Part shown: positions 1-64,000 of the stretch, piece by piece
Layout of the letters: each line of letters starts with the position of its first letter
How positions within the stretch are numbered: position 1 is the first letter of the stretch
DNA from: Trichosphaerium sp. ATCC 40318
Taxonomy: Eukaryota > Protista > Tubulinea
DNA: 64,000 nucleotides
Assembly (NCBI GenBank): GCA_038496445.1
Contig: JALMLS010000143.1
Span: 62,001-126,000 of the forward strand
Direction of reading: 5' to 3'
The notes under the pieces: model-generated
What the model was told of the DNA's origin: nothing
The model's database searches: none
Seen by the model: the letters and a program-made list of their open reading frames with translations, nothing else
Translations under genes and position numbers: made by a program

Positions 1-295
1 ATGATCACACTACAAGGGAAATAGTGATCAATTTGGCCAGCTGGTCAAGTCCTATTGTACAGATAGGCGGTTCAAAAATGGAACATGACACTTCTTGTTG
101 GTTGGTTTTACTACACCCTCAACTGCTTTATTCTGTATAAGTGTGGAGCCCTTACTCCCAAGGTTTTTTACAATTGCAACTGAATTGCTTCTCACAGGGA
201 CAGGAAAATAACCTAATAAATTTGTGACAGTTTTTTTTGTGATTTTTCATGACGACTCCTTTGGCGGATACGCTTTTAGATAGTTTCCGAAATTG

Positions 296-546
296 GATTT
301 CGAGAATCTTTGAGACGAAAAATGTGAAAAAAAAAATTTGCGATAGCAAATTTCAATTCGTTTATGCTGGGAAAGTACTAAAAGGTTAAAGCAATTTTTG
401 TTTGTTGGTTGGTTTATTCGATTAGGCAAGCTTAATTCAGGCGCAGTTCGCGTTACATTGTAGTACAACACAAGTCTAAAACTTGGATCTGCCCTGTCAA
501 AGCACATTTTTTTTCACATTTTTTCGTCTCAAAGATTCTCGAAATC
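296..546. repeat. Inverted repeat pair (~45 bp arms, ~160 bp spacer), MITE-like
   Basis: gatttcgagaatctttgagacgaaaaatgtgaaaaaaa (296-) is the near-perfect reverse complement of ttttttcacattttttcgtctcaaagattctcgaaatc (ending 546); no clear TSD. Confidence 0.6.
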
Positions 547-752
547 AAAGTGATATTACTTTTTTTGCTAGTACTGTCTTCGGCTTAACAGTACTTTACA
601 ATTGCTTTGGATAACACGGTGGATATATAACAAATTAAACCTTGGGATTGAGAGTGTGAAGAACAGCAGAAAAGCATAAAATGATGTTGAAAATCCAATA
701 GAATAATTCGAATGAATACTGGTTGCTAGAGAGTACTTCGCCAAGTATAGTT

Positions 753-3700
753 TTATTTCTGAGCACGCTCTCGTGCATACACACTAAAAGGCATAACCTT
801 TTGTCTTACAGGTGGTACAAGCATCACAACGGCAATAACTGCAAATATAAGGACCAAAAATACAATAGCAACAGAAATACCAATGATTGCTCCTGTTAAT
901 AATGAGCCATCTTCTGCCGTTTCAGAGCACGAGGAAAGTGATGAGAATATGCGCAGTAAAGTTGCATCATCTCGAGTTATGTTAATAAATACACTTGTAT
1001 AGCTAACACGTACCATTTAGAGTGGTACACTCAGCATTGATTGTTGCTGTATCACCAATGGTTATGTTGCAATTCAAAGATCGAATTTCAATAACATCAG
1101 ATTGAGGTTTGTTACCTTCGTTTGTGACGGATATCTCTCCGTCTATATTCACACATCCCCGAACTGTCATGTTTATCCCCGGTGTGTACTTGAGAGAAGT
1201 TCCAGATGGCAAACTGAAATCACCTAGATACTATACTTAGTAACGTTACAACTTAGCGGATTACCTCCAAAAACAATATTATCTGAAACTATCAACTCAT
1301 CCGTGACGGTAATATTATTGGGTATTACAATAGGAACGTTTAAACATATTGCATAGCAATCTGATAGTCCCAACGCCGAACAGATGGTTGAATCCTCACA
1401 GAAGTAATTGCCCTTAAACTTTGAACTATCGTTTTGTTAACAGCAAGGTAGATTTGTAAAAACTAAAAAAAGTACCAATCATTTATGGAGAACTCTTCTG
1501 TTGGGCACCAAAATCTATTGTTACTGACATCCCTAAAATATACTTGTGAGCGCAGAGAAAGAAGCCTTAGTGTGACTCACAGATCATTGATGGTGTTGAG
1601 GTATCCAGGCAATGGTCCATACAATTCATTGTTTGATAAATCACTTTAAATAAGTAAGTATACTACAATTAGTTTAAACGTTGAAACATGTTCATACAGT
1701 ATTGTTAACGTTTTGTTAAAGTTAATATTTTGAGGAAGCTCTCCTGAAAAAGAATTATTCGCCAACGTCAATTCGGCTACATTGAGTTCCAGAATCGAAG
1801 CAGGAATAGACCCAGAAAACTTATTCTGTCCCAAATCGCTAAATGGATTAGTACTGAACGTGTCTTAAGCACAAGACTCACATCCTAGTATACTGATCCC
1901 AAAACATTCTGGTTGGTACTAGATTCTCAATTCCACCAGAAAATGCATTGCCCGCGAGTACACTGTTGTGTTAACTATCAAATAAGTTTAATTTCTACGT
2001 ACGTAATTCTGTATCTAGCCAGGACAGGTGGTATGTCACCACTGAGGTTGTTGTTTCGTACAGTACTATAAAAACTAAGATGTCTATTCTAATATTTCTG
2101 ACCTTACAATATGCTACCGCCGCCAGAGTCAGAGTTAACCTCACGCCAAGGAAGAACTCCTGAGAAAGCATTTTTTCGCAGATTCCTAGAAATGTTTGAG
2201 GGCAAGTGTATCATTAAAACTAAATTATAAACACGTACAAATGAGAGATACTGTACATCCAATCAGGAAGATTGCCTGTCAAGTTATTGGACTGTAGTTC
2301 TCTTATTTGTTTTTTTAATTAGTTCACATTATCACCCACTAGTAAAGCTAACGTACAATCTATTCAAATTGAGTGATTGTAAAAAGGCAGGCACTGTTCC
2401 TTCCAAGGAGCAATTTTCTAGCGCCCTAATAAAACATTTTAGTTCGGACTAAAATAGAGTGGCTGTATGTACAATGTTCTGAGTGCTGTCAACTCCTGAA
2501 AATGTTGAGGTATACTACCCAAGTCTGCGCTGTGCAATGCGCTAGCAAGTGTAAGTAGGCATTAAATAATAAAGGAATGTAGTACAAATGCTGTAGATTT
2601 CTAAAAATCTGAGCTGTTATTCGAGATATGTTCAATTGTATAGCTGATGAAAGACCCCTAAGTAAGTGAAATGCGTTACAACGTGGCTAGTATTAACAAT
2701 TTAAACTGCGTACAAATGTACCAAACCATTCATGTATATCTCCTCAGGTATAGTTCCGCTTATCTCAGTAGAAGAGAGGTCTCTAGGCTGGATTAAGAAC
2801 ATCAAGACTGACTGAGAGACGCACAGCTTTTGTAAGCTATAAGAGGTGAAATTTCGCGGAATTGTGCCGCCAATAGATGTACGTGAAAGATCTCTAAAAA
2901 TAACAAGTAAGAATAGCTCTCTTTGACCCAACGTACAAGGTTTCTAGGTTAACAAGACGCTCAAATAGATTTTGAGGTATTACGCCGGTTACATTTTCAT
3001 GCCCTGAAATAACGCTATATCAATCAGAATGAGTTGCCATTTAGGCAAGCATTGTTTTACCAGAAATACTTACAGGTGTGTTAGGTTTAGTAGACGTTTC
3101 AAGTCTGGGATAGACCCTCTTAAACTTGACTCAGATTCTTGGACTAGGTGCCTAGTAAAATCACGTGAGACAAAAAGGCACCAGGTGTTCTACCGTACAG
3201 TTCTTTCAAGCTAGTCATATTTCCAATACATGCCGGAATTTCGCCTGAAATATCAGCAACTAATGTTCTTTGTGATGTTAGTGGCTGGTTGTTGTATGTA
3301 CACGCACAATTTTGTAAGTGACGTCAACTCACACAAGCTTTGTGTTATAGATACAAATATACTACGTCCCATGAGATCTCTACGAGATAAACACACTCAG
3401 CAAAATCTGCAAGGACGACAACGTACAGGCATTTTAGATTTCGAAAGTTTGCGAGTTCAAACGGCCACGTGATTAAATCACCATTCATGACGCTTAGTAG
3501 TAAAGTTAGGCTTTGACACTGTAAACCAAACAGTAAAAAGCGTACAGGTCTTCTAATGTGTTGTTTATACTGTCGAAAGCATTGGAGGATAAATTTAACA
3601 ACTTTGAGGAGCCAAGTTCCCTGCAGTTAACAAGTTTAGTATTCGCAAACACCACATTGCTTTCTCGCGCACAAGCCTGTAATAGCACCACCGTTACATG

Positions 3701-3890
3701 TTACCGCACTATGACTACAGAGCTAAAAGACAAAAGTCACTATTTGGGTTAATTTCTTTCGTACGCTATTATAAGACTCTTCAGGGTACATCGCCGCCAA
3801 CACTGCTTCAACGTCACTTTGTGCATGAGCAAAAGAACACACTGTAAGCAATAGTACAATGACTCGCAACGCTAGTACATTACTTTCCAT
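753..3890 (-). CDS. LRR receptor-like transmembrane protein (inverted, diverged paralog, copy E), multi-exon
   Basis: Signal peptide MESNVLALRVIVLLLTVCSFAHA; LRR exons (DLSRTSIGGTIP, DLSSTEISGTIP, LGQNKFSGSIP, LANNSFSGELP); juxtamembrane GCVNIDG..IRSLNC; TM AIIGISVAIVFLVLIFAVIAVVMLV; short tail. Confidence 0.9.
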
Positions 3891-4336
3891 TCAATGATGT
3901 CTGTTGAATTTTACAGTTCAATTTTGGTGGTTTAACTCTTTACCATTGACCATTCGCAGTATTTGTAAATCACGTGCACACAGCGACAATAGCGGGGTAA
4001 TGAGTAGTGTAATACCGCGTATTTCTCCACAAGGGCGAATACGTTACACGCGCGGAGAAATTGGTGAATACGTAAATATTTATCCCGCAAGTTTGGTAAC
4101 GCTAAAAACAGATAATCTTTAAACAAGGAGATGTACGCACACTGATTGTATGTGATTGCTAGTTGGTGAGATTTCAAAAGGATAAGTTTGAGATGATAGT
4201 TTACACTGGAAGTAATACAATATGAGGTTGATATTTATTGTTTTGTGTTTAACGGTTATAGTTCCTTGCTGTGATGAGATTGATATTTTTTCTGAAAGGC
4301 ACGTGTTAGTTTTGGAAAAAAATAGGAAACAAACGC

Positions 4337-5515
4337 TTATAAAGTGTACCTTTTGTTTATAGGGCTTTCAGTTTTTTCAATAGTAATGTCACCGAACCCT
4401 AGGCGTTCCAGAGCGTTTATAATCTCATTGTGGTTGTTCTCCATTGCAAGCTCAGTCATCACATAATTTAACATACTATTGTCTCCAGTACACCCTTGTA
4501 TAGCTTCTCGTGCATCATCACCATCCTCAAAATAAGGCCAATGAACCTCACCATCATTATCCGAATCTACAAAAACTTTGTAGAATGTTTCACCAAAGAT
4601 ATCAACTCTCTTTTTTGTTCCGTCTCCAAAATAAGCAGTTGCCTTCTTTTTCAAATTAATAAGATGACTCTCTTCTAAATCTGCACGACGCATAATCTGA
4701 CCAATGCAATGAGCGTCTTGTAGTAGTTTAATCTCTAATACTTCCATATCATACCTAAATCCACGTGTCAACAAACGACACATTGAAAAAAAGCCAAAAA
4801 AAAAAAAAAACACGTGCCCACTAATCTTGCTGTATAGTTCCAGTTTCTCTTGTATCAAAGGCGCCATCAACTCACCTTGTTCGATCTCCCATCCATCAAG
4901 ATTGTAGTGATTAATACCAGGATAAAGCGCATGGAATACAGCAATCAGAGCAGCTGTAGTATCAACATTTGCGTCGAAAGGATTTTGTATTGTAGCTTGT
5001 TCCAAAAAACCAGGAACTTTGGAGTTTTCGCAATCGCTCTCTGTAGCTTTTCTGTATTTCACAAAAGGCTGTAGTTCTATAAGTAGTGTACCGTCTGATG
5101 TAAAGCTATTAGCTTTAACCAACGCTTTCTTAAGGTTTTTGATGGCTGTGATGTGATTTGAAGTTGGTACGCCGTCATCAAGTCTCTCGAGGTATATTTG
5201 CTTGAACATAACGCCGTACGCGTCAAAATCGTACGTAGTGACGTCTCCTGTTATATGAAGCATCTGATCGATTGAACCCCTTGGAAACGTTACTGGGAGC
5301 TTCTCTAGAGTTGTTATATGCTTATCGCCGATATACACGGGCATTTTAGACTGCTTCCATAGATTTTTGTATACACTCGTTGGTAATAGGTCTATTGGCT
5401 TTCTCATTGTTCCCACTATCAATAAAGGCCTCGGTTCTGTTTTACGCCAATCAACACCATACATAACGAAAAGAACTGCTACCACAGCTACCATTACAAC
5501 GTGGATGACAGCCAT
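4337..5515 (-). CDS. Hypothetical protein with N-terminal signal/anchor; probable 63-nt GC-AG intron at 4755-4817
   Basis: 392-aa ORF; hydrophobic N-terminus; poly-T segment translating as VFFFFFGFF is bounded by GCACGT...TTTAG. Confidence 0.75.
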   Translation of the reverse strand: MAVIHVVMVAVVAVLFVMYGVDWRKTEPRPLLIVGTMRKPIDLLPTSVYKNLWKQSKMPVYIGDKHITTLEKLPVTFPRGSIDQMLHITGDVTTYDFDAYGVMFKQIYLERLDDGVPTSNHITAIKNLKKALVKANSFTSDGTLLIELQPFVKYRKATESDCENSKVPGFLEQATIQNPFDANVDTTAALIAVFHALYPGINHYNLDGWEIEQGELMAPLIQEKLELYSKISGHVFFFFFGFFSMCRLLTRGFRYDMEVLEIKLLQDAHCIGQIMRRADLEESHLINLKKKATAYFGDGTKKRVDIFGETFYKVFVDSDNDGEVHWPYFEDGDDAREAIQGCTGDNSMLNYVMTELAMENNHNEIINALERLGFGDITIEKTESPINKRYTL

Positions 5516-5782
5516 GTGAGGCGCCGTTTCGAAAACTGTTACTGTTATGTTGTCAGCGCTTACTTATGTGGGAATAAATTGATGCGCAATCAACCTCTCC
5601 AGAAGCGATAGGTAAGCATGAATGCATGATATCGCTCACGCACGTCAATTTGCAATAGACATAGCTTCTACTGTGATGTACGTGGTGTTCTTATTAAGAT
5701 GCTCGTTTTGGCTGATAAGTAATTACTTAAAAAGGAAAGTACTTCCTTTCTAAAGATTTTCCACCGCAGCTCTTTGTAAAGA

Positions 5783-8190
5783 ATGCAGTTACGCATATTA
5801 TTATCAATTGTTGTACTTGCACACTTAGCTCCTTCTGTGGTTGCTGACAGGGCAGATAACGACCCAAACAGGATATACTATGCTCAAAACAACAGAATGT
5901 TAACGTCCTACGAGCCAGAGTATGAAACAAATCGCATCATTTACGGTCCAACGGAGAAAAACATCACTTCTTTCGCAAAACACGGTGATTATATCTACTA
6001 CACGCTTCAAGATAGTAACACAATATCAATTGTAAGAAAAGCGTTCCTGCCGATTCTTCAGTTATTTCTCACAGTTTCCACAAGGTGGACATAAGAGGTG
6101 CTGAGAGTAAAGTATGGGAAACTTTAGACCAGGTTCCAACAGCGTTACGCATCGCAAGGCTACAGGATGGTAATAATTATCACCCACTTGTTTGCAATGG
6201 TTTAAAACTTACTGTTGTAGGTCACTACTACCTCGCCATCGCCACCAATGCAAAGCTTGCTTACTTTAAAGACTTGACAGCTGATTCAAGTTTGAAGAGC
6301 ATAAACGTTCCTTGTACGCCTTTAAACGTATTATTTTAACACTTATCGTTTATTTCAGTACGAATGAGGTTTAGTAACGTTTATGGCATTGATGTCGTGT
6401 TTTACAAGTACGTGCCACTGCGACTATCGATGAAGTATTGAGTTCCCGTGTAGAAACAATCCATACGTTTTGTTTTCAAACCAAGAAGGTTCTTTGCATC
6501 TTGTGACCTATGATTTGGCTTCAGAGTCTTCTCACATTAAATTTATTGGCAAGAATGCATCAGGCTTGGTATGCTTGCATGTATCCGTAGTGTACTGTTG
6601 CGAGATGGTGTAAACGTTTATCTAATAAGCTGCTTAGAAACGTATTTCGCGCGTTTTCTTCAAATGAGTTGTTTTACTGGCTCTTTTCTGATGGATTTGT
6701 GGCTGATAGAGATGTTAAAGGTATTCCTGATAATGGTATAACATCAATGGGAAGCGCAAATGGACAGTACGTTAATAAAAATTATTTGAAAAAAAAAATC
6801 AAAAGAAAATGACATTGTTTTTTTTTTCAATTAGATACTTCATTTCTGTGCCAAGTGAGAACTACGTTTCTGTCATAGATGGCTACTTCCAAGAAACTAC
6901 AAGAAAAGTACCAATAAGTTCAGATAAAATATTGGGAGTCAAGGCCACTGGAAGAGCTTACTGGTCTGAAGGTAAGTTTTCGTGTTTTTTTCTGACACAT
7001 TTTGACACGCAAATTTTGACATTTTGACACATTGTGCTAAACTTTTTCTATTTTAGGTGATATGTTATTCTCAACAGAAGCCACTGGAACTTTAGATCAA
7101 GTTCCGGTTTATGAACTACCACCAAGTCAATGTCAAAAACCAATCGCTGCAATTGATGTTATTCAACATGAGTCAAACGAAACTGTACGCCATTGCGTTT
7201 TTTCCTTTTTTTTGTACTGTTTTGACGTTTAATGTAGCTTTTCTATTCCTGTGGAAGTAATCTATTGAAAATGTCATTACACGGAGACGGAGTAGCTCAG
7301 GTATTCTCTTCTTTTGATCACGACATTACAGGTATATTTTGCTTCCAAAAACTCTAACGGAATATTACGCCCTTTAACAGTTTATTGTTAGATATTGCTC
7401 ATGAAAAATATGATGAACCTGCACTGTATGTTGTACAAAATACCTCTTCAATTGTAAAATTGGGCTTTGATGCAGAAGGAAACGCAAAGTAAGTAACAAT
7501 TTTTTCGTCTTTAGTTTTAACCCTTTTTAGGTCTGAGGTAATTGATACCAAACTCAAGAATCTGGTGAGAGTGAGCGAAAACCGCAAAGGTGAGAAATAT
7601 TTCAAAGGCTCTTTGAAATCTTCTAAATCAAGGAAACTAGATATTTTTGTACTTAGCCAAGATACTTCTTCAAACTATTCAGTTTACACGATTGATAAAT
7701 CGACACGTGAAGTTAAGCTCCTTGTCACAATTGGACTACCTCCTCAAGCAGTACCTGCCATTGAAGCTACACCACAATCTTTCTTTGTAGTAGCTGAGTA
7801 CAACGTAGACCAAAAGACGGTACAATTTTACATGATTTTCTAGCATCATGTTTTGATAGGAAACTATTCTTGCACATTACTAATTACATTTTAGGCTATC
7901 AGAGAGTATAGATTTGACAACATGGATCAACCAAGAACTACCCTAGAGCGCGATTTAATATACCTCGTTGGATACAAACCAGGGTATACTATATTGGTCT
8001 TTTATCACTTATTAATTGTTACCTATTTAGATATGTTCAAGTGGGTATACCAGAAAACAGGATTCTATACCGTATTTTGGAGGACTCTATAAGTACAACA
8101 TCTTTTATAGACACTAAGGCAATAGATTGGAGTAAGACAAGTGTAATGGCATACTGTGAAGACTGCATGGCACCTTCAGTTGGTAAAATA
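5783..8190 (+). CDS. Secreted protein, probable beta-propeller, multi-exon
   Basis: Signal peptide MQLRILLSIVVLAHLAPSVVA; repeated beta-strand motifs (IYYAQ, YIYYT, AYWSE, LYVVQ); GT..AG introns; ends ...YCEDCMAPSVGK*. Confidence 0.7.
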
Positions 8191-9118
8191 ATTGGTTAAA
8201 AAAAACCAATAAATAAATACCTGTTTCAACAAAATCAAAGGAGTTTATACACGTTGATAAATACTCTTTTTAATCTAGTAATCCAAGTATTGGTAAGATA
8301 AACAATGAACGTGGTTTGTCATAAACAAAGAAACTGTGACATTGTCTTTATTCTGTATTCTTTCGGTTTTGAGACTTTTTTGTGGTACTTAATCTTACCA
8401 TCTTCTTCGATATAAGAAGCCTTCACAAACTCTATTGCAATTGGCTTATCTGTTTTCTCGTTGAAGTAATAATGTGCTTGACATGATTTGTTTTCTTCGT
8501 CAATCATTTGGTTAACAATCATATAATAACAAGCTGCGTATTGCTATCATGCTCTATCTATTGTCTTCTCCCATTCCTCAATAGAGTTGTATTTTGTTGC
8601 AGCACCATTGACGATAAGTGAATGAATGTTCCTTTGCGTAGACCTCTACAATACTCTATAAGAAAGTCTACCGTTGTTTTTTGTTGTAGTTTAGCTATGT
8701 ATTCAGCGTGCATCTTTGATACTTTATCTTTTACACTTAGTTCAAACATTGCCATTTTTCAATGTTTTTTTAGTTGTTTGGTTGTATTATTATAATACGT
8801 GGAGAACTTGGTTTTATGGATATTTGCGAGTTTTCTATTTCCAAAATTGTACAACGCTAATGCCAGCAAAGCTATTTGCTATCAATGTTCAGAGAGTCTG
8901 TAGATTTTGTGAAGAATTAACAGAGAATGAGAAAATTACAAAGAAAATTACTATGTTAACTTCGAGAGATGTCAAGCTATTTATATCCAACTGAAGCTGA
9001 TCTTCCATCTAAATTGCTTCATGGCAAACCAAAGAGGATCTATTTGAAATTGGGCCTTAACAATAAGCTTCCTTATACTAAAACACTATTGTCCCGGTTT
9101 TCTCCCTTTCGTTCGAAA

Positions 9119-12100
9119 ATGCGGTGCCTCTTGTATATTAAAACAATAGTACTCTTGATAGTATTAGCATCGGAAATGACAACAGGGAACAGTGAACTTT
9201 ATGAACAGTTATCACAAAAGTACCCAGATAATCCGTCCTTTCACGTGCGTAGTTCTCATACTTTCGTATGTTTAAATTTACTTTTTTGTCTATCATTTAG
9301 ATCTGTAATGCGACTGAAGTCGTTTGTAATAGCGACAGCAACGTAGTAATAATGTACAAGTCAAATTACAGTTTTTGGGAACTAACACGTAATAGTACGC
9401 TCAGAAGTTCATTACAAATGCCTCTACCTGACAATGCTTTCGACCATTACAGGGACACATTAACTCATTTGTACGTAGTGACACTGTTAAAATACCTTCT
9501 AAATTAGTAATTGTAGAACCATAAGCGACCATGAAATCACGTGGAATTTAACTGCGAGTATCGAAAATCTAGCTAGTCTGTGTCACTTGTACGGTTCTCT
9601 TTTTTTTTACGTTATCTCAATGGTTGTGTTTAGGGAAATCGACGCAGAGTACGTGTCAGGGCCGTTCACGCCGTCACTGTGTAAGCTAGCAAATTTAACT
9701 TACGTGTACGCCATCACCGTAGAATCCAGTTGTACAACACGTGATTTTTTCGTACTGAACTAATTGTGTAGAGAGCTTCAAATGAGGTTTTCAGGAACGG
9801 TGCCAGAATGTTTAGGAGACATGATAGCTTTGGAAGAATTGTTCGTTGTAATTTCCTTTTAACGACTAACTCACTACAAGACACTTGAGACCCAGAAATG
9901 GTAATGAACTGTATGGACCAATTCCAGATTCAATTGTAAACCTACAAAATTTGAGAGAACTGTAAGGATCATTTGGTATTGTCTTGGCTCCTCATTTACT
10001 CCTTTTTTTTTCTGTAGCGATTTATTCTGGACTAGAGAAATCAATGGAACCCTTCCTGATGATCTTTTTGCAAAGCTTCCAAACCTTGAGTTGTTGTACG
10101 TGTAGATACTTTAACCAAAACATTAAACTGTTTATCAGACGTCTTGTAAGAACAAAAATTGAATGGACTGTACCAGATGTTCCTTCTAACTCTAGCCTAC
10201 ATTCTTTGTACGTCTATACTCCCAATAGAATCTAACTTAGCTAAGGACATTAGATTATAGTACTAAAATAAATGGCACAATACCTGACATATTCTACACA
10301 CGTGGATTCAAGCGACTGTACGCTTAATGTATCATACCACAACTGATAATAACAAAGCGGTATCCGCCAAGTTCCGTCTTATCTTACAAGCAGTTTTAAC
10401 ATTACTCGTATTCAGGTGCCTCATATCATAACACACTTGTACGAGAAAATTACTTCCCAATAGTTTTTAAATTAAGTTCTAGGCAAATAGAAAACTACAA
10501 CTTAACCTCATTTCCGAGTATATTATATGAAATGTCCAATCTTACAGAACTGTACGCCGTATAAACTTCAATTCAATTTATAATAGATTCCTAGAGTAAT
10601 GGCACATTGTGAACTTGAAGGTTCTCTTCCAAGTGTACTGGGTACCTTTATTAATTTGAGAAAATTGTACGTCCATCGTACTATTATCACAGTCAAATTG
10701 TTAACAAGTTTTTAGGGATGTTAGTTACAACAGACTAACTGGAACCCTTCCTGAGTGGATTTACAACATCACCGAAATGTACCTGGTTTAAATCTGTTCT
10801 ACTTTGTTATTTATACTTCACTTAGAGATCTGAGAAATAACTTGCTTGAAGGGGACCTGCCACAACAATCATCAACTAACAATAAGTTTAGAATGTAATT
10901 ACTTATTTATCTTATGTTGTACTAACTGATATTTTGCAGAATTCTTGAAGATAACTATCTATCAGGCAGTCTCAGTGGTGTATTTAGCGACTATAATCAC
11001 GTGTACGTTACCTTGATGCTATTGATAATTAGTAATTACTTATCGAAGGTATATATCAAACAATTTAATAAGTGGAGGACTTGAGTATTTATCAAACAGT
11101 ACCAATAAGCAAGCAATGTACCTAATTCTACTTGCTTATGTATTCCTAACTTACAACCGCACAGAAGCGCTTCATACAATCGCTTTACTGGAATACTTCC
11201 TACAGCGTTTGCAGATGAACCTTATGATCTAATGTATGAGTATTTATCCTAACCAGCTAATTTTGTTTTTGTAGAGATTTGAGCTACAACGAACTTAAAG
11301 GAACTATTTCATCTTCTCTCATGAAACTGAATGTAGCCGTGTTAAGGCTAAATGATAATCAACTTTCAGGAGAGCTTCCTAATGTTGATGAAATTACAAT
11401 GGATGAGTTGTACGTTTAACAATTCACATTCTTACATTCCTAAAACAAAAAGGGATTTATCAAACAACAAACTATTTGGACCATTACCTGAATATCTTGC
11501 AGCACTCAATGAAATGTTCGTTTCTCTTTTGTGTATAAACTCACACTCACTTTACCGTTAGTGACGTTCGTAATAATAGATTTTGGTGTCCGTCTGTAAA
11601 ATTTGAAGCAAGCGATTGGTAAGACTATGACCCGTACCCTTAATAACACAAATATTAACTCATTTGTAGTTCTCAGTTTAATGATTCTTTTGGAAACAAT
11701 TACTTCTGTGATGAGTCTGGTATAACCTGTGAAGAGATAGGAAGCCTTAACTGCAGTAATGTATGTCGAAGCCTCCCTATTGTTATACCTCAAGATGTGA
11801 TTGTAAATGACAAGTTGATACTTACAAACAATGTTATCATTGAAGGTACAATACATGATGGAATCATGTTTAATAACCGTGTCCTAATGTTCTAAATGAC
11901 AGGTGACTTCAGTATATCAACCAACAGCTCTATCGAGAATACACCAGGCCTACAGATCAACGTGAGTGGATGTGTAAGTATAAACGGAAGTGTGGATGTG
12001 ACAGAAGGTGATACTTCAAATGACAATTTACTTGAAATTCATAGTTTGAATTGTACAATAAGTCTTGGTGATACATTCACAGCTTCCACACCAACTTGTA

Positions 12101-12386
12101 CTCTCAAACACACAACAAACGGTATGCTTTATCGTCAGTGACTTTAAATTGACAACTACTCATACTTTGTCTGTCAGCACAATCAAACTTGTTGACTGTA
12201 TTCAAACCATCAACATGTTCTGAAAATGATGAAACTTCAGGATTGTCGATGGGTGTAATCATCGGTATTTCAATTGCTGGTGCATTGATCGTTGTTGTCG
12301 TACTTATTATCATTTCGTTTTCTGTTCCAGCAATTAGAAACACCATTCTACCATACAGAGAGTACAATAAAAGAAATTCATATTAA
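9119..12386 (+). CDS. LRR receptor-like transmembrane protein, copy A (~24 exons)
   Basis: MRCLLYIKTIVLLIVLA signal; Cys cap ICNATEVVC; ~19 plant-type LRRs (LxLxxNxLxGxLP) mostly one per exon; RFWCP cap; TM VIIGISIAGALIVVVVLIIISFSV; tail PAIRNTILPYREYNKRNSY. Confidence 0.92.
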
Positions 12387-12794
12387 TTTAGCTAACACGA
12401 CTTACTATGGCTAATAAATCTGCCTAAATTTTCTCTTGCGCTTTCCCATGGTTCCCCCTCACCAATAAAAATGCAACCACTTTCCTGCAACCATCTCCTC
12501 CTTTGTTCTCCTGCTTCCCTGTTAATAATTATTCCAAGTCACCAACAACTCAACCATCAAATCAACTCCACAGCAGCGGTACTAAACCAACACCTATTGA
12601 CATTTAATTACATTTTACTATGTCTCTCAGAGTTCAAAATATGCTTATAAAAGAGCTGCAGGCATTACTATGTTAGTTCTATTATTGGGTATTAGCTTGG
12701 TGTCAACACTTAACTAATGGTTATCTACCTCAATCAACAAAACGTTATCCCACGAGGACTCCTATTTTGCCGATTTCTCGCTTTTGCTTCAATA

Positions 12795-12911
12795 ATGCGG
12801 TGCGATTTGTATATAAAAACAACCGTACTCTTGATAGTAGTAGCAATCGCAACCGGGAGCAATGAGCTTTTTGAACTGCTATCGAAGGAATCCGATAGTA
12901 CATCCTTTCAC
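12795..12911 (+). pseudogene. Truncated exon-1 remnant of an LRR receptor paralog
   Basis: MRCDLYIKTTVLLIVVAIATGSNELFELLSKESDSTSFH followed by donor gtgcgt, homologous to copy A exon 1; sequence then switches to the upstream region shared by copies B/C/D. Confidence 0.8.
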
Positions 12912-13101
12912 GTGCGTGTTATTTATCCAGGATTTAGGTTTCTTCTCCGTTGTGGCGTACTAAACAAGGGCTTATGACGTACCTTGTTTATCAAGCACTG
13001 TAGAGATATTACACAAAATGTAATAACAAGCGCACGTTTTTGTACTCCTACCCTAATTCAAAACTTTTCCAAACAACCCATTTTCTCCCTTTTACTACAA
13101 C

Positions 13102-16100
13102 ATGTGGTATCTCTCATATATCACAACAATAGTACTCTTGACGGTACTAAATGTTGAAATGACAAAAGGGAATACACTCGTCGACGAACTCGCAAAGAAG
13201 TACGCTAATGATGCTCCCTTTCACGTGCGTAATTCCAATACATTCTAATACTCTTAATTTACCTTGTACTCCGCGCAGATTTGTAATGCGACAAAAGAAG
13301 TAAGCTGTAACGAAGTTGGCGAGGTAATAGGAATGTACGTGTAATAAATTATTGTGTCGTTTGATAAACACGTGTTAGTTTCCTTTCGAATAGTCAAGTG
13401 CCGGAAATGAATCTTCCTGACGATACGTTCGATATGTTTAACGCAACATTAACAGAGTTGTACGATATGTCTTCTTTAAAGCTGGTTTTGAACGTGTGGT
13501 AGGATCATATCAAGCTCTTCCGTCAGTTGGAATCTTACAATTAAGGACAACCTGTTCGACAAGCTCCAGACCATGTGAGTTTTTACTTTTTTCGATTTTT
13601 TAGGTGATTAGTATTAATCTCTTTTCCCTTCGGTAGAGAGCTTGATACGGCTACTATAATAGGAGCATTTACACCATCTCTATGTCAGTTACCTTCTTTA
13701 AGAGTATTGTACGTGATCACGTGTCGCTTACATCCAATTGCTGAACATCATAGGGATCTTTATATAAGACTTTCGGGGACTATTCCAGAGTGCTTAGGAG
13801 AAATGACAACATTGGAGAGATTGTATGTATACATACATAATTTTTATTCTGTTTGTGCTTATTTTACGTACCAAGAGTGCTGAGATCTCGGGCGAGTACT
13901 CAAGAATTGGAAGGACCAATTCCTAATTCTATCTTGAAGCTTAACGAAAGTTTAATAGAATTGTAAGTTGTCTAGTTTGTGCCTAATCACTTAATAACAT
14001 TCTTTTCTTTAGTAGTTCCTATTATAATAACCTGAATGGAACTCTTCCTGATAATCTGTTCGGACTGCTTCCTAACCTTGAAACATTGTACGCAAACCTG
14101 CTAAGATAAAGGATGCTTAATTTTGTTTGTATTGAAGAGCTCTGGTCAGCTCCAATATTGAATGGACAGTACCAATGGTACCTGACAACTCTGCTTTGCA
14201 TTCCTTGTACGTATTGTTTTTCGTTGATTGTGGGTTTAACGTCAAAAAAATAGAGTGTTGGACTTCAGCAGGAGTATAAACGGAACAGTACCCGAAACAT
14301 TCTACTCGCGCGGATTTAAGCGTTTGTACGAAGAAGCACATTAGAATAACAACTTGTGTCTGACAACTAAAAAGGTGTATCCGATTAGTTGATTCTCTCA
14401 TAGATAGCTTTAGTTTTGGTAAAATAACAGATGAAATAGCTCCAAACATAACTGATTTGTACGAATACTAACTTTGTTTATTGGAAAGCAGCTGACACAA
14501 ACTGATAGGCACATTCAACGCAAAAATATCACTAATTTTCCACAAACAATAATATTGCAAATGACAAACCTTACCTCATTGTACGCTTCAAGAGACATTA
14601 TTTGAGGCTGTACTTATTAAACTATTTTGGTTAGAGATATGGTAGAGTGTAATCTACAAGATAGTCTTCCTAACTTAGATCCTTTACCTTTGAAGAGGCT
14701 GTATGTTACTTATAAATTATCTGCGTTTTTTTTCTTATAAAGTGTTAGGAATCTTAAAGAAAACAACCTAAGTGGAGAGCTTCTTGATTGGATATTCGAA
14801 ATCAACGATCTGTAATGAAAATAGTTTACAAGTTTGTTAACTCCTACATTAGAGACCTGAGTTATAATTCTTTTGATGGAGACTTACCACAAAGATCATC
14901 AAACATGAGTAACTACTTCAGAATGCACGTGATATCGATGAGTTTTATTTCTAACTGTTAGTTTTTCCAGAAATCTGGAACATAATAATCTGTCAGGAAG
15001 CCTAAGTTCTGTATTTGACGACTACAACAGAGTGTACATTTAAAACATAAATGCAATGGGTGGTATTTAACTTTAACAAAGGCATATATCAAACAATTTA
15101 ATAAGTGGAGGACTTGAGTATTTATCAAACAGCACTCGTAAACGAATAATGTACCTAATTTCTATACTTCTTGATTTATTCCTAATTTGCAATCCTGCAG
15201 AAGCGCTTCTCATAACCGTTTTACTGGAATACTCCCAAATACCTTTGTAGATGAACCTTATGATGAAATGTATGCTATTTATTGAGGACGATAACTGCTT
15301 GTTTAACTAATGTTGTTTTTGTAGAGATTTGAGCCACAACGAACTTAAAGGAACTATTTCATCTTCTCTCATGAAACTGAATGTAGGCGTGTTAAGGCTA
15401 AATGATAATCAACTTTCAGGAGAGCTTCCTAATGTTGATGAAATTACGATGGATGAGTTGTACGTTTAACAATTCACATTCTTACATTCCTAATACAAAA
15501 AAGAAATTTATCAAACAACCAACTATTTGGACCATTACCTGGATATCTTGAAACACTAGACAAAATGTACGCTTTTCATTGCATGTTCCCCCATATTAAT
15601 CACAACCTTCAGAGGAGTTGGTAGTAATAGATTTTGGTGTCCGTCTGTAAAATTTGAAGCAAGTGATTGGTAAGACTATGACCCGTCCTAATAACACAAA
15701 TATTAACTCATTTGTAGTTCTCAGTTTAATGATTCTTTTGGAAACAATTACTTCTGTGACGAGTCTGGTATAACTTGCCAAGAGATAGGAAGCCTTAACT
15801 GCAATAATGTATGTCGTAGCCTTCCTATTGTAATACCCCAAGATGTGATTGTAAATGACAAGTTGATACTTACAAACAATGTTATCATTGAAGGTACATG
15901 ATGGAATTCAATTGAAGTTTTATAACCGTTCTCAATGTTCTAACTATTCTAAATGACAGGTGACTTCAGTATATCAACCAACAGCTCTATACAGAATGCA
16001 CCAGGTCTACAGATCAACGTGAGTGGTTGTGTAAGTATAAACGGAAGTGTGGATGTGACAGAAGGTGATACTTCAAATGACAATTTACTTGAAATTCATA

Positions 16101-16430
16101 GTTTAAATTGTACAATAAGTCTTGGTGATACATTCACAGCTTCCACACCAACTTGTACTCTCAAACACACAACAAACGGTACGCTTTATCGTCAGTTGAA
16201 AACTACTCATACTTTGTCCATCAGCGCAATCAAACTTGTTGACTGTATTCAAACCATCAACATGTTCTGAAAAGGATGAAACTTCAGGATTGTCAATGGG
16301 TGTAATCATCGGTATTTCAATTGCTGGTGCATTGATCGTTGTGGTTGTAATTATTATTGTTGTACTTTCTGTTCCAGCAATTAGAAACACCATCCTACCA
16401 TACAGAGAGTACAATAAAGGAGATTTATAA
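13102..16430 (+). CDS. LRR receptor-like transmembrane protein, copy B
   Basis: MWYLSYITTIVLLTVLNVEMTKG; same exon architecture as copy A; tail ...YREYNKGDL. Confidence 0.92.
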
Positions 16431-16745
16431 AATGATAGTTTTTGACCTCAGTGTTAGTGTAAAGTTTTCTGTTCTTATTGAAACTGGTTGCAGATAACAC
16501 TCCGTGAAGCTTTTCAAAAATTTGCATAGAAAAAAAATTGTTAAAAGTTGATTGAACATTTCTCAAGTAGGATTTAGGTTTCTTCTCCGTTGACGTACAA
16601 AGGGCTTATGACGTACCTTGTTTATCAAGCACTGTAGAGATATTACACAAAATGAATAACAAACGCACAATTTTTTGTACTGGCTATCCACCTACCCTAA
16701 TTCAAACCTTTTCCAAATAACCCATTTTCTCCCTTTTACTACAAC

Positions 16746-19700
16746 ATGTGGTCTCTCTTGTACATCATAACAATAGTACTCTTGACGGTACTAAATGTTG
16801 AAATGACAAAAGGGAATACACTCGTCGACGAACTCGCAAAGAAGTACGCTAATGATGCTCCCTTTCACGTGCGTAATTCTATTGTTATTTTAATACTCTT
16901 AATTTACCTTGTACTCCGTGTAGATCTGTAATGCGACAAAAGAAGTAACCTGTAATGATGTCGGCGAGGTAATAGGAATGTACGTGTAGTAAATTATTGT
17001 GTCGTTTGATAAACACGTGCTAGTATCTTTTTGTAACCACGTGTTAGTCACCTTTTGTATAATAATGTACCTAAAATGAATCTATCAGTTGATACGTTTG
17101 ATATGTTTAACGAAACATTAACAGAGCTGTACGATAGTCTCCGTTAAAAGTTTGTTTTGAACGTGTTGGTAGAACCATAAAAGGCTCTTCTGTTACTTGG
17201 AATTTTTCTGTTAGGGAGAATCTGTTCGAAAAGCTCCAAACCATGTGAGTTTTTACTTTTTTCGGTTATTTCGGTGATTGGTTATTAATGTTGTTTTTTG
17301 CTAGAGAGCTTGACGGGCCTACAATATCTGGAGCACTTACACAGCATATGTGTCGACTACATGATTTAAGAGTATTGTACGTGTTCACGTGTTGCTTACA
17401 TCCAATTTTCTAAACAATACAATTTGCAGGGATCTTTTTTTAAGACTCTCGGGGACAATCCCAGAGTGCTTAGGAGAGATGAGAGCATTGGAAAGGATGT
17501 ATGTATTAAATTTTATTCTATATTTGCTTATTTTATGTACCAAGAGTGTTGAGATCTCGAGTTAATCAACAATTAGAAGGACCAATTCCTGATTCTATTT
17601 TGAACCTCCAAAATCTAATAGAATTGTAAGTTACCTAGTTTGTGCCTAATTCACTTAGTAACATTCTTTTCTTTAGTAGTTCCTATTATAATAGACTGAA
17701 CGGAACTCTTCCCAGTGATCTGTTCGGACAGCTTCCTAACCTTGAAACATTGTACGTGCGAGAACATCCTTACTACGTAAAAAGCAGGCGTAATTCTTTT
17801 ATTGAAGAGCTCTGGTCAACTCTAATATTGAATGGACGGTACCAAATGTACCCACCACCTCTGCTTTGCATTCCTTGTACGTATTGTTTTCTTTATTTAA
17901 TTGAAGATGGATTTAACGCCATAAAATAGAGTGTTGGACTTCAGCCAACGTATAAACGGAACAGTACCTGAAATATTCTATTCACGTGGATTCAAGCGCT
18001 TGTACGGAAGAAGCACAATAGAATAACAACATGTCTGACAACTAAAAAGGTGTATCCGATTAGTTGACTCTCTCATAGATAGCTTTAGTTTTTATAGAAT
18101 AACAGATGAAATAGCTCCAAACATAACTGATTTGTACGAATACTAACTTTATTTATTGGAAAGCAGCTGACACAAACTGATAGGCACATTCAACGCAAAA
18201 ATATCACTAATTTTCCACGAACAATAATATTGCAAATGACGAACCTTACCTCATTGTACGCTTCAAGAGACACCATGAAGTTGTACTTTATTAAACTATT
18301 TTTTTTAGGGATATGGTAGAGTGTAATCTACAAGGGCGTCTTCCAATCTTAGATACTTTAGGTTTGGACAGGCTGTATGTTAACATGAATACTTTGTTAA
18401 TACTCCACTTTATTCTCATAAACTGTTTAGGGGTTTTCAAAAGAACAACCTTTACGGAGAACTTCCTGAGTGGATATTCGAAATCAGCGATTTGTAATGA
18501 AAACAACTTACGACTTTGTTAACACCTATATTAGAGACCTGAGTTATAACTCTTTTGATGGAAACTTACCACAGAGATCATCAAACACGAGTAACCACCT
18601 CAGAATGCACGTGATGTCGATGAGTTTTATTTCTAACTTTTTGCTTTCTCATAGAAATCTGGAACATAATAATCTGTCAGGAAGCCTAAGTTCTATATTT
18701 AACGACTACAATATTGTGTACGTTAAAAACAGTAACACAACTTGTGATAATTACTTTAACAAAGGTATATTTCAAACAATTCAATAAGTGGAGGACTTGA
18801 GTATTTATCAAACAGCACTCGTAAACGAATAATGTACCTAATTTCTATTTTTGGTAATGTACTCCTAATTTGGCACCCTACAGAAGAGCTTCACACAATA
18901 GGTTTACTGGAATGCTTCCTACCAATTTTACGGGTGGACCTTATGATGAAATGTGTGCTGTTTATTTGAGTTTAAAAACAATAATTGTTTGTTAGAGATT
19001 TGAGCCACAACGAGTTTCAAGGAACTATTTCATCGTCTCTAATGAAACTGAATGTGGCCGAATTAAGGCTAAATGATAATCAATTTTCAGGAGAGCTTCC
19101 AAAAGATATTGACATTACGATAGACAAGCTGTACGTTAAGTTAAGACATACTTAAATTCACATTAAAACAAAAAAGGGATTTATCGAACAATCAACTATT
19201 TGGACCATTACCTGACTACCTTGCAACACTCGATGAAATGTTCGTTTCTCAATATGTGTATAAACTCATACTTACTTTGACCCTTAGTGAAGTTCGTAAT
19301 AATAGATTTTGGTGTCCGACTGTAGAATTTGAGTCAGGCGATTGGTAAGACAATGTGAGAATCTAATTTGTAACAAATTATAGCGCTCAGTTTAACACTA
19401 CTTTTGGAAACAATTACTTCTGTGACGAGTCTGGTATAACTTGCCAAGAGATAGGAAGCCTTAACTGCAGTAACGTATGTCGTAGCCTTCCTATTGTAAT
19501 ACCTCAAGATGTGATTGTAAATGACAAGCTGATACTTACAAACAATGTTATCATTGAAGGTACATGATGGAATTCAATTGAAGTTTTATAACCGTTCTCA
19601 ATGTTTCTAACTATTCTAAATGACAGGTGACTTCAGTATATCAACCAACAGCTCTATACAGAATGCACCAGGTCTACAGATCAACGTGAGTGGTTGTGTA

Positions 19701-20105
19701 AGTATAAACGGAAGTGTGGATGTGACAGAAGGTGATACTTCAAATGACAATTTACTTGAAATTCATAGTTTAAATTGTAAAATAAGTCTTGGTGATACAT
19801 TCACAGCTTCCACACCAACTTGTACTCTCAAACACACAACAAATGGTACGCTTTATCATAAGTGACTTTACCTTCGAAAAATGCTCATACTTTGTTCAGC
19901 GCAATCAAACTTGTTGACTGTATTCAAACCATCAACATGTTCTGAAAAGGATGAAACTTCAGGATCGTCGATGGGTGTAATCATTGGTATTTCAATTGCT
20001 GGTGCATTGATTGTTGTGGTTGTAATTATTATTGTTGTACTTTCTGTTCCAGCAATTAGAAACACCATCCTACCATACAGAGAGTACAATAAAGGAGATT
20101 TATAA
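16746..20105 (+). CDS. LRR receptor-like transmembrane protein, copy C
   Basis: Tandem repeat unit 3644 bp after copy B ATG; same architecture. Confidence 0.92.
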
Positions 20106-20409
20106 AATGATAGTTTTTGACCTAATCAGTATTAGTGTAAAGTTTTCTGTTCTTATTGAAAACTGGTTGCAGATAACGCTCCGTGAAGCTTTTCAAAAAT
20201 TTGCATGGAACGAAATTGTTATTAATCCAGGATTTAGGTTTCTTCTCTGTTGTGACGTACTAAACAAGGGCTTATGACGTACCTTGTTTATCAAGCACTA
20301 TAGAGATATTACACAAAATGAATAATAACAAGCGCACATTTTTTGTACTGGCTATCAAACCTAATTCAAACCTTTTCCAAACAACCCATTTTCTCAATTC
20401 TACTACAAC

Positions 20410-23400
20410 ATGTGGTCTCTCTTGTACATCATAACAATAATACTCTTGACGGTACTAAATGTTGAAATGACAAAAGGGAATACACTCGTCGACGAACTCG
20501 CAAAGAAGTACGCTAATACTCCCTTTCACGTGCGCAATTCTATTGTTTTTCTAATACTCTTAATTTACCTTATACTCCGCGTAGATCTGTAATGCGACTA
20601 AAGAAGTAACCTGTAATGATGTCGGTGAGGTAATAGGAATGTACGTGTAGTAAATTATGGTATCTTTTTTGTAACCCCGTGTTAGTCACCTTTTGTATAA
20701 TAATGTACCGAAAATGAATCTATCGGTTGATACGTTTGATATGTTTAACGAAACATTAACAGAGCTGTACGATAGTCTCCGTTAAAAGTTTGTTTTGAAC
20801 GTGTTGGTAGGACCATAAAAGGCTCTCCTGTTACTTGGAATTTTTCTGTTAGGGAGAATCTGTTCGAAAAGCTCCAAACCATGTGAGTTTTTACTTTTTT
20901 CGGTTATTTCGGTGATTGGTTATTAATGTTGTTTTTTGCTAGAGAGCTTGATGGGACTACAATATCTGGAGCACTTACACAGAACCTGTGTCGACTGCAT
21001 GATTTAAAAGTATTGTACGTGTTCACGTGTCGCTTACACATCCAATTGCTGAACATCATAGGGATCTTAATATAAGACTCTCGGGGACTATTCCAGAGTG
21101 CTTAGGAGAGATGAGAGCATTGGAAAGGATGTATGTATTAAATTTTATTCTATAGTTGCTTATTTTATGTACCAAGAGTGCTGAGACCTCGAGTTAATCA
21201 ACAATTGGAAGGACCAATTCCTGCTTCTATTTTGAACCTCCAAAATCTAATAGAATTGTAAGTTACCTAGTTTGTGCCTAATCATGTAACATCTTTCTGT
21301 AGTAGTTCCTATTATAATAGACTGAATGGAACTCTTCCTGATAATCTGTTCGGACAGCTTCCTAACCTTGAAACATTGTACGTGCGAGAACATCCTTACT
21401 ACGTAATTCTTTTATTGATTTTATTGAAGAGCTCTGGTCGGCTCTAATATTGAATGGACGGTACCAAATGTACCCACCACCTCTGCTTTGCATTCCTTGT
21501 ATGTATTGTTTCTCTAATTAGTTGAGGATGGATTTAACGTGATAAAATAGAGTGTTGGACTTCAGCCAACGTATAAACGGAACAGTACCCGAAATATTCT
21601 ACTCACGTGGATTCAAGCGTTTGTACGGGAGAAGCACAATAGAATAACAACTTGTGTCTGACAACTAAAAAGGTGTATCCGATTAGTTGATTCTCTCATA
21701 GATAGCTTTAGTTTTGATAGAATAACAGTGGAAATAGCTCCAAACATAACTGATTTGTACGAATACTAACTTTGTTTATTGGCAAGCAGCTGACACAAAC
21801 TGATAGGCACATTCAACGCAAAAATATCACTACTTTTCCGCGAACAATAATATTGCAAATGACGAACCTTACCTCATTGTACGCTTCAAGAGACACCATG
21901 AAGTTGTACTTTATTAAACTATTTTTTTTAGGGATATGGTAGAGTGTAATCTACAAGGACGTCTTCCAATCTTAGATACTTTACCTTTGAAGAGGCTGTA
22001 TGTTAACACGAATACTTTGCTACTACTCCACTTTCTCATAAACTGTTTCTAGGGGTTTTCTAAAGAACAACCTACACGGAGAACTTCCTGAGTGGATATT
22101 CGAAATCAGCGATTTGTAATGAAAACAACTTACGACTTTGTTAACACCTATATTAGAGACCTGAGTTATAACTCTTTTGATGGAAACTTACCACAGAGAT
22201 CATCAAACATGAGTAACTACTTCAGAATGCACGTGATATCGATGAGTTTATAACTAACTTTTTGTTTTCTCATAGAAATCTGGAACATAATAATCTATCA
22301 GGAAGCCTAAGTTCTGTATTTAACGACTACAATATTGTGTACGTTAAAAACAGTAACACAACTTGTGATAATTACTTTAACAAAGGTATATTTCAAACAA
22401 TTCAATAAGTGGAGGACTTGAGTATTTAGCAAATAGTACTCGTAAACGAATAATGTACCTAATTTCTATTTTTGTTAATGTACTCCTAATTTGGCACCCT
22501 ACAGAAGAGCTTCGTACAATAGGTTTACTGGAATGCTTCCTACCAATTTTACAGGTGGCCCTTATGATGAAATGTGTGCTGTTTATTTGAGTTTAAAAAC
22601 AATAATTGTTTGTTAGAGATTTGAGCCACAACGAGTTTCAAGGAACTATTTCTTCGTCTCTAATGAAACTGAATGTGGCTGAATTAAGGCTAAATGATAA
22701 TCAACTTTCAGGAGAGCTTCCAAAAGATATTGACATTACGATGGACAAGCTGTACGTTAAGTCACGTTCTTAAATTCTCATTAAAATAAAAAAGGGATTT
22801 ATCAAACAATAAACTATTTGGACCATTACCTGGATATCTTGAAACACTCAATGAAATGTTCGTTTCGCTTTTGTATAAGCTCATACTCACTTTACCGTTA
22901 GTGACGTTCGTAATAATAGATTTTGGTGTCCGTCTATACAATTTGCAGCAAGTGATTGGTAAGACTATGACCCGTACCCTTAATAACACAAATATTAACT
23001 CATTTGTAGTTCTCAGTTTAATGATTCTTTTGGAAACAATTACTTCTGTGACGAGTCTGGTGTAACTTGTGAAGAGATAGGAAGCCTTAACTGCAGTAAT
23101 GTATGTCGTATCCTTCCTATTGTAATACCTCAAGATGTGATTGTAAATGACAAGCTGATACTTACAAACAATGTTATCATTGAAGGTACATGATGGAATT
23201 CAATTGAAGTTTTATAACCGTTCTCAATGTTCTAACTATTCTTAATGACAGGTGACTTCAGTATATCAACCAACAACTCTATCCAGATTATACCTGGTCT
23301 ACAGGTCAACGTGAGTGGTTGTGTAAGTATAAACGGAAGTGTGGATGTGACAGAAGGTGATACTTCAAATGACAATTTACTTGAAATTCATAGTTTGAAT

Positions 23401-23727
23401 TGTACAATAAGTCTTGGTGATACATTCACAGCTTCCACACCAACTTGTACTCTCAAACACACAACAAACGGTACGCTTTATCATAAGTGACTTTACCTTC
23501 GAAAAATGCTCATACTTTGTTCAGCGCAATCAAACTTGTTGACTGTATTCAAACCATCAACATGTTCTCAAAAGGATGAAACTTCAGGATTGTCGATGGG
23601 TGTAATCATTGGTATTTTAATTGCTGGTGCATTACTTGTTGTCATTGTAATTATTCTTGTTGTATTTTCTGTTCCAGCAATTAGAAACACCATCCTACCA
23701 TACAAAGAGTACAATACTAAACGCTAA
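20410..23727 (+). CDS. LRR receptor-like transmembrane protein, copy D
   Basis: Tandem repeat unit 3664 bp after copy C ATG; tail ...YKEYNTKR. Confidence 0.92.
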
Positions 23728-23828
23728 AAAATAAAATCGTGTTTTAAAGCAGGAACTTGCAGTTCGTTGGAGGAATACATTTCTTTGAAAGATGTAGTTT
23801 TTTGGCGACAATTGCTTTAACTAGACGT

Positions 23829-23886
23829 AGGAACTACTATAGGAACTTCCTTATAGGAACTCTGGAGAGGAACTTGTTAAAGGAAC
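23829..23886 (+). promoter_or_regulatory. Five AGGAAC motifs at 12-14 bp period upstream of small ORF
   Basis: AGGAAC at 23829, 23841, 23855, 23868, 23881 (another at 23751); ATG at 23915. Confidence 0.45.
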
Positions 23887-23914
23887 AGAACACAGCAATC
23901 ATATTACTACAACA

Positions 23915-24199
23915 ATGGGACAAGCAGCACTTGGAGGAGGAGCAACAGGCGGTCTAGGCAGTTTCAATAGTGATTTCAGGCATAGATCTCATGCTGAAAA
24001 CATCGCAAGAGGCGCAGCTTATGCACATCCAGCAACAGCAGCTGTAACTGTAGTATCAGAAATCGCAGAGTTGAATGGACATCTAAGCAAACAGAACTAT
24101 GAAAACCACTACAATAACCTTATTTCTGCTGGAGCAACACATCAACAAGCCGCAGATATATCGTTTGATAATCTCATTTCAGCTAATAGCATGCCTTGA
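23915..24199 (+). CDS. Small intronless Gly/Ala-rich hypothetical protein (94 aa)
   Basis: Open frame with coding-like composition, A-rich start context (acaacaATG), AATAAA ~40 nt after stop. Confidence 0.7.
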   Translation: MGQAALGGGATGGLGSFNSDFRHRSHAENIARGAAYAHPATAAVTVVSEIAELNGHLSKQNYENHYNNLISAGATHQQAADISFDNLISANSMP

Positions 24200-24462
24200 G
24201 GGCCAAAAGGGATAACGTAAACTCACATGTCAACTCAACAATAAACTTGCTATTCAAACAAAAAAAATCTTGCTATATTCTAAAGTTGCGAATGTACTCT
24301 CTAAACGGAATGGTTTATATTTTATACTAGTAATTTACCTTGAGAAGGTATACAAATAAGCGTACTTATTTATCTGGGTTCATTACTGAACCATAAGCTG
24401 TACAAACTTTAAAAAGTTATTGCTTTGTTTAAGATTTTTTGATGTGATTGGATTAACATAGA

Positions 24463-26261
24463 TCAAACCAAGCGGCTATTTATCCATTCCCAGCAATCTT
24501 TGATTACCTTAGGTTTCTCCTAGGTTTATTGCAGTTAGTTGAAGTACTTCACAATTGGGTTTTTCTTTAATGTACCTGAATGCAATGTGTCGGTAAATCA
24601 TCATAAAATTTACTGTCTTTTACTGAAGATTTAGCATCCTTGACAAGCTTCTCAGAACCCCAACAAGGAACAACAGGATCGCCTTTAGCATGACAAATAA
24701 CGAACGGAAAATTCAAATCTCCAAGAATAGTCTAAAACTGCTTTAGTTCAAAAAAACAACTTTTTTCTTAAGTCTACTTCTTCTTTAAAGATTTCCTCGA
24801 GATATGATATTCAAAATAAGAAATAGAATACGCAGTCGATTACTGGCTCCTATGAATTTGAAAATTTTTGCTTGTGGAGCAGGAACCGCCTGAAACTTTA
24901 GTCAAAAAAAATCGTACTTGAGCATAAGCTGTCATAGCGAGCATGTTCTTGCCCAGAGATAAGAACATGTTACCTGTGTAACAATACTCATCATCAATAA
25001 TAGATTGATAAGCTGCCGGTGTTTCAAAATTATCAGGGTTTGGTACAGGACCCAGGCGTAAGCCACCACCGCCAAGATTTGCAATAGTCCTAAAGTACAT
25101 TTAATAAAAAATTGCGATCGCCACGTGCGCGTTTGGAACAATTGAAATTAATGTGTACGTACATTAGCATTTGTTTTACTATCCACGAAGGTTCAATAGA
25201 GTTATAGAGAGCAGGACAAAGTAGAAGAGATCCACACCATCTTGTTATAAAATCTTTAGATAACTCTTCTTTTTCAGCCATTTTCTGAAGCTTATACGAT
25301 GTCAACATAGTCACACATCCGCCCATAGAAGCGCCTCCAATAAAGAAAGGCAGCTCATGTTTATAATCTTCCTTCTTACCTAAGAAATAGCTTGGTAACA
25401 TCACAGTAAATTGTGTTTTTTTCAGTTAAAAAAAAAAAAACTAGCCAAAAACTTACCACTAACGTAATCAACCATGAATTCCACTGCATCATCAACTAAG
25501 TAATTCCAGTCTATCATGTGTCCACGCTCTTCTGTTGTTGCGCTGATAAGAGTAAGTAACCACGTAATCTTGAAAACAATTTTTCTTGGAGATATACGTA
25601 TTTAAGCGCTTTAAAACACTCTATGTTGCTTGTACGTAATGATGCGTACCTTCTACCGTGAGCATGTTGATCATAAGCTAAAACATTAAATCCTTGGGCC
25701 GCGACGCCGTTAATAAGCTTAATTTGTGGTCCCTCGCCTGTTTGAATAGGTTTAGAACTTTATTACAATTAAATGCCAAAATTAGGGTAAAACATAGCTA
25801 TTTACAATACCTGAGTGGGAGTGCATTCCATGGAGAAACAATAGAACGCCTTTAGGGTTTTCAACGGTATGTTTCCTTAAAAACAACTTTTCTCCTCTAC
25901 TGTTGGTCCATGATGACGAATCTACGTTAACCTGCATAATGAATAGCTAGTGTTAAAGCAGGCGTCAAGTCTGATCATTCACGTAATCTGTTAAGGCAAG
26001 TCCCATTTGGGCTAGCCACCAATTTAATGAAATTAGAATTGGAATTGTCAATAACAAGTTGTTTTTTTTTTAGATGACAAATCTACAACAACATCGTACA
26101 TTATTATAATATTGCGCGACCCTTCAGTCAAACATAAAATAATTATTGTTAGATGAACCAGCTTTCACGAAAAAAGAATATTAGCAGGCTATCAGGCCTC
26201 TAGCGAACTCACATGTACGGGTTTGTTCTACCCACATCAATCCTTTAACCATAGTCGCCAT
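24463..26261 (-). CDS. Alpha/beta hydrolase (monoacylglycerol lipase/lysophospholipase-like), multi-exon
   Basis: LHGMHSHS, DQHAHG, nucleophile elbow GASMGG, ICHAKGDPVVP; ends EKPKVIKDCWEWINSRLV*. Start codon approximate. Confidence 0.85.
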
Positions 26262-28055
26262 GACTGTTGTATTTTTACGTCCCACGAATACGAATACGGT
26301 CCGCTACAACGTTAGATCACGTGATTAAATAACTTCTTATGGTGTCTGTGCAGAGACTGCAGTATGTAATGGGTTTGCAGTTCTTAACCTTATTTGGATT
26401 ACGACGCATCTTACGGACGGTAAGTTTGTAGATTCGCAAACGTTTAATGGTATGTCTTCAGTGCTCATGGATATAGACCAAGGCTTATACATAAACGGGA
26501 AATACTTGATACGAAACTGGCATAAAGAAAGATAGTTTGTATTACCAAGCCATCGTCCTTCCGATTACAGCTCTAATACATTAGTACGAAAGCGATTTAC
26601 AACGTTTTTTTATGTGGCCCAAAAACCAAACAGTGTAGTTTGTGCTTTCGAGAACCACATTGAAGGACAAAACGAATATGTGTGCATACTTCGTAATGGT
26701 TAGTTCTTAGTTATCTTACAAAAGGATTGTACGAAATAGCCACTACTCCATACCCGAATGTTCACCGGCTTAAAACTCCGCTTTTTAAAATGAATTAAGA
26801 GACTGAAGTCTACAGAAGCACTCCATGTGCTCTACATTTCTAACCAAAATAACATTTTTCACACCATGCGAAAATATAATAAAAAAAATCATTTTTCCCA
26901 ACGACCCCCTTACTCCTCCCAGTTAATAAGATAACAAACTAAAAAAAGCATGCGAAAAAAATCTCAAATGCTTGCGGCCAACTTTGTGTGTCACACCAAT
27001 TGTGTTCAAATAGTTTGTGATACCTGCACCTCATACACAGCAATACTAAACTCCATAATGTCATACTTTATACCCACCAAAGCAAGGATACTCGGTCCAA
27101 CCAAGTTTCCCCATACGTACTCCAAACAACATAATATCGCTGCCTGTACCCTCATGGGTCTAACTGAACAAAGCTCTAGTCAGATTAAAAAGTGTGTGGA
27201 TAATAGGTAAGCCATAAAAAGAAAAACATAAAACGCCATAGAGTTCTGTACATTAGTACAACAAGTGAAGGACACGCTCTTTTTTTTAGAAGGGCTTTTC
27301 GGGCACGTGGCAACAGCTATTTTGTTTACAGTTGCCCAGGCCGCTTTATTATTTGCCAGGCGAAAAAGCCTCTAAAATACAACAGTTATTTTGAGTTGAC
27401 AAACTAGAACTTTTTTTTCAGTTCAATAAAAAAACAAAGATAGTCTTACTAGTTGAATAAAGTACTAACACATGTTGTTGTTTAGGACAATGAACCAACA
27501 AAGATTAAATCCTTCGTGGATACCACGCCATCTAAACCTTAATTTCAGAGGTGTTACAGCAAAGGAGAATCAGTATCCATTATACAGAGATGGTTTAGCA
27601 GTTCAGACAATGCTTCAGTTACAAACACAAAAGATCATACCTTCCTACACAGTAAAACGTAAACGCCGACGCAGAATTAGGCGTACCATAACTACAAAAA
27701 CTCGATTCCATACTCAACAAGTTCTTAAACATAATTCTTTCAAAACTACCTCACAATCCCTTGCACCTATACATGAGTGGTATCCATTCACAACAAAAAA
27801 AGGAACCACCGCTTCAAGACACGTGGGGTTAAAACTTCCTAAAATTCAAAGTTGTATATCATACTGATGCTAATGGCACCGTTATAAAGACGAAAATAAT
27901 AAAACCATGTACTTTATAAACTCAACTGAAAACATTCTACATTTGGAATTTTGGAACAACGCAAAAAGATCCCTTTGTGCAAGTTTCCGGAGTTTCGCTA
28001 TCCGGTTTACTTCCTGTATTGTCCTTTATATACTTTGACAAGTCGTTGTAGTGGA

Positions 28056-30779
28056 TCACTCTTCGACATCGGTAGAACCAACCCACGATATTTCCTCTTT
28101 AATCTTATCTACCAAATCCTAAAAAAAATATTGTAAATACCACTGATTTTTTTCATCGTTGTTGGCTGAGAGGTTTTCTTTTGGGTTGGCGTCATACAAC
28201 GGAGTTTCTCGACTCATTCAAGTTAAACTGTATCTTGAAACATTGACAGTAGGCGCCACACAGCAAACTACAATGTTTTGAAGTTCATTCAATCTGGTCC
28301 TGGATCCATTCGAGGATCTGAAAGGGATACACCCAGATTGAATGCCCTTCAAATAGTATTTGTTGTGAAGTGCCCGCTGACAAGGTGTCAAGATGCAGTT
28401 TAAGTTGTATGAGTCGGGAAACTCCGCTGTGTACGGCCATGTACCACAATGCCACAAAAAATTAAAAAGGTATGTATTACGCCCAACCCAAAAGAAAGCC
28501 TTATATAAGACAAACCACGTGAGTACGTACAATAGGTAATGTTTTCAAGTCCCAGTTACGTTCTTTATTCGTTTTAGCTATGAACTCTATGCACATATCA
28601 TTCAAAGTTCTGAAACCGACTTGAACATTATATTCTATCAGACTATTTGTGAAAGCTAAACAAAGAGGCCACGTGTTAGTGTTACGGCGTTAATAGAAAG
28701 GTTTGGCTTTCTTTCAAAAAAAATACCTATATAGAGCGTGCTACCATCATCTTTCCATGCTATACCACTTATTCTGTTCGCTTGAGATAACTGAATAGAT
28801 TTATGTCTCCAAGAACCGACCTCAACGAAATGGAGTCGATTACTGTCGTCACCATACACAAGCACTATTAAAAACAAGAAATGATTAGCAAGGAGATACA
28901 TATAGCAAATTAAGGTTTCTCTTCATGAAAAAAACGTACATGGCACTCTAGGATTAGGGCAACAAGCGATACTACGAACTGCGCTTCTTTGCTTTAAAAA
29001 AACCAGTTAAGATCAGGTTACAGAATAAATGAATATCGTACGTCATATTGAGCTTCTGTGTGCCCTGTGTCAAAATTGAGTATTGCAGCGATGCCACCGT
29101 CAGTGCTATGAGAGTAAGGTTAATAAGACAGGTAAAATACAAATGAACAATAAACAATACAAGCTTTCAAGTTAAAATTTCTTCCTGCGTTGTAGTAAAT
29201 TAATTAAACCTTACCCAATACTACAAAAAGGTGTCCCTGGAATCCATGATCCCATCATACTAAATATTTAGTTAATTGGTAACTTTAGCTAACATTACTA
29301 AAATAGAAATAATGTTCATAAGCCCATCACCTCGATTCGTAGCTGTGTTTACTGTTAAATCCTGTAAAAGTTCTTCCTTCAATTACGTTCCACGTTCCTA
29401 CTGGTCCTTCTTTAAGCCACATCTTATCGACATGTAGGCTATCTACTGAAGCCATCTATAAAAATAATTGTCAAACAAACATAGAAAAAAAATCACGTGA
29501 TGGATGCTTGGATTTTTGTTAATTTGGACAAAAAGCGTACCATGTACGATTTGTACTTGCCAGTACCGAAAGTTATATTGTTAACATTTTTTCTAACGTA
29601 TATATCTTCAAGCCTTTCAACCTCTAATCCCTTTGAGCCCTTTTTTACTTCAAACACTAACAACGAAAGTGAGTTTTATTAGTCCAAAGTAATAAAAATA
29701 AAAAAGTAGTGTTCGAAGCTCTTTCACTCCCACAAGTGAAGTAGAAGGAGGGTTTTTTGTAAACCAAACCTTTAGGAAATAAAGAAAGGCAAAAGAAAAC
29801 GTGCATCCAATATTTCCGCCGTTACAAGACAGGTACATGAAAAGTCGAGGCGCGTCAGTATCAATGCCAGACATACGAAATTTTACACCATTTATTTGAC
29901 CTGTACGACTAAAGTTTTCAACTTCTTCAGAGTTATATATTACCCTAAGTATTATTAACAAGTTTTTAAAACAATAGTACAAAAAACAAGTATTTGAAAT
30001 GAAACAAAAGAGACAACTTTCTTGTTCAATGTAATTCACTTAATTTCCGGTTTTTTCTTATCAACAAACAAGCCTGCGTACTTGGAGTCATGCTCAGTGA
30101 TTATGACGAAATGAGAATGACTAGCTACGCCTATAAAACCATATCTCGCTGTAATAGTTACAACAGACTTAAGAGGCGTTGGTACTTCAACTTTCTATGT
30201 TTTTGTCAATAATGAAACACCTTTTTCTCTACGTAGAGACGGTCGATAGTACCTCTTGTGTTGCCAAGTTAACCTTCTTCAAACATGTTGGTACACGCCA
30301 TGGTGCATCTTCATTTTTTTTTCCCTCGTACCAACGAAATACAAGTGCCTGTAGTCTATAGAAAAGCTTAACAAATAGATAGATATTTATGGAGATTAAT
30401 CAAAAAAGCGCTAACAGTCTGGTACATACCTGTGGAGAAGTGTAATAGATCACGTAGTTGACTATGGGATATAGCAGAGACGAAAGGGTACGTCGCTCGA
30501 GGTGTTATTTTTATATTATTTGGTGAGTCAGTAAATACTGTAAACTGGCGTGAATCGAGTTTTTTAGGCGGTGCAGGACTATTCAAACTTATTTTCAGTA
30601 TTTTTTTGTGTTTTAGTTCAAATAACGCACGGTTCCTCTGTAAGTTGTACTTGACCTTCTCCAAGTGTAAGTGTAGCAATACCACTTGTTGCTTCCTCTG
30701 TAGAAGATGGAACTGCAGCCATTTTACGACGGCGTTGTCTTGGTGCCTTTTGTGGGTGTTTTGATGCTTTGCTACCCAT
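28056..30779 (-). CDS. WD40/beta-propeller-like protein with C-terminal SOCS/BC-box (cullin-RING substrate receptor-like), multi-exon
   Basis: Start MGSKASKHPQKAPRQRRRK; propeller-like exons (ISGIAWKDDGSTLYI); BC-box FRTLNDMCIEFIAK then cullin box LPI|DLVDKIKEEI across a 412-nt intron (28119-28530). Confidence 0.7.
28171..28501. ncRNA. Long imperfect intronic hairpin (candidate miRNA/hpRNA precursor or foldback element)
   Basis: 28171-28316 is an imperfect reverse complement of 28325-28501 (e.g. ttcttttgggttgg/ccaacccaaaagaa; ggagtttctcgactcat/atgagtcgggaaactcc; cattcaatctgg/ccagattgaatg). The inverted repeat is certain; an RNA function is not. Confidence 0.55.
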
Positions 30780-31196
30780 TTTTAAGTTCTCAGTGACTTA
30801 TTTTCGTTAACGAAAACAAATTAAGCAATAAAGCTGCTACAATGAGATTCGAAGTGGTGTGGGTTATAACAATGACTCCCAGCTATTGTTTTGAGTTTGC
30901 TTTCAGTAATCAAAAACAGCGTACCAAAGCTGCTTTTACAACAAGTGTTGTTGCGAAGACCGCGAATGGCAATGACGTTAACTAGCTTTTATGCACGTAG
31001 CGCAATAAGTCACTTCTTCACTCTTTTCACGCTTCCTTCGCTCTACAACGCGATAAAAATTCATACAACAAACTGTTAGCGCAAAGCTAGCGTAAACTGG
31101 TAGTAAAATGTTCGTGACGCAATTTGCCAGGGCTATTACCTTGCCAGGGTTTACCAATCATTTATTTAATAACATACAACGCTTAAAACCTCAAAA

Positions 31197-34100
31197 ATGG
31201 CGTACAAGCGTCAAAACAACCCAAACGCAAATGTAAACGCTGAGTGGACGGGAGCCTCCGCCTTCAATATTGATTTGGCTCTAAAGGAGAGCCAGAAATG
31301 GTACGTTTTCCTCTTCTTCTATCGATTTCTACCTGCAGAGTACGCGTCGTAAAACCAAAAAGTCAGTAGTTTAAAAATTCCTCTGTTCCGCTTTCCAACA
31401 CGTGATAGACGGAGGGCGTATCTCCTGTTTTGTGAACGCGCCTGTTTAATCTGTTTTTTCCTTTTCCTTGTTCCCGATATGCTGTTTGTCGGTTAGTCGC
31501 ACGTGCGTTTACTAAAAAACCGTTGGAATAGGATACAAGATGTAACGGGAGAATCATTCTCGTCTAGAGATTTTGGAGAGTCTACAAAAGACGGGAAGCT
31601 CTTATGCAAATTGCTCAATCAGATTAAACCGAACAGCGTAAGGAAGATTAACAGAGGAAGAGTTCCTTTTGCGCATCGAGAAAATCTGCAGTTTTTTATT
31701 AACGGTACGCTAAAATTATCACCTTCTTCCCTTTTGCATTGTTGCTACTATCAAGCTCGTTTATTTCTGAAGCGCTAAAGTCTAAAATAGGTTGTAAAGA
31801 CTTGGGTCTCAAGGATACTCAATTATTCACTTCTAACGATCTATACGAAGGAAAGAGGCTTCGTAATGTTGCGATTACTTTGTACTGGCTTGGAAGGTAA
31901 TATTATCAAAAAATTGTTTATTACTGTTCTAATTAACCTGGTTTATTTAAAGAGCTGCACGTGCTGTACCTTCATACAAAGGACCTCAGCTCGATGTTGC
32001 TAAATTTTCTACAATGACTTGTAATCGTTGTAAAAAACCTATCAGAAAAGATCAAGACTATGTCTGTTCGCTAGATAAAGCGCTCCACATAGGGTAAGCT
32101 AAATGGCTCTTTTTTATTTTGTAGTACTTCACATTTACTTACCCTTTTATTAGATGTGCTAACTGTGACAACTGTGGTACTGACCTTGATAAAGCGGGTG
32201 GTGCTTATGCAGTAGGCGGCGGTTTTTATTGCCCACCTTGCTATGAAGGCGGTAAAACCGGTCATAACCCTCAAGGTAGTGGTGCTGGGAATAAGCAACC
32301 TCGTGGATGTGGACAAGGAGGGAAAATGTGCGATATTTGCGTTAAACCTTTTGATCCGCCAAACAAGATCAACAATAAAGGCGGTAAGAAGGTCTGCGAC
32401 GATTGCTTATGCAGCAACTGCGGCAAGACATTAGATGTACGCACTTGCATTATTTGATTTGTTATCTTTCTTTTTTGTTGCTCTCCATTTTTTGATTATT
32501 TGTGTAGGATGGTTTGGTACCTACAAGCTCAGGCAATAAGTGCCCACCTTGTGCTGATAAAGAGCGTAAAGATAGAGCGCATAAAACATGCCATCATCCA
32601 GGGTACGCTCAGTTGCATGGTTTTAAATAAAAACTTACTTCTGTACAGATGTGGAAAAACTTTGGACGACAGAACAACACCTTTCGATGATCCAAATCGC
32701 TTTTGTCCAGCTCACTACAATGAGCATGTATGCCCTGTTTGTGGTGATGAACTATCAGGAACTATTGCTGAAGCTATGGGCAATAGATACCATCCTGATT
32801 GTTTCAGAGTAAGCACTTCGCAAAACTTTTTTTTCGCCTACATACTCAAGTTTATTAATTCTCTACCTAGTGCTCTGATTGCAATGGTCCATTCAAAAAT
32901 AACAAGGTACGTTATTTGACTATGTTCCATGACTATTTAGCTTACAAATATTAGTTCTACAAAGTTAATGACTTTCCTGTGTGCCACGACTGCATGAGAA
33001 AGAACAAAGAAAAAGGACTTTATCCTTGTTGCCCAGTTTGCGACGATCCAGTCAAAGGTAAATACATATGCAACGTTAATTTATACTTACTATATATAGG
33101 CCAAGGTATTGAAGCTTGCGATAATGCATATCACCCAAAGTACGTCCCGACTGGTTCTAATTTCCTAACTTTTTTCTTTCAGGTGCTTCAACTGTACTCA
33201 ATGCAAAACAAACTTGGCTAATAAGCCATTCGTTGATGTGATGAACAAACCATTCTGTCCTCCTTGCGCTAAGGCTATGGGCTTCTCTTCGCCTGATGTA
33301 GGCCAGGCTGGTGGACCACCTAAAGGAGGTACGTTGTAGACTTTTCAACAAAATGATGAGCTTACCAATAAAAAAAATAGAAAAATGTGCTGCTTGCAAA
33401 CGTGTTCTCAATCAAGGAGATAGAGTAACAAATGTTCAGAATAACTGGTTCCATCATGGTTGCTTTAAGTGTCAAGGTTGCTCTTGTCCATTAACAACTG
33501 GATACAACCCAATTGGCGGCATGCCATACTGTAAAAGTAAGTTACACAATTTTTTCAAATTGTATTTTGTTCTCCTTGCTAACGTATTTCGCTGTGCAGA
33601 GTGCTACGATGATAGAACGAACAAAGATAACTGCAAAGTATGTGGAAAGAAAGTTACTACAGGTGGCGTTAAGCTACGTGATTGGTACGTCAAGTAAATT
33701 TATTTTAAAACTAACTGATGACGCAAAAGGGTATTTCACAGTGCATGCTGTAATTGCCAGTACTGTGGAAAGAATTTGAAACAAATGGGTATGTTAGAAT
33801 CTAAGTTCGCTTTAGTCTTAACTAATATTCTATGCAGGTGGTAAGGTGTTTGTATCCAATGATATGCCTTCATGTGAAGCTTGTGCTCAGAAGAATCTCA
33901 CCCAGACTCATGTAAAAAATTTCTTATCTCAAAACATTAATGCTTACTTGTTTATTTAGACGAGAACCAGACAAGGTCCATCTACTATTACTGAGACGAT
34001 ACATGCGCCAAGAAATTCAGGTGTTGTATACAATCCATGGACAAAGAAAACTACTCACAAAGGAGCTCATGGCGAAGATATCCCAGAAGCTAGGTACGAT

Positions 34101-34243
34101 CTTGGGAAAAAACCCAAACTCAGTAGAGTTTAAACAATTGCTTTGCTGACGATAGAATTAGGATACTCAAGGCTTGTCCTAAATGTCGAAGAGCTGTTGG
34201 AGACCACGATACTAGGTGTAGACATTGTGGAGCTTCATGGTAA
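31197..34243 (+). CDS. Calponin-homology + multiple LIM domain protein with C-terminal zinc ribbon
   Basis: CH: ALKESQKWIQDVTGESF..DGKLLCKLLNQIKP..RENL; LIM motifs CPVCGDEL..YHPDCF, CPVCDDPV..YHPKCF, CAACKRV..FHHGCFKCQGC; C-terminal CPKC..CRHC. Confidence 0.9.
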
Positions 34244-34427
34244 AACAAAGAGCTTGTTGAGTAAAATGTTAAAGTTGATACATTGCCTCCGTATTAATTT
34301 AAAGTATTCTTCGGCCAACAAGAATGCAAATGTTACATTAAATTGTACGCTTGGGCTGTGGGCTAGCTACGGTTGTAGCGCTCTTTTTCGTCCGGTTGGT
34401 GACGTTTCGTTCTATTTTCATAACACC

Positions 34428-34500
34428 GGCTGAGTAGCATAGTGGTTATTGCACCTGCCTTGTAAGCAGGGGGTCGTGGGTTCGACTCCCACCTTAGCCT
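34428..34500 (+). tRNA. trnT-UGU: tRNA-Thr (anticodon TGT)
   Basis: Acceptor ggctgag/cttagcc, D-loop agtgg, anticodon stem cctgc-cttgtaa-gcagg, T-arm gtgggttcgactcccac, followed by oligo-T Pol III terminator. Confidence 0.95.
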
Positions 34501-34610
34501 TTTTACATTCTTCCTTATCTTTTTTTGTTTGAAAGAAGTCTCAATCCGTTTTCATGTTTGCACTACATTATTGATTTTTGTTTTGGGCGAAAAGGTAATT
34601 GTATTTGTTC

Positions 34611-36016
34611 GATTTGAACTGAAATAATTTCACTATTTTGTGCTAGCGCTAAGCCTGAATTTTCGACAAGGTTTGTGAACATAGGTAGCCTTTTGCAACT
34701 CTGCAAGCTAGACTATTAGTGTATCCTTTTGGAGTACTTACGTGAGCATAAGTACAGAAAGTCACGTGCGTATTACAAATCGGGAGTGGCCTTTTAAAAA
34801 GTAGGCTTAGCGCTAAAATAAAATAGCGCTATTTCAATTCAAACCCTGTTGTAATTTGCTAGCAGGTTACGTGATAAAAAGGTTTTGAAAGATGTTCTTG
34901 TAAAATGTTCACCGAATCATGGGTTGACTTACTCAACCTACTACAATGTCTAACGAACAGGCGCTAAGAAGAGAGAATGAACAATTGAAGTATATGGTAA
35001 AAGACGTGGAGGAGGCATTAGGTATTTACAACGCTGTTGGAATAATATTGGCTAATAACGCAATATTAACATCCTGAAGCCGCTTCCCTATCGCAGAACC
35101 AACGCATGAAATGCGAGTTAGAAGACAACATTACCTTGGTAGATCGCCAGAGAAGTGAGATAGATGCACTCAGGCAAATGATAAGCGTTCTAAAGTGTGA
35201 ATTCGAGGCAAATACACTAATTAAAAGTTGTTTTTTCTAATAACGCTCGTAGGCACAAAAAAAGCAAGGAACTTTACGGCTTGAATCGTCAATGGCTAAT
35301 CAAGAAAAGCTTGAACAAGAACTCGAAGAACTAAGAGCTGCCGCACATAAGAAAACCGTGTCTCAACCTAAAGCATCTGACGCTGTTGCTAGTATAATTA
35401 TACAAGCTACTAAAGGATCGAAGGCATATTGTGTCACGTGCAAAGGTCAGTAAACATCATACTTTTTGTTGATGACTTTGTTTTGTAGGTGTGAACACAC
35501 TTGAGGATTTAAATGACCAAATCTACTCTTCGTGTGGAGTAGAGGTATGTTTGCGTTATTAACACGTGTTTGTATCCTATTAACTTATTTTAAAGAGCAC
35601 TTATAGCTATGAAATTGAATACCTGCATAATCTATTTGAAGCAAATGTTGTTTTGAATAACTTTGATGAGTTCATGAAGTTTGGGAAGAACAAGGTATTG
35701 TAATCGTTTTAAAGCTTCCATACTCGTATCAAAGAGTACACTTTGCAATTTCTTTTTCCACAAAAATTCATACTTGTACAATCACGTGACGTCCATGTTT
35801 AGAAAGGATACTTTACAGTTATATTATCAAACAAGTGACTAAAAAATATGGAAGACTAACGTTTAGCTCCAATAGAATAAAGTTATTGCAGTGGTTGTCA
35901 TAGTTTTGTTTGCTTAGCTGTCTATTCAATTCTGCTCTTTGCAGCGTTTTTCCAAAATACAAACAAGTGAATCAGTTTAGCACTAACACAAAATAGCGTT
36001 ATTTCAAGTCAAATCC
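34611..36016. repeat. Degenerate ~45-bp repeat: one copy at 34611-34656, inverted copies at ~34803-34845 and ~35975-36016
   Basis: Reverse complement of gatttgaactgaaataatttcactattttgtgctagcgctaagcct resembles aggcttagcgctaaaataaaatagcgctatttcaattcaaa and tttagcactaacacaaaatagcgttatttcaagtcaaatc. Confidence 0.55.
34946..35838 (+). CDS. Hypothetical coiled-coil protein, multi-exon
   Basis: MSNEQALRRENEQLKYMVKDVEEAL, QEKLEQELEELRAAA heptad-like; GT/GC..AG introns. Confidence 0.6.
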
Positions 36017-37459
36017 AAAAACCACCTGTCAATATGTTCACATTGTCTAGGATGCTAATTCGCGACAAGAAAGGCGAATTCTTAGGTAAATCCTAAAACG
36101 AGCAGGTGAAGTAGCGATGTTCCAAACGAATACACACCAATATTCGCATTGCTAAAAAAGCGTTGGAAGAACAACATTCATTGTACAGTCTGTTTTCTTT
36201 CTTTGTTATTCGCACGTGACGAATCTTATTTTACGTACATATGGTACCTACACCACAACAATTGAAGAAGTAATGGGGGCATTGGAGGACTTGGTACGCA
36301 CTAGCCTTTTGTTCTTCTTACTGTTGAACTCGTTAACATTTCAAAAGACTCGCGATGTAATCCATCTCAAGTGCCTTTGAACTGGAGACTCCGGCAAAGT
36401 GGTACAACGTTTGATCTTGTTGCTAGTTCGAAACTTCGCCAGTTAAAAGATGACATCGGCGCTTTTGGAGTAAATTCAAACTAATGAAAGTGACTCTTTG
36501 CTTTCAACTTGAAACAACTCTTCGTATCCAAGATCACAAGGATCGGCTATGATTGTAGACTACAAGCTAGCTTTCGCACATAACTTTTTGGGCGGTACTA
36601 GGGCCAATGAAATTCGCTGGATAAAACCTTGCGCGTGAGATCTCTGACTTGTAATAACTTGTTGTAGTTTTTATTAAACACTTCACGGAACATTTGCTGT
36701 TTCTAAAATACAAGTTAAAATCGCAATCATACGAAATTGAGGCGTAGATGCCACAGCTTTAACACTCACCAGTGATCGAAATAGTACTTCGGAGGCACTT
36801 TAAAAAGTGGCCAGTTGACTATACGGGTAGTGCTCGCTGGCGCAAATATCCTGAAAAAAGCCACTAACCGTTTGACATGTAAAATCGAGTGCTGGCACTC
36901 AAGCGTTTACAGTTTCCTACATTGTCCTTTAACTATAGCCTCGCTCGCCTTTGCGGCTTGATGTTGACAACTTGCCTCTAATATTCAAAACTGACATTGT
37001 TCCGTGCGCATGTTGTAATTTATCAAAGATTGGAGGATTATACGATCTGCTTAGCTTCGGCAAGCGTTGGTTTGGCTCCGTAGGGTCATTATCAGAATCT
37101 TCATGAATTGTTGCCGCCGATCTTCCGTTCGTGACAGGGCACTTCCAATCCACGACCAACCAAGCGAACGTGATCAATTGAAACACACATGTTTGCAAAG
37201 CGTTCGAAACGTTAAAATCGAGGAAACCAAAAAAGCCGAACAATGGCGTTCTTAAAACGTGATTTGACTCACAACGGCGTTGAATAACGGTTTTACAACA
37301 GTACCGATGATTGCAGCCCGTCAAAGGCGTTTTTGTTCGTTGGAACTTCCCGAGGCATTGTCGTAACATTATGTGAATATAGTTAAAAGCATGAAATTGC
37401 CTTTTTTTTTTGTTCATTGTCCACCGAACTTCCTTCATATTCACACCATCCAAACAACC

Positions 37460-40400
37460 ATGACAACGAGGGTATACATAACATTGGTATGCTCGCTTTA
37501 TCTTGCATCGCTTGTGATGTCACAGTGTCCAACCAACTCACTCAGAAATGCAAAGTGCTTCGATTCTCCTACAGCGTAAGTTGGCTTCTTTGTATCTGTT
37601 TCTCGTCTTACTAACGAGATCTTGTAGTACAGATGATTTGTTCGATAGAAGCCTAACAACAGCTCGTATACGAGTAGGCGGATGCTACTGTACAGGGTTT
37701 CTTATTGGCGCAAAAGGTCACTTTATCACAAGTCAGCACTGTTTCACAGGTGCTGCTTGTACAGGGTACGACATAGTTCAACTATCAAATGATCTCTAAA
37801 CCGCCTTTGTAGGATGCCTGCTACAACATTTTCTGTTCGTAACGCCGAGTATGAGTTCAACTGTCACACGGATAACTGCTTAGATCCAGCAATAAGCGGA
37901 GCTTCTCCTCCTTCTTGCACCAAGTGGCCTACAAATCTTGCTACAGTACGTGTCTTTTTTTTTGTTGTTCTTTTCTTTTAAAACGATACCTCTATTGAGT
38001 TTGTGAACGATTTCTTCTGATCTCAAACTAACGCTAGTAATACTAGTTGATCGCTCAGAGCTCATACTATGACTACGTTCTTATCCACCTCAATGGTAAC
38101 CCTGCAGCAACTTACAACGGTCAACTGATTGGTATTGATGATCCGGCTGAAGGAGATGTACGTCTTAGTTCTTCTGTTTCTCGTTCACGTGGGTACTTAA
38201 ATAGTTTTTTAGGATGTGTACATCGCTCAACATCCCTTCGCAAGACCTAGGCAAATCGTGGAGAAATCAAACCAGTGGCCTGGCTTTTTCAACTGTCGAA
38301 TCAGGTCTATAACAGAATTTAACGTTAAACGCATATTCCATCCTGATGTGTACGCACACGGTCTCCTTTCTACTTCTTACTAACTCTTTCCAAGTTCCTA
38401 TGACTGTGCTACTTTAGGAGGTAGTTCTGGATCACCAGTAGTCCGCCGATCTGATTGGGTAAGTAGTGTTTCTTGCGAGTTTCTTCACTCTAATTGTTGT
38501 CTATAGAGAGCTATTGCTATGCATCAAGCTTCGTCAAAAACGTTCCCATATAACAAGTGTTGGAACATAGGCATACCGTTCCGTTATATTAAGGCTGATT
38601 TGGAGGCTAAAGGGATAAACACAAAACCTTTTGTAACCAATGAAGATTCAGACGGGGCCTATGCTTGGGGAGATCCTCACTATACAACATTTGATGGACT
38701 CACACATCACTTTCAAGGTCTTGGAACCTTCTATCTTATTAGATCTGTTCAACACAGCCTTTACTTACAAACTAAGACTTATACAAGTGCAAAATGGAAA
38801 GGAACAACGCTTAACCACGAGGTACTTTAAACTTGCCAGAAAGTTGGTCTAAAACTTCTGTCGTAGGTCGGCCTCGGCTACAACATTGGTGGTGATGATG
38901 TATTTGTATCTCTTAAGTCTATTTATACTGGAGGTATTTGTACAGGATTCGAAGTACTAACAGGGTGCAACGATCAGTAAGTAACTCCGATTCTTTTCAT
39001 AAGCATCTTTTTAATGTGTTTTAGATTGTTTCCTGCTATTACCTTTGGAGCACCTGTTGTTGCATCAACTGTTACACGTCCTCACTTCCAAGCTACGCTC
39101 AATCAAGCGAATGGTAGAGAACATGTTCAATTCATATTTTCTACAGGCACGTGATTAACCTGTCACTTGAAGCGTAGTTTTAACGTACAATCAGGCGTAT
39201 CACTTAAAGTGTCAGTCATACATCAATACAACGAGTGCTGGATGAACGTAGCTCCAACTCTCCCTGGATCCTTCTATGATACAACACAAGGTCTTCTGGG
39301 AACTTGGGATGACAATCCAGGCAATGATTATACAGAAAAGGGAACTAACAATGTTGTATCACATGCAGTTTTCGCAGAATCCTGTAAGTTTATTTTTGTT
39401 TGAACATGAGTAGTAAGCTGACTTAAACTATAGACCGCCTTCTCATCGGTGAAACGGATGTAATCAACTGTCGTGTCGCTGATCAAACATGGATTGATCC
39501 TACTTTCCAAGGAACCATCGGCTTAGATACAACTGGTCTTGATCCTGCAGGTATAGCCTCATGGTTTTTTTCTACTGGAACAAAATCTAATAGTGCTAGA
39601 CTTACAATTCGCTCAAACTAAATGTGCCTCTATCACTGACGTAATCAGACGCCAGGCATGTATCTTTGATGTTGCTCACACAGGCATCGAGGATTTTGCT
39701 GACGAAGACCCAATCAGTCCATTTGGTATGTAGTTTTACTTGCAAGTTTAAATACCATCTCACATATTTTGTTTCAAGCTTGTGGCGGATGTAGTGGCCA
39801 TGGAATTTGCATATTTAACAAGTGCTTCTGCCTTAACGGATATGAAGGTGATCATTGTGAAATACGTACGTAAAATATCGCAGAGGTAAACACGTGATTG
39901 AGCTTACAATTGTGTTAGCTCTTTGCCCAGACTGCAATTTGGATCACGGCACATGCGTGGCACCAGGCGTATGCAAATGTGACTTTTTGTGGTTTTCTCC
40001 TACTTGTGATAAATACATCGTTCCGGATGTCCTTCTTTATGAGTGGCCTAAACTCATCCCTCCTGTTCTTTCTTCTCAAGACGTTCTTGGAGGTACCTTC
40101 TAAAACGTTGTTGTATCTCTAAGTCGTTGTAGGAATCAAATACTTCGTCCAAGTACCATTCTTTAAGGGTGGAGCGGCTGTTATAGATGTCAAACCTTTT
40201 GAAAAACTTGGAGACCTTTCAGCTTGTGCAACACATGTAAATGCTTTCCAACAGCATACCGACGTCGAGCGAGTAGCAGTATGTCAATAATCTTAATCCG
40301 TAAAGACAGTAATTACAAATTAGGAGCGTTGGGTTTATCCAAGAGATGCAACTGTTGAAGGTGCTTTAACAGGAGGGTATTCAGCTTATGGAAATCCAGG

Positions 40401-41088
40401 GCACGTTAAAACGATGATGTATCCGTTCATTGTCTTATGCTATTATTAGAAACTGGAGCGTTGTCGCACGTGATAAAGATACTATTTTATATTCTGCTGT
40501 CTTTGATAGAAGCTTTTTAAATAGTTGCGAGCATAATGGGCTATTCTATGTGAACTATCTTTCCCCTCATGATAGCGAAAATATCAACAAAGGATTTGAG
40601 ATTCAGTCACACTCTTTCAAAGCGACAGGTACCAAAACTAATGGTTGCTTAGTCATTGACTTTTGTTCGTAGACAATAAGGTAGAACCGACTTATTTCAT
40701 TCTAAAGGTCTACGGTTATTACACTGCCAGCATCTTGTTGCCAAAAGATCCACCTGTCCCCGCCGAAGTAGCTCTTGAAGAATGTGCTGCCAATGCTTTC
40801 CGTGTAAGCCAAAACGATGTTTCTGTTAAAGTAGCAAGAGACGAGTATACTATAGTTATTGATGGAGGACATGAAATAAAGGAAGAATATGTACAGCAGA
40901 TCATTGACGAAATGATTAAAAAAGGATATAAAATGGATCAAGGTAAGAATTATTGTGATTAGCCTTCATAGCTCATTTATTGTTAAGGAACTGTTGCTCG
41001 TGGTAGCTATAAACATACGTCAGGAAGTACTCATGTCACTTTTGTATTTTCATTGATGGTGGTCGTTGTGGCCATGGTTTTGTTGTAA
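37460..41088 (+). CDS. Secreted trypsin-like (clan PA) serine protease fused to VWD (GDPH) and EGF-like domains, probable GPI anchor
   Basis: Signal peptide; CTGFLIG..ITSQHC (His), YDYVLI (Asp), TLGGSSGSPV (Ser); AWGDPHYTTFDG..FQG, TQGLLGTWDDNPGND (VWD); CSGHGIC..CFCLNGYEGDHC, CVAPGVCKC (EGF); terminal hydrophobic VTFVFSLMVVVVAMVLL*. Confidence 0.88.
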
Positions 41089-41336
41089 AACTCTTTTGTT
41101 AATAAAGCGCAAGCCCTTTTTTACATGTGTCGCAAATAGACTTGTCATGTCTGCAATTATAGTACCTCGAATGTCCACTACTGAACCTGATCGTTAACTT
41201 GAAGTTACAGGAGTGTACTTTTGCGTACTGACAGAAAACTCACGAATATTCGCAAATTTTTGTTCTTTTTCAATTAAATAAGTTTGAAAAGCTACGTCGC
41301 CAAAAATGTACAATGTATTTAGCGCGGTATACGACA

Positions 41337-42752
41337 TGGGTGGCTGTGCTTCACAGTATATCAGTAGTATCTTTGGTAGTACACCGACAGAAGGGCAGAG
41401 TAACTCAAAGCTAGTCTCCGATCATAAACAAGTAGGTTTAAACAATAAAAGCGATAGTTTGGTGTCACTAGATGAAGTTGGTGTATGAACGTTACTTTGA
41501 ACAATCAATTGAACTCATACCACCTATTAGAGCGAAGTGGAACTTAGAAACACGCTTCTTGAGCTGTTTGATAAATACAAATGTGAGGAGGAAGAAGAAG
41601 ACGATGAAATAGAACCAGAAGGAGTTCTGAAGTTCTGTAGTGATCTAGGAGTATCTCCAGAAGACGTAAGTATAGCAGATTTGGCCACCAAAGCGATTTT
41701 ATTATTTTTCAACAGCAATTCGCTTGTTTCGCCTAAAAAGCGTCACAATTGTTAAAACTGCCTACTTTTGATTAAAAATGGACGAAAAGCTCTTCAACGT
41801 CCGAAAACAATTCTCCGCACGTAAAATAAGCTTAAAACCAGCGAGATACTGCAAACACCGCACTTAGTGGTTAAATATTTTATTTTTTTTATGTTCATGT
41901 TGAATTCACCTTTCTCACTCCATTTCTTCTAGCGTAGGATGCTTGTACTCTGTTGGCATATGAAAGCGGCAACTGCTGGCTATTTTACACGTGATGAATT
42001 TATTGGTGGATTTCAGAAGCTACAGTGCAAGTCAATAGCTGTACGTATAAGCCTCTTGGATTTTTTTTTGAAGTGGACTTGTTTTTGGTTGTTTCAATTC
42101 CAGTTTTTTTTATTAGTGTTCTTGGACACGTGTTTCATTTATATGTATTGTATACTCATGTCAAGTCTTTATAGGATCTTAAAAAAAGGTTTAAAATGTT
42201 TGATAAGGAGTTAGAAGATCCTGAAACGTTTCGATCTGTTTATGAGTTTGCCTTTATTTTTTCTAAAGATCCTGATAAGAGACAAATAGGTACGTAAGAT
42301 TCTAAGCTTCATAATGGCGTAGTATTTAAATTTTATGTTTCTTATGCTTGTGCTAGACTTTGAAATGGCTGAAGGATTGCTTGATGTTCTATTCAAAGGA
42401 AAAAATCAATGGGTGAACACGTTTATTAAGTTTTTAAAGGTACAACTCCTCGTCTCTGTCATACCTTAGTAACTTGTTTTTTAGGATGATTCAGTAGATT
42501 CTAGCACAGTTAATAAGGATCAATGGAATACATTGTATGATTTTATAATGACAATCGATGAGAAACTCACTAATTATGACGAGAATGATTATTGTACGAA
42601 TAATTTTTCTGAATAACATTTTTATTAAACTCCTTCCCACGTGCTTAAAGTTCCGAAATTACAAGCTCCAATATTATTTGTGTTGTTAATAGTTTGAAAT
42701 AGGGCCTGTACTGATTGATGAGTTTGTTGAATGGGTAAAGGAACAATCGTAA
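41337..42752 (+). CDS. DCN1-like (defective in cullin neddylation) protein with MGGC N-terminal acylation motif
   Basis: IEPEGVLKFCSDLGVSPED, MLVLCWHMKAATAGYFTRDEFIGG, YEFAF, KDQW, WPVLIDEFVEW. Confidence 0.92.
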
Positions 42753-43206
42753 CGATTTGATTTTAAATAACTTTCTCTCGCTAATTTGTAAATACTGTAA
42801 GACTATAATTGAGGGCTATCCTCGGAAATAAAAAATACCACGTGTGGCTATAGTTATGTCTTAATTTGCTTTAATGTCTTGCACGTTGGCTTCCATTAAG
42901 CGAACTAAAAGGTTATCCTTAGCAAGTTGTTGACATTACATTACATTCAGCATTGCCAACATTCTTAACGGTTTTTTGGACTGATGCTGTCTGTTAGATT
43001 TGATGCCAGCAACAATTAGGAGCGAGAGAACTGCTTTCCGATACTGGTACTGATGTTTCGTTTTTTAAATTACACAGAATTCGTAGCGGAAGTGAACATG
43101 AGAAGTCCAAGGAAAAAGCCAAAAACTGGTTGAGAATTCTACGAAATTTCGTTCAACACTTGTTCTCCACGCTTTCGTCCACACCAAACTTTTAAAACCA
43201 ATAAAC

Positions 43207-44045
43207 ATGTTACAACGTATCCCTCTCACACTAGCATCACGCCAACACGCTGCCAGACGCACCACAGCGCCAAAGTACGTTAACCGCTTGAAAACTTTGC
43301 GAACTCTGGTTTGTTTACAAAACTAACTCTTAAGCAGCAAGCCTTCTATCAAGAAATTCCATACTAACCGCCCAGTCCAAAAAAAGGTACGGTTGAGACT
43401 GTTTTTTAAAAAAAAGCCTCTGCTCACGTGTTTTTAGCGCCTGTAGTAAGAAAGGATTATGATATTAGACCTTCATTCTTTTCTCCATGGGGTTCTTCAA
43501 ATCCCATGTCAACATTCGAAGATTCGTTTTTCTCCCCTGATTTTTTCAGGCCTGAGCAATTTGGATTTAGGAACTTTGACCAATCCGTAAGTTCACTAGA
43601 AAACCTCAGTACTAGAACATCACAATAACGTGTTTTTAGTTAATGAGTGCAAAGCCAGCTATGGATATTGTAAAATCTGATAAAGGATACAACGTTTCTG
43701 TTGAATGTACGTGTCTGTTCATGCCAAAACAAAGAGTCATCAGAGGTTGTGCTCATGTCTTGTTTTTCTTTAGTGCCTGGAATGAAGAAAGAGGATATTA
43801 CTCTAAGCATAAGCGATGATAATATGCTCACAATAAAAGGAGAAACCAAAAAAGAAAGCGAAGAAAAGAATGATTCTGGCGAAGTTATAAAGAGAGAACG
43901 CTATTCTGGTAAATTCATGAGATCCGCACAGCTACCTGCACAAGCTGATTTATCAAAAATCAATGCGAAGTATGACGCTGGTGTTCTTGAAATCGAGATT
44001 CCGAACAAAGCAGAAACCAAAGATATCAAAGTCGACATTCAGTAA
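43207..44045 (+). CDS. HSP20: Small heat shock protein (HSP20/alpha-crystallin), probable mitochondrial presequence
   Basis: VPGMKKEDI..LTIKGE..ERYSGKFMRS..LP..I.AKYDAGVLEIEIP; Arg-rich, acid-free N-terminus MLQRIPLTLASRQHAARRT. Confidence 0.92.
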
Positions 44046-44671
44046 AAATCGGATCGTAACCTCCCTGTAAACATCTCAGCATCTCTTTTTATTAGATAAA
44101 ACCGTATACATAATAAAGCCTATCGTTTGTACTCAACATGTTTGTGTCCCTGTAACGTTAGTACATGTTGTAGCCTAACACTAATGTACAGTTGCAAAGC
44201 AAAACAAAAAAGAGGTGTTTGCGTAGCGTGCCCCGAAGTTAATTGTAGATGCTATTAGTGTTTTTACACGTCAAGCACCTCACGATATTACGAAGAAGAA
44301 GGTATCCCTTTCCTCTTCATTGCAAGGGCAACGAAGAAAGATATTCCACACCATGGCTCTGTGACTCCAAATGAGGTTTCGCAACGAAGTATATTTGTCA
44401 CAGAGCCTGCAATAGTTGAGAATGTTCAGACGAAGTATTAATTATCACTAGGTGTGGAAAAGATAGGGCACATCTACTATGCATCTCACTAACATAAATG
44501 CTCACAAATCGTTTTAAGTTGTAGAAAACTTGCTGTATGAAAATAGTGGTTCAAATTTAACGAAATTTCTGGTACTAAGGAAAAATAAAGAACGACAGTT
44601 ATAGTTTTCGTGTAGCTCATTGAGAACTAGCGAAGCTGCATTTTATACAAGAAGGAATGGCCGGTGATGAC

Positions 44672-47600
44672 TAACGCCCTTCCGTTATGAATACAAGCAA
44701 TATTCATATTCATTGTCCCGTAAGCCACATTCATTAATATTCATTCATGAATATTCATGGGCGTTTGGTGTGTCAGGATGTTGAGGAGCTTTTGGTTTGT
44801 AGCTCCTAGCGATGTTCCAAATGGATAGATTCAACAAGTTGCATTTGAAAACCGAATCGGAATAGTCAACAGAACGCAGAGTGGGAAATATCCTCACTTT
44901 CTGGGGAATTATCCCAACTGGTGGATATTTCCCTGCTCTGCTACTTTTTTTTTTGATTGCCGCTTGCAATAGCTGTGATTTACATAGATAGAAGACCCAC
45001 ATGTGTCATTATTGTGACAGTGTGACGTTTAATTAGGTTTTTATTACACTTTTGTACTTGTTCTTACTTTTGTCCATAGCGACGTGTTTGAGTCCTTTTT
45101 CGTGGTGTTATTTTAGCATGTCCAGCAACAATCGCTTTGTACAATTTTGAAGTAGAGCATGTCTTCGCTAAGAGTAGTCAGAGAACAGATTATGAAAACA
45201 ATTGTTTTTTACCTTGTTGTACTTGTAGCACAATTGGCACTTCAGATAGTTCACCTGACACTTTGTCTTCGACATAGAATTGAGACATGGATTCGCTTGA
45301 ATAGATTGAATTGGATGACTCTGAGCACTCTTGTGAGGGTGATGGAGAGGCAGGTTCTTCCTCTTTTTTTGACTTTCTTTTTCTCTTATTTTTACGTTTT
45401 CGTTTTTGAGTGTCATTTTTACGAGCTGTTACCTTGTCTAACTCAGGAATGTTCTCTTCATGCTCTACAATAATTATTAAATATACTGTTGATGTTACTT
45501 ACCATGTAAAGCGTGAATGGCTTGCTCTTGTACAACTGTTTCAGCAGAATAATCTTGCTCAAAAAGTGAAACAGCAATAATGTGTTTACACTCTTTACCA
45601 GAAGCTTTAAAGCCTCCACAACCACACCTGCCCATTTTCAAGTCTACAGGATATCTAACACGTTTGTAGGTTTGTGATTTAACAGTGTACACCTTACGAT
45701 CTTCATAGGAATCATCAACAAGAGCCACATGATGCTGTAAAACCTGTTAAAAAACACAAAATCAAATAAAATACTTACATTTTCAACAAGTTCACGTGCT
45801 TTTTTCTCTTGTGCAGTTCTGTCAAGCCTGGCTTTTGATTTTCGAAGGTGTTTGCCTCCAGTTAATGCAATCTCTCGCTGAATAATGCAATGATTATCCA
45901 GAATTGCTGGCATAATTTTTGTACAGCGGGAGAGACCATAACGATGTTGAGAATATCCTTTTCATGAATAGTTAGCTAGCTATTATTTTGTTGTTACGTA
46001 CCATAAACAGTCATAAATTGCTTCCACTGTGTCTCCATTTTATTGCTGGTGTTATATAAACCAACACGGCTCTTTCGACCAAAATCAGCCCATGCTGCAC
46101 ACCATTCTTTATCAAGCCTGTGAGAAATTAGGATGTTATTTCAAAGTGCACGTACCAATTCTTTTTGAAGTACAAAAACAATTCGTTGGCTGGTTCAATA
46201 GTTTTTTTTGATGCATTCGTAGTCCATGATTTTGTACGTTTTTGGCACCATTTTTTAAAGTCACGTTCTAGAATATTCAAGTTTTTAACAGAAGTAGCTC
46301 GTTCAAGAATCAAAAGCTGTTCCATCACCTCATCACTGTGCTAATATCAGCTTGAAAGCAAAGTAAACAGTACGTACTATTTTTTAGAGCCATGGCTGTA
46401 TTTGAACAAACATACAATTTTTTTGCCCCACGTTCTATGGTAATGGAACTGACACAATATAAACGCCAAACCCAGCATCAAAATGGCTTTTTTCTCCGCC
46501 TTATCTTTATTGATCATAACTACTGGTTTCCATTCTTTTACGCCTGTACAATAAATTATTTAATTATTAGACGTGTTTTATGTACCATTTGGCAGTTGTT
46601 CCATTTTATCTTTCAACACTTTCAAAAATGCTGCAATATTACCTGCTTTACTGCTAGATGCAATGCATAAAGCACACAAAATGCCTCTTCCTGTTTTAGG
46701 TTCTTCACAAACCACACCCCAGATTGGAAATGAGTACGCATTAAATTTGTACACACTTCAATGCCAATCACGCCTTGGCCATACTTGGCTAGCAGTTTTA
46801 ATGACTCTGCTGTAGCTAAAACTACTGCAAAGTTGCTTTTGTCTTCAGAGGGCTGAAATTCATCTAAAACTGGGTACACAATGTATGGTTTGTTAACAGG
46901 GTCCTGTAGAAAATTGTGCAGCTCTTGAATGATATTTTCAGACCTTGTGTGAGTTAATGTTTGTTTAGTTTGTTGTTTTCGGGGAACTTACGGAGAAGTC
47001 TTTTGATTACTTTTGAGCCAGTCATGTACTGTGCTTTGATCAATTATCCACTTCTTATCTTCTTCATCAACAATTAATTTATCTCGCTTTAATTGACGTC
47101 TCATTTTTCGTAAAGTGTCATCAAAGTCACTTGGCTTGACACGACCATAACGTTCTGAAGTACCATATTCATCTTCCTCAATCAACTTTTTACGTGCCTA
47201 CTAAATTTAGCACGGAAATTAAACAAATAAAACCAAAACGCACCAAGTATAAAAAATAGTCTTCAGGAATAGATTCTCTCGCCTGGAAAGAGGCTAAATC
47301 ATGTACTCCAGTTATTTTAATGGTGGCTTCTTCTTGTGAATTGCAATAAATGGTCCATGTGAGCTTACAACTACAGTTGGTGCAGCTATTGCAAAATAAG
47401 ACTTCTTTGCACATAATTCTCTTTCTATCGGCAAGTTCAGCTGGAATTTTAAAATAAGGAAGAGCTTCTTTTCCCGCGAATCTTGGATTGCTAAAGCAAG
47501 GACCTCCTAATACACCCGTTTGCTTTTTGATTCCATTTCCACAACGAAGAGTTTGAACCTTCTTTTTTTTAGTTTCTAGCTTCCAATGTGCATTATAGTT

Positions 47601-48884
47601 TGTCTTATGTGGTTCAGCAACGGCAATTGTGTTACCGGTACCACTTCTTCCATTGATGTGCCGAGAATAGCTAATAAGTCAGTTTTGATAATTAACCAGC
47701 TTAAAGTACACAAGGACCACAGAAAAGCAGCCACAAGAAGCCACCAAACACTGCAATAAGGTTTTTTTGGTTTGACGTGTTATACTCCCCAAATCACTTA
47801 AAAAAACTCAGTATTGTCTATTTTTTGTTCCCATAGTACGTAGTCAACGTAATAACCCTCATAAGAAGCTTTATAACAATTTGTTGTAGTTTTAATTGAA
47901 ACATGCTTATATCCACATCAACACATAACCCTACGCGCAGCAAAGGTGTTTATGTACTTTTTGATCAAAATGACAACAACTTGTTACTTACTCCAACTAG
48001 TCACGTAATCAACACCAATAATTACACTCTCACACTCACGAAAGATAAAAGTTGAAAATAGGAGAAAATATTAAATTCTCGGGATATAAGGTCTGAAATA
48101 CATGATGCCAGTGGTAAAGGTACGTTTTCATACTCAAAAATTATTTGTGATTTAAACTATCACTGCAATCACGTGGTTTTTTTTTTTTACTATCGTATAT
48201 TCAGAGATTTGGTAAGATTCTTGTTTAATTACACAACTACTAATCTACTATTGTCAACTTCAATAACAGCTCAATAACCTATCACAGCCAAGCAAACAAC
48301 ACGGATTAACAGTACATTGAAGGATTGAGGGAGCTTGTTTTATTGTACCAGAAAAATAATAAAGTAAATTACGATAAATTGTGTCCTTACAGAATTATGC
48401 CATAGTCCATTGTTAAGTTCTTTGAGCTTCAAATTACCAGTTTTGTCATAGGCGAAAAAACCAACAACTAATGTAGTGAGGATGTCAAGGTACAAATGAA
48501 ATGATGTAGGCCCAAAAAAAATCAGTGTAAAAAAGAGTTGGCACTATAATGTGGTTACTCACTATTACCTATCGCTCAAAGTTCTTCCAACCGCTTAATT
48601 AGTATGTAGTAGTGCAGAATCTGAAAAAAAAGAAGAAAAAAAAAGTACCAGCACTCGGAAAAATCCACACTACGGGATATTTCCCTAAAAGGTGGGGATA
48701 TTTCCCTCTCTGTCAACAGAACAGTAAAACCCACAAATCCAGTCAAAATCAGCCATCAAATTGCGCAATTTTCGACCGTTTACTGTGTGCATGAATAATG
48801 AATGAATTTTTTTAGTCGTGAATATTTGTGAATGTAGGCTGTATTTGAATATTCAAATTATTCATTCATAACGGAAGGGCGCTA
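44672..48884. mobile_element. Mutator-like (MULE) DNA transposon, 4213 bp, TIRs and gtgatgac TSD
   Basis: Ends taacgcccttccgttatgaat ... attcataacggaagggcgcta; TSD gtgatgac at 44664-44671 and 48885-48892; diverged subterminal inverted homology (~44875-44955 vs ~48635-48712). Confidence 0.93.
45065..47673 (-). pseudogene. MULE transposase with SWIM zinc finger, intron-containing, frameshifted
   Basis: N-terminal C..CxC..H WRKY/FAR1-like finger; GVIGI[D]SVYKFN (frameshift at ~46758), VMINKD, CQFH, NTSNKMETQW, SWIM CGCGGFKASGKECKHIIAV. Ends approximate. Confidence 0.85.
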
Positions 48885-49331
48885 GTGATGACTTACCGAC
48901 TTATTTTTTCATATCACTCGGTTCCATGGAACAGCTTTAATTCACTTATGTACTTGTCTCGCACCTACAAGCCACTACGCCAAACGTGTATTATTGGCGT
49001 ACAGTTCGCCAGTAATACTGACTTGACTGAAACGGACAATAACGTACTTGTTTGTGGCTTCGAAGTTTCCTAGCGGCTGACCCGGGAAACAAAGGGGATA
49101 GTACATATGGAAAAAACAATACTCTGCTGAAATTGAAGCAAAGATTAAACATGCCAACTAATTTTATTTGGTTTTTTTCTTAGTTGCCTTCAATACATAC
49201 ACTGTTTACTCTCATGTTGATACAAGCTACAAAGGAGGATGAGAAATACGAGAAAACAATTCTAACAAAAAAAGAAAAACGAACCTACAATGTTGGATAA
49301 CCTGGTTATCCAGGTTATTCTGGATTCCTCT

Positions 49332-51238
49332 TTACTTACAATGTACCCGTCGCTTCTTCTTTAATGACATACAACAGATACGTTCTGGTTTTTTAGCAAT
49401 ATCAGGTGTTACTTGCATCTCAGTATGGGAAATTTCAGAAGAGCTATCGCTTGCACTTGTTTCTTCAACAATTGCACTCCTTTTTTCTTTTTTTATTTCT
49501 GTCATCTGGAATGGTTTCCTTTCTTCTATTATAAAACGCTCTGACTCGAAATCATCACTGTCATATGCATCCAAGTCAATAAAAATATCTTCATACTTAT
49601 CATCATCATTGGACTCAAAAGTCGTTTCATTTGATTCTTTTTCTGCTTTAATAAACGCTTTCTTTCTTTCTTTAGATGTACGAGTACATCTCTTATTTTG
49701 TCTGCGTTCTCCAACATCCCGATGCAATACTACATCCATTGGATCTTCAAACTGATCCAAGTCGATGAAAATAACATCTTCATCGTTCTCCTCAGGCACA
49801 CTTTCTTTTTCTTCAGCTATTCTTCTTTGTAGTACAAATTTCTTCTTCTGCTCTCTATTTGCACATCTAGTGCCTGAATAACTCACATCCCATGATTGAA
49901 TGCTCTCATTCGTTGTAGTGTCTGTTGTATTCTCTGATAAATCCATAGCATGTTCTCCAGGAGTGCGTTTTTCTTCACTCGAAGAACATTCTTGCTCTGA
50001 AGCAATAGCTTTTTTCGTAATACGATTCATTCGCTATAAATTAGTTACAATCACAGAGTAAAACATACAACTCTAATAGTACTTCAAAGGCGTCTACAGG
50101 AGACATAGGGAAGAAATCAAGATGAGAACAAGCTAAATGAGCTGGTTCGTTTTCCGGTATTTCTCTATCCTAAATAATGTCATTACTGTTGCTTTTAAAC
50201 TGACAAAGAGGTACCTTTTCTTCGAAATCACGGACTACAGTTTCCGAAAAGAATAGCGCTCTATATTGTAACGTATCTCTTCTGCATAAGAAATTACCAA
50301 CAGTGCCTGAGCCCTGATTTAACAGTACAGCTGCCCACTTCTTGGTTGGCCCATAAGTCAACGAAGCCTTTTGGTAGAATACTATTAACTTTAGATAGTC
50401 ATTAAATTTCTTGTACCTGTTCTAGAAGACCTCCCCATAGCTTTCCACTACGGCTTATTTTTAGCCATTTAACACGTCTAACTGGAACCACAAAATCACC
50501 ATAAACACTTTCAGACTCATCACGAACAAGCCCAAGGTCACTGTCTGAAGCCCACAAGACATCACTCAGTACTTCACCAATGACAAATTCCTTTGCTTTT
50601 GAAGATCTAGCTATAACACGATCACCAATCTTCATTCGAAAGCAAAAAGCGCTAGGGTTGGAAAAAAATAAGAATCAATACGCACAAGCAATAGGGAACT
50701 TGGAGATTTCTAACGTACTCCATGCTGTTAACAAGGCGGCCATGGTGGCCACCATGCTTTATGACATAGGCATTGTCAGCAGGCCAAACCTCTGTTTTCA
50801 TGAAGGCAACTCTTTCTTTATCTTCCATGGCGCTTAAAGAAGGTGAGTGTTTGATATATAATCTTAAATATATAGTACCTCAACCGTGGGTATTCTTTTA
50901 TGATTTTAAAAGCAACCCTGTGCTTTATTGAACCAACGAAGCTATTTTCTGGCTTAGATTTGTTATTTAGACGTTAGATGGCGTACCCAAGTCGTTTAAA
51001 CGAAGGAAATGCTACAGTAGTTGTTAATCCACCAGTCTTCGATGAAGATGAAGGAGAGACGCTAGTTCTACTCTTTATACTCGCAAATACCTAATGGGAT
51101 ACTTGTTACGACAAATACGTCAAAAATAGTGTGATTACGTTCCACAGTGGCGGTTCTGGTTCTGTGCGAGCCTTTTTAGGTCTGGGCTTGCTGTCATTAC
51201 ACTTTGAGCGCTTACGCTTTGTATCCATCCTCAAACAT
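49332..51238 (-). CDS. Hypothetical protein with PUA/EVE-like segment and acidic low-complexity C-terminus, multi-exon
   Basis: Exon MKIGDRVIARSSKAKEFVIGEVLSDV..VRRVKWLK; 232-aa acidic/basic terminal exon containing two IFIDLD repeats. Confidence 0.65.
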
Positions 51239-51314
51239 GAAAGTTTAAGTTGAAGCAATTCAATGAAAGTCAGTCAAGTTCGTTTCAGTTTTATGTGTAT
51301 CTTGGCTTGGTTGG

Positions 51315-52429
51315 TTACAGTTTGGACTTTTTAAACACCCATTTTGGAGACCGTTTCTCATTGAACGCTCTAAGTGCTTCTTTGCTATTGTACGACATAC
51401 CCATTTGTTGTACAAGAGTACTTGATTCTTGAGACTTCATAGATTTAAAGATCGACGCTTCCTGCAAAGACTCCATTACACATTGCTTAGAGACTTGGAC
51501 TGATTCTGGACAACACTTTAATATACTCTTTGCTAAGTCCACGGCAGTTATGAGAAGTGAAGAATCTAGGCATCATTCAGAATGCATGTGCAAACCTCTC
51601 CGAAAAAAAATTCGTAAACAAAATGTGGCGTACTTGGTACAACTTGGCTCACTATGCCTAATTGCTTTGCTTCTTCTACGGGGATTGGCTTTCCTGTGAG
51701 TATATACTCCATAGCTTTATGGTAACCCACAACACGTGGTAATCTAAAACGTAAGCAATTAAAAGATTTGCACATGAAGCTCATGTATTACCTTGCTAAT
51801 CCTCCAGCGAGTGCTGCAAGTCCTACCTTAGGCTCTGGAAGTGCAAATAAAGCTGTATCAGAAGCTACTATAATATCACAAGCTAATGCAATTTCGAAAC
51901 CTCCACCAAAGGCAATACCGTTCACCTTGAACAAATGTCACGTGACATCCAACAAAAAGAAACATTTAAAAAAAAAAGCAAGATTGCTGTTCAGTTGCAT
52001 CACTTACTGCTGCTATCACGGGTTTGAATAAATTAGGTCGTAGTGTTAAACCTCCAAAACCTCTATGGTATTTCTTTAGTTACCATGAAAAAAAAACTTC
52101 GCGTCGGTGTACGTTGAAGGCATCTGAGATATTGATTGTGACGTTTCTGATTTTGTACGTTCAAAAAAAGCTTTCAAATCAAACCCAGCACAAAACGCTC
52201 TACCGTTCCCAGTAACCTAGGGAGATTAGTTTCTGTTTTAGCGACAGTTTTAGCGTGCAATGGCAACACATAGCTCGTCTGTGTCTGAAAACCAGTTAAA
52301 TACTCTATCTAGTTCGCAACAAGCTTCTGGATGAAGCGCATTTAGACGTTTGGGTCTGTTTAGCCGTATTATTAAAATATTTGTATCAATGATCTCAAGA
52401 GTGCAATATTTGAGCCCTTGTAGCGTCAT
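51315..52429 (-). CDS. Enoyl-CoA hydratase/isomerase (crotonase family)
   Basis: [75 protein letters not shown]. Confidence 0.93.
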
Positions 52430-52770
52430 TTGATATATTAGTACGTTTTTGAAAAGTTTTTCAGTTGGGATAACTTTAATCCAAAAGTTTTTAAATACTA
52501 GTAACAAGAAACGTTGTACCAGGTACTAGATAGTTCGTCTAAAGAATTCTTTTTAAAAATCATGACTTTTCCAACCTATTAAACTGTTATTCTTTGAAAT
52601 AGACAACTCTGTCTATCGATCTACTATGGTACATTGAGGAATGGTAGGGCTGAACATACGCTTGAGATTGTCAAAGTTTTTTGCAAGAAAGGGCCTGTGT
52701 CTGGTTGTGACTTGCTTGCTTAAGTTGTTCCGACCGTTTTTGTAAGTCACCTGATACAAAGAAGTCATTG

Positions 52771-54607
52771 ATGGCAACAACATCTACTTTTACGCACTTA
52801 GAAAGCACTGGAAACCAAGAAAAGGTCCCACATGATAAATTGATAAAACTATGTCCAAAAACAGGTCTACCTCTTGTAGCACGCTACGACTTGGCGAAAG
52901 CAAAAACAATATTAACAAAAGAGTTTTTGGCAAACTGCAAGGACTATTCCATATGGCGTTATGAGGCTGTACTTCCTGTACGTGGCATGAAAATACTGCA
53001 TATGTGACACTGCAGAACGCCAAAAACTTTTGACACGTGACATGACATTTGACTACCACTTTACTACTGATCACGTGATAAATTGTTTGAAGGTGTTAAA
53101 CCAGTTTCGTTTTTAGGTACTTCAAAAGAAGCATATTGTCACCCTTGTACGATAATTAATACGTTACTTTATCGGTTAATTCAGCACAAAGGGAGAAGGA
53201 TGGACGCGTTTACACGCTTGTAAGCGCCTTGGAGACTCAATTGGATGCCCAAACACTTACATAAAAGATGAGGGTACAAACCCAACAGGATCTTTTAAAG
53301 CTAGAGGTCTTTGTCTTGCTGTGCGCCTCCGTTATTTCCTCTATTGTTAACACGGTATAAGGTATCAAAGGCGCACGAACTTGGCGCAAAGTCATTCGTT
53401 ATACCAAGCGCTGGAAACGCTGCAGGAGCGCTAAGGTATGCTATTGTTTTAGTTATTATGTTAACAGCAAGAAGCGCTTATGGTGCAGTTTGCGGTATAC
53501 CTGTGAATGTATTCATGCCAAAAGATGTTCCAGAACCTTTTATTGTTGAGTGTGCTACTCTAGGTAAGCCAAACAAAGAAGCTCTTTGAATGATAAACAA
53601 TATTAGGAGCAAAAGTCACTTTAATCGAAGGATTGATAACAGACTGTGGAAAAGCTGCAAAAGCTGGGATCGCTGAACATGGATGGTACATAAAATTACG
53701 TATCGTATCCTGCGTAATTGGTTAATTAAAGGTTTGATGTGAGCACTCTGAAAGAGCCATATCGTATCGAAGGTGAAAAGCATTTTTTGGTTTTGGAATA
53801 ACTTCTCATTGTGCTAAAGGGAAGAAAACAATGGGATACGAAATCGCCGAACAATTCAACTGGGAACTTCCCGATGTAATCATTTATCCAACTGGTGGTG
53901 GTACCGGTCTTATTGGCATGTGGAAGGCATTTAAAGAACTCAAGGAAATGGGTGTAGGCTCTTTCAAAAGCACGTGGTCATGACGGTTTTCTTATTTTTT
54001 TCTAGATGCTTGCCAGCGATAAAATGCCTCGTATGGTCTCTGTTCAAGCTGATGGATGTGCGCCTATAGTAAGAGAATATTTATAGCCTTATAGTAGTTT
54101 ATTAATCGCAGATAGATTAAAGCCTTTAACGAGGGAAAGAAAAACGCCGAAATGTGGCAAAATGCTCATACCAGTACGTTGTATTTCAAGCAATTCTTGT
54201 TGACATGTCTTTTTAGTGGCAAGTGGTTTGCGTGTTCCTGCAGCTATAGGAGATTTTATGATATTGAATGCTCTTAGAGAAAGTAAAGGAACTGCAGTAG
54301 CTGTCAGTGATGCTGAAATGTTGAAGTATACAAACGAAATTGGTATGACTTTTCTTCACCCAGTCGACTTATCTATTCAAAGGTAAATATACTGGTATCT
54401 TTGCATGTCCAGAAGGTGGTGCCGTTCTTGCTGCTCAAGTTCAATTGATTAAAAAGGGATGGATAAAGCCTGAAGAGAAAGTAGTTCTGTTCAATACCGG
54501 TTCGTATTCAAAAAAACACGTTCTTTGCTCTTGTTGTTGATTTGTTCTTAGGTACCGGAATAAAGTACTTTGATTGTTTGAAGCCACTAGTACAAGGATT
54601 GGAATAG
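52771..54607 (+). CDS. Threonine synthase-like PLP enzyme (fold type II)
   Basis: SIWRYEAVLP, TLGEGWT, KDEGTNPTGSFKARG (PLP Lys), SAGNAAGAL, EGKKTMGYE, PTGGGTGL, FNTGTGIKY. Confidence 0.92.
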
Positions 54608-55181
54608 ATTGTATTGAAACCTTCCAGAACAAACCTACCACCCCACTAAGAGAAACGCTTAATAAAAAACACTTCCAAACATGTAGCAATAACCAGAGTT
54701 GTGTCACTACAAGAAAAACTTTGGTACCAGCTCAAAGTTTTCAGACGACTCAGGTCACTTGTAGCTCGCTTGAGCTTTGCTGTGTTATTAAGGCGCTATT
54801 GTACGCTGCCAATGGTATACACAGTTGTAGCTAGTTGTTAGGTGAATATTACCTATATTCTTATTATTCATATTATTCAATAGAAGAACATTTGAGTGCA
54901 TTAACAAAAAAGCCCTACAAGTGATGTTTAGCATAGGTACAGTGTGTTGTGTAGTGATGACGTGTACAATTTGTGAATTTTTTTAACTTGCAAACGCTAC
55001 AAAACACGTGTTGTGAAACTTTTTGACAAATAAATTCCATCTGAAAGCAGTTATACGTTGCCAATGGTAGGTATTGACATAAAATGGGCACTGTTAAGTG
55101 GCCCTTTAAGTCTTGATCACTTTTGGATACACAGTTTTAGCAACAATAACGTGACACCCATCAAAAGGAATATCAATTCGA

Positions 55182-56637
55182 ATGGCTTGGCTAGAAAGAC
55201 GTCAAAAAAACATAGTATTCTCTAAAGGTAAACTAACCGTTACTCAATAGACCCACTGCAGTTTTTAACCCATTTTAGGTCCTGATGGCTCACAAGATGG
55301 CCGTTTAATAAAGTATACTTTCCAAATGCCTGTACGTAACGACCAACGCGGTAGTAATGTATTACTGCGAGCACAAACAATTCCTTTCGTTTTTGGATGA
55401 AAAATGAAACCAAACCGCCTACTACGCACAAAAAACAAATACTGCACCTCTTACACTCTTCTCGATATAGACTGGATTAGTAGGATCAGAACCAAGACAA
55501 TTTTACGTCTACAGCCCTTGGAAGTGCTATCCGCGCGATGCGCCACAAGCAAAGTACAATAAAATACCAAACGTAAGCCCTATTACCAAAATAAGTTGTT
55601 TTCTAAAATAGGACTGATTATCATTTGTTTTAGTTTCCTTGCGTTTTTCTATTTCATGGCACCAACCAAGATGCCATAAATTCTTCTTTGTATTCTCAGA
55701 AAGGTCGCAAACAAAGCTGGCAAGAGTTAGCAGATGAGAAACAGATAATCCTTGTATTTGGAGGCACGCACTTCGTACTTGATATTTTTTGGGATCCTTG
55801 TTTCTTTCAGAAACGACTTGTGGAGCTGACTAGTTTTTGAATTTATAGAATCCAAGTCATGGCCTGTACCTTACTGGCAGGAGAAAACTGAAGCTGTATG
55901 GCAACCTTACGATATTTCTTATGTTAAGGTTATATTTGAACATGTCAAAACTCAGTACTTTATCGATGAAGGTACGTACTTGAAAACAAAAAAAAAACTG
56001 AAAACCTCTTTTCCCTTACGATTTTTTAGCACGTGTTTATGGCGTTGGTCACTCGAACGGAGGTCTTTTCATATCAGAGCTTGTAACATCATGCCCACAC
56101 ATGTTCGGAGCTGTAGCAAATCATATGGTACCACGTGTTACGTAACTCTTCATTGCTGACTTTTTTTTTTCCAAGGGCGGATTAGAAGTTCTGAAAGACG
56201 AAGCGCTTGAAGTTCAGACTCAACAGATTGCCTCTGTCCCAAGAAAAACACCCATGCTTATATTTACCTCTAATATTGAGGATAACAGACGTTATTGTTA
56301 TAACGCTAAAAAGACCTTTGAAGAGAATGGATATGCTGTAGATTTTAAAGAAATCGGTCATGTTGTACATGGGTATGTAGACGAAAGGACAAAGATACTG
56401 TGGGAGTATCTATCAACACAGAAAAACGAAACCAAAGAGGTAGCAGATGAACCAGTGGCAGAAAACAACGAAGAGGTACAAGCACCAACAGGCGATGGAG
56501 AAGCTGCAGATGATACTGCAACAACCGAAGCTGAAGTTAAAGAACAGGCTGATGCTCCAGCACAAGATGCAAGCAATGATGAAGGCGATGACGTACCTAC
56601 TGAAGATACAGAATCAGATTTAGTTGTAGAGCAATAA
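55182..56637 (+). CDS. Esterase (PHB depolymerase/LpqC-like alpha/beta hydrolase) with acidic tail
   Basis: RQFYVYSP, HG motif, DISYVKVIFEHV..YFIDE, RVYGVGHSNGGLF (GxSxG). Start approximate. Confidence 0.7.
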
Positions 56638-57094
56638 TAACCTATATTGTCCCCTTGACGTTCTTGAAACTCGTCTCTGGCAAAAAACTTTGCTAACCCA
56701 AAGAAATTAAAAAAATAGTAGGAATATAGGTTTATTGCTGGTTTGTCACGTGATAGTAATCAGTAAATGACGTGAAACGCGCTAACCCCTCTTCATAGAA
56801 CGCAACCACAGCTTGGATAATCCACAATGCTATTTGTCCATTTCAATCTTTTACAGTTTATCGCACTGTATAACGGTTTCAAGTATTGTTTTTTTGCTGA
56901 GCTCATTACCGATAGTATTCACGTGAACAAATAAACTGCAATTGTCTAAAACATACCATAAATCATTTACTGATACAGAGTAACAATATAAACCTCCAGT
57001 GCAGTGTGAGTTCACTAGTGAACTAATGAATTTTAAGCCAGTGTGTACACATATCAAAACTATAATTACAACAAAGCATCAAAGCATCAAAGCC

Positions 57095-58389
57095 ATGTTT
57101 TCAAGGCACTGGGCATATTTTTAATACTCTTACACTATTTAGATCTTTCTCACGCGCTGCCACTGTAAACGCTTTGCGATATCTATCCAGAGGCGCCCGA
57201 TACGCATCAACCGAGAGTAAAGCAGTAGCTGATGCTGTTAAACCGATTCCTGAACTAAGCCCGTTGGTTAAATACGGTTTTAGCATTTTCGCTCCATTTG
57301 CGTTTATAGGTGCGATTTACGGCGTTTTTACACATGTATTGACATTTTGCGATTTTAGGGGCTATAGCTGGTGTCAGTTCTATCGCAATCGTCCCAGCAG
57401 GCCATGTAGGTGTTTACGACCTATTTGGAAAGGTTGATGAAAATCCTTTAATGCCTGGGTTTCATTTAAAGAATCCTTTTGCTGCAGTACGTACAATAAC
57501 ACCGCTCGAACCATGCAACTGTTCAAACAAATGCATTGGGTGTCAACTCAAACTCACTTTTTATTTTTAGGTTCACAAGTTTTCAGTAAAAACTCAAAAA
57601 CTTTCAACTTCTTCCGACGTACCATCAAAAGAAGGACTCGTAGTACACTTAGAAGTTAGTACACTATTCAAGCTTGATCCTACGTACGTAATAAGAAGTG
57701 GAATTCTAAAAGTACATGACTAATGATCAACTTAGAAAGGTTGTACAACTTTACCAAAAAGTTGGAACGAAGTATGTTGATACAATCCTTAAACCTCAGT
57801 TTTTCTCAGCTGTGAGACAAGTCACGTCAGCTTTTGAAGCTAAAGCTTTATACACAGCAGAAACAAGGTATTGTTACCCTCTTTTGGGATGTAAACTCAG
57901 TCTCTTCTGACACGTGCATTTAGGTTAACAATGGGAAAACAATTGACTGAACTTGTCAAGGATATTGTTAAAGATAGAGGCATTATAGTTGAAGATACAC
58001 CTTTGAGAGAGATTATACTACCTGCTGGAGTAGTACGTTATAGATTTAAACACTTCTATTTGCAAAAAAAGCGACCAAGTCGGATGGAGGAGAACTAACA
58101 AAGAGCTCCTTTTATTATCACAACTAATTTAATGTGTATTGAGCTTTATGCCAACTACCATTTATAAGGTCAGTTTTTCCTAACTTGTGTTTTTTTCTTA
58201 GAAAGAAAAGCAATTGAAGCTCAGGGTATTGCCGAGTTTCAAAAGATCGTTGCTGAAGGTGTTTCAGAACAACTATTAAAATGGAAAGGTATTGAAGCAA
58301 CAGAGCACTTAGCAATGTCTCCAAACACAAAAATTGTTGTAGTTGGCGGTACTGATGGTCTACCACTTATTTTTAACTCAAACTCATAA
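57095..58389 (+). CDS. SPFH/band 7 (prohibitin-like) protein, apparently missing an internal exon
   Basis: IVPAGHVGVYDLFGKV..PGFHLKNPF, VPSKEGL, IEAQGIAEFQKIV..LLKWKGIEAT..SPNTKIVVVGG.DGLPLI; phase mismatch across 58033-58201. Confidence 0.85.
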
Positions 58390-58847
58390 TAAAATAAAAC
58401 ATGAACTCACTCGATTGCACACCTTTTTTTTTCTTTGCATTAGCTGCCAACGTTTTGCTTATCTGTAGATCAATGTAGTGAATTCACAAACTACTTTTAA
58501 GAGCCAGATTAGTATCACGGATTTACAAGGATAGCTTTTAGCTCAAAGTGAAACTTATGTTTGTAAATATAAAACAGTTTATTCATATAACAAGATAAGA
58601 TAAAATATCTTTAAAGGTTTGATGAGGGTAGTCAATTTCGTACACGTGTTTTCTCCGTTAGAGACGTTTGGGTAAGACTTGGTATGACTCACATAAATCA
58701 ACTACAAACGCCTACAACGTGTATTATACAGAACATGGCGAGCAGCAATCACATCCCACCCAAAAATTTCCTTTTCAATTTGTTTTAAAATACTGTAAAA
58801 CTTTCTTTTATTTTCCAAGTGTTTCTTGTATAATAGATAACAAATGC

Positions 58848-60670
58848 TTAGCGCTGCGCTAGAGCCACAAGACATTTTGTCTGCCTCCCAACATCGTCTA
58901 AAGTTCTTGGCTAGTTGAGAAGAGAGTAGTATTAGTGTTATAACTCTAATGTGTCATTGTCAAGTTTTCTACCCACATTTTTTTTCATTTCGAGAATATC
59001 CAGAATTTCTTTTTCGTGCTTAGTAGCTTTAAGCAATGACTTAACATCTTCAGAACTTGCTTGATTTGACTTGAGAAGTGATTTAATATCCTCTATCGTG
59101 TCCCTCTTGGATGCTAAAACGCCTGTACCAGCTAGGGGAAGCCAAGTAAGGGCGTACCAAGCCATGCTCGGTTTCTTCTTTGCAACTACATCACAAAGAG
59201 CCGAGAACTTTTGCTGATAGCAGTAATCGAGCCTCTCATATGCAAGTAAAAGGTCTCCTGAAAGATTCACCAGGTAACCGTTTTTTTTCTTGCATAGTAG
59301 CATACGTTTTTTGTAGTTCTTCAAGCTGTTTTAACATATATTGAGGAGATCCAAGTGATATTGTTGATTCTGGCGGATTCTTCATTTTTTCTAGGATTTC
59401 CTTAAACATTATCTTGCCTGTAATAAACACTATTAACAAACGAAAAAGTGTTTACTCTTGATTGATACCTTGGCACGATTCAGCCCTCTTTCTAATCGGA
59501 ACATGATCCGGGTGTCCGAGGCATTCCAAGTAATGATATTTTATTGTTTTATGTTGCATTTCGTGACCTTTGATGGCAAGCGCTTGATAATTATTGGGGT
59601 GCTTGCTTATCAAGCGATAAACCCAGTTTAGGTCGTTCAAATTCTTTAAACGCACGTTTGAACCGTTTATCATTATGAGAACATAGTTCGCACTTATGAT
59701 ACCGTGTTTGGAAAGAATATCCCACCATTCATCCGAATTGTTGTCCAATCCTGGTGTGTCGACAATCTCGACCATGGGGTTGGTCCTCAAAGTGCCGATG
59801 GTGCAGCCTTTAGACTCCTCGGGATCAACATCAGGAGGGTGGTCGCCCTTGCCTTGCGTTAAGAAGTTAAACATCGTTGTTTTACCACAACCGCTTGAAC
59901 CAATCAATACCACTCGTTTCTTTGCAAGCTTTGTGTCGTATAGCTTTTTTGCGTGGTCAAGAGCGATTTTAGCATCCTACAAAACAAAAACGGTTGGACG
60001 TTTATAAAATACCCGCTTTACGGTACAATTACTTACCTTTATGGCGTTTTGTTCAGATGTTCGGATAACTGTGTAGTAATCCTGCCACTGTTTTTCTGAC
60101 CCAACAAATAGAAATTCTTTCTTGTTTACGTAAACAATGACGAAAGCTCTATCTGCTTCATCTTTTTTAAGGGCAGTTCCTACAAAAAAAGTTCGTTATT
60201 GATACAGTTCCTTTGTAACTTTTGTTTCAAATGACCATACCTGTTAGCTCTAGTTCTGTAGGCGCGCGGATTTCTTCAATGAGCTCCCACCACAGTAGCG
60301 CTACAAATTCGTTCTGCTTTAGTGTAGCCAATATAATAACATCTCCCATGAAGATTGCTTTGTACTCCTTCGTGCCATGTTTGTTTACTAATAAAACTTT
60401 TTCTTCCCTGTGCCACAGTTAGGAACTGGATACTCTGTGAACAACTTACCAACTTGCTGTTCTCGCTACATTGCCAAGAGCACCGAGCTAGGGATAAACG
60501 TATTAGAGTGATAGCAGTAGAAGTAAACGAACGTTTGTAGGTAGGTTCTTTATGTCACTTTTTAGCTCAGTAGCTGGTACGCTCTGAGGCTCTGCCATGA
60601 TGTACTTGGTGTCAAATAAATGAACGAAATTTAGTCTTTGAAAATCGTTTATCTGGTCTAGGTAGGTCAT
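58848..60670 (-). CDS. P-loop GTPase (AIG1/MMR_HSR1-like G domain) with coiled-coil C-terminus, multi-exon
   Basis: VVLIGSSGCGKTT (G1), GCT (G2), IVDTPGLD (G3); apparent 1-nt frameshift near 59281-59312. Confidence 0.8.
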
Positions 60671-62065
60671 CGTTTTTTGCTAAATTAAATTGCTCTAATA
60701 CACGTGTTCCTATACAATGTATGTCATGTGCAATTTCTAAATTGGTTTTGGTACAATAAAATCACAGATACGAGACCATCACATGCAACTATTAAACGTT
60801 GGTGGCCAGTACAGCAACCGAAACTGAGGAGAGGTTATTTTTCATTTGCAATGATGCTATTTGCAATGCCAAGAGCTTTATTTCTTTTTAGACTATTTTT
60901 AATTAGCGCTTCATTCCATCTTGTGCAATCTACATTCATTCCCCGAAACTAGATTGTGCATTCGGGTATGATTGTTCAAAATAACTACGTTATAATAGTA
61001 GTTGATGCCTTGTATCTCTAAACTCTTGTTATTTTTCAGAATGAATTAATTTTCAAAATCTGTTGGAAAGGTAATAACTACAGTTAAAGGTATTAACGAA
61101 TCATTCAGCTTATAGTATTTCATTGTTTGCACAAGCAATAAAATTCCATGTCTGGCCAGTCAGTGGGTTGTGGTGATTGTAAAAAATGGCAAAAAGACGC
61201 GGTTTTACCGTTTCTTCCACTCAGACTAGTACGCTACACTAATCGAAATGATCACTCAAATCATCCACAATGAACGATACCAGATCTGGCGGCGCAGCGT
61301 GTGGTGCTTGCTACGACGTCTGACTTGGTACAAGGACAGTTTCTTTGGCGGAGCTAGCTTGCCTTCCAAGCGTAGTCTCTTTCTAAGAGCCTTCCTTTTT
61401 GCGTATATATTGGGGTTTTTCTTGTGAGTCGCGGGCGCTGCAGTCTCCAAAGATTCTAAGAAGACTATCAGCTGGCTTAGAAGCACACCTGACGCTCTCT
61501 TCATTAAGTCATCAAATGACATTAAACCCTCATCAATTGCCTGGAGTAAGCGGTAGACAAGACTTAATATCAGTTGTACACTGAAGAGGAAGAAATTGAA
61601 AGATTGCTCTAAGGAGAGTACTGGAACTATACCAAACATATACATAATACGTTTTTTATTGTGTCTATAAATGTTGCCAAATTTGTTTATAAACCCTTAA
61701 AAAAGCAATCGAAATAAATTGTGGGATACACTTCACAGAAATATCCATTTTAATTACTCAATTATTGATAATGCACATTTACAAACGCTTGTAAACCCTT
61801 GTGGTTGTTACCTTAGGGTGTGAGAACCGTTTTGTCGATTTTTTGGATCGCAACATGTGCTTCTAAACGAGTACTACGTCCGATTTTGGATCGAATTTAA
61901 TTTTAGTTGCTCCACCGCGTTACAACGGTGCTAATAAACATTTGATGCCTTCGTTCTACAATATGCAAAGGACATATGGCGGATATTCGGTGAAATGCGT
62001 TGCAAAGAAAAGTAGAACGACGATACAAATTTGTGAAACGAACTGGTTATTTCTTCCATTTTTAG

Positions 62066-63047
62066 GTTAGCAGATGCTGTTGAAATTGCTGCGAATACTT
62101 TTGTCAAGGTATCATGGTAGACGATAATTTGTAACCGTTAGGTGCATCCATTGGTGGCATGGTAAGTTTCAATACTCGGTTACAGTTACATTACTAACCT
62201 CTTAATATTAGGTAAGTACAAGTTGTAGTGGCCCTAATGCTGTACGTTATGGAACAATGAAAGAAAATGTTTTAAGTTTGAAAGGTGAGCAAGTCTTCAG
62301 ACTTGGGTATTCTAAGCAGTGTTAGTCGTTACTCCTGAAGGACAAACTATATCTACAGGGAAACGTAGTAGGAAAAAGAGCGCAGGGTATAACTTACCAA
62401 CGTTGTATATTGGCGCCGAAGGCACTTTCGGCGTAGTAACAGGCATGTCAACTTATGAACTCTAAAATCGTTTCTTAACACAGTCTCATTGTTCAACTGA
62501 CCTCTTTAAGAATTAACTCTGAGATTACATCCTATTCCTAAATCAAGGTCACTAGTTGTATCTACATATGATACAGTAGGTATGCAATCCCTTGCTTGTT
62601 ACTACAAACCATCCAGTTCTCCTTAAAAGTTGTTTACTTGAGTTTAGATCAGATAGCAAAGGTAGTTTCTACTTGCTTAAAATCTGGTATAAGTGTTGGC
62701 CGTGCTGAGATTATAGACGCTGTACAAGTAAAGGCAATCAATATACACAATGGCTCAGATATGCCAGAAAAAAACACGTTATTTGTTGAATTATCAGGAG
62801 CAACAGGTTCGTTTGCCTGTAGTCTTACTAAACCGGATTCTCATGTAATATAATCTATAGACCAAGTATTATCAGACGCCAAGGCAGTTAAGGCCATTGC
62901 ATCTAATATTAAGGCAACAACAATCAAGCAAGTTGATGAGGTTGCTGAATTTTAAACAAACACATTTCAACTAACGTCTTCCAACTGATAGACAATGCAA
63001 GAGTTGTGGACACTTAGAAAAAGCGCTTATTGGTCATCTCCAAAAAA
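62066..63047 (+). pseudogene. Fragment of FAD-linked D-lactate dehydrogenase/GlcD-like oxidase with exons out of order
   Basis: GASIGGM, SGPNAVRYGTMKENVLSL, KSAGYNL..LYIGAEGTFGVVTELTLRLHPIP, ELWTLRKSAYW; N- and C-terminal parts absent. Confidence 0.8.
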
Positions 63048-64000
63048 GTACATCACCATAGAATACTCATTGCAGCTGAAATCAATGTGACATTTCCAAG
63101 TGATAATTTCTTGAATCCTGTGTACAAGTACCCTCACTATAAACTCAGCCTTAGACTTTCATGCCTTTGCCATAAAACCATGTGCAAAACGCTTTAACTG
63201 ACCACTAGATGGTCGTGTTCCGGCCTAGCTTAGCCGGCTACCAAAATCTGTAGCCTGTTAACCTACAGCTAAGAAACTCAGCAACCAAATTTGTAACCAG
63301 CAAACCGTTTGCAAATGTGAGATTTGGTGTTGTACCGTGGCACCACCATGCTTTTGTTAAGTTTTACATGCTCTTTGATACAGTATTAAGAAAATGCAAA
63401 AAAGGTTTGAGTCTCCCTTATTTTTCTTAGCCGATAGCCGTTCCATTTGGGCCAAAAACTCAAATGGCAAACCGGCGATTACTTTTTATCTTGCAAGCAG
63501 AAACTGACATAAATAAATATCCACACATATGGGTAAAGCGTTCGAGGGAGTATAATCAAAATTTAAAGGGTAAATTTTCAGTTACTCGTACAGCTAGCGC
63601 TAGACGAAAACTGTGGGTTATGTAATCCACTGAGTTGCGTGTGCTCAGGAGGTTGAAATGGTTATTCGAGGGCGAAGAAAAAGCAAAAAAGTCACGTGCG
63701 ATTCCAAATTATTATCACGCTATCTCAATGACCAATAGAATGCGAGCGAGAGTGAAATATGTAACACATCTCCACGGAGTGTGATTCCTTGTAAACGGAG
63801 ATCACTATCTCACGTGAATAAATAAGATAACTGCTCCTCTTCCCGTACTCCTTGGATATAAACCATCACAAGACACAATATTATGCGTTCCGCTTCAAAG
63901 GGTTGTAAAATCGACAATAATACTTGCGAGAGTTTGCTTCAGCTTCCTACAGAGATATTAGCACATATCTTGTGTCAAACAACCAAATCACGATTTGCAG

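Follow-up and report, generated by a model that had tools for sequence, protein, structure and literature searches.

The window analysed here is a 64,000-nt stretch of the Trichosphaerium sp. ATCC 40318 genome (contig JALMLS010000143.1, positions 62,001 to 126,000). It carries a cluster of leucine-rich repeat (LRR) genes in which nearly every repeat occupies its own exon. This arrangement raises the question of what such proteins do for an amoebal protist, and whether their modular exons serve as a device for generating receptor variants, as a sequence-only reading of the locus had proposed, or are simply inherited. Curated splice models gave five intact LRR genes where that reading had placed them, in a tandem and inverted cluster:

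Gene E, 3890-753, reverse strand: 23 exons, 679 aa; signal peptide, 19 LRRs, stalk, transmembrane (TM) helix and tail PPVRQKVMPFSVYARERAQK; intron phases 0, 2 (19 times), 1, 1
Gene A, 9119-12386, forward strand: 24 exons, 726 aa
Gene B, 13102-16430, forward strand: 24 exons, 729 aa
Gene C, 16746-20105, forward strand: 24 exons, 727 aa; reference copy
Gene D, 20410-23727, forward strand: 24 exons, 725 aa

The stop codons of E and D end at 753 and 23727, respectively, and the start-to-start spacing of B, C and D was 3644 and 3664 nt. The expected set of paralogs with about 24 exons, E inverted and A–D in tandem with B–D ca. 3.65 kb apart, was thus recovered with 23–24 exons per gene and matching ends. 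Predicted proteins of the five window genes were 679–729 aa long. Two further copies, F and G, adjoin the window on its upstream side, and each of the seven copies had a complete open reading frame (ORF) from signal peptide to stop codon. Support for the gene models comes from splice consensus, open frames and the concordance of the seven paralogs. Automatic splice scoring was rejected: scored for the longest ORF, models ran through introns, and with a bonus for introns they split long exons too often. A minimum exon length was therefore applied, GC and GTT donors were allowed and the models were checked by hand against the paralogs. Joined proteins were built only in local scripts for alignment and counting, and the architecture was derived from exon-wise searches and local scripts. 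A genome-wide count of family members, which the sequence-only reading had suggested as a check, placed the exon encoding two LRRs at 20 or more loci, several of them in tandem arrays.

In all predicted proteins, the parts came in one order: a signal peptide, a Cys cap, about 20 LRRs of the plant-specific type and a lineage-specific stalk containing Cys, then an acidic juxtamembrane stretch, a single TM helix and a tail. In the reference copy C, these parts are distributed as follows:

Exons 1-2, 16746-16979, forward strand: signal peptide and the N-terminal cap, which contains a Cys pair (ICNATKEVTCN); a phase-0 intron divides the two exons
Exons 3-21, 17048-19344, forward strand: 20 LRRs, one per exon (57-84 nt), except that the exon at 18996-19130 has two
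Exons 22-23, 19384-19845, forward strand: Cys-rich C-terminal cap and a stalk module of about 130 aa
Last exon, 19900-20105, forward strand: acidic juxtamembrane EKDETSG, TM helix (GVIIGISIAGAL...) and 18-aa tail PAIRNTILPYREYNKGDL

The N-terminus was hydrophobic in all seven models (e.g., MWSLLYIITIVLLTVLNVEMTKG), the signal peptide being called by inspection. The TM helices have small-xxx-small spacing, and every protein ended in a single TM helix followed by a 17–20 aa tail and the stop codon. Both this helix and a tail motif, VP-x-[IVC]-[RK]-x-x-[IV]-[LM]-P-[FY], were conserved between copies only 31%–39% identical overall. The proteins contained 15–20 N-glycosylation sequons.

The repeats followed the consensus LxxLxLxxNxLxGxLP, in which the eight named residues occurred in 53%, 62%, 61%, 49%, 32%, 53%, 44% and 39% of 99 repeats, respectively, with a length mode of 23–24 aa. 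A profile of the two-LRR exon matched 81 PDB sequences at E ≤ 1, and the best 60 of these 81 were all plant LRR proteins, mostly ectodomains of receptor kinases or receptor-like proteins (RLPs), including GSO1, HAESA, FLS2, PSKR1, BRI1, RXEG1, TMM and SERK. The plant-type assignment made earlier was therefore well founded. The two-repeat exon also passed Pfam LRR_1 and was the only exon to match Pfam when LRR exons were searched singly; the misses are attributable to exon borders cutting the repeat model. A six-frame genome search with LRRNT_2 (PF08263) gave no match in the window, where the cap is split by intron 1 (...APFH|ICNATKEVTCN...) and lies out of reach of exon-wise searches. A repeat-by-repeat listing returned only irregular LRRs of 19–29 aa and no island (loop-out) domain. 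The kinase motifs HRD, DFG and GxGxxG were absent from all six frames of positions 1–24500, and the intergenic gaps, at 305–716 nt, are too small to hold a kinase; together with the short tail, this agrees with the kinase-less ectodomain described previously.

The stalk module belonged to no Pfam family and had no detectable relatives outside the Trichosphaerium genome, and the LRR family was absent from the protein collections searched. A stalk profile run against 1.84 billion representatives gave four weak matches (E ≥ 3.6e-9) to SprB, beta-helix and haemagglutinin repeat proteins, which were taken as compositional rather than homologous. Five matches in a metagenome scan were judged to be due to chance, the one inspected being a bacterial secreted enzyme. 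AlphaFold2 prediction of the 72-aa stalk exon with 12 paralogs was unusable (mean pLDDT 49.8). Judged from the predicted proteins, the architecture is supported as that of kinase-less type-I membrane proteins with a plant-type LRR ectodomain, i.e., that of RLPs.

The exon–intron design was highly regular. In the five window genes, 99 of 114 introns were in phase 2, with a per-gene order of one phase-0 intron, 20 phase-2 introns (19 in E) and two phase-1 introns; 20 of 23 phase-2 introns in a single gene, against an expectation of one third, corresponds to a binomial tail of ca. 1.6e-7. In each of the seven genes, the introns between LRRs are without exception in phase 2 and interrupt the first Leu/Ile/Val/Phe codon of xxLxLxx; those flanking exons 3–21 of C all lie in the first Leu/Ile codon of this motif. 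Codons split by phase-2 introns encoded mostly Leu (56) or Ile (27), followed by Val, Phe and Cys (5 each) and Thr (1), so that the reported pattern of one LRR per phase-2 exon splitting the same hydrophobic codon was borne out. Symmetric 2-2 exons made up 19 of the 22 internal exons in each of A–D and 18 of 21 in E. They measured 57–87 nt in the window genes and 57–90 nt over all seven (mostly 63–72 nt), and each gene had one two-repeat exon of 135–141 nt. Introns were short (38–100 nt, median 48), with GTACGT as the most frequent donor. The following introns deserve separate mention:

14925-14970, forward strand: intron 15 of B, a GC-AG intron with donor GCACGT
18607-18654 (C) and 22229-22275 (D), forward strand: orthologs of B intron 15; A has GTAATT at that site
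914-1013, reverse strand: final intron of E, which has two acceptors in frame; splicing to the distal one (cAG) removes 100 nt

In this intron of E, the proximal acceptor (cGAG) is weakened. Its use would give a 43-nt intron (971–1013) and a 698-aa protein, and would restore a 19-aa acidic, Cys-containing juxtamembrane segment found in F and G.

Such symmetry could in principle be exploited. If phase-2 LRR exons were skipped, duplicated or swapped, through splicing or recombination, many receptor variants might arise from few genes. Formally, the exons are indeed skippable without a frameshift, as had been pointed out: 93 of 94 upstream junction halves end in NT, and any-to-any joining would therefore yield L/I/M/F/V in 98.9% of combinations. 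The high share of symmetric exons, the reality of gene conversion between copies (see below) and the precedent of brown-algal ROCO genes, whose 72-bp phase-2 LRR exons are shuffled and alternatively spliced (PMC11378527), are all in keeping with this idea. However, A–D, F and G have the same 24 collinear exons, and E, which is one repeat short, lost it through an intra-exon deletion that produced a hybrid exon and not through an event at an exon boundary. The closest exon-to-exon identity within gene C was 45%–61%, and LRR exons of one gene never exceeded 61%; no recent exon duplication has therefore taken place, and the exons, variable in length, do not resemble those of recently shuffled arrays. 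Moreover, dN/dS was below 1 in every site class. Combinatorial use of the exons is thus improbable. The earlier interpretation as a receptor family holds for the kinase-less, plant-type LRR membrane-protein architecture and is not supported where it describes the genes as poised for combinatorial diversification. The locus yields no sign, as far as the DNA can tell, of exon mixing to make new receptors.

Change at the locus appears to have followed another course. Exons 1–16 of A were 65%–66% identical to those of B–D, whereas exons 17–24 were 90%–93% identical, with 79%–85% identity in the introns there; the 5' two-thirds of A are divergent and the 3' third is homogenised with B–D. Informative-site patterns were clustered along the genes (39 runs against 59.8 ± 3.6 expected, p ≤ 1e-4). 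A further trace of recombination lies in front of B:

12795-12911, forward strand: orphan first exon of the A type; its 39 signal-peptide codons are intact and its donor is GTGCGT

At its donor, this exon is joined to the upstream region common to B, C and D, which marks a recombination junction; it could be what remains of a copy since lost, or could serve B as an alternative first exon. The dN/dS values ranged from 0.24 to 0.63 overall and from 0.33 to 0.63 on the predicted concave face of the LRRs. Nonsynonymous change on the concave face was 1.3–2.0 times that at other LRR sites, significantly so only for A–B (p = 1.7e-5) and weakly in recent pairs (p = 0.06–0.26), which amounts to a mild excess of replacements on the predicted binding face. 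Comparison of the copies demonstrates evolution through duplication, loss and short-tract (patchy) gene conversion under overall purifying selection, and the diversification visible at the locus appears to come from duplication and patchy conversion. The orphan first exon and the weakened acceptor in E might instead be read as signs of a recent segmental duplication whose copies are heading for pseudogenisation. This is very unlikely, given that all seven ORFs are intact over 23–24 exons, that splice sites are kept at 31%–39% identity and that dN/dS is 0.24–0.63.

On balance, the cluster probably comprises paralogs for plant-RLP-like, kinase-less surface proteins that combine an inherited exon design with a ligand-binding N-terminal part and a C-terminal part serving a shared partner. 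The one-repeat-per-exon design would then be inherited from the time when exon duplication built the repeat array, and would not be actively used for shuffling. The divergent N-terminal LRRs may bind differing extracellular ligands, such as prey, microbes or the surfaces of conspecifics, through their concave face, while the C-terminal LRRs, which are homogenised, could together with the stalk, TM helix and tail contact a common partner, be it a co-receptor or the endocytic/cytoskeletal machinery. Signalling by plant RLPs depends on a partner; by analogy, the shared partner would supply the signalling output that the LRR proteins themselves lack.

A purely adhesive or structural role is compatible with the same data. 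The proteins might mediate cell–substrate or cell–cell adhesion or protect the surface as part of a coat, with the tail acting as an anchor or sorting signal and no signalling involved. The absence of a signalling domain, the 15–20 sequons and the presence of several tandem arrays in the family, as in other protist surface LRR families, fit such a role; BspA-like proteins are one protist surface LRR family with tandem arrays. However, conservation of the tail motif and TM helix between otherwise divergent copies points to a specific interaction inside the cell or within the membrane, and the LRR class matches that of plant ligand-binding receptors. Neither point is incompatible with adhesion, which we regard as possible but considerably less probable than the receptor-like reading. 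As a receptor-like family, the cluster could plausibly serve a phagotroph in recognising prey or microbes.

The gene design itself is not new, being widespread and published for plants, brown algae and ciliates (PMC3050792, PMC11378527, PMC6564038). As it stands, the cluster represents an ordinary expanding receptor-like family and not a new diversification mechanism. The amoebal and plant LRR-receptor genes nevertheless agree in their LRR class, which is the plant-specific one, as well as in the precise placement and phase of their introns. A receptor ectodomain gene with one LRR per exon might predate the split between Amoebozoa and Archaeplastida, or might have been transferred between them together with its introns; we consider this rather unlikely, and combinatorial splicing of the symmetric exons as their actual use less likely still. 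If such deep homology or transfer were real, the array would offer a view of how plant-type surface receptors arose. Where LRR ectodomain receptors of the plant type occur outside plants, they are relevant to the origins of plant surface immunity and peptide signalling. LRR-kinase-like sequences of Amoebozoa have been catalogued only recently (PMC13091385), and the present locus adds an intron-resolved, kinase-less example from an amoebal protist.

The LRR-ROCO genes of brown algae (Ectocarpus, Saccharina) also have one LRR per phase-2 exon and have been proposed as a diversifiable immune-receptor repertoire based on exon shuffling and alternative splicing; they encode cytoplasmic GTPases and show uniform 72-bp exons and variable exon number, with reported positive selection and documented splice variants (PMC11378527). 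In contrast, the amoebal exons are old, of unequal length and constant in number, and both the LRR class and the exon register within the repeat differ. In Tetrahymena, thousands of LRR genes have phase-2 LRR exons of exactly 90 bp; clonal expansion of exons is recent there, and a retrotransposon is associated (PMC6564038). The amoebal array has none of these features: neither 90-bp uniformity nor thousands of genes, clonal expansion or retrotransposon association. In lampreys, variable lymphocyte receptors are put together somatically, the germline gene being incomplete and completed from cassettes that flank it. They resemble the amoebal proteins as LRR surface receptors diversified by copying patches between LRR sequences; however, all seven amoebal copies are complete genes, which speaks against a somatic assembly of this kind, and their patchwork reflects gene conversion over evolution.

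In rice, LRR-kinases of the groups with 10–27 exons have phase-2 introns in the first Leu, or its equivalent, of xxLxLxx, separating one or sometimes two LRRs, with a typical exon of ca. 72 nt (PMC3050792). The likeness to intron placement in plant LRR genes suggested by the sequence-only reading thus extends to identical position and phase in intron-rich receptor-kinase genes of the ERECTA/SERK type, and the amoebal exons, mostly 63–72 nt with one repeat or 135–141 nt with two, are comparable; the plant genes differ in encoding a cytoplasmic kinase. The matching intron position may stem from common descent or from convergence. In architecture, close counterparts are plant RLPs such as tomato Cf-4/Cf-9, Arabidopsis TMM, RLP23 and RXEG1, which likewise run from a signal peptide through Cys-capped plant-specific LRRs, an acidic juxtamembrane stretch and a single TM helix with GxxxG-like spacing to a short, kinase-less tail. 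Apart from their amoebal host, the Trichosphaerium proteins differ in lacking an island domain and in having the ca. 130-aa Cys-containing stalk, without detectable relatives, between LRRs and membrane, and their genes have 22–23 introns, whereas many plant RLP genes are intronless. At the level of the locus, Cf genes lie in tandem and exchange sequence with one another, their N-terminal LRRs being variable and their C-terminal LRRs conserved; the amoebal cluster is likewise tandem, with exchange between copies, variable N-terminal repeats and homogenised C-terminal repeats.

The window, C19:62001–126000, was packed with short introns, with GTACGT as the most frequent donor, and was therefore regarded as eukaryotic; its G+C content was 35%–41%, long open reading frames were nearly absent, and the genome containing it comprised 70.3 Mb in 642 contigs. 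A dynamic-programming script produced the splice models, which were adjusted manually by comparison with the paralogs; five complete open reading frames of 23–24 exons each resulted. Their outer coordinates coincided with those of the sequence-only reading, confirming its array of five paralogs, one inverted (E) and four in tandem (A–D). Directly upstream of the window (piece L002, C19:52501–62000), two more members of the family, F and G, repeated the 24-exon phase pattern, so that the whole cluster comprised three minus-strand and four plus-strand genes:

L002 4839–1642, minus strand: gene G
L002 8186–4924, minus strand: gene F, 739 aa
3890–753, minus strand: gene E, 23 exons, 679 aa
9119–12386, plus strand: gene A, 24 exons, 726 aa
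13102–16430, plus strand: gene B, 24 exons, 729 aa
16746–20105, plus strand: gene C, 24 exons, 727 aa
20410–23727, plus strand: gene D, 24 exons, 725 aa

These predicted models were based on splice consensus, open frames and the architecture common to seven copies with protein identity down to 31%–39%. The starts of B, C and D were 3644 and 3664 nt apart. Two genes unrelated to the array were located between E and A: a 392-aa intronless open reading frame (4337–5515, minus strand), for which neither a Pfam family nor an exactly matching protein record was found, and a multi-exon gene (5789–8040, plus strand; uncurated model) with mixed intron phases. Elsewhere in the window, an open frame at 59452–59913 (minus strand) matched the GTPase family MMR_HSR1 (E = 9.6e-8) and is probably a single exon of a bigger gene.

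The intron phases of each gene followed the order 0, then 20 introns of phase 2 (19 in E), then 1 and 1, giving 99 phase-2 introns among the 114 in the window genes. Taking one gene alone, 20 phase-2 introns among 23, where one-third would be expected, correspond to a tail probability of ca. 1.6e-7 (our own arithmetic). The codon split by these introns encoded mostly Leu (56), followed by Ile (27), Val, Phe and Cys (5 each) and Thr (1). When the 99 repeats were aligned on this codon, the consensus LxxLxLxxNxLxGxLP was obtained, and the intron always fell within its second L, i.e., the first Leu of xxLxLxx. Across the seven genes, LRR exons were 57–90 nt long, and one further exon per gene (135–141 nt) encoded two repeats. 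The phase bias, the split codon and the consensus register thus indicate that the correspondence of one repeat per phase-2 exon is real and well above chance, as had been noted. The proposal that such symmetric exons can be joined without a frameshift also held: because 93 of 94 upstream junction halves ended in NT, every pairing of LRR exons would stay in frame, and L, I, M, F or V would be produced in 98.9% of combinations. Intron 15 was of the GC-AG type (donor GCACGT) in three genes, and the orthologous intron of gene A began with GTAATT:

14925–14970, plus strand: GC-AG intron 15 of gene B
18607–18654, plus strand: GC-AG intron 15 of gene C
22229–22275, plus strand: GC-AG intron 15 of gene D

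Pfam and homology searches were run exon by exon, and spliced proteins were assembled in local scripts only. Single LRR exons were too short to give a Pfam match, and the two-repeat exon passed LRR_1 (25.1 bits vs. a cut-off of 20.6). At E ≤ 1, a profile built from this exon of the seven genes retrieved 81 PDB sequences. Every one of the best 60 was a plant LRR protein, in most cases the ectodomain of a receptor (including GSO1, HAESA, FLS2, HSL1, MIK2, PSKR1, PEPR1, BRI1, RXEG1, ERL1/2, TDR, TMM and SERK/BAK1), and the repeats were therefore assigned to the plant-specific LRR class. On their N-terminal side stood a predicted signal peptide and a cap containing two paired Cys residues; a Cys-rich cap and a Cys-containing stalk module of ca. 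130 aa came after them. No Pfam family was found for the stalk module, which gave weak repeat-like matches only among 1.84 billion representative proteins and chance matches only among metagenome contigs; an AlphaFold model of the 72-aa stalk exon was unusable (pLDDT 49.8). Beyond the stalk came an acidic stretch, a transmembrane helix with small-xxx-small spacing (GVIIGISIAGAL…) and a tail of 17–20 aa. The tails of A–D and of E–G, despite the divergence of these groups, had in common the motif VP-x-[IVC]-[RK]-x-x-[IV]-[LM]-P-[FY], encoded in the last exons (gene C, 19900–20105); it contained nothing recognisable as a known sorting or docking signal. Kinase motifs were absent from all frames of positions 1–24500, and the gaps between genes were 305–716 nt; "kinase-less receptor-like protein" is a fair label. 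In gene E, the last intron (914–1013, minus strand) offered a choice of two acceptors, both in frame and separated by 57 nt. The proximal acceptor read cGAG, vs. cAAG in F and G; use of the distal one would remove a 19-aa acidic, Cys-containing juxtamembrane segment. The reading that we favour as most likely is that A–G bind ligands at the cell surface and that their conserved membrane-proximal part works with a shared partner; adhesion is its chief rival.

The suggestion that the array is poised for combinatorial diversification fared less well. Exon number and order were identical in A–D, F and G, and the LRR exons of gene C were only 45%–61% identical to their closest counterparts in the same gene. 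Brown-algal ROCO genes place a single LRR on each 72-bp phase-2 exon, and it has been proposed that exon shuffling together with alternative splicing supplies an immune repertoire there (PMC11378527); Tetrahymena has 90-bp LRR exons by the tens of thousands with phase-2 introns on both sides (PMC6564038). By the identities in gene C, recent exon duplication such as occurs in both of these systems has not taken place here. The dN/dS ratios (Nei–Gojobori), although blurred by gene conversion, were 0.33–0.63 at the concave face (five predicted positions per repeat), 0.32–0.36 at other LRR positions and 0.24–0.61 outside the LRRs, with no sign of values > 1 in any class. Nonsynonymous change was 1.3–2.0 times denser on the predicted concave face, significantly so for A–B only (p = 1.7e-5) and not for C–D, B–C or B–D (p = 0.06–0.26). 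Purifying selection throughout, as observed here, is one of the three findings that the sequence-only reading had named as jointly refuting the recognition system it envisaged. In principle the exons could be used combinatorially; nothing at this locus supported such use, which is considered improbable.

The sequences instead documented duplication, loss and short-tract conversion. Protein identity was 91% for C–D, 84% for B–C, 83% for B–D and 67%–69% between A and B–D; it was 54% for E–F, 47% between G and E or F, and 31%–39% between the two groups. Gene A was a mosaic relative to B–D (exons 1–16, 65%–66% identical; exons 17–24, 90%–93%). Since introns in its 3′ part were homogenised as well (79%–85%, single introns up to 95%–100%), this similarity reflects sequence exchange rather than protein constraint. 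The three possible informative-site patterns among A–D were clustered along the alignment (39 runs vs. 59.8 ± 3.6 in shuffles, p ≤ 1e-4). An orphan exon was found between A and B, fused precisely at its donor to upstream sequence common to B, C and D:

12795–12911, plus strand: orphan A-like first exon with an intact signal peptide and a good donor

Its junction marks a recombination or deletion point. The exon may be all that remains of a lost copy, or else it may serve B as an alternative first exon (the intron would then be 367 nt). E had one repeat fewer, the sole change in repeat number in the cluster: its 81-nt exon 17 (1882–1962, minus strand) aligned as a hybrid of two neighbouring repeats, beginning like the first and finishing like the second. 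The loss was an intra-exon event, not one at an exon boundary. Exon shuffling was not documented by any of these features. The tomato Cf-4/9 locus likewise combines a variable N-terminal part, a conserved C-terminal part and exchange between tandem copies, a pattern that the array recalls.

The family extended well beyond this cluster, with the two-repeat exon at no fewer than 20 places and the stalk module at 15 places of the genome. Several of these loci formed tandem runs with a spacing of ca. 4 kb. The stalk modules of C298 and C463 were near-identical, possibly as haplotigs or a recent duplicate. Contigs and positions were as follows:

C198:65394–81877: tandem run of five two-repeat-exon copies, ca. 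4-kb spacing
C183:11821–42266: further tandem run with the two-repeat exon
C35:244715–252101, C32:291883–292707, C298/C463, C111 and C19:198269: other loci with the two-repeat exon and/or stalk module

The locus thus represents a family of plant-type LRR receptor-like proteins in a protist that is probably amoebal. The one-repeat-per-exon design of A–G is presumably ancestral, and the family diversifies through duplication and gene conversion. LRR-kinase-like sequences are on record in Amoebozoa (PMC13091385), and the LRR introns of gonadotropin receptors are phase 2 throughout (PMC11378527). In rice LRR-kinase genes, introns lie in the first Leu of xxLxLxx in phase 2 (PMC3050792), identical in both position and phase to those of the window genes. 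Whether this intron position, common to plant receptor genes and the array, reflects common descent is the most interesting point raised by the comparison.

Follow-up and report, generated by a model that had tools for sequence, protein, structure and literature searches.

The 331-nt imperfect hairpin at positions 28171-28501 of the window, by which we mean the whole 64,000-nt stretch of Trichosphaerium sp. ATCC 40318 DNA analysed here, is best explained as an old, non-autonomous, MITE-like foldback DNA element that landed in a pre-existing short intron. We give this reading a probability of about three in four. The hairpin belongs to a dispersed family whose copies share termini and have unrelated flanks, and it is an insertion relative to the intron at the same position of a paralogous gene. 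An earlier note on this DNA had proposed an intronic miRNA or hpRNA gene, with an aged foldback transposon as the alternative. It is the alternative that the dispersed family, the shared termini and the paralogue's empty 52-nt intron support.

Structure of the hairpin and its host intron

We analyzed the hairpin by a repeat search and by folding both strands. The repeat search found three collinear pairs of inverted-repeat arms: 28171-28189/28483-28501 (19 nt, 95% complementary), 28187-28267/28359-28439 (81 nt, 78%), and 28277-28297/28333-28353 (21 nt, 90%). Together they form an imperfect hairpin of ~105 bp. As RNA, the + strand of the enclosing 412-nt interval (28119-28530) folds to -179.9 kcal/mol, against -94.2 +/- 6.4 kcal/mol for its shuffles (z = -13.5), and none of 100 shuffles equals it. 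The - strand of the same interval folds to -162.1 kcal/mol (z = -11.3). Folded alone, the + strand of 28171-28501 has a minimum free energy (MFE) of -170.2 kcal/mol, with 105 long-range pairs, 10 G-U pairs, and longest perfect runs of 19, 18, and 16 bp. The corresponding values for the - strand are -149.8 kcal/mol, 100 long-range pairs, 4 G-U pairs, and runs of 15, 13, and 8 bp. In 37-61 windows of 21 nt, 18 or more positions are paired. The MFE structure includes a one-sided bulge (~28436-28472) and a small apical GGAUCC/GGAUCU stem. The earlier note had described the foldback, the bulge, the apical stem, and a slight excess of wobble differences for the + strand, and all of these were borne out.

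The hairpin and the part of the host gene that surrounds it are as follows.

28171-28501, no strand: whole foldback, 100-105 long-range pairs; z -13.5 (+) and -11.3 (-) for the enclosing 412-nt intron
28531-28656, - strand: penultimate coding exon of the host gene, ending ..NWDLKTLPI; 71% nucleotide identity to the paralogue exon
28119-28530, - strand: intron of the host gene, 412 nt; 5' splice site GTACGT at 28530, 3' splice site a T-run plus AG at 28119; the reading frame runs on across it
28056-28118, - strand: last coding exon of the host gene, DLVDKIKEEISWVGSTDVEE, then stop

The frame of the host gene runs from ..NWDLKTLPI across the intron to DLVDKIKEE and on to the stop codon. The intron length given in the earlier note holds, and the frame and the splice sites support it. 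The note's figure of ~45 nt for a typical intron does not hold, as the neighboring introns are about 50-70 nt. Between the splice sites, the hairpin leaves 29 and 52 nt unpaired, and the T-run of the 3' splice site lies outside the helix. We were unable to uphold the label of SOCS-box gene given to the host. Searched singly against Pfam, the exons gave no significant SOCS_box match, the motif being split by the intron, and produced only sub-threshold matches to BACK_BPM_SPOP (E values of 0.058 and 0.0055).

A paralogue has the same intron without the hairpin

The best support for an insertion at this locus comes from a paralogue of the host gene (L075), which the same contig carries at a distance of about 117 kb. 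At the identical codon position, the paralogue has a 52-nt intron bounded by GT..AG, which is followed by the same GATTTGG as in the host gene. Since the paralogue shares the intron position and has only 52 nt there, the hairpin is an insertion relative to the paralogous intron. The empty site is that of a paralogue, not an allele.

The same comparison bears on two other origins. An introner-type element would have made the intron by its own insertion, bringing or co-opting splice sites, and the element does fill most of the intron both here and in the gene that holds the related copies C48 and C210. It apparently does so at a third locus as well (C328), where only splice-site motifs were available. 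However, the paralogue's intron without the element refutes this origin at the window locus. Additionally, a variable stretch of 9 to 52 nt separates the element end from the splice site, which means that the splice sites are not supplied by the element. We therefore regard an introner as very improbable. The hairpin could also have been inherited along with the introns of a gene family, a candidate that we rejected: the window flanks match no other locus, and the true paralogue lacks the element.

A dispersed family of foldback elements

Both arms of the hairpin are members of a dispersed repeat with about 20-29 loci in the 70-Mb genome, at 67-84% identity. A genome-wide search with the hairpin as query returned arm homologues of 70-83% identity from about ten further contigs. 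Searches using two relatives as queries gave further loci, and a terminal-motif search added one. We then built a profile (R1) from 20 aligned arms and ran it over the whole genome, which gave at least 43 arm matches. These fall at ~20 independent loci at E < 1e-4 and at up to ~29 loci at E < 0.01, a count that should be taken as a minimum, since scoring covered 150 of the first-look candidates. The profile and the alignments divide the window copy into the following parts.

28189-28299, + strand: A-type arm (profile R1 match C19:90189-90299, 88.4 bits; alignments to the dispersed family)
28300-28332, no strand: apical loop with small GGATCC/GGATCT stem (fold and alignments)
28333-28435, - strand: B-type arm, a mosaic with A-type stretches (profile R1 match C19:90333-90435, 88.4 bits; alignments)
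28436-28472, no strand: one-sided bulge between the B-arm family terminus and the basal stem (fold and alignments)
28171-28198, no strand: basal stem, left half; 28171-28189 lies beyond the family terminus, and its sequence is found at no other locus
28473-28501: basal stem, right half, which repeats the left junction in inverted form (19 nt of flank and ~9 nt of element end; repeat search, alignments, and flank test)

We compared 3-kb loci by all-against-all BLAST to determine whether the surroundings of the copies are related. The flanks of 14 loci are unrelated, with the exception of two duplicated groups. In one group, C48 and C210 are diverged duplicates of a single locus. In the other, C328, C321, and C280 are copies of one locus, and ~12-14 kb from each there is a further element copy with an internal deletion. 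The unrelated flanks indicate that the family spread by insertion and not by duplication of a gene family. The SSU rRNA in this genome, a separate observation, is ~2650 nt long and is found near many contig ends.

Complete foldbacks are present at no fewer than six loci, namely C2, C48/C210, C328/C321/C280, C78, C92, and C138, the last from two opposed arm matches in the profile search. They have a common layout of an A-type arm, a middle of ~70 nt, and a B-type arm. The family termini, CT(G/A)(G/C)CTCCGTCATACAGCGGAG, occur at both ends of the C2, C48, C328, C78, and C92 copies and also at solo arms, and the window copy's own termini have diverged from them. The first 18 nt of the family terminus can form a tiny hairpin alone. 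Two subterminal blocks of ~20 nt each are better conserved within the family, at ~85% identity. Partial copies include solo A arms with the middle (C254, C129, and C80), solo B arms (C170 and C30), and internally deleted elements (C87, C328b, and C280b). Overall, the family elements are 250-330 bp, non-coding, and AT-rich.

The same set of differences separates the A from the B arm in all copies, with ~87% complementarity between the two consensus sequences. Because these differences are constant, the imperfect hairpin is ancestral to the family, and not a perfect palindrome that decayed at the window locus. Furthermore, the terminal variant, CTGG or CTAC, is identical at both ends within a copy, as it should be for ends recognized by a single transposase.

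We also considered an inverted duplication of a gene fragment specific to this locus, the classical origin of young plant miRNA genes, in which case the single-arm matches elsewhere would be the target genes. The two arms share an open frame over ~25 codons, and several of the genomic matches first looked like single arms, both of which fit such an origin. However, complete foldbacks with both arm types and the shared termini are present at other loci, and the A and B types predate dispersal. A 104-aa ORF inside the hairpin element has no Pfam match, and no reading frame is consistent across the family copies. No ORF of more than 71 aa contains a solo arm, and several frames there are open to an equal extent. 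The complete foldbacks elsewhere, together with solo arms that lack long ORFs, effectively refute this origin, and we give it next to no weight.

Marks of transposition

Direct repeats of 3 bp flank the copies C2 (AAT), C48 (TTT), and C328 (CTA), at one common offset when the element is extended by one base at each end. Such a target-site duplication (TSD) is therefore seen in three of the five independent full relatives, and re-pairing the left and right flanks among copies in 44 derangements never gave three matches, whatever the offset or length. No 3-bp TSD was seen at C78, at C92, or at the window copy, where the earlier note had likewise reported none. A CACGTG-containing motif is common to the C2 and C48 flanks, and some flanks are T-rich. 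The shared motif means that the true ends may be further out and the TSDs perhaps misplaced, and we treat the 3-bp duplications as a suggestive, but not secure, mark of transposition. The earlier note had held that many dispersed, TSD-flanked copies would make the hairpin a MITE. This is largely what we find: dispersal is plain at about 20-29 loci, and duplications flank three of five relatives and are absent from two.

We searched the genome by terminal motif, by full element, and by profile, all of which give lower bounds, and these searches found no autonomous element with the family termini. With a TSD at only some relatives and no autonomous partner found, no superfamily can be named.

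Like MITEs of the Tourist and Stowaway type and human Made1, the family is small, non-coding, and AT-rich, with long imperfect terminal inverted repeats (TIRs) that fold into one hairpin. Its copies are likewise dispersed among unrelated flanks, some with short target duplications, and frequently intronic. Unlike those MITEs, the family has tens of copies, and nearly all of each element consists of its arms, which are of two constantly differing types. It also differs in having no autonomous partner or superfamily so far found and in the restriction of the 3-bp TSD to three of five relatives. The low copy number counts against the MITE reading. In its TIRs, dispersal, lack of coding capacity, small size, and empty paralogous site, the element behaves as a MITE by most tests.

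Under this reading, a foldback transposon with two ~110-nt imperfect inverted arms, A and B, round a short middle inserted into an intron of ~50-80 nt. It probably moved by cut and paste using a transposase supplied in trans, as the 3-bp target duplications of some relatives suggest. The host would have tolerated the insertion because it is spliced out, the element simply leaving with the intron, and the window copy would now be decaying neutrally.

Selection on the hairpin as RNA

We looked for selection on the hairpin as RNA in the folded alignment, in arm identities, in wobble counts, and in strand preference, and found no sign of it, each of the four being null or marginal. RNAalifold, applied to eight full copies, gave 31 consensus pairs with a compensatory change in only one of them and a covariation term of +0.61. 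The wobble classes are symmetric, at 4 versus 2 in the consensus and about equal within each copy. Of the eight copies, four fold more stably as the A-first strand and four as the B-first strand. No block of the family is conserved beyond about 85% among the aligned copies.

The duplicated locus represented by C48 and C210 allows a comparison with adjoining sequence. There, the element is 62-74% identical between duplicates, versus 88-94% for the adjoining sequences, which are exons, as seen from their conserved peptides and from splice sites of the form GTGAGT and T-run-AG. The C48/C210 element, which is also intronic, evolves like DNA without constraint.

Small-RNA readings

The genome has the genes for RNA interference, as the earlier note had suggested should be checked for Dicer/Drosha-like and Argonaute proteins. 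A Piwi domain is encoded on C37, RNase III domains occur in pairs on C23, C12, and C34, and RdRP sequences are present at five or more loci. With these genes present, a ~100-bp imperfect duplex in an intron could, if expressed, give rise to siRNAs. The copy-number and target checks that the earlier note had proposed for the arms returned the 20-29 or so loci described above and, as complementary sequences, family copies only. A permissive DNA search, which is able to miss 20-nt matches, found no complementary site outside the family. Within the family, a 33-nt stretch of the window copy is 94% identical to the C2 copy. The only Rfam match was to MIR2593, at 31 bits versus a gathering score of 96 and equal on both strands, which is palindrome noise.

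Pre-miRNAs in Amoebozoa are mostly 75-125 nt, and the rare ones of more than 200 nt are presumed young (PMC11014262). At 331 nt, the hairpin far exceeds the pre-miRNAs known from protists. It exceeds the plant limit as well. Plant miRNA criteria allow a precursor of about 300 nt or less. By length, by conservation of the duplex and structure, and by match to a curated family, the hairpin fails as a miRNA precursor. The intronic miRNA or hpRNA proposed in the earlier note is accordingly unsupported, in view of the dispersed arms, the lack of compensatory evolution and strand bias, the noise in Rfam, and the excessive length.

Two known kinds of small-RNA locus are worth comparing. MITE-derived miRNA genes are established, both in humans, where hsa-mir-548 derives from Made1 (PMC1784062), and in plants, where MIR genes derive from transposable elements (PMC3086885). 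The window hairpin resembles them in being a palindromic transposon copy in an intron of a genome with Dicer, Argonaute, and RdRP genes. It is unlike them in length (331 nt, not ~80-120), in having no conserved miR/miR* block, and in that no target was found. The second kind comprises Drosophila hpRNA/endo-siRNA loci and the long-hairpin proto-MIR loci of plants. These usually come from, and are complementary to, specific target genes, and have dedicated transcripts. The window hairpin shares with them a long inverted repeat able to give 100 bp or more of imperfect dsRNA. However, it is a family repeat, and no complementary gene was detected.

A MITE hairpin could still have been exapted here and diced into siRNAs or young miRNA-like species that silence family copies or the genes carrying them. 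Its transcript would be part of the host pre-mRNA, the B-first strand, or would come from an antisense promoter of its own on the + strand, which has the more stable fold. The long stem, with perfect runs of 15-19 bp and its 37-61 well-paired 21-nt windows, would suit this, as would the Piwi-domain protein, the several paired RNase III domains, and the RdRP loci. The human and plant precedents (PMC1784062, PMC3086885) and the long, presumably young amoebozoan miRNAs (PMC11014262) also favor it, as do the lengthening of the window hairpin at its base and apex, described below, and the 94% match to C2, which would make trans pairing within the family possible. Against it, compensatory evolution and strand bias are both absent, conservation goes no higher than ~85% in any block, and the element outpaces the neighboring exons in the C48/C210 locus. 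In addition, complementary sites are confined to the family, the Rfam match is noise, and transposable-element hairpins are known to be miscalled as miRNAs (PMC3495686). On balance, we consider exaptation unlikely. A more specific form, in which the window copy was captured as an intronic long-hairpin precursor whose Dicer products act in trans on the ~20-30 family copies, several of them intronic, strikes us as a little less likely still.

The palindrome at the window locus has probably lengthened

The window copy differs from its relatives in two respects, at the base and at the apex. At the base, it has a stem of 19-27 bp outside the family termini that is not found in the other copies. We scored flank complementarity beyond the family termini, and the window copy, with a score of 33 that none of 500 shuffles reached, was alone in being significant (p = 0.18-0.94 for the other full copies). 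The 19 nt to the left of the element, together with ~9 nt of the element end, recur inverted 31 nt past the right end. With the left junction, this inverted copy makes the basal stem, and the intervening stretch is the "bulge." We also considered that the outer stem was a piece of another repeat. This was rejected, as a pattern search of the genome found the basal-stem sequence nowhere else, with matches at the control rate.

At the apex, the window B arm carries an A-type CATTCAATCTGG stretch, unlike other B arms. With this stretch on the B side, the stem is longer and the loop is halved compared with the ~70-nt middle of the family. The identity of the arms within the window copy is 0.71, compared with ~0.61 between arms of different copies. 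Neither the basal stem nor the higher identity of arms within this copy is predicted by pure neutral decay.

Palindromes can extend by hairpin-primed or template-switch repair. The window copy is consistent with such a process, as it alone has the inverted left junction past its right end and as one arm appears to have been overwritten by the other at its apex, although the mechanism can be read only from the final sequence. We therefore believe that, after insertion, the palindrome likely grew at both base and apex through hairpin-templated repair or template switching. Alternatively, the extension may have been selected because it improved the fold, to the benefit of splicing or of dsRNA.

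One form of such selection would act on splicing. If the arms loop out the 331-nt insert, the intron would act like one of ~80 nt, and the basal stem would have been fixed as an improvement. Introns here are 50-70 nt, and the unpaired 29 and 52 nt, with the T-run of the 3' splice site left outside the helix, agree with this. The C48/C210 copy is intronic too and fills most of its intron, with 20 and 44 nt left over, and it has the same orientation relative to its host gene as the window copy. The C328 copy is apparently intronic as well, judging from motifs in its flanks that by eye resemble splice sites. The window basal stem is locus-specific and non-random, which also fits. However, this amounts to two or three intronic cases, and there are no compensatory changes among copies. 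The minus-strand MFE structure also draws the 5' splice site into a weak helix, which could hinder splicing, and any neutral insertion in a compact genome is expected to survive in introns. It is thus quite improbable, in our view, that splicing selection has kept the fold. Under the neutral foldback insertion that we prefer, the hairpin, by leaving an unpaired length close to that of a normal intron, probably makes the insertion tolerable among introns of 50-70 nt.

Significance

The window hairpin belongs to an apparently uncatalogued, low-copy, MITE-like family and offers a clean comparison between an insertion and an empty intron in two paralogues. It also serves as a warning: a long intronic hairpin of this genome may resemble a miRNA or hpRNA precursor and yet be a foldback-transposon copy, so copy number needs to be checked before any small-RNA claim is made. 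If the window copy had nevertheless been captured as a precursor, it would represent a transposon-born regulatory network caught early, in a poorly studied protist lineage. We offer two hypotheses from this locus: that foldback structure may let large insertions survive amid very short introns, and that palindromes may grow into their own flanks after insertion.

The host intron and a host-gene paralogue

In the minimum-free-energy fold of the minus-strand RNA of the host intron (window 28119-28530), the opening ~12 nt, which hold the 5' splice site, are predicted to pair weakly with a stretch that precedes the 3' splice site by ~15-30 nt. By this predicted pairing, the hairpin stack would reach the ends of the intron. 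A paralogue of the host gene lies outside the window on the same contig.

L075:1400-1900 (genome assembly G000, C19:~206830-207330), opposite orientation to the host gene: host-gene paralogue

The exon structure of the two genes is identical, and the paralogue's introns are 52 nt and 57 nt long. Its C-terminal tail, DLELLANECVQKLHYKTVT, is unlike that of the host gene.

The window also contains a second inverted repeat with A/T runs, whose 43-nt arms are 86% complementary and spaced 171 nt apart.

Window 293-335 and 507-549: arms of the second inverted repeat

Other copies of the foldback family

Two copies of the foldback family reside in a duplicated locus.

C48:~258.7-261.9k (L005 / L028): foldback locus
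C210:~21.3-24.5k (L029): foldback locus

Across 2.8 kb these loci are 82.6% identical; their exons match at 88-94% and their non-coding parts at 45-79%. They are either an old duplicate pair, of segmental or whole-genome origin, or haplotypes that have diverged very far. A decayed foldback occupies the same intron in both loci, each with its own copy.

Directly outside the family termini, a AACACGTGTT-like motif that contains CACGTG flanks the C2 copy at both ends and the C48/C210 copy at one end. One subfamily may have a longer terminus that includes this motif; alternatively, the motif may be a favoured target.

L003:1352-1373 and 1625-1645: CACGTG-containing motif
L005:1603-1640: CACGTG-containing motif
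L029:1395-1413: CACGTG-containing motif

At C328 and C280 (L025, L027, L037, L038), the foldback adjoins arrays with a period of ~138 nt and many staggered self-alignments, which are probably one-repeat-exon LRR arrays. The same flanks recur 12-14 kb away, where an internal deletion has left only ~90 nt of the foldback.

rDNA and RNAi genes of the assembly

The SSU rRNA genes are strongly expanded (~2650 nt), and at least 10 copies each lie within a few kb of a contig end, which suggests that the rDNA units are subtelomeric or otherwise end-located.

Contigs C481, C410, C581, C75, C6, C34, C592, C46, C176 and C177: SSU rRNA near contig end

The assembly holds at least five RdRP-domain loci (C29, C81, C93 and two on C6). 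Clear evidence of a Piwi domain, by contrast, comes from just one locus (C37), and C549 gives a second, weak match. If the domain search is representative, the RNAi set of this organism would be RdRP-rich and Argonaute-poor.
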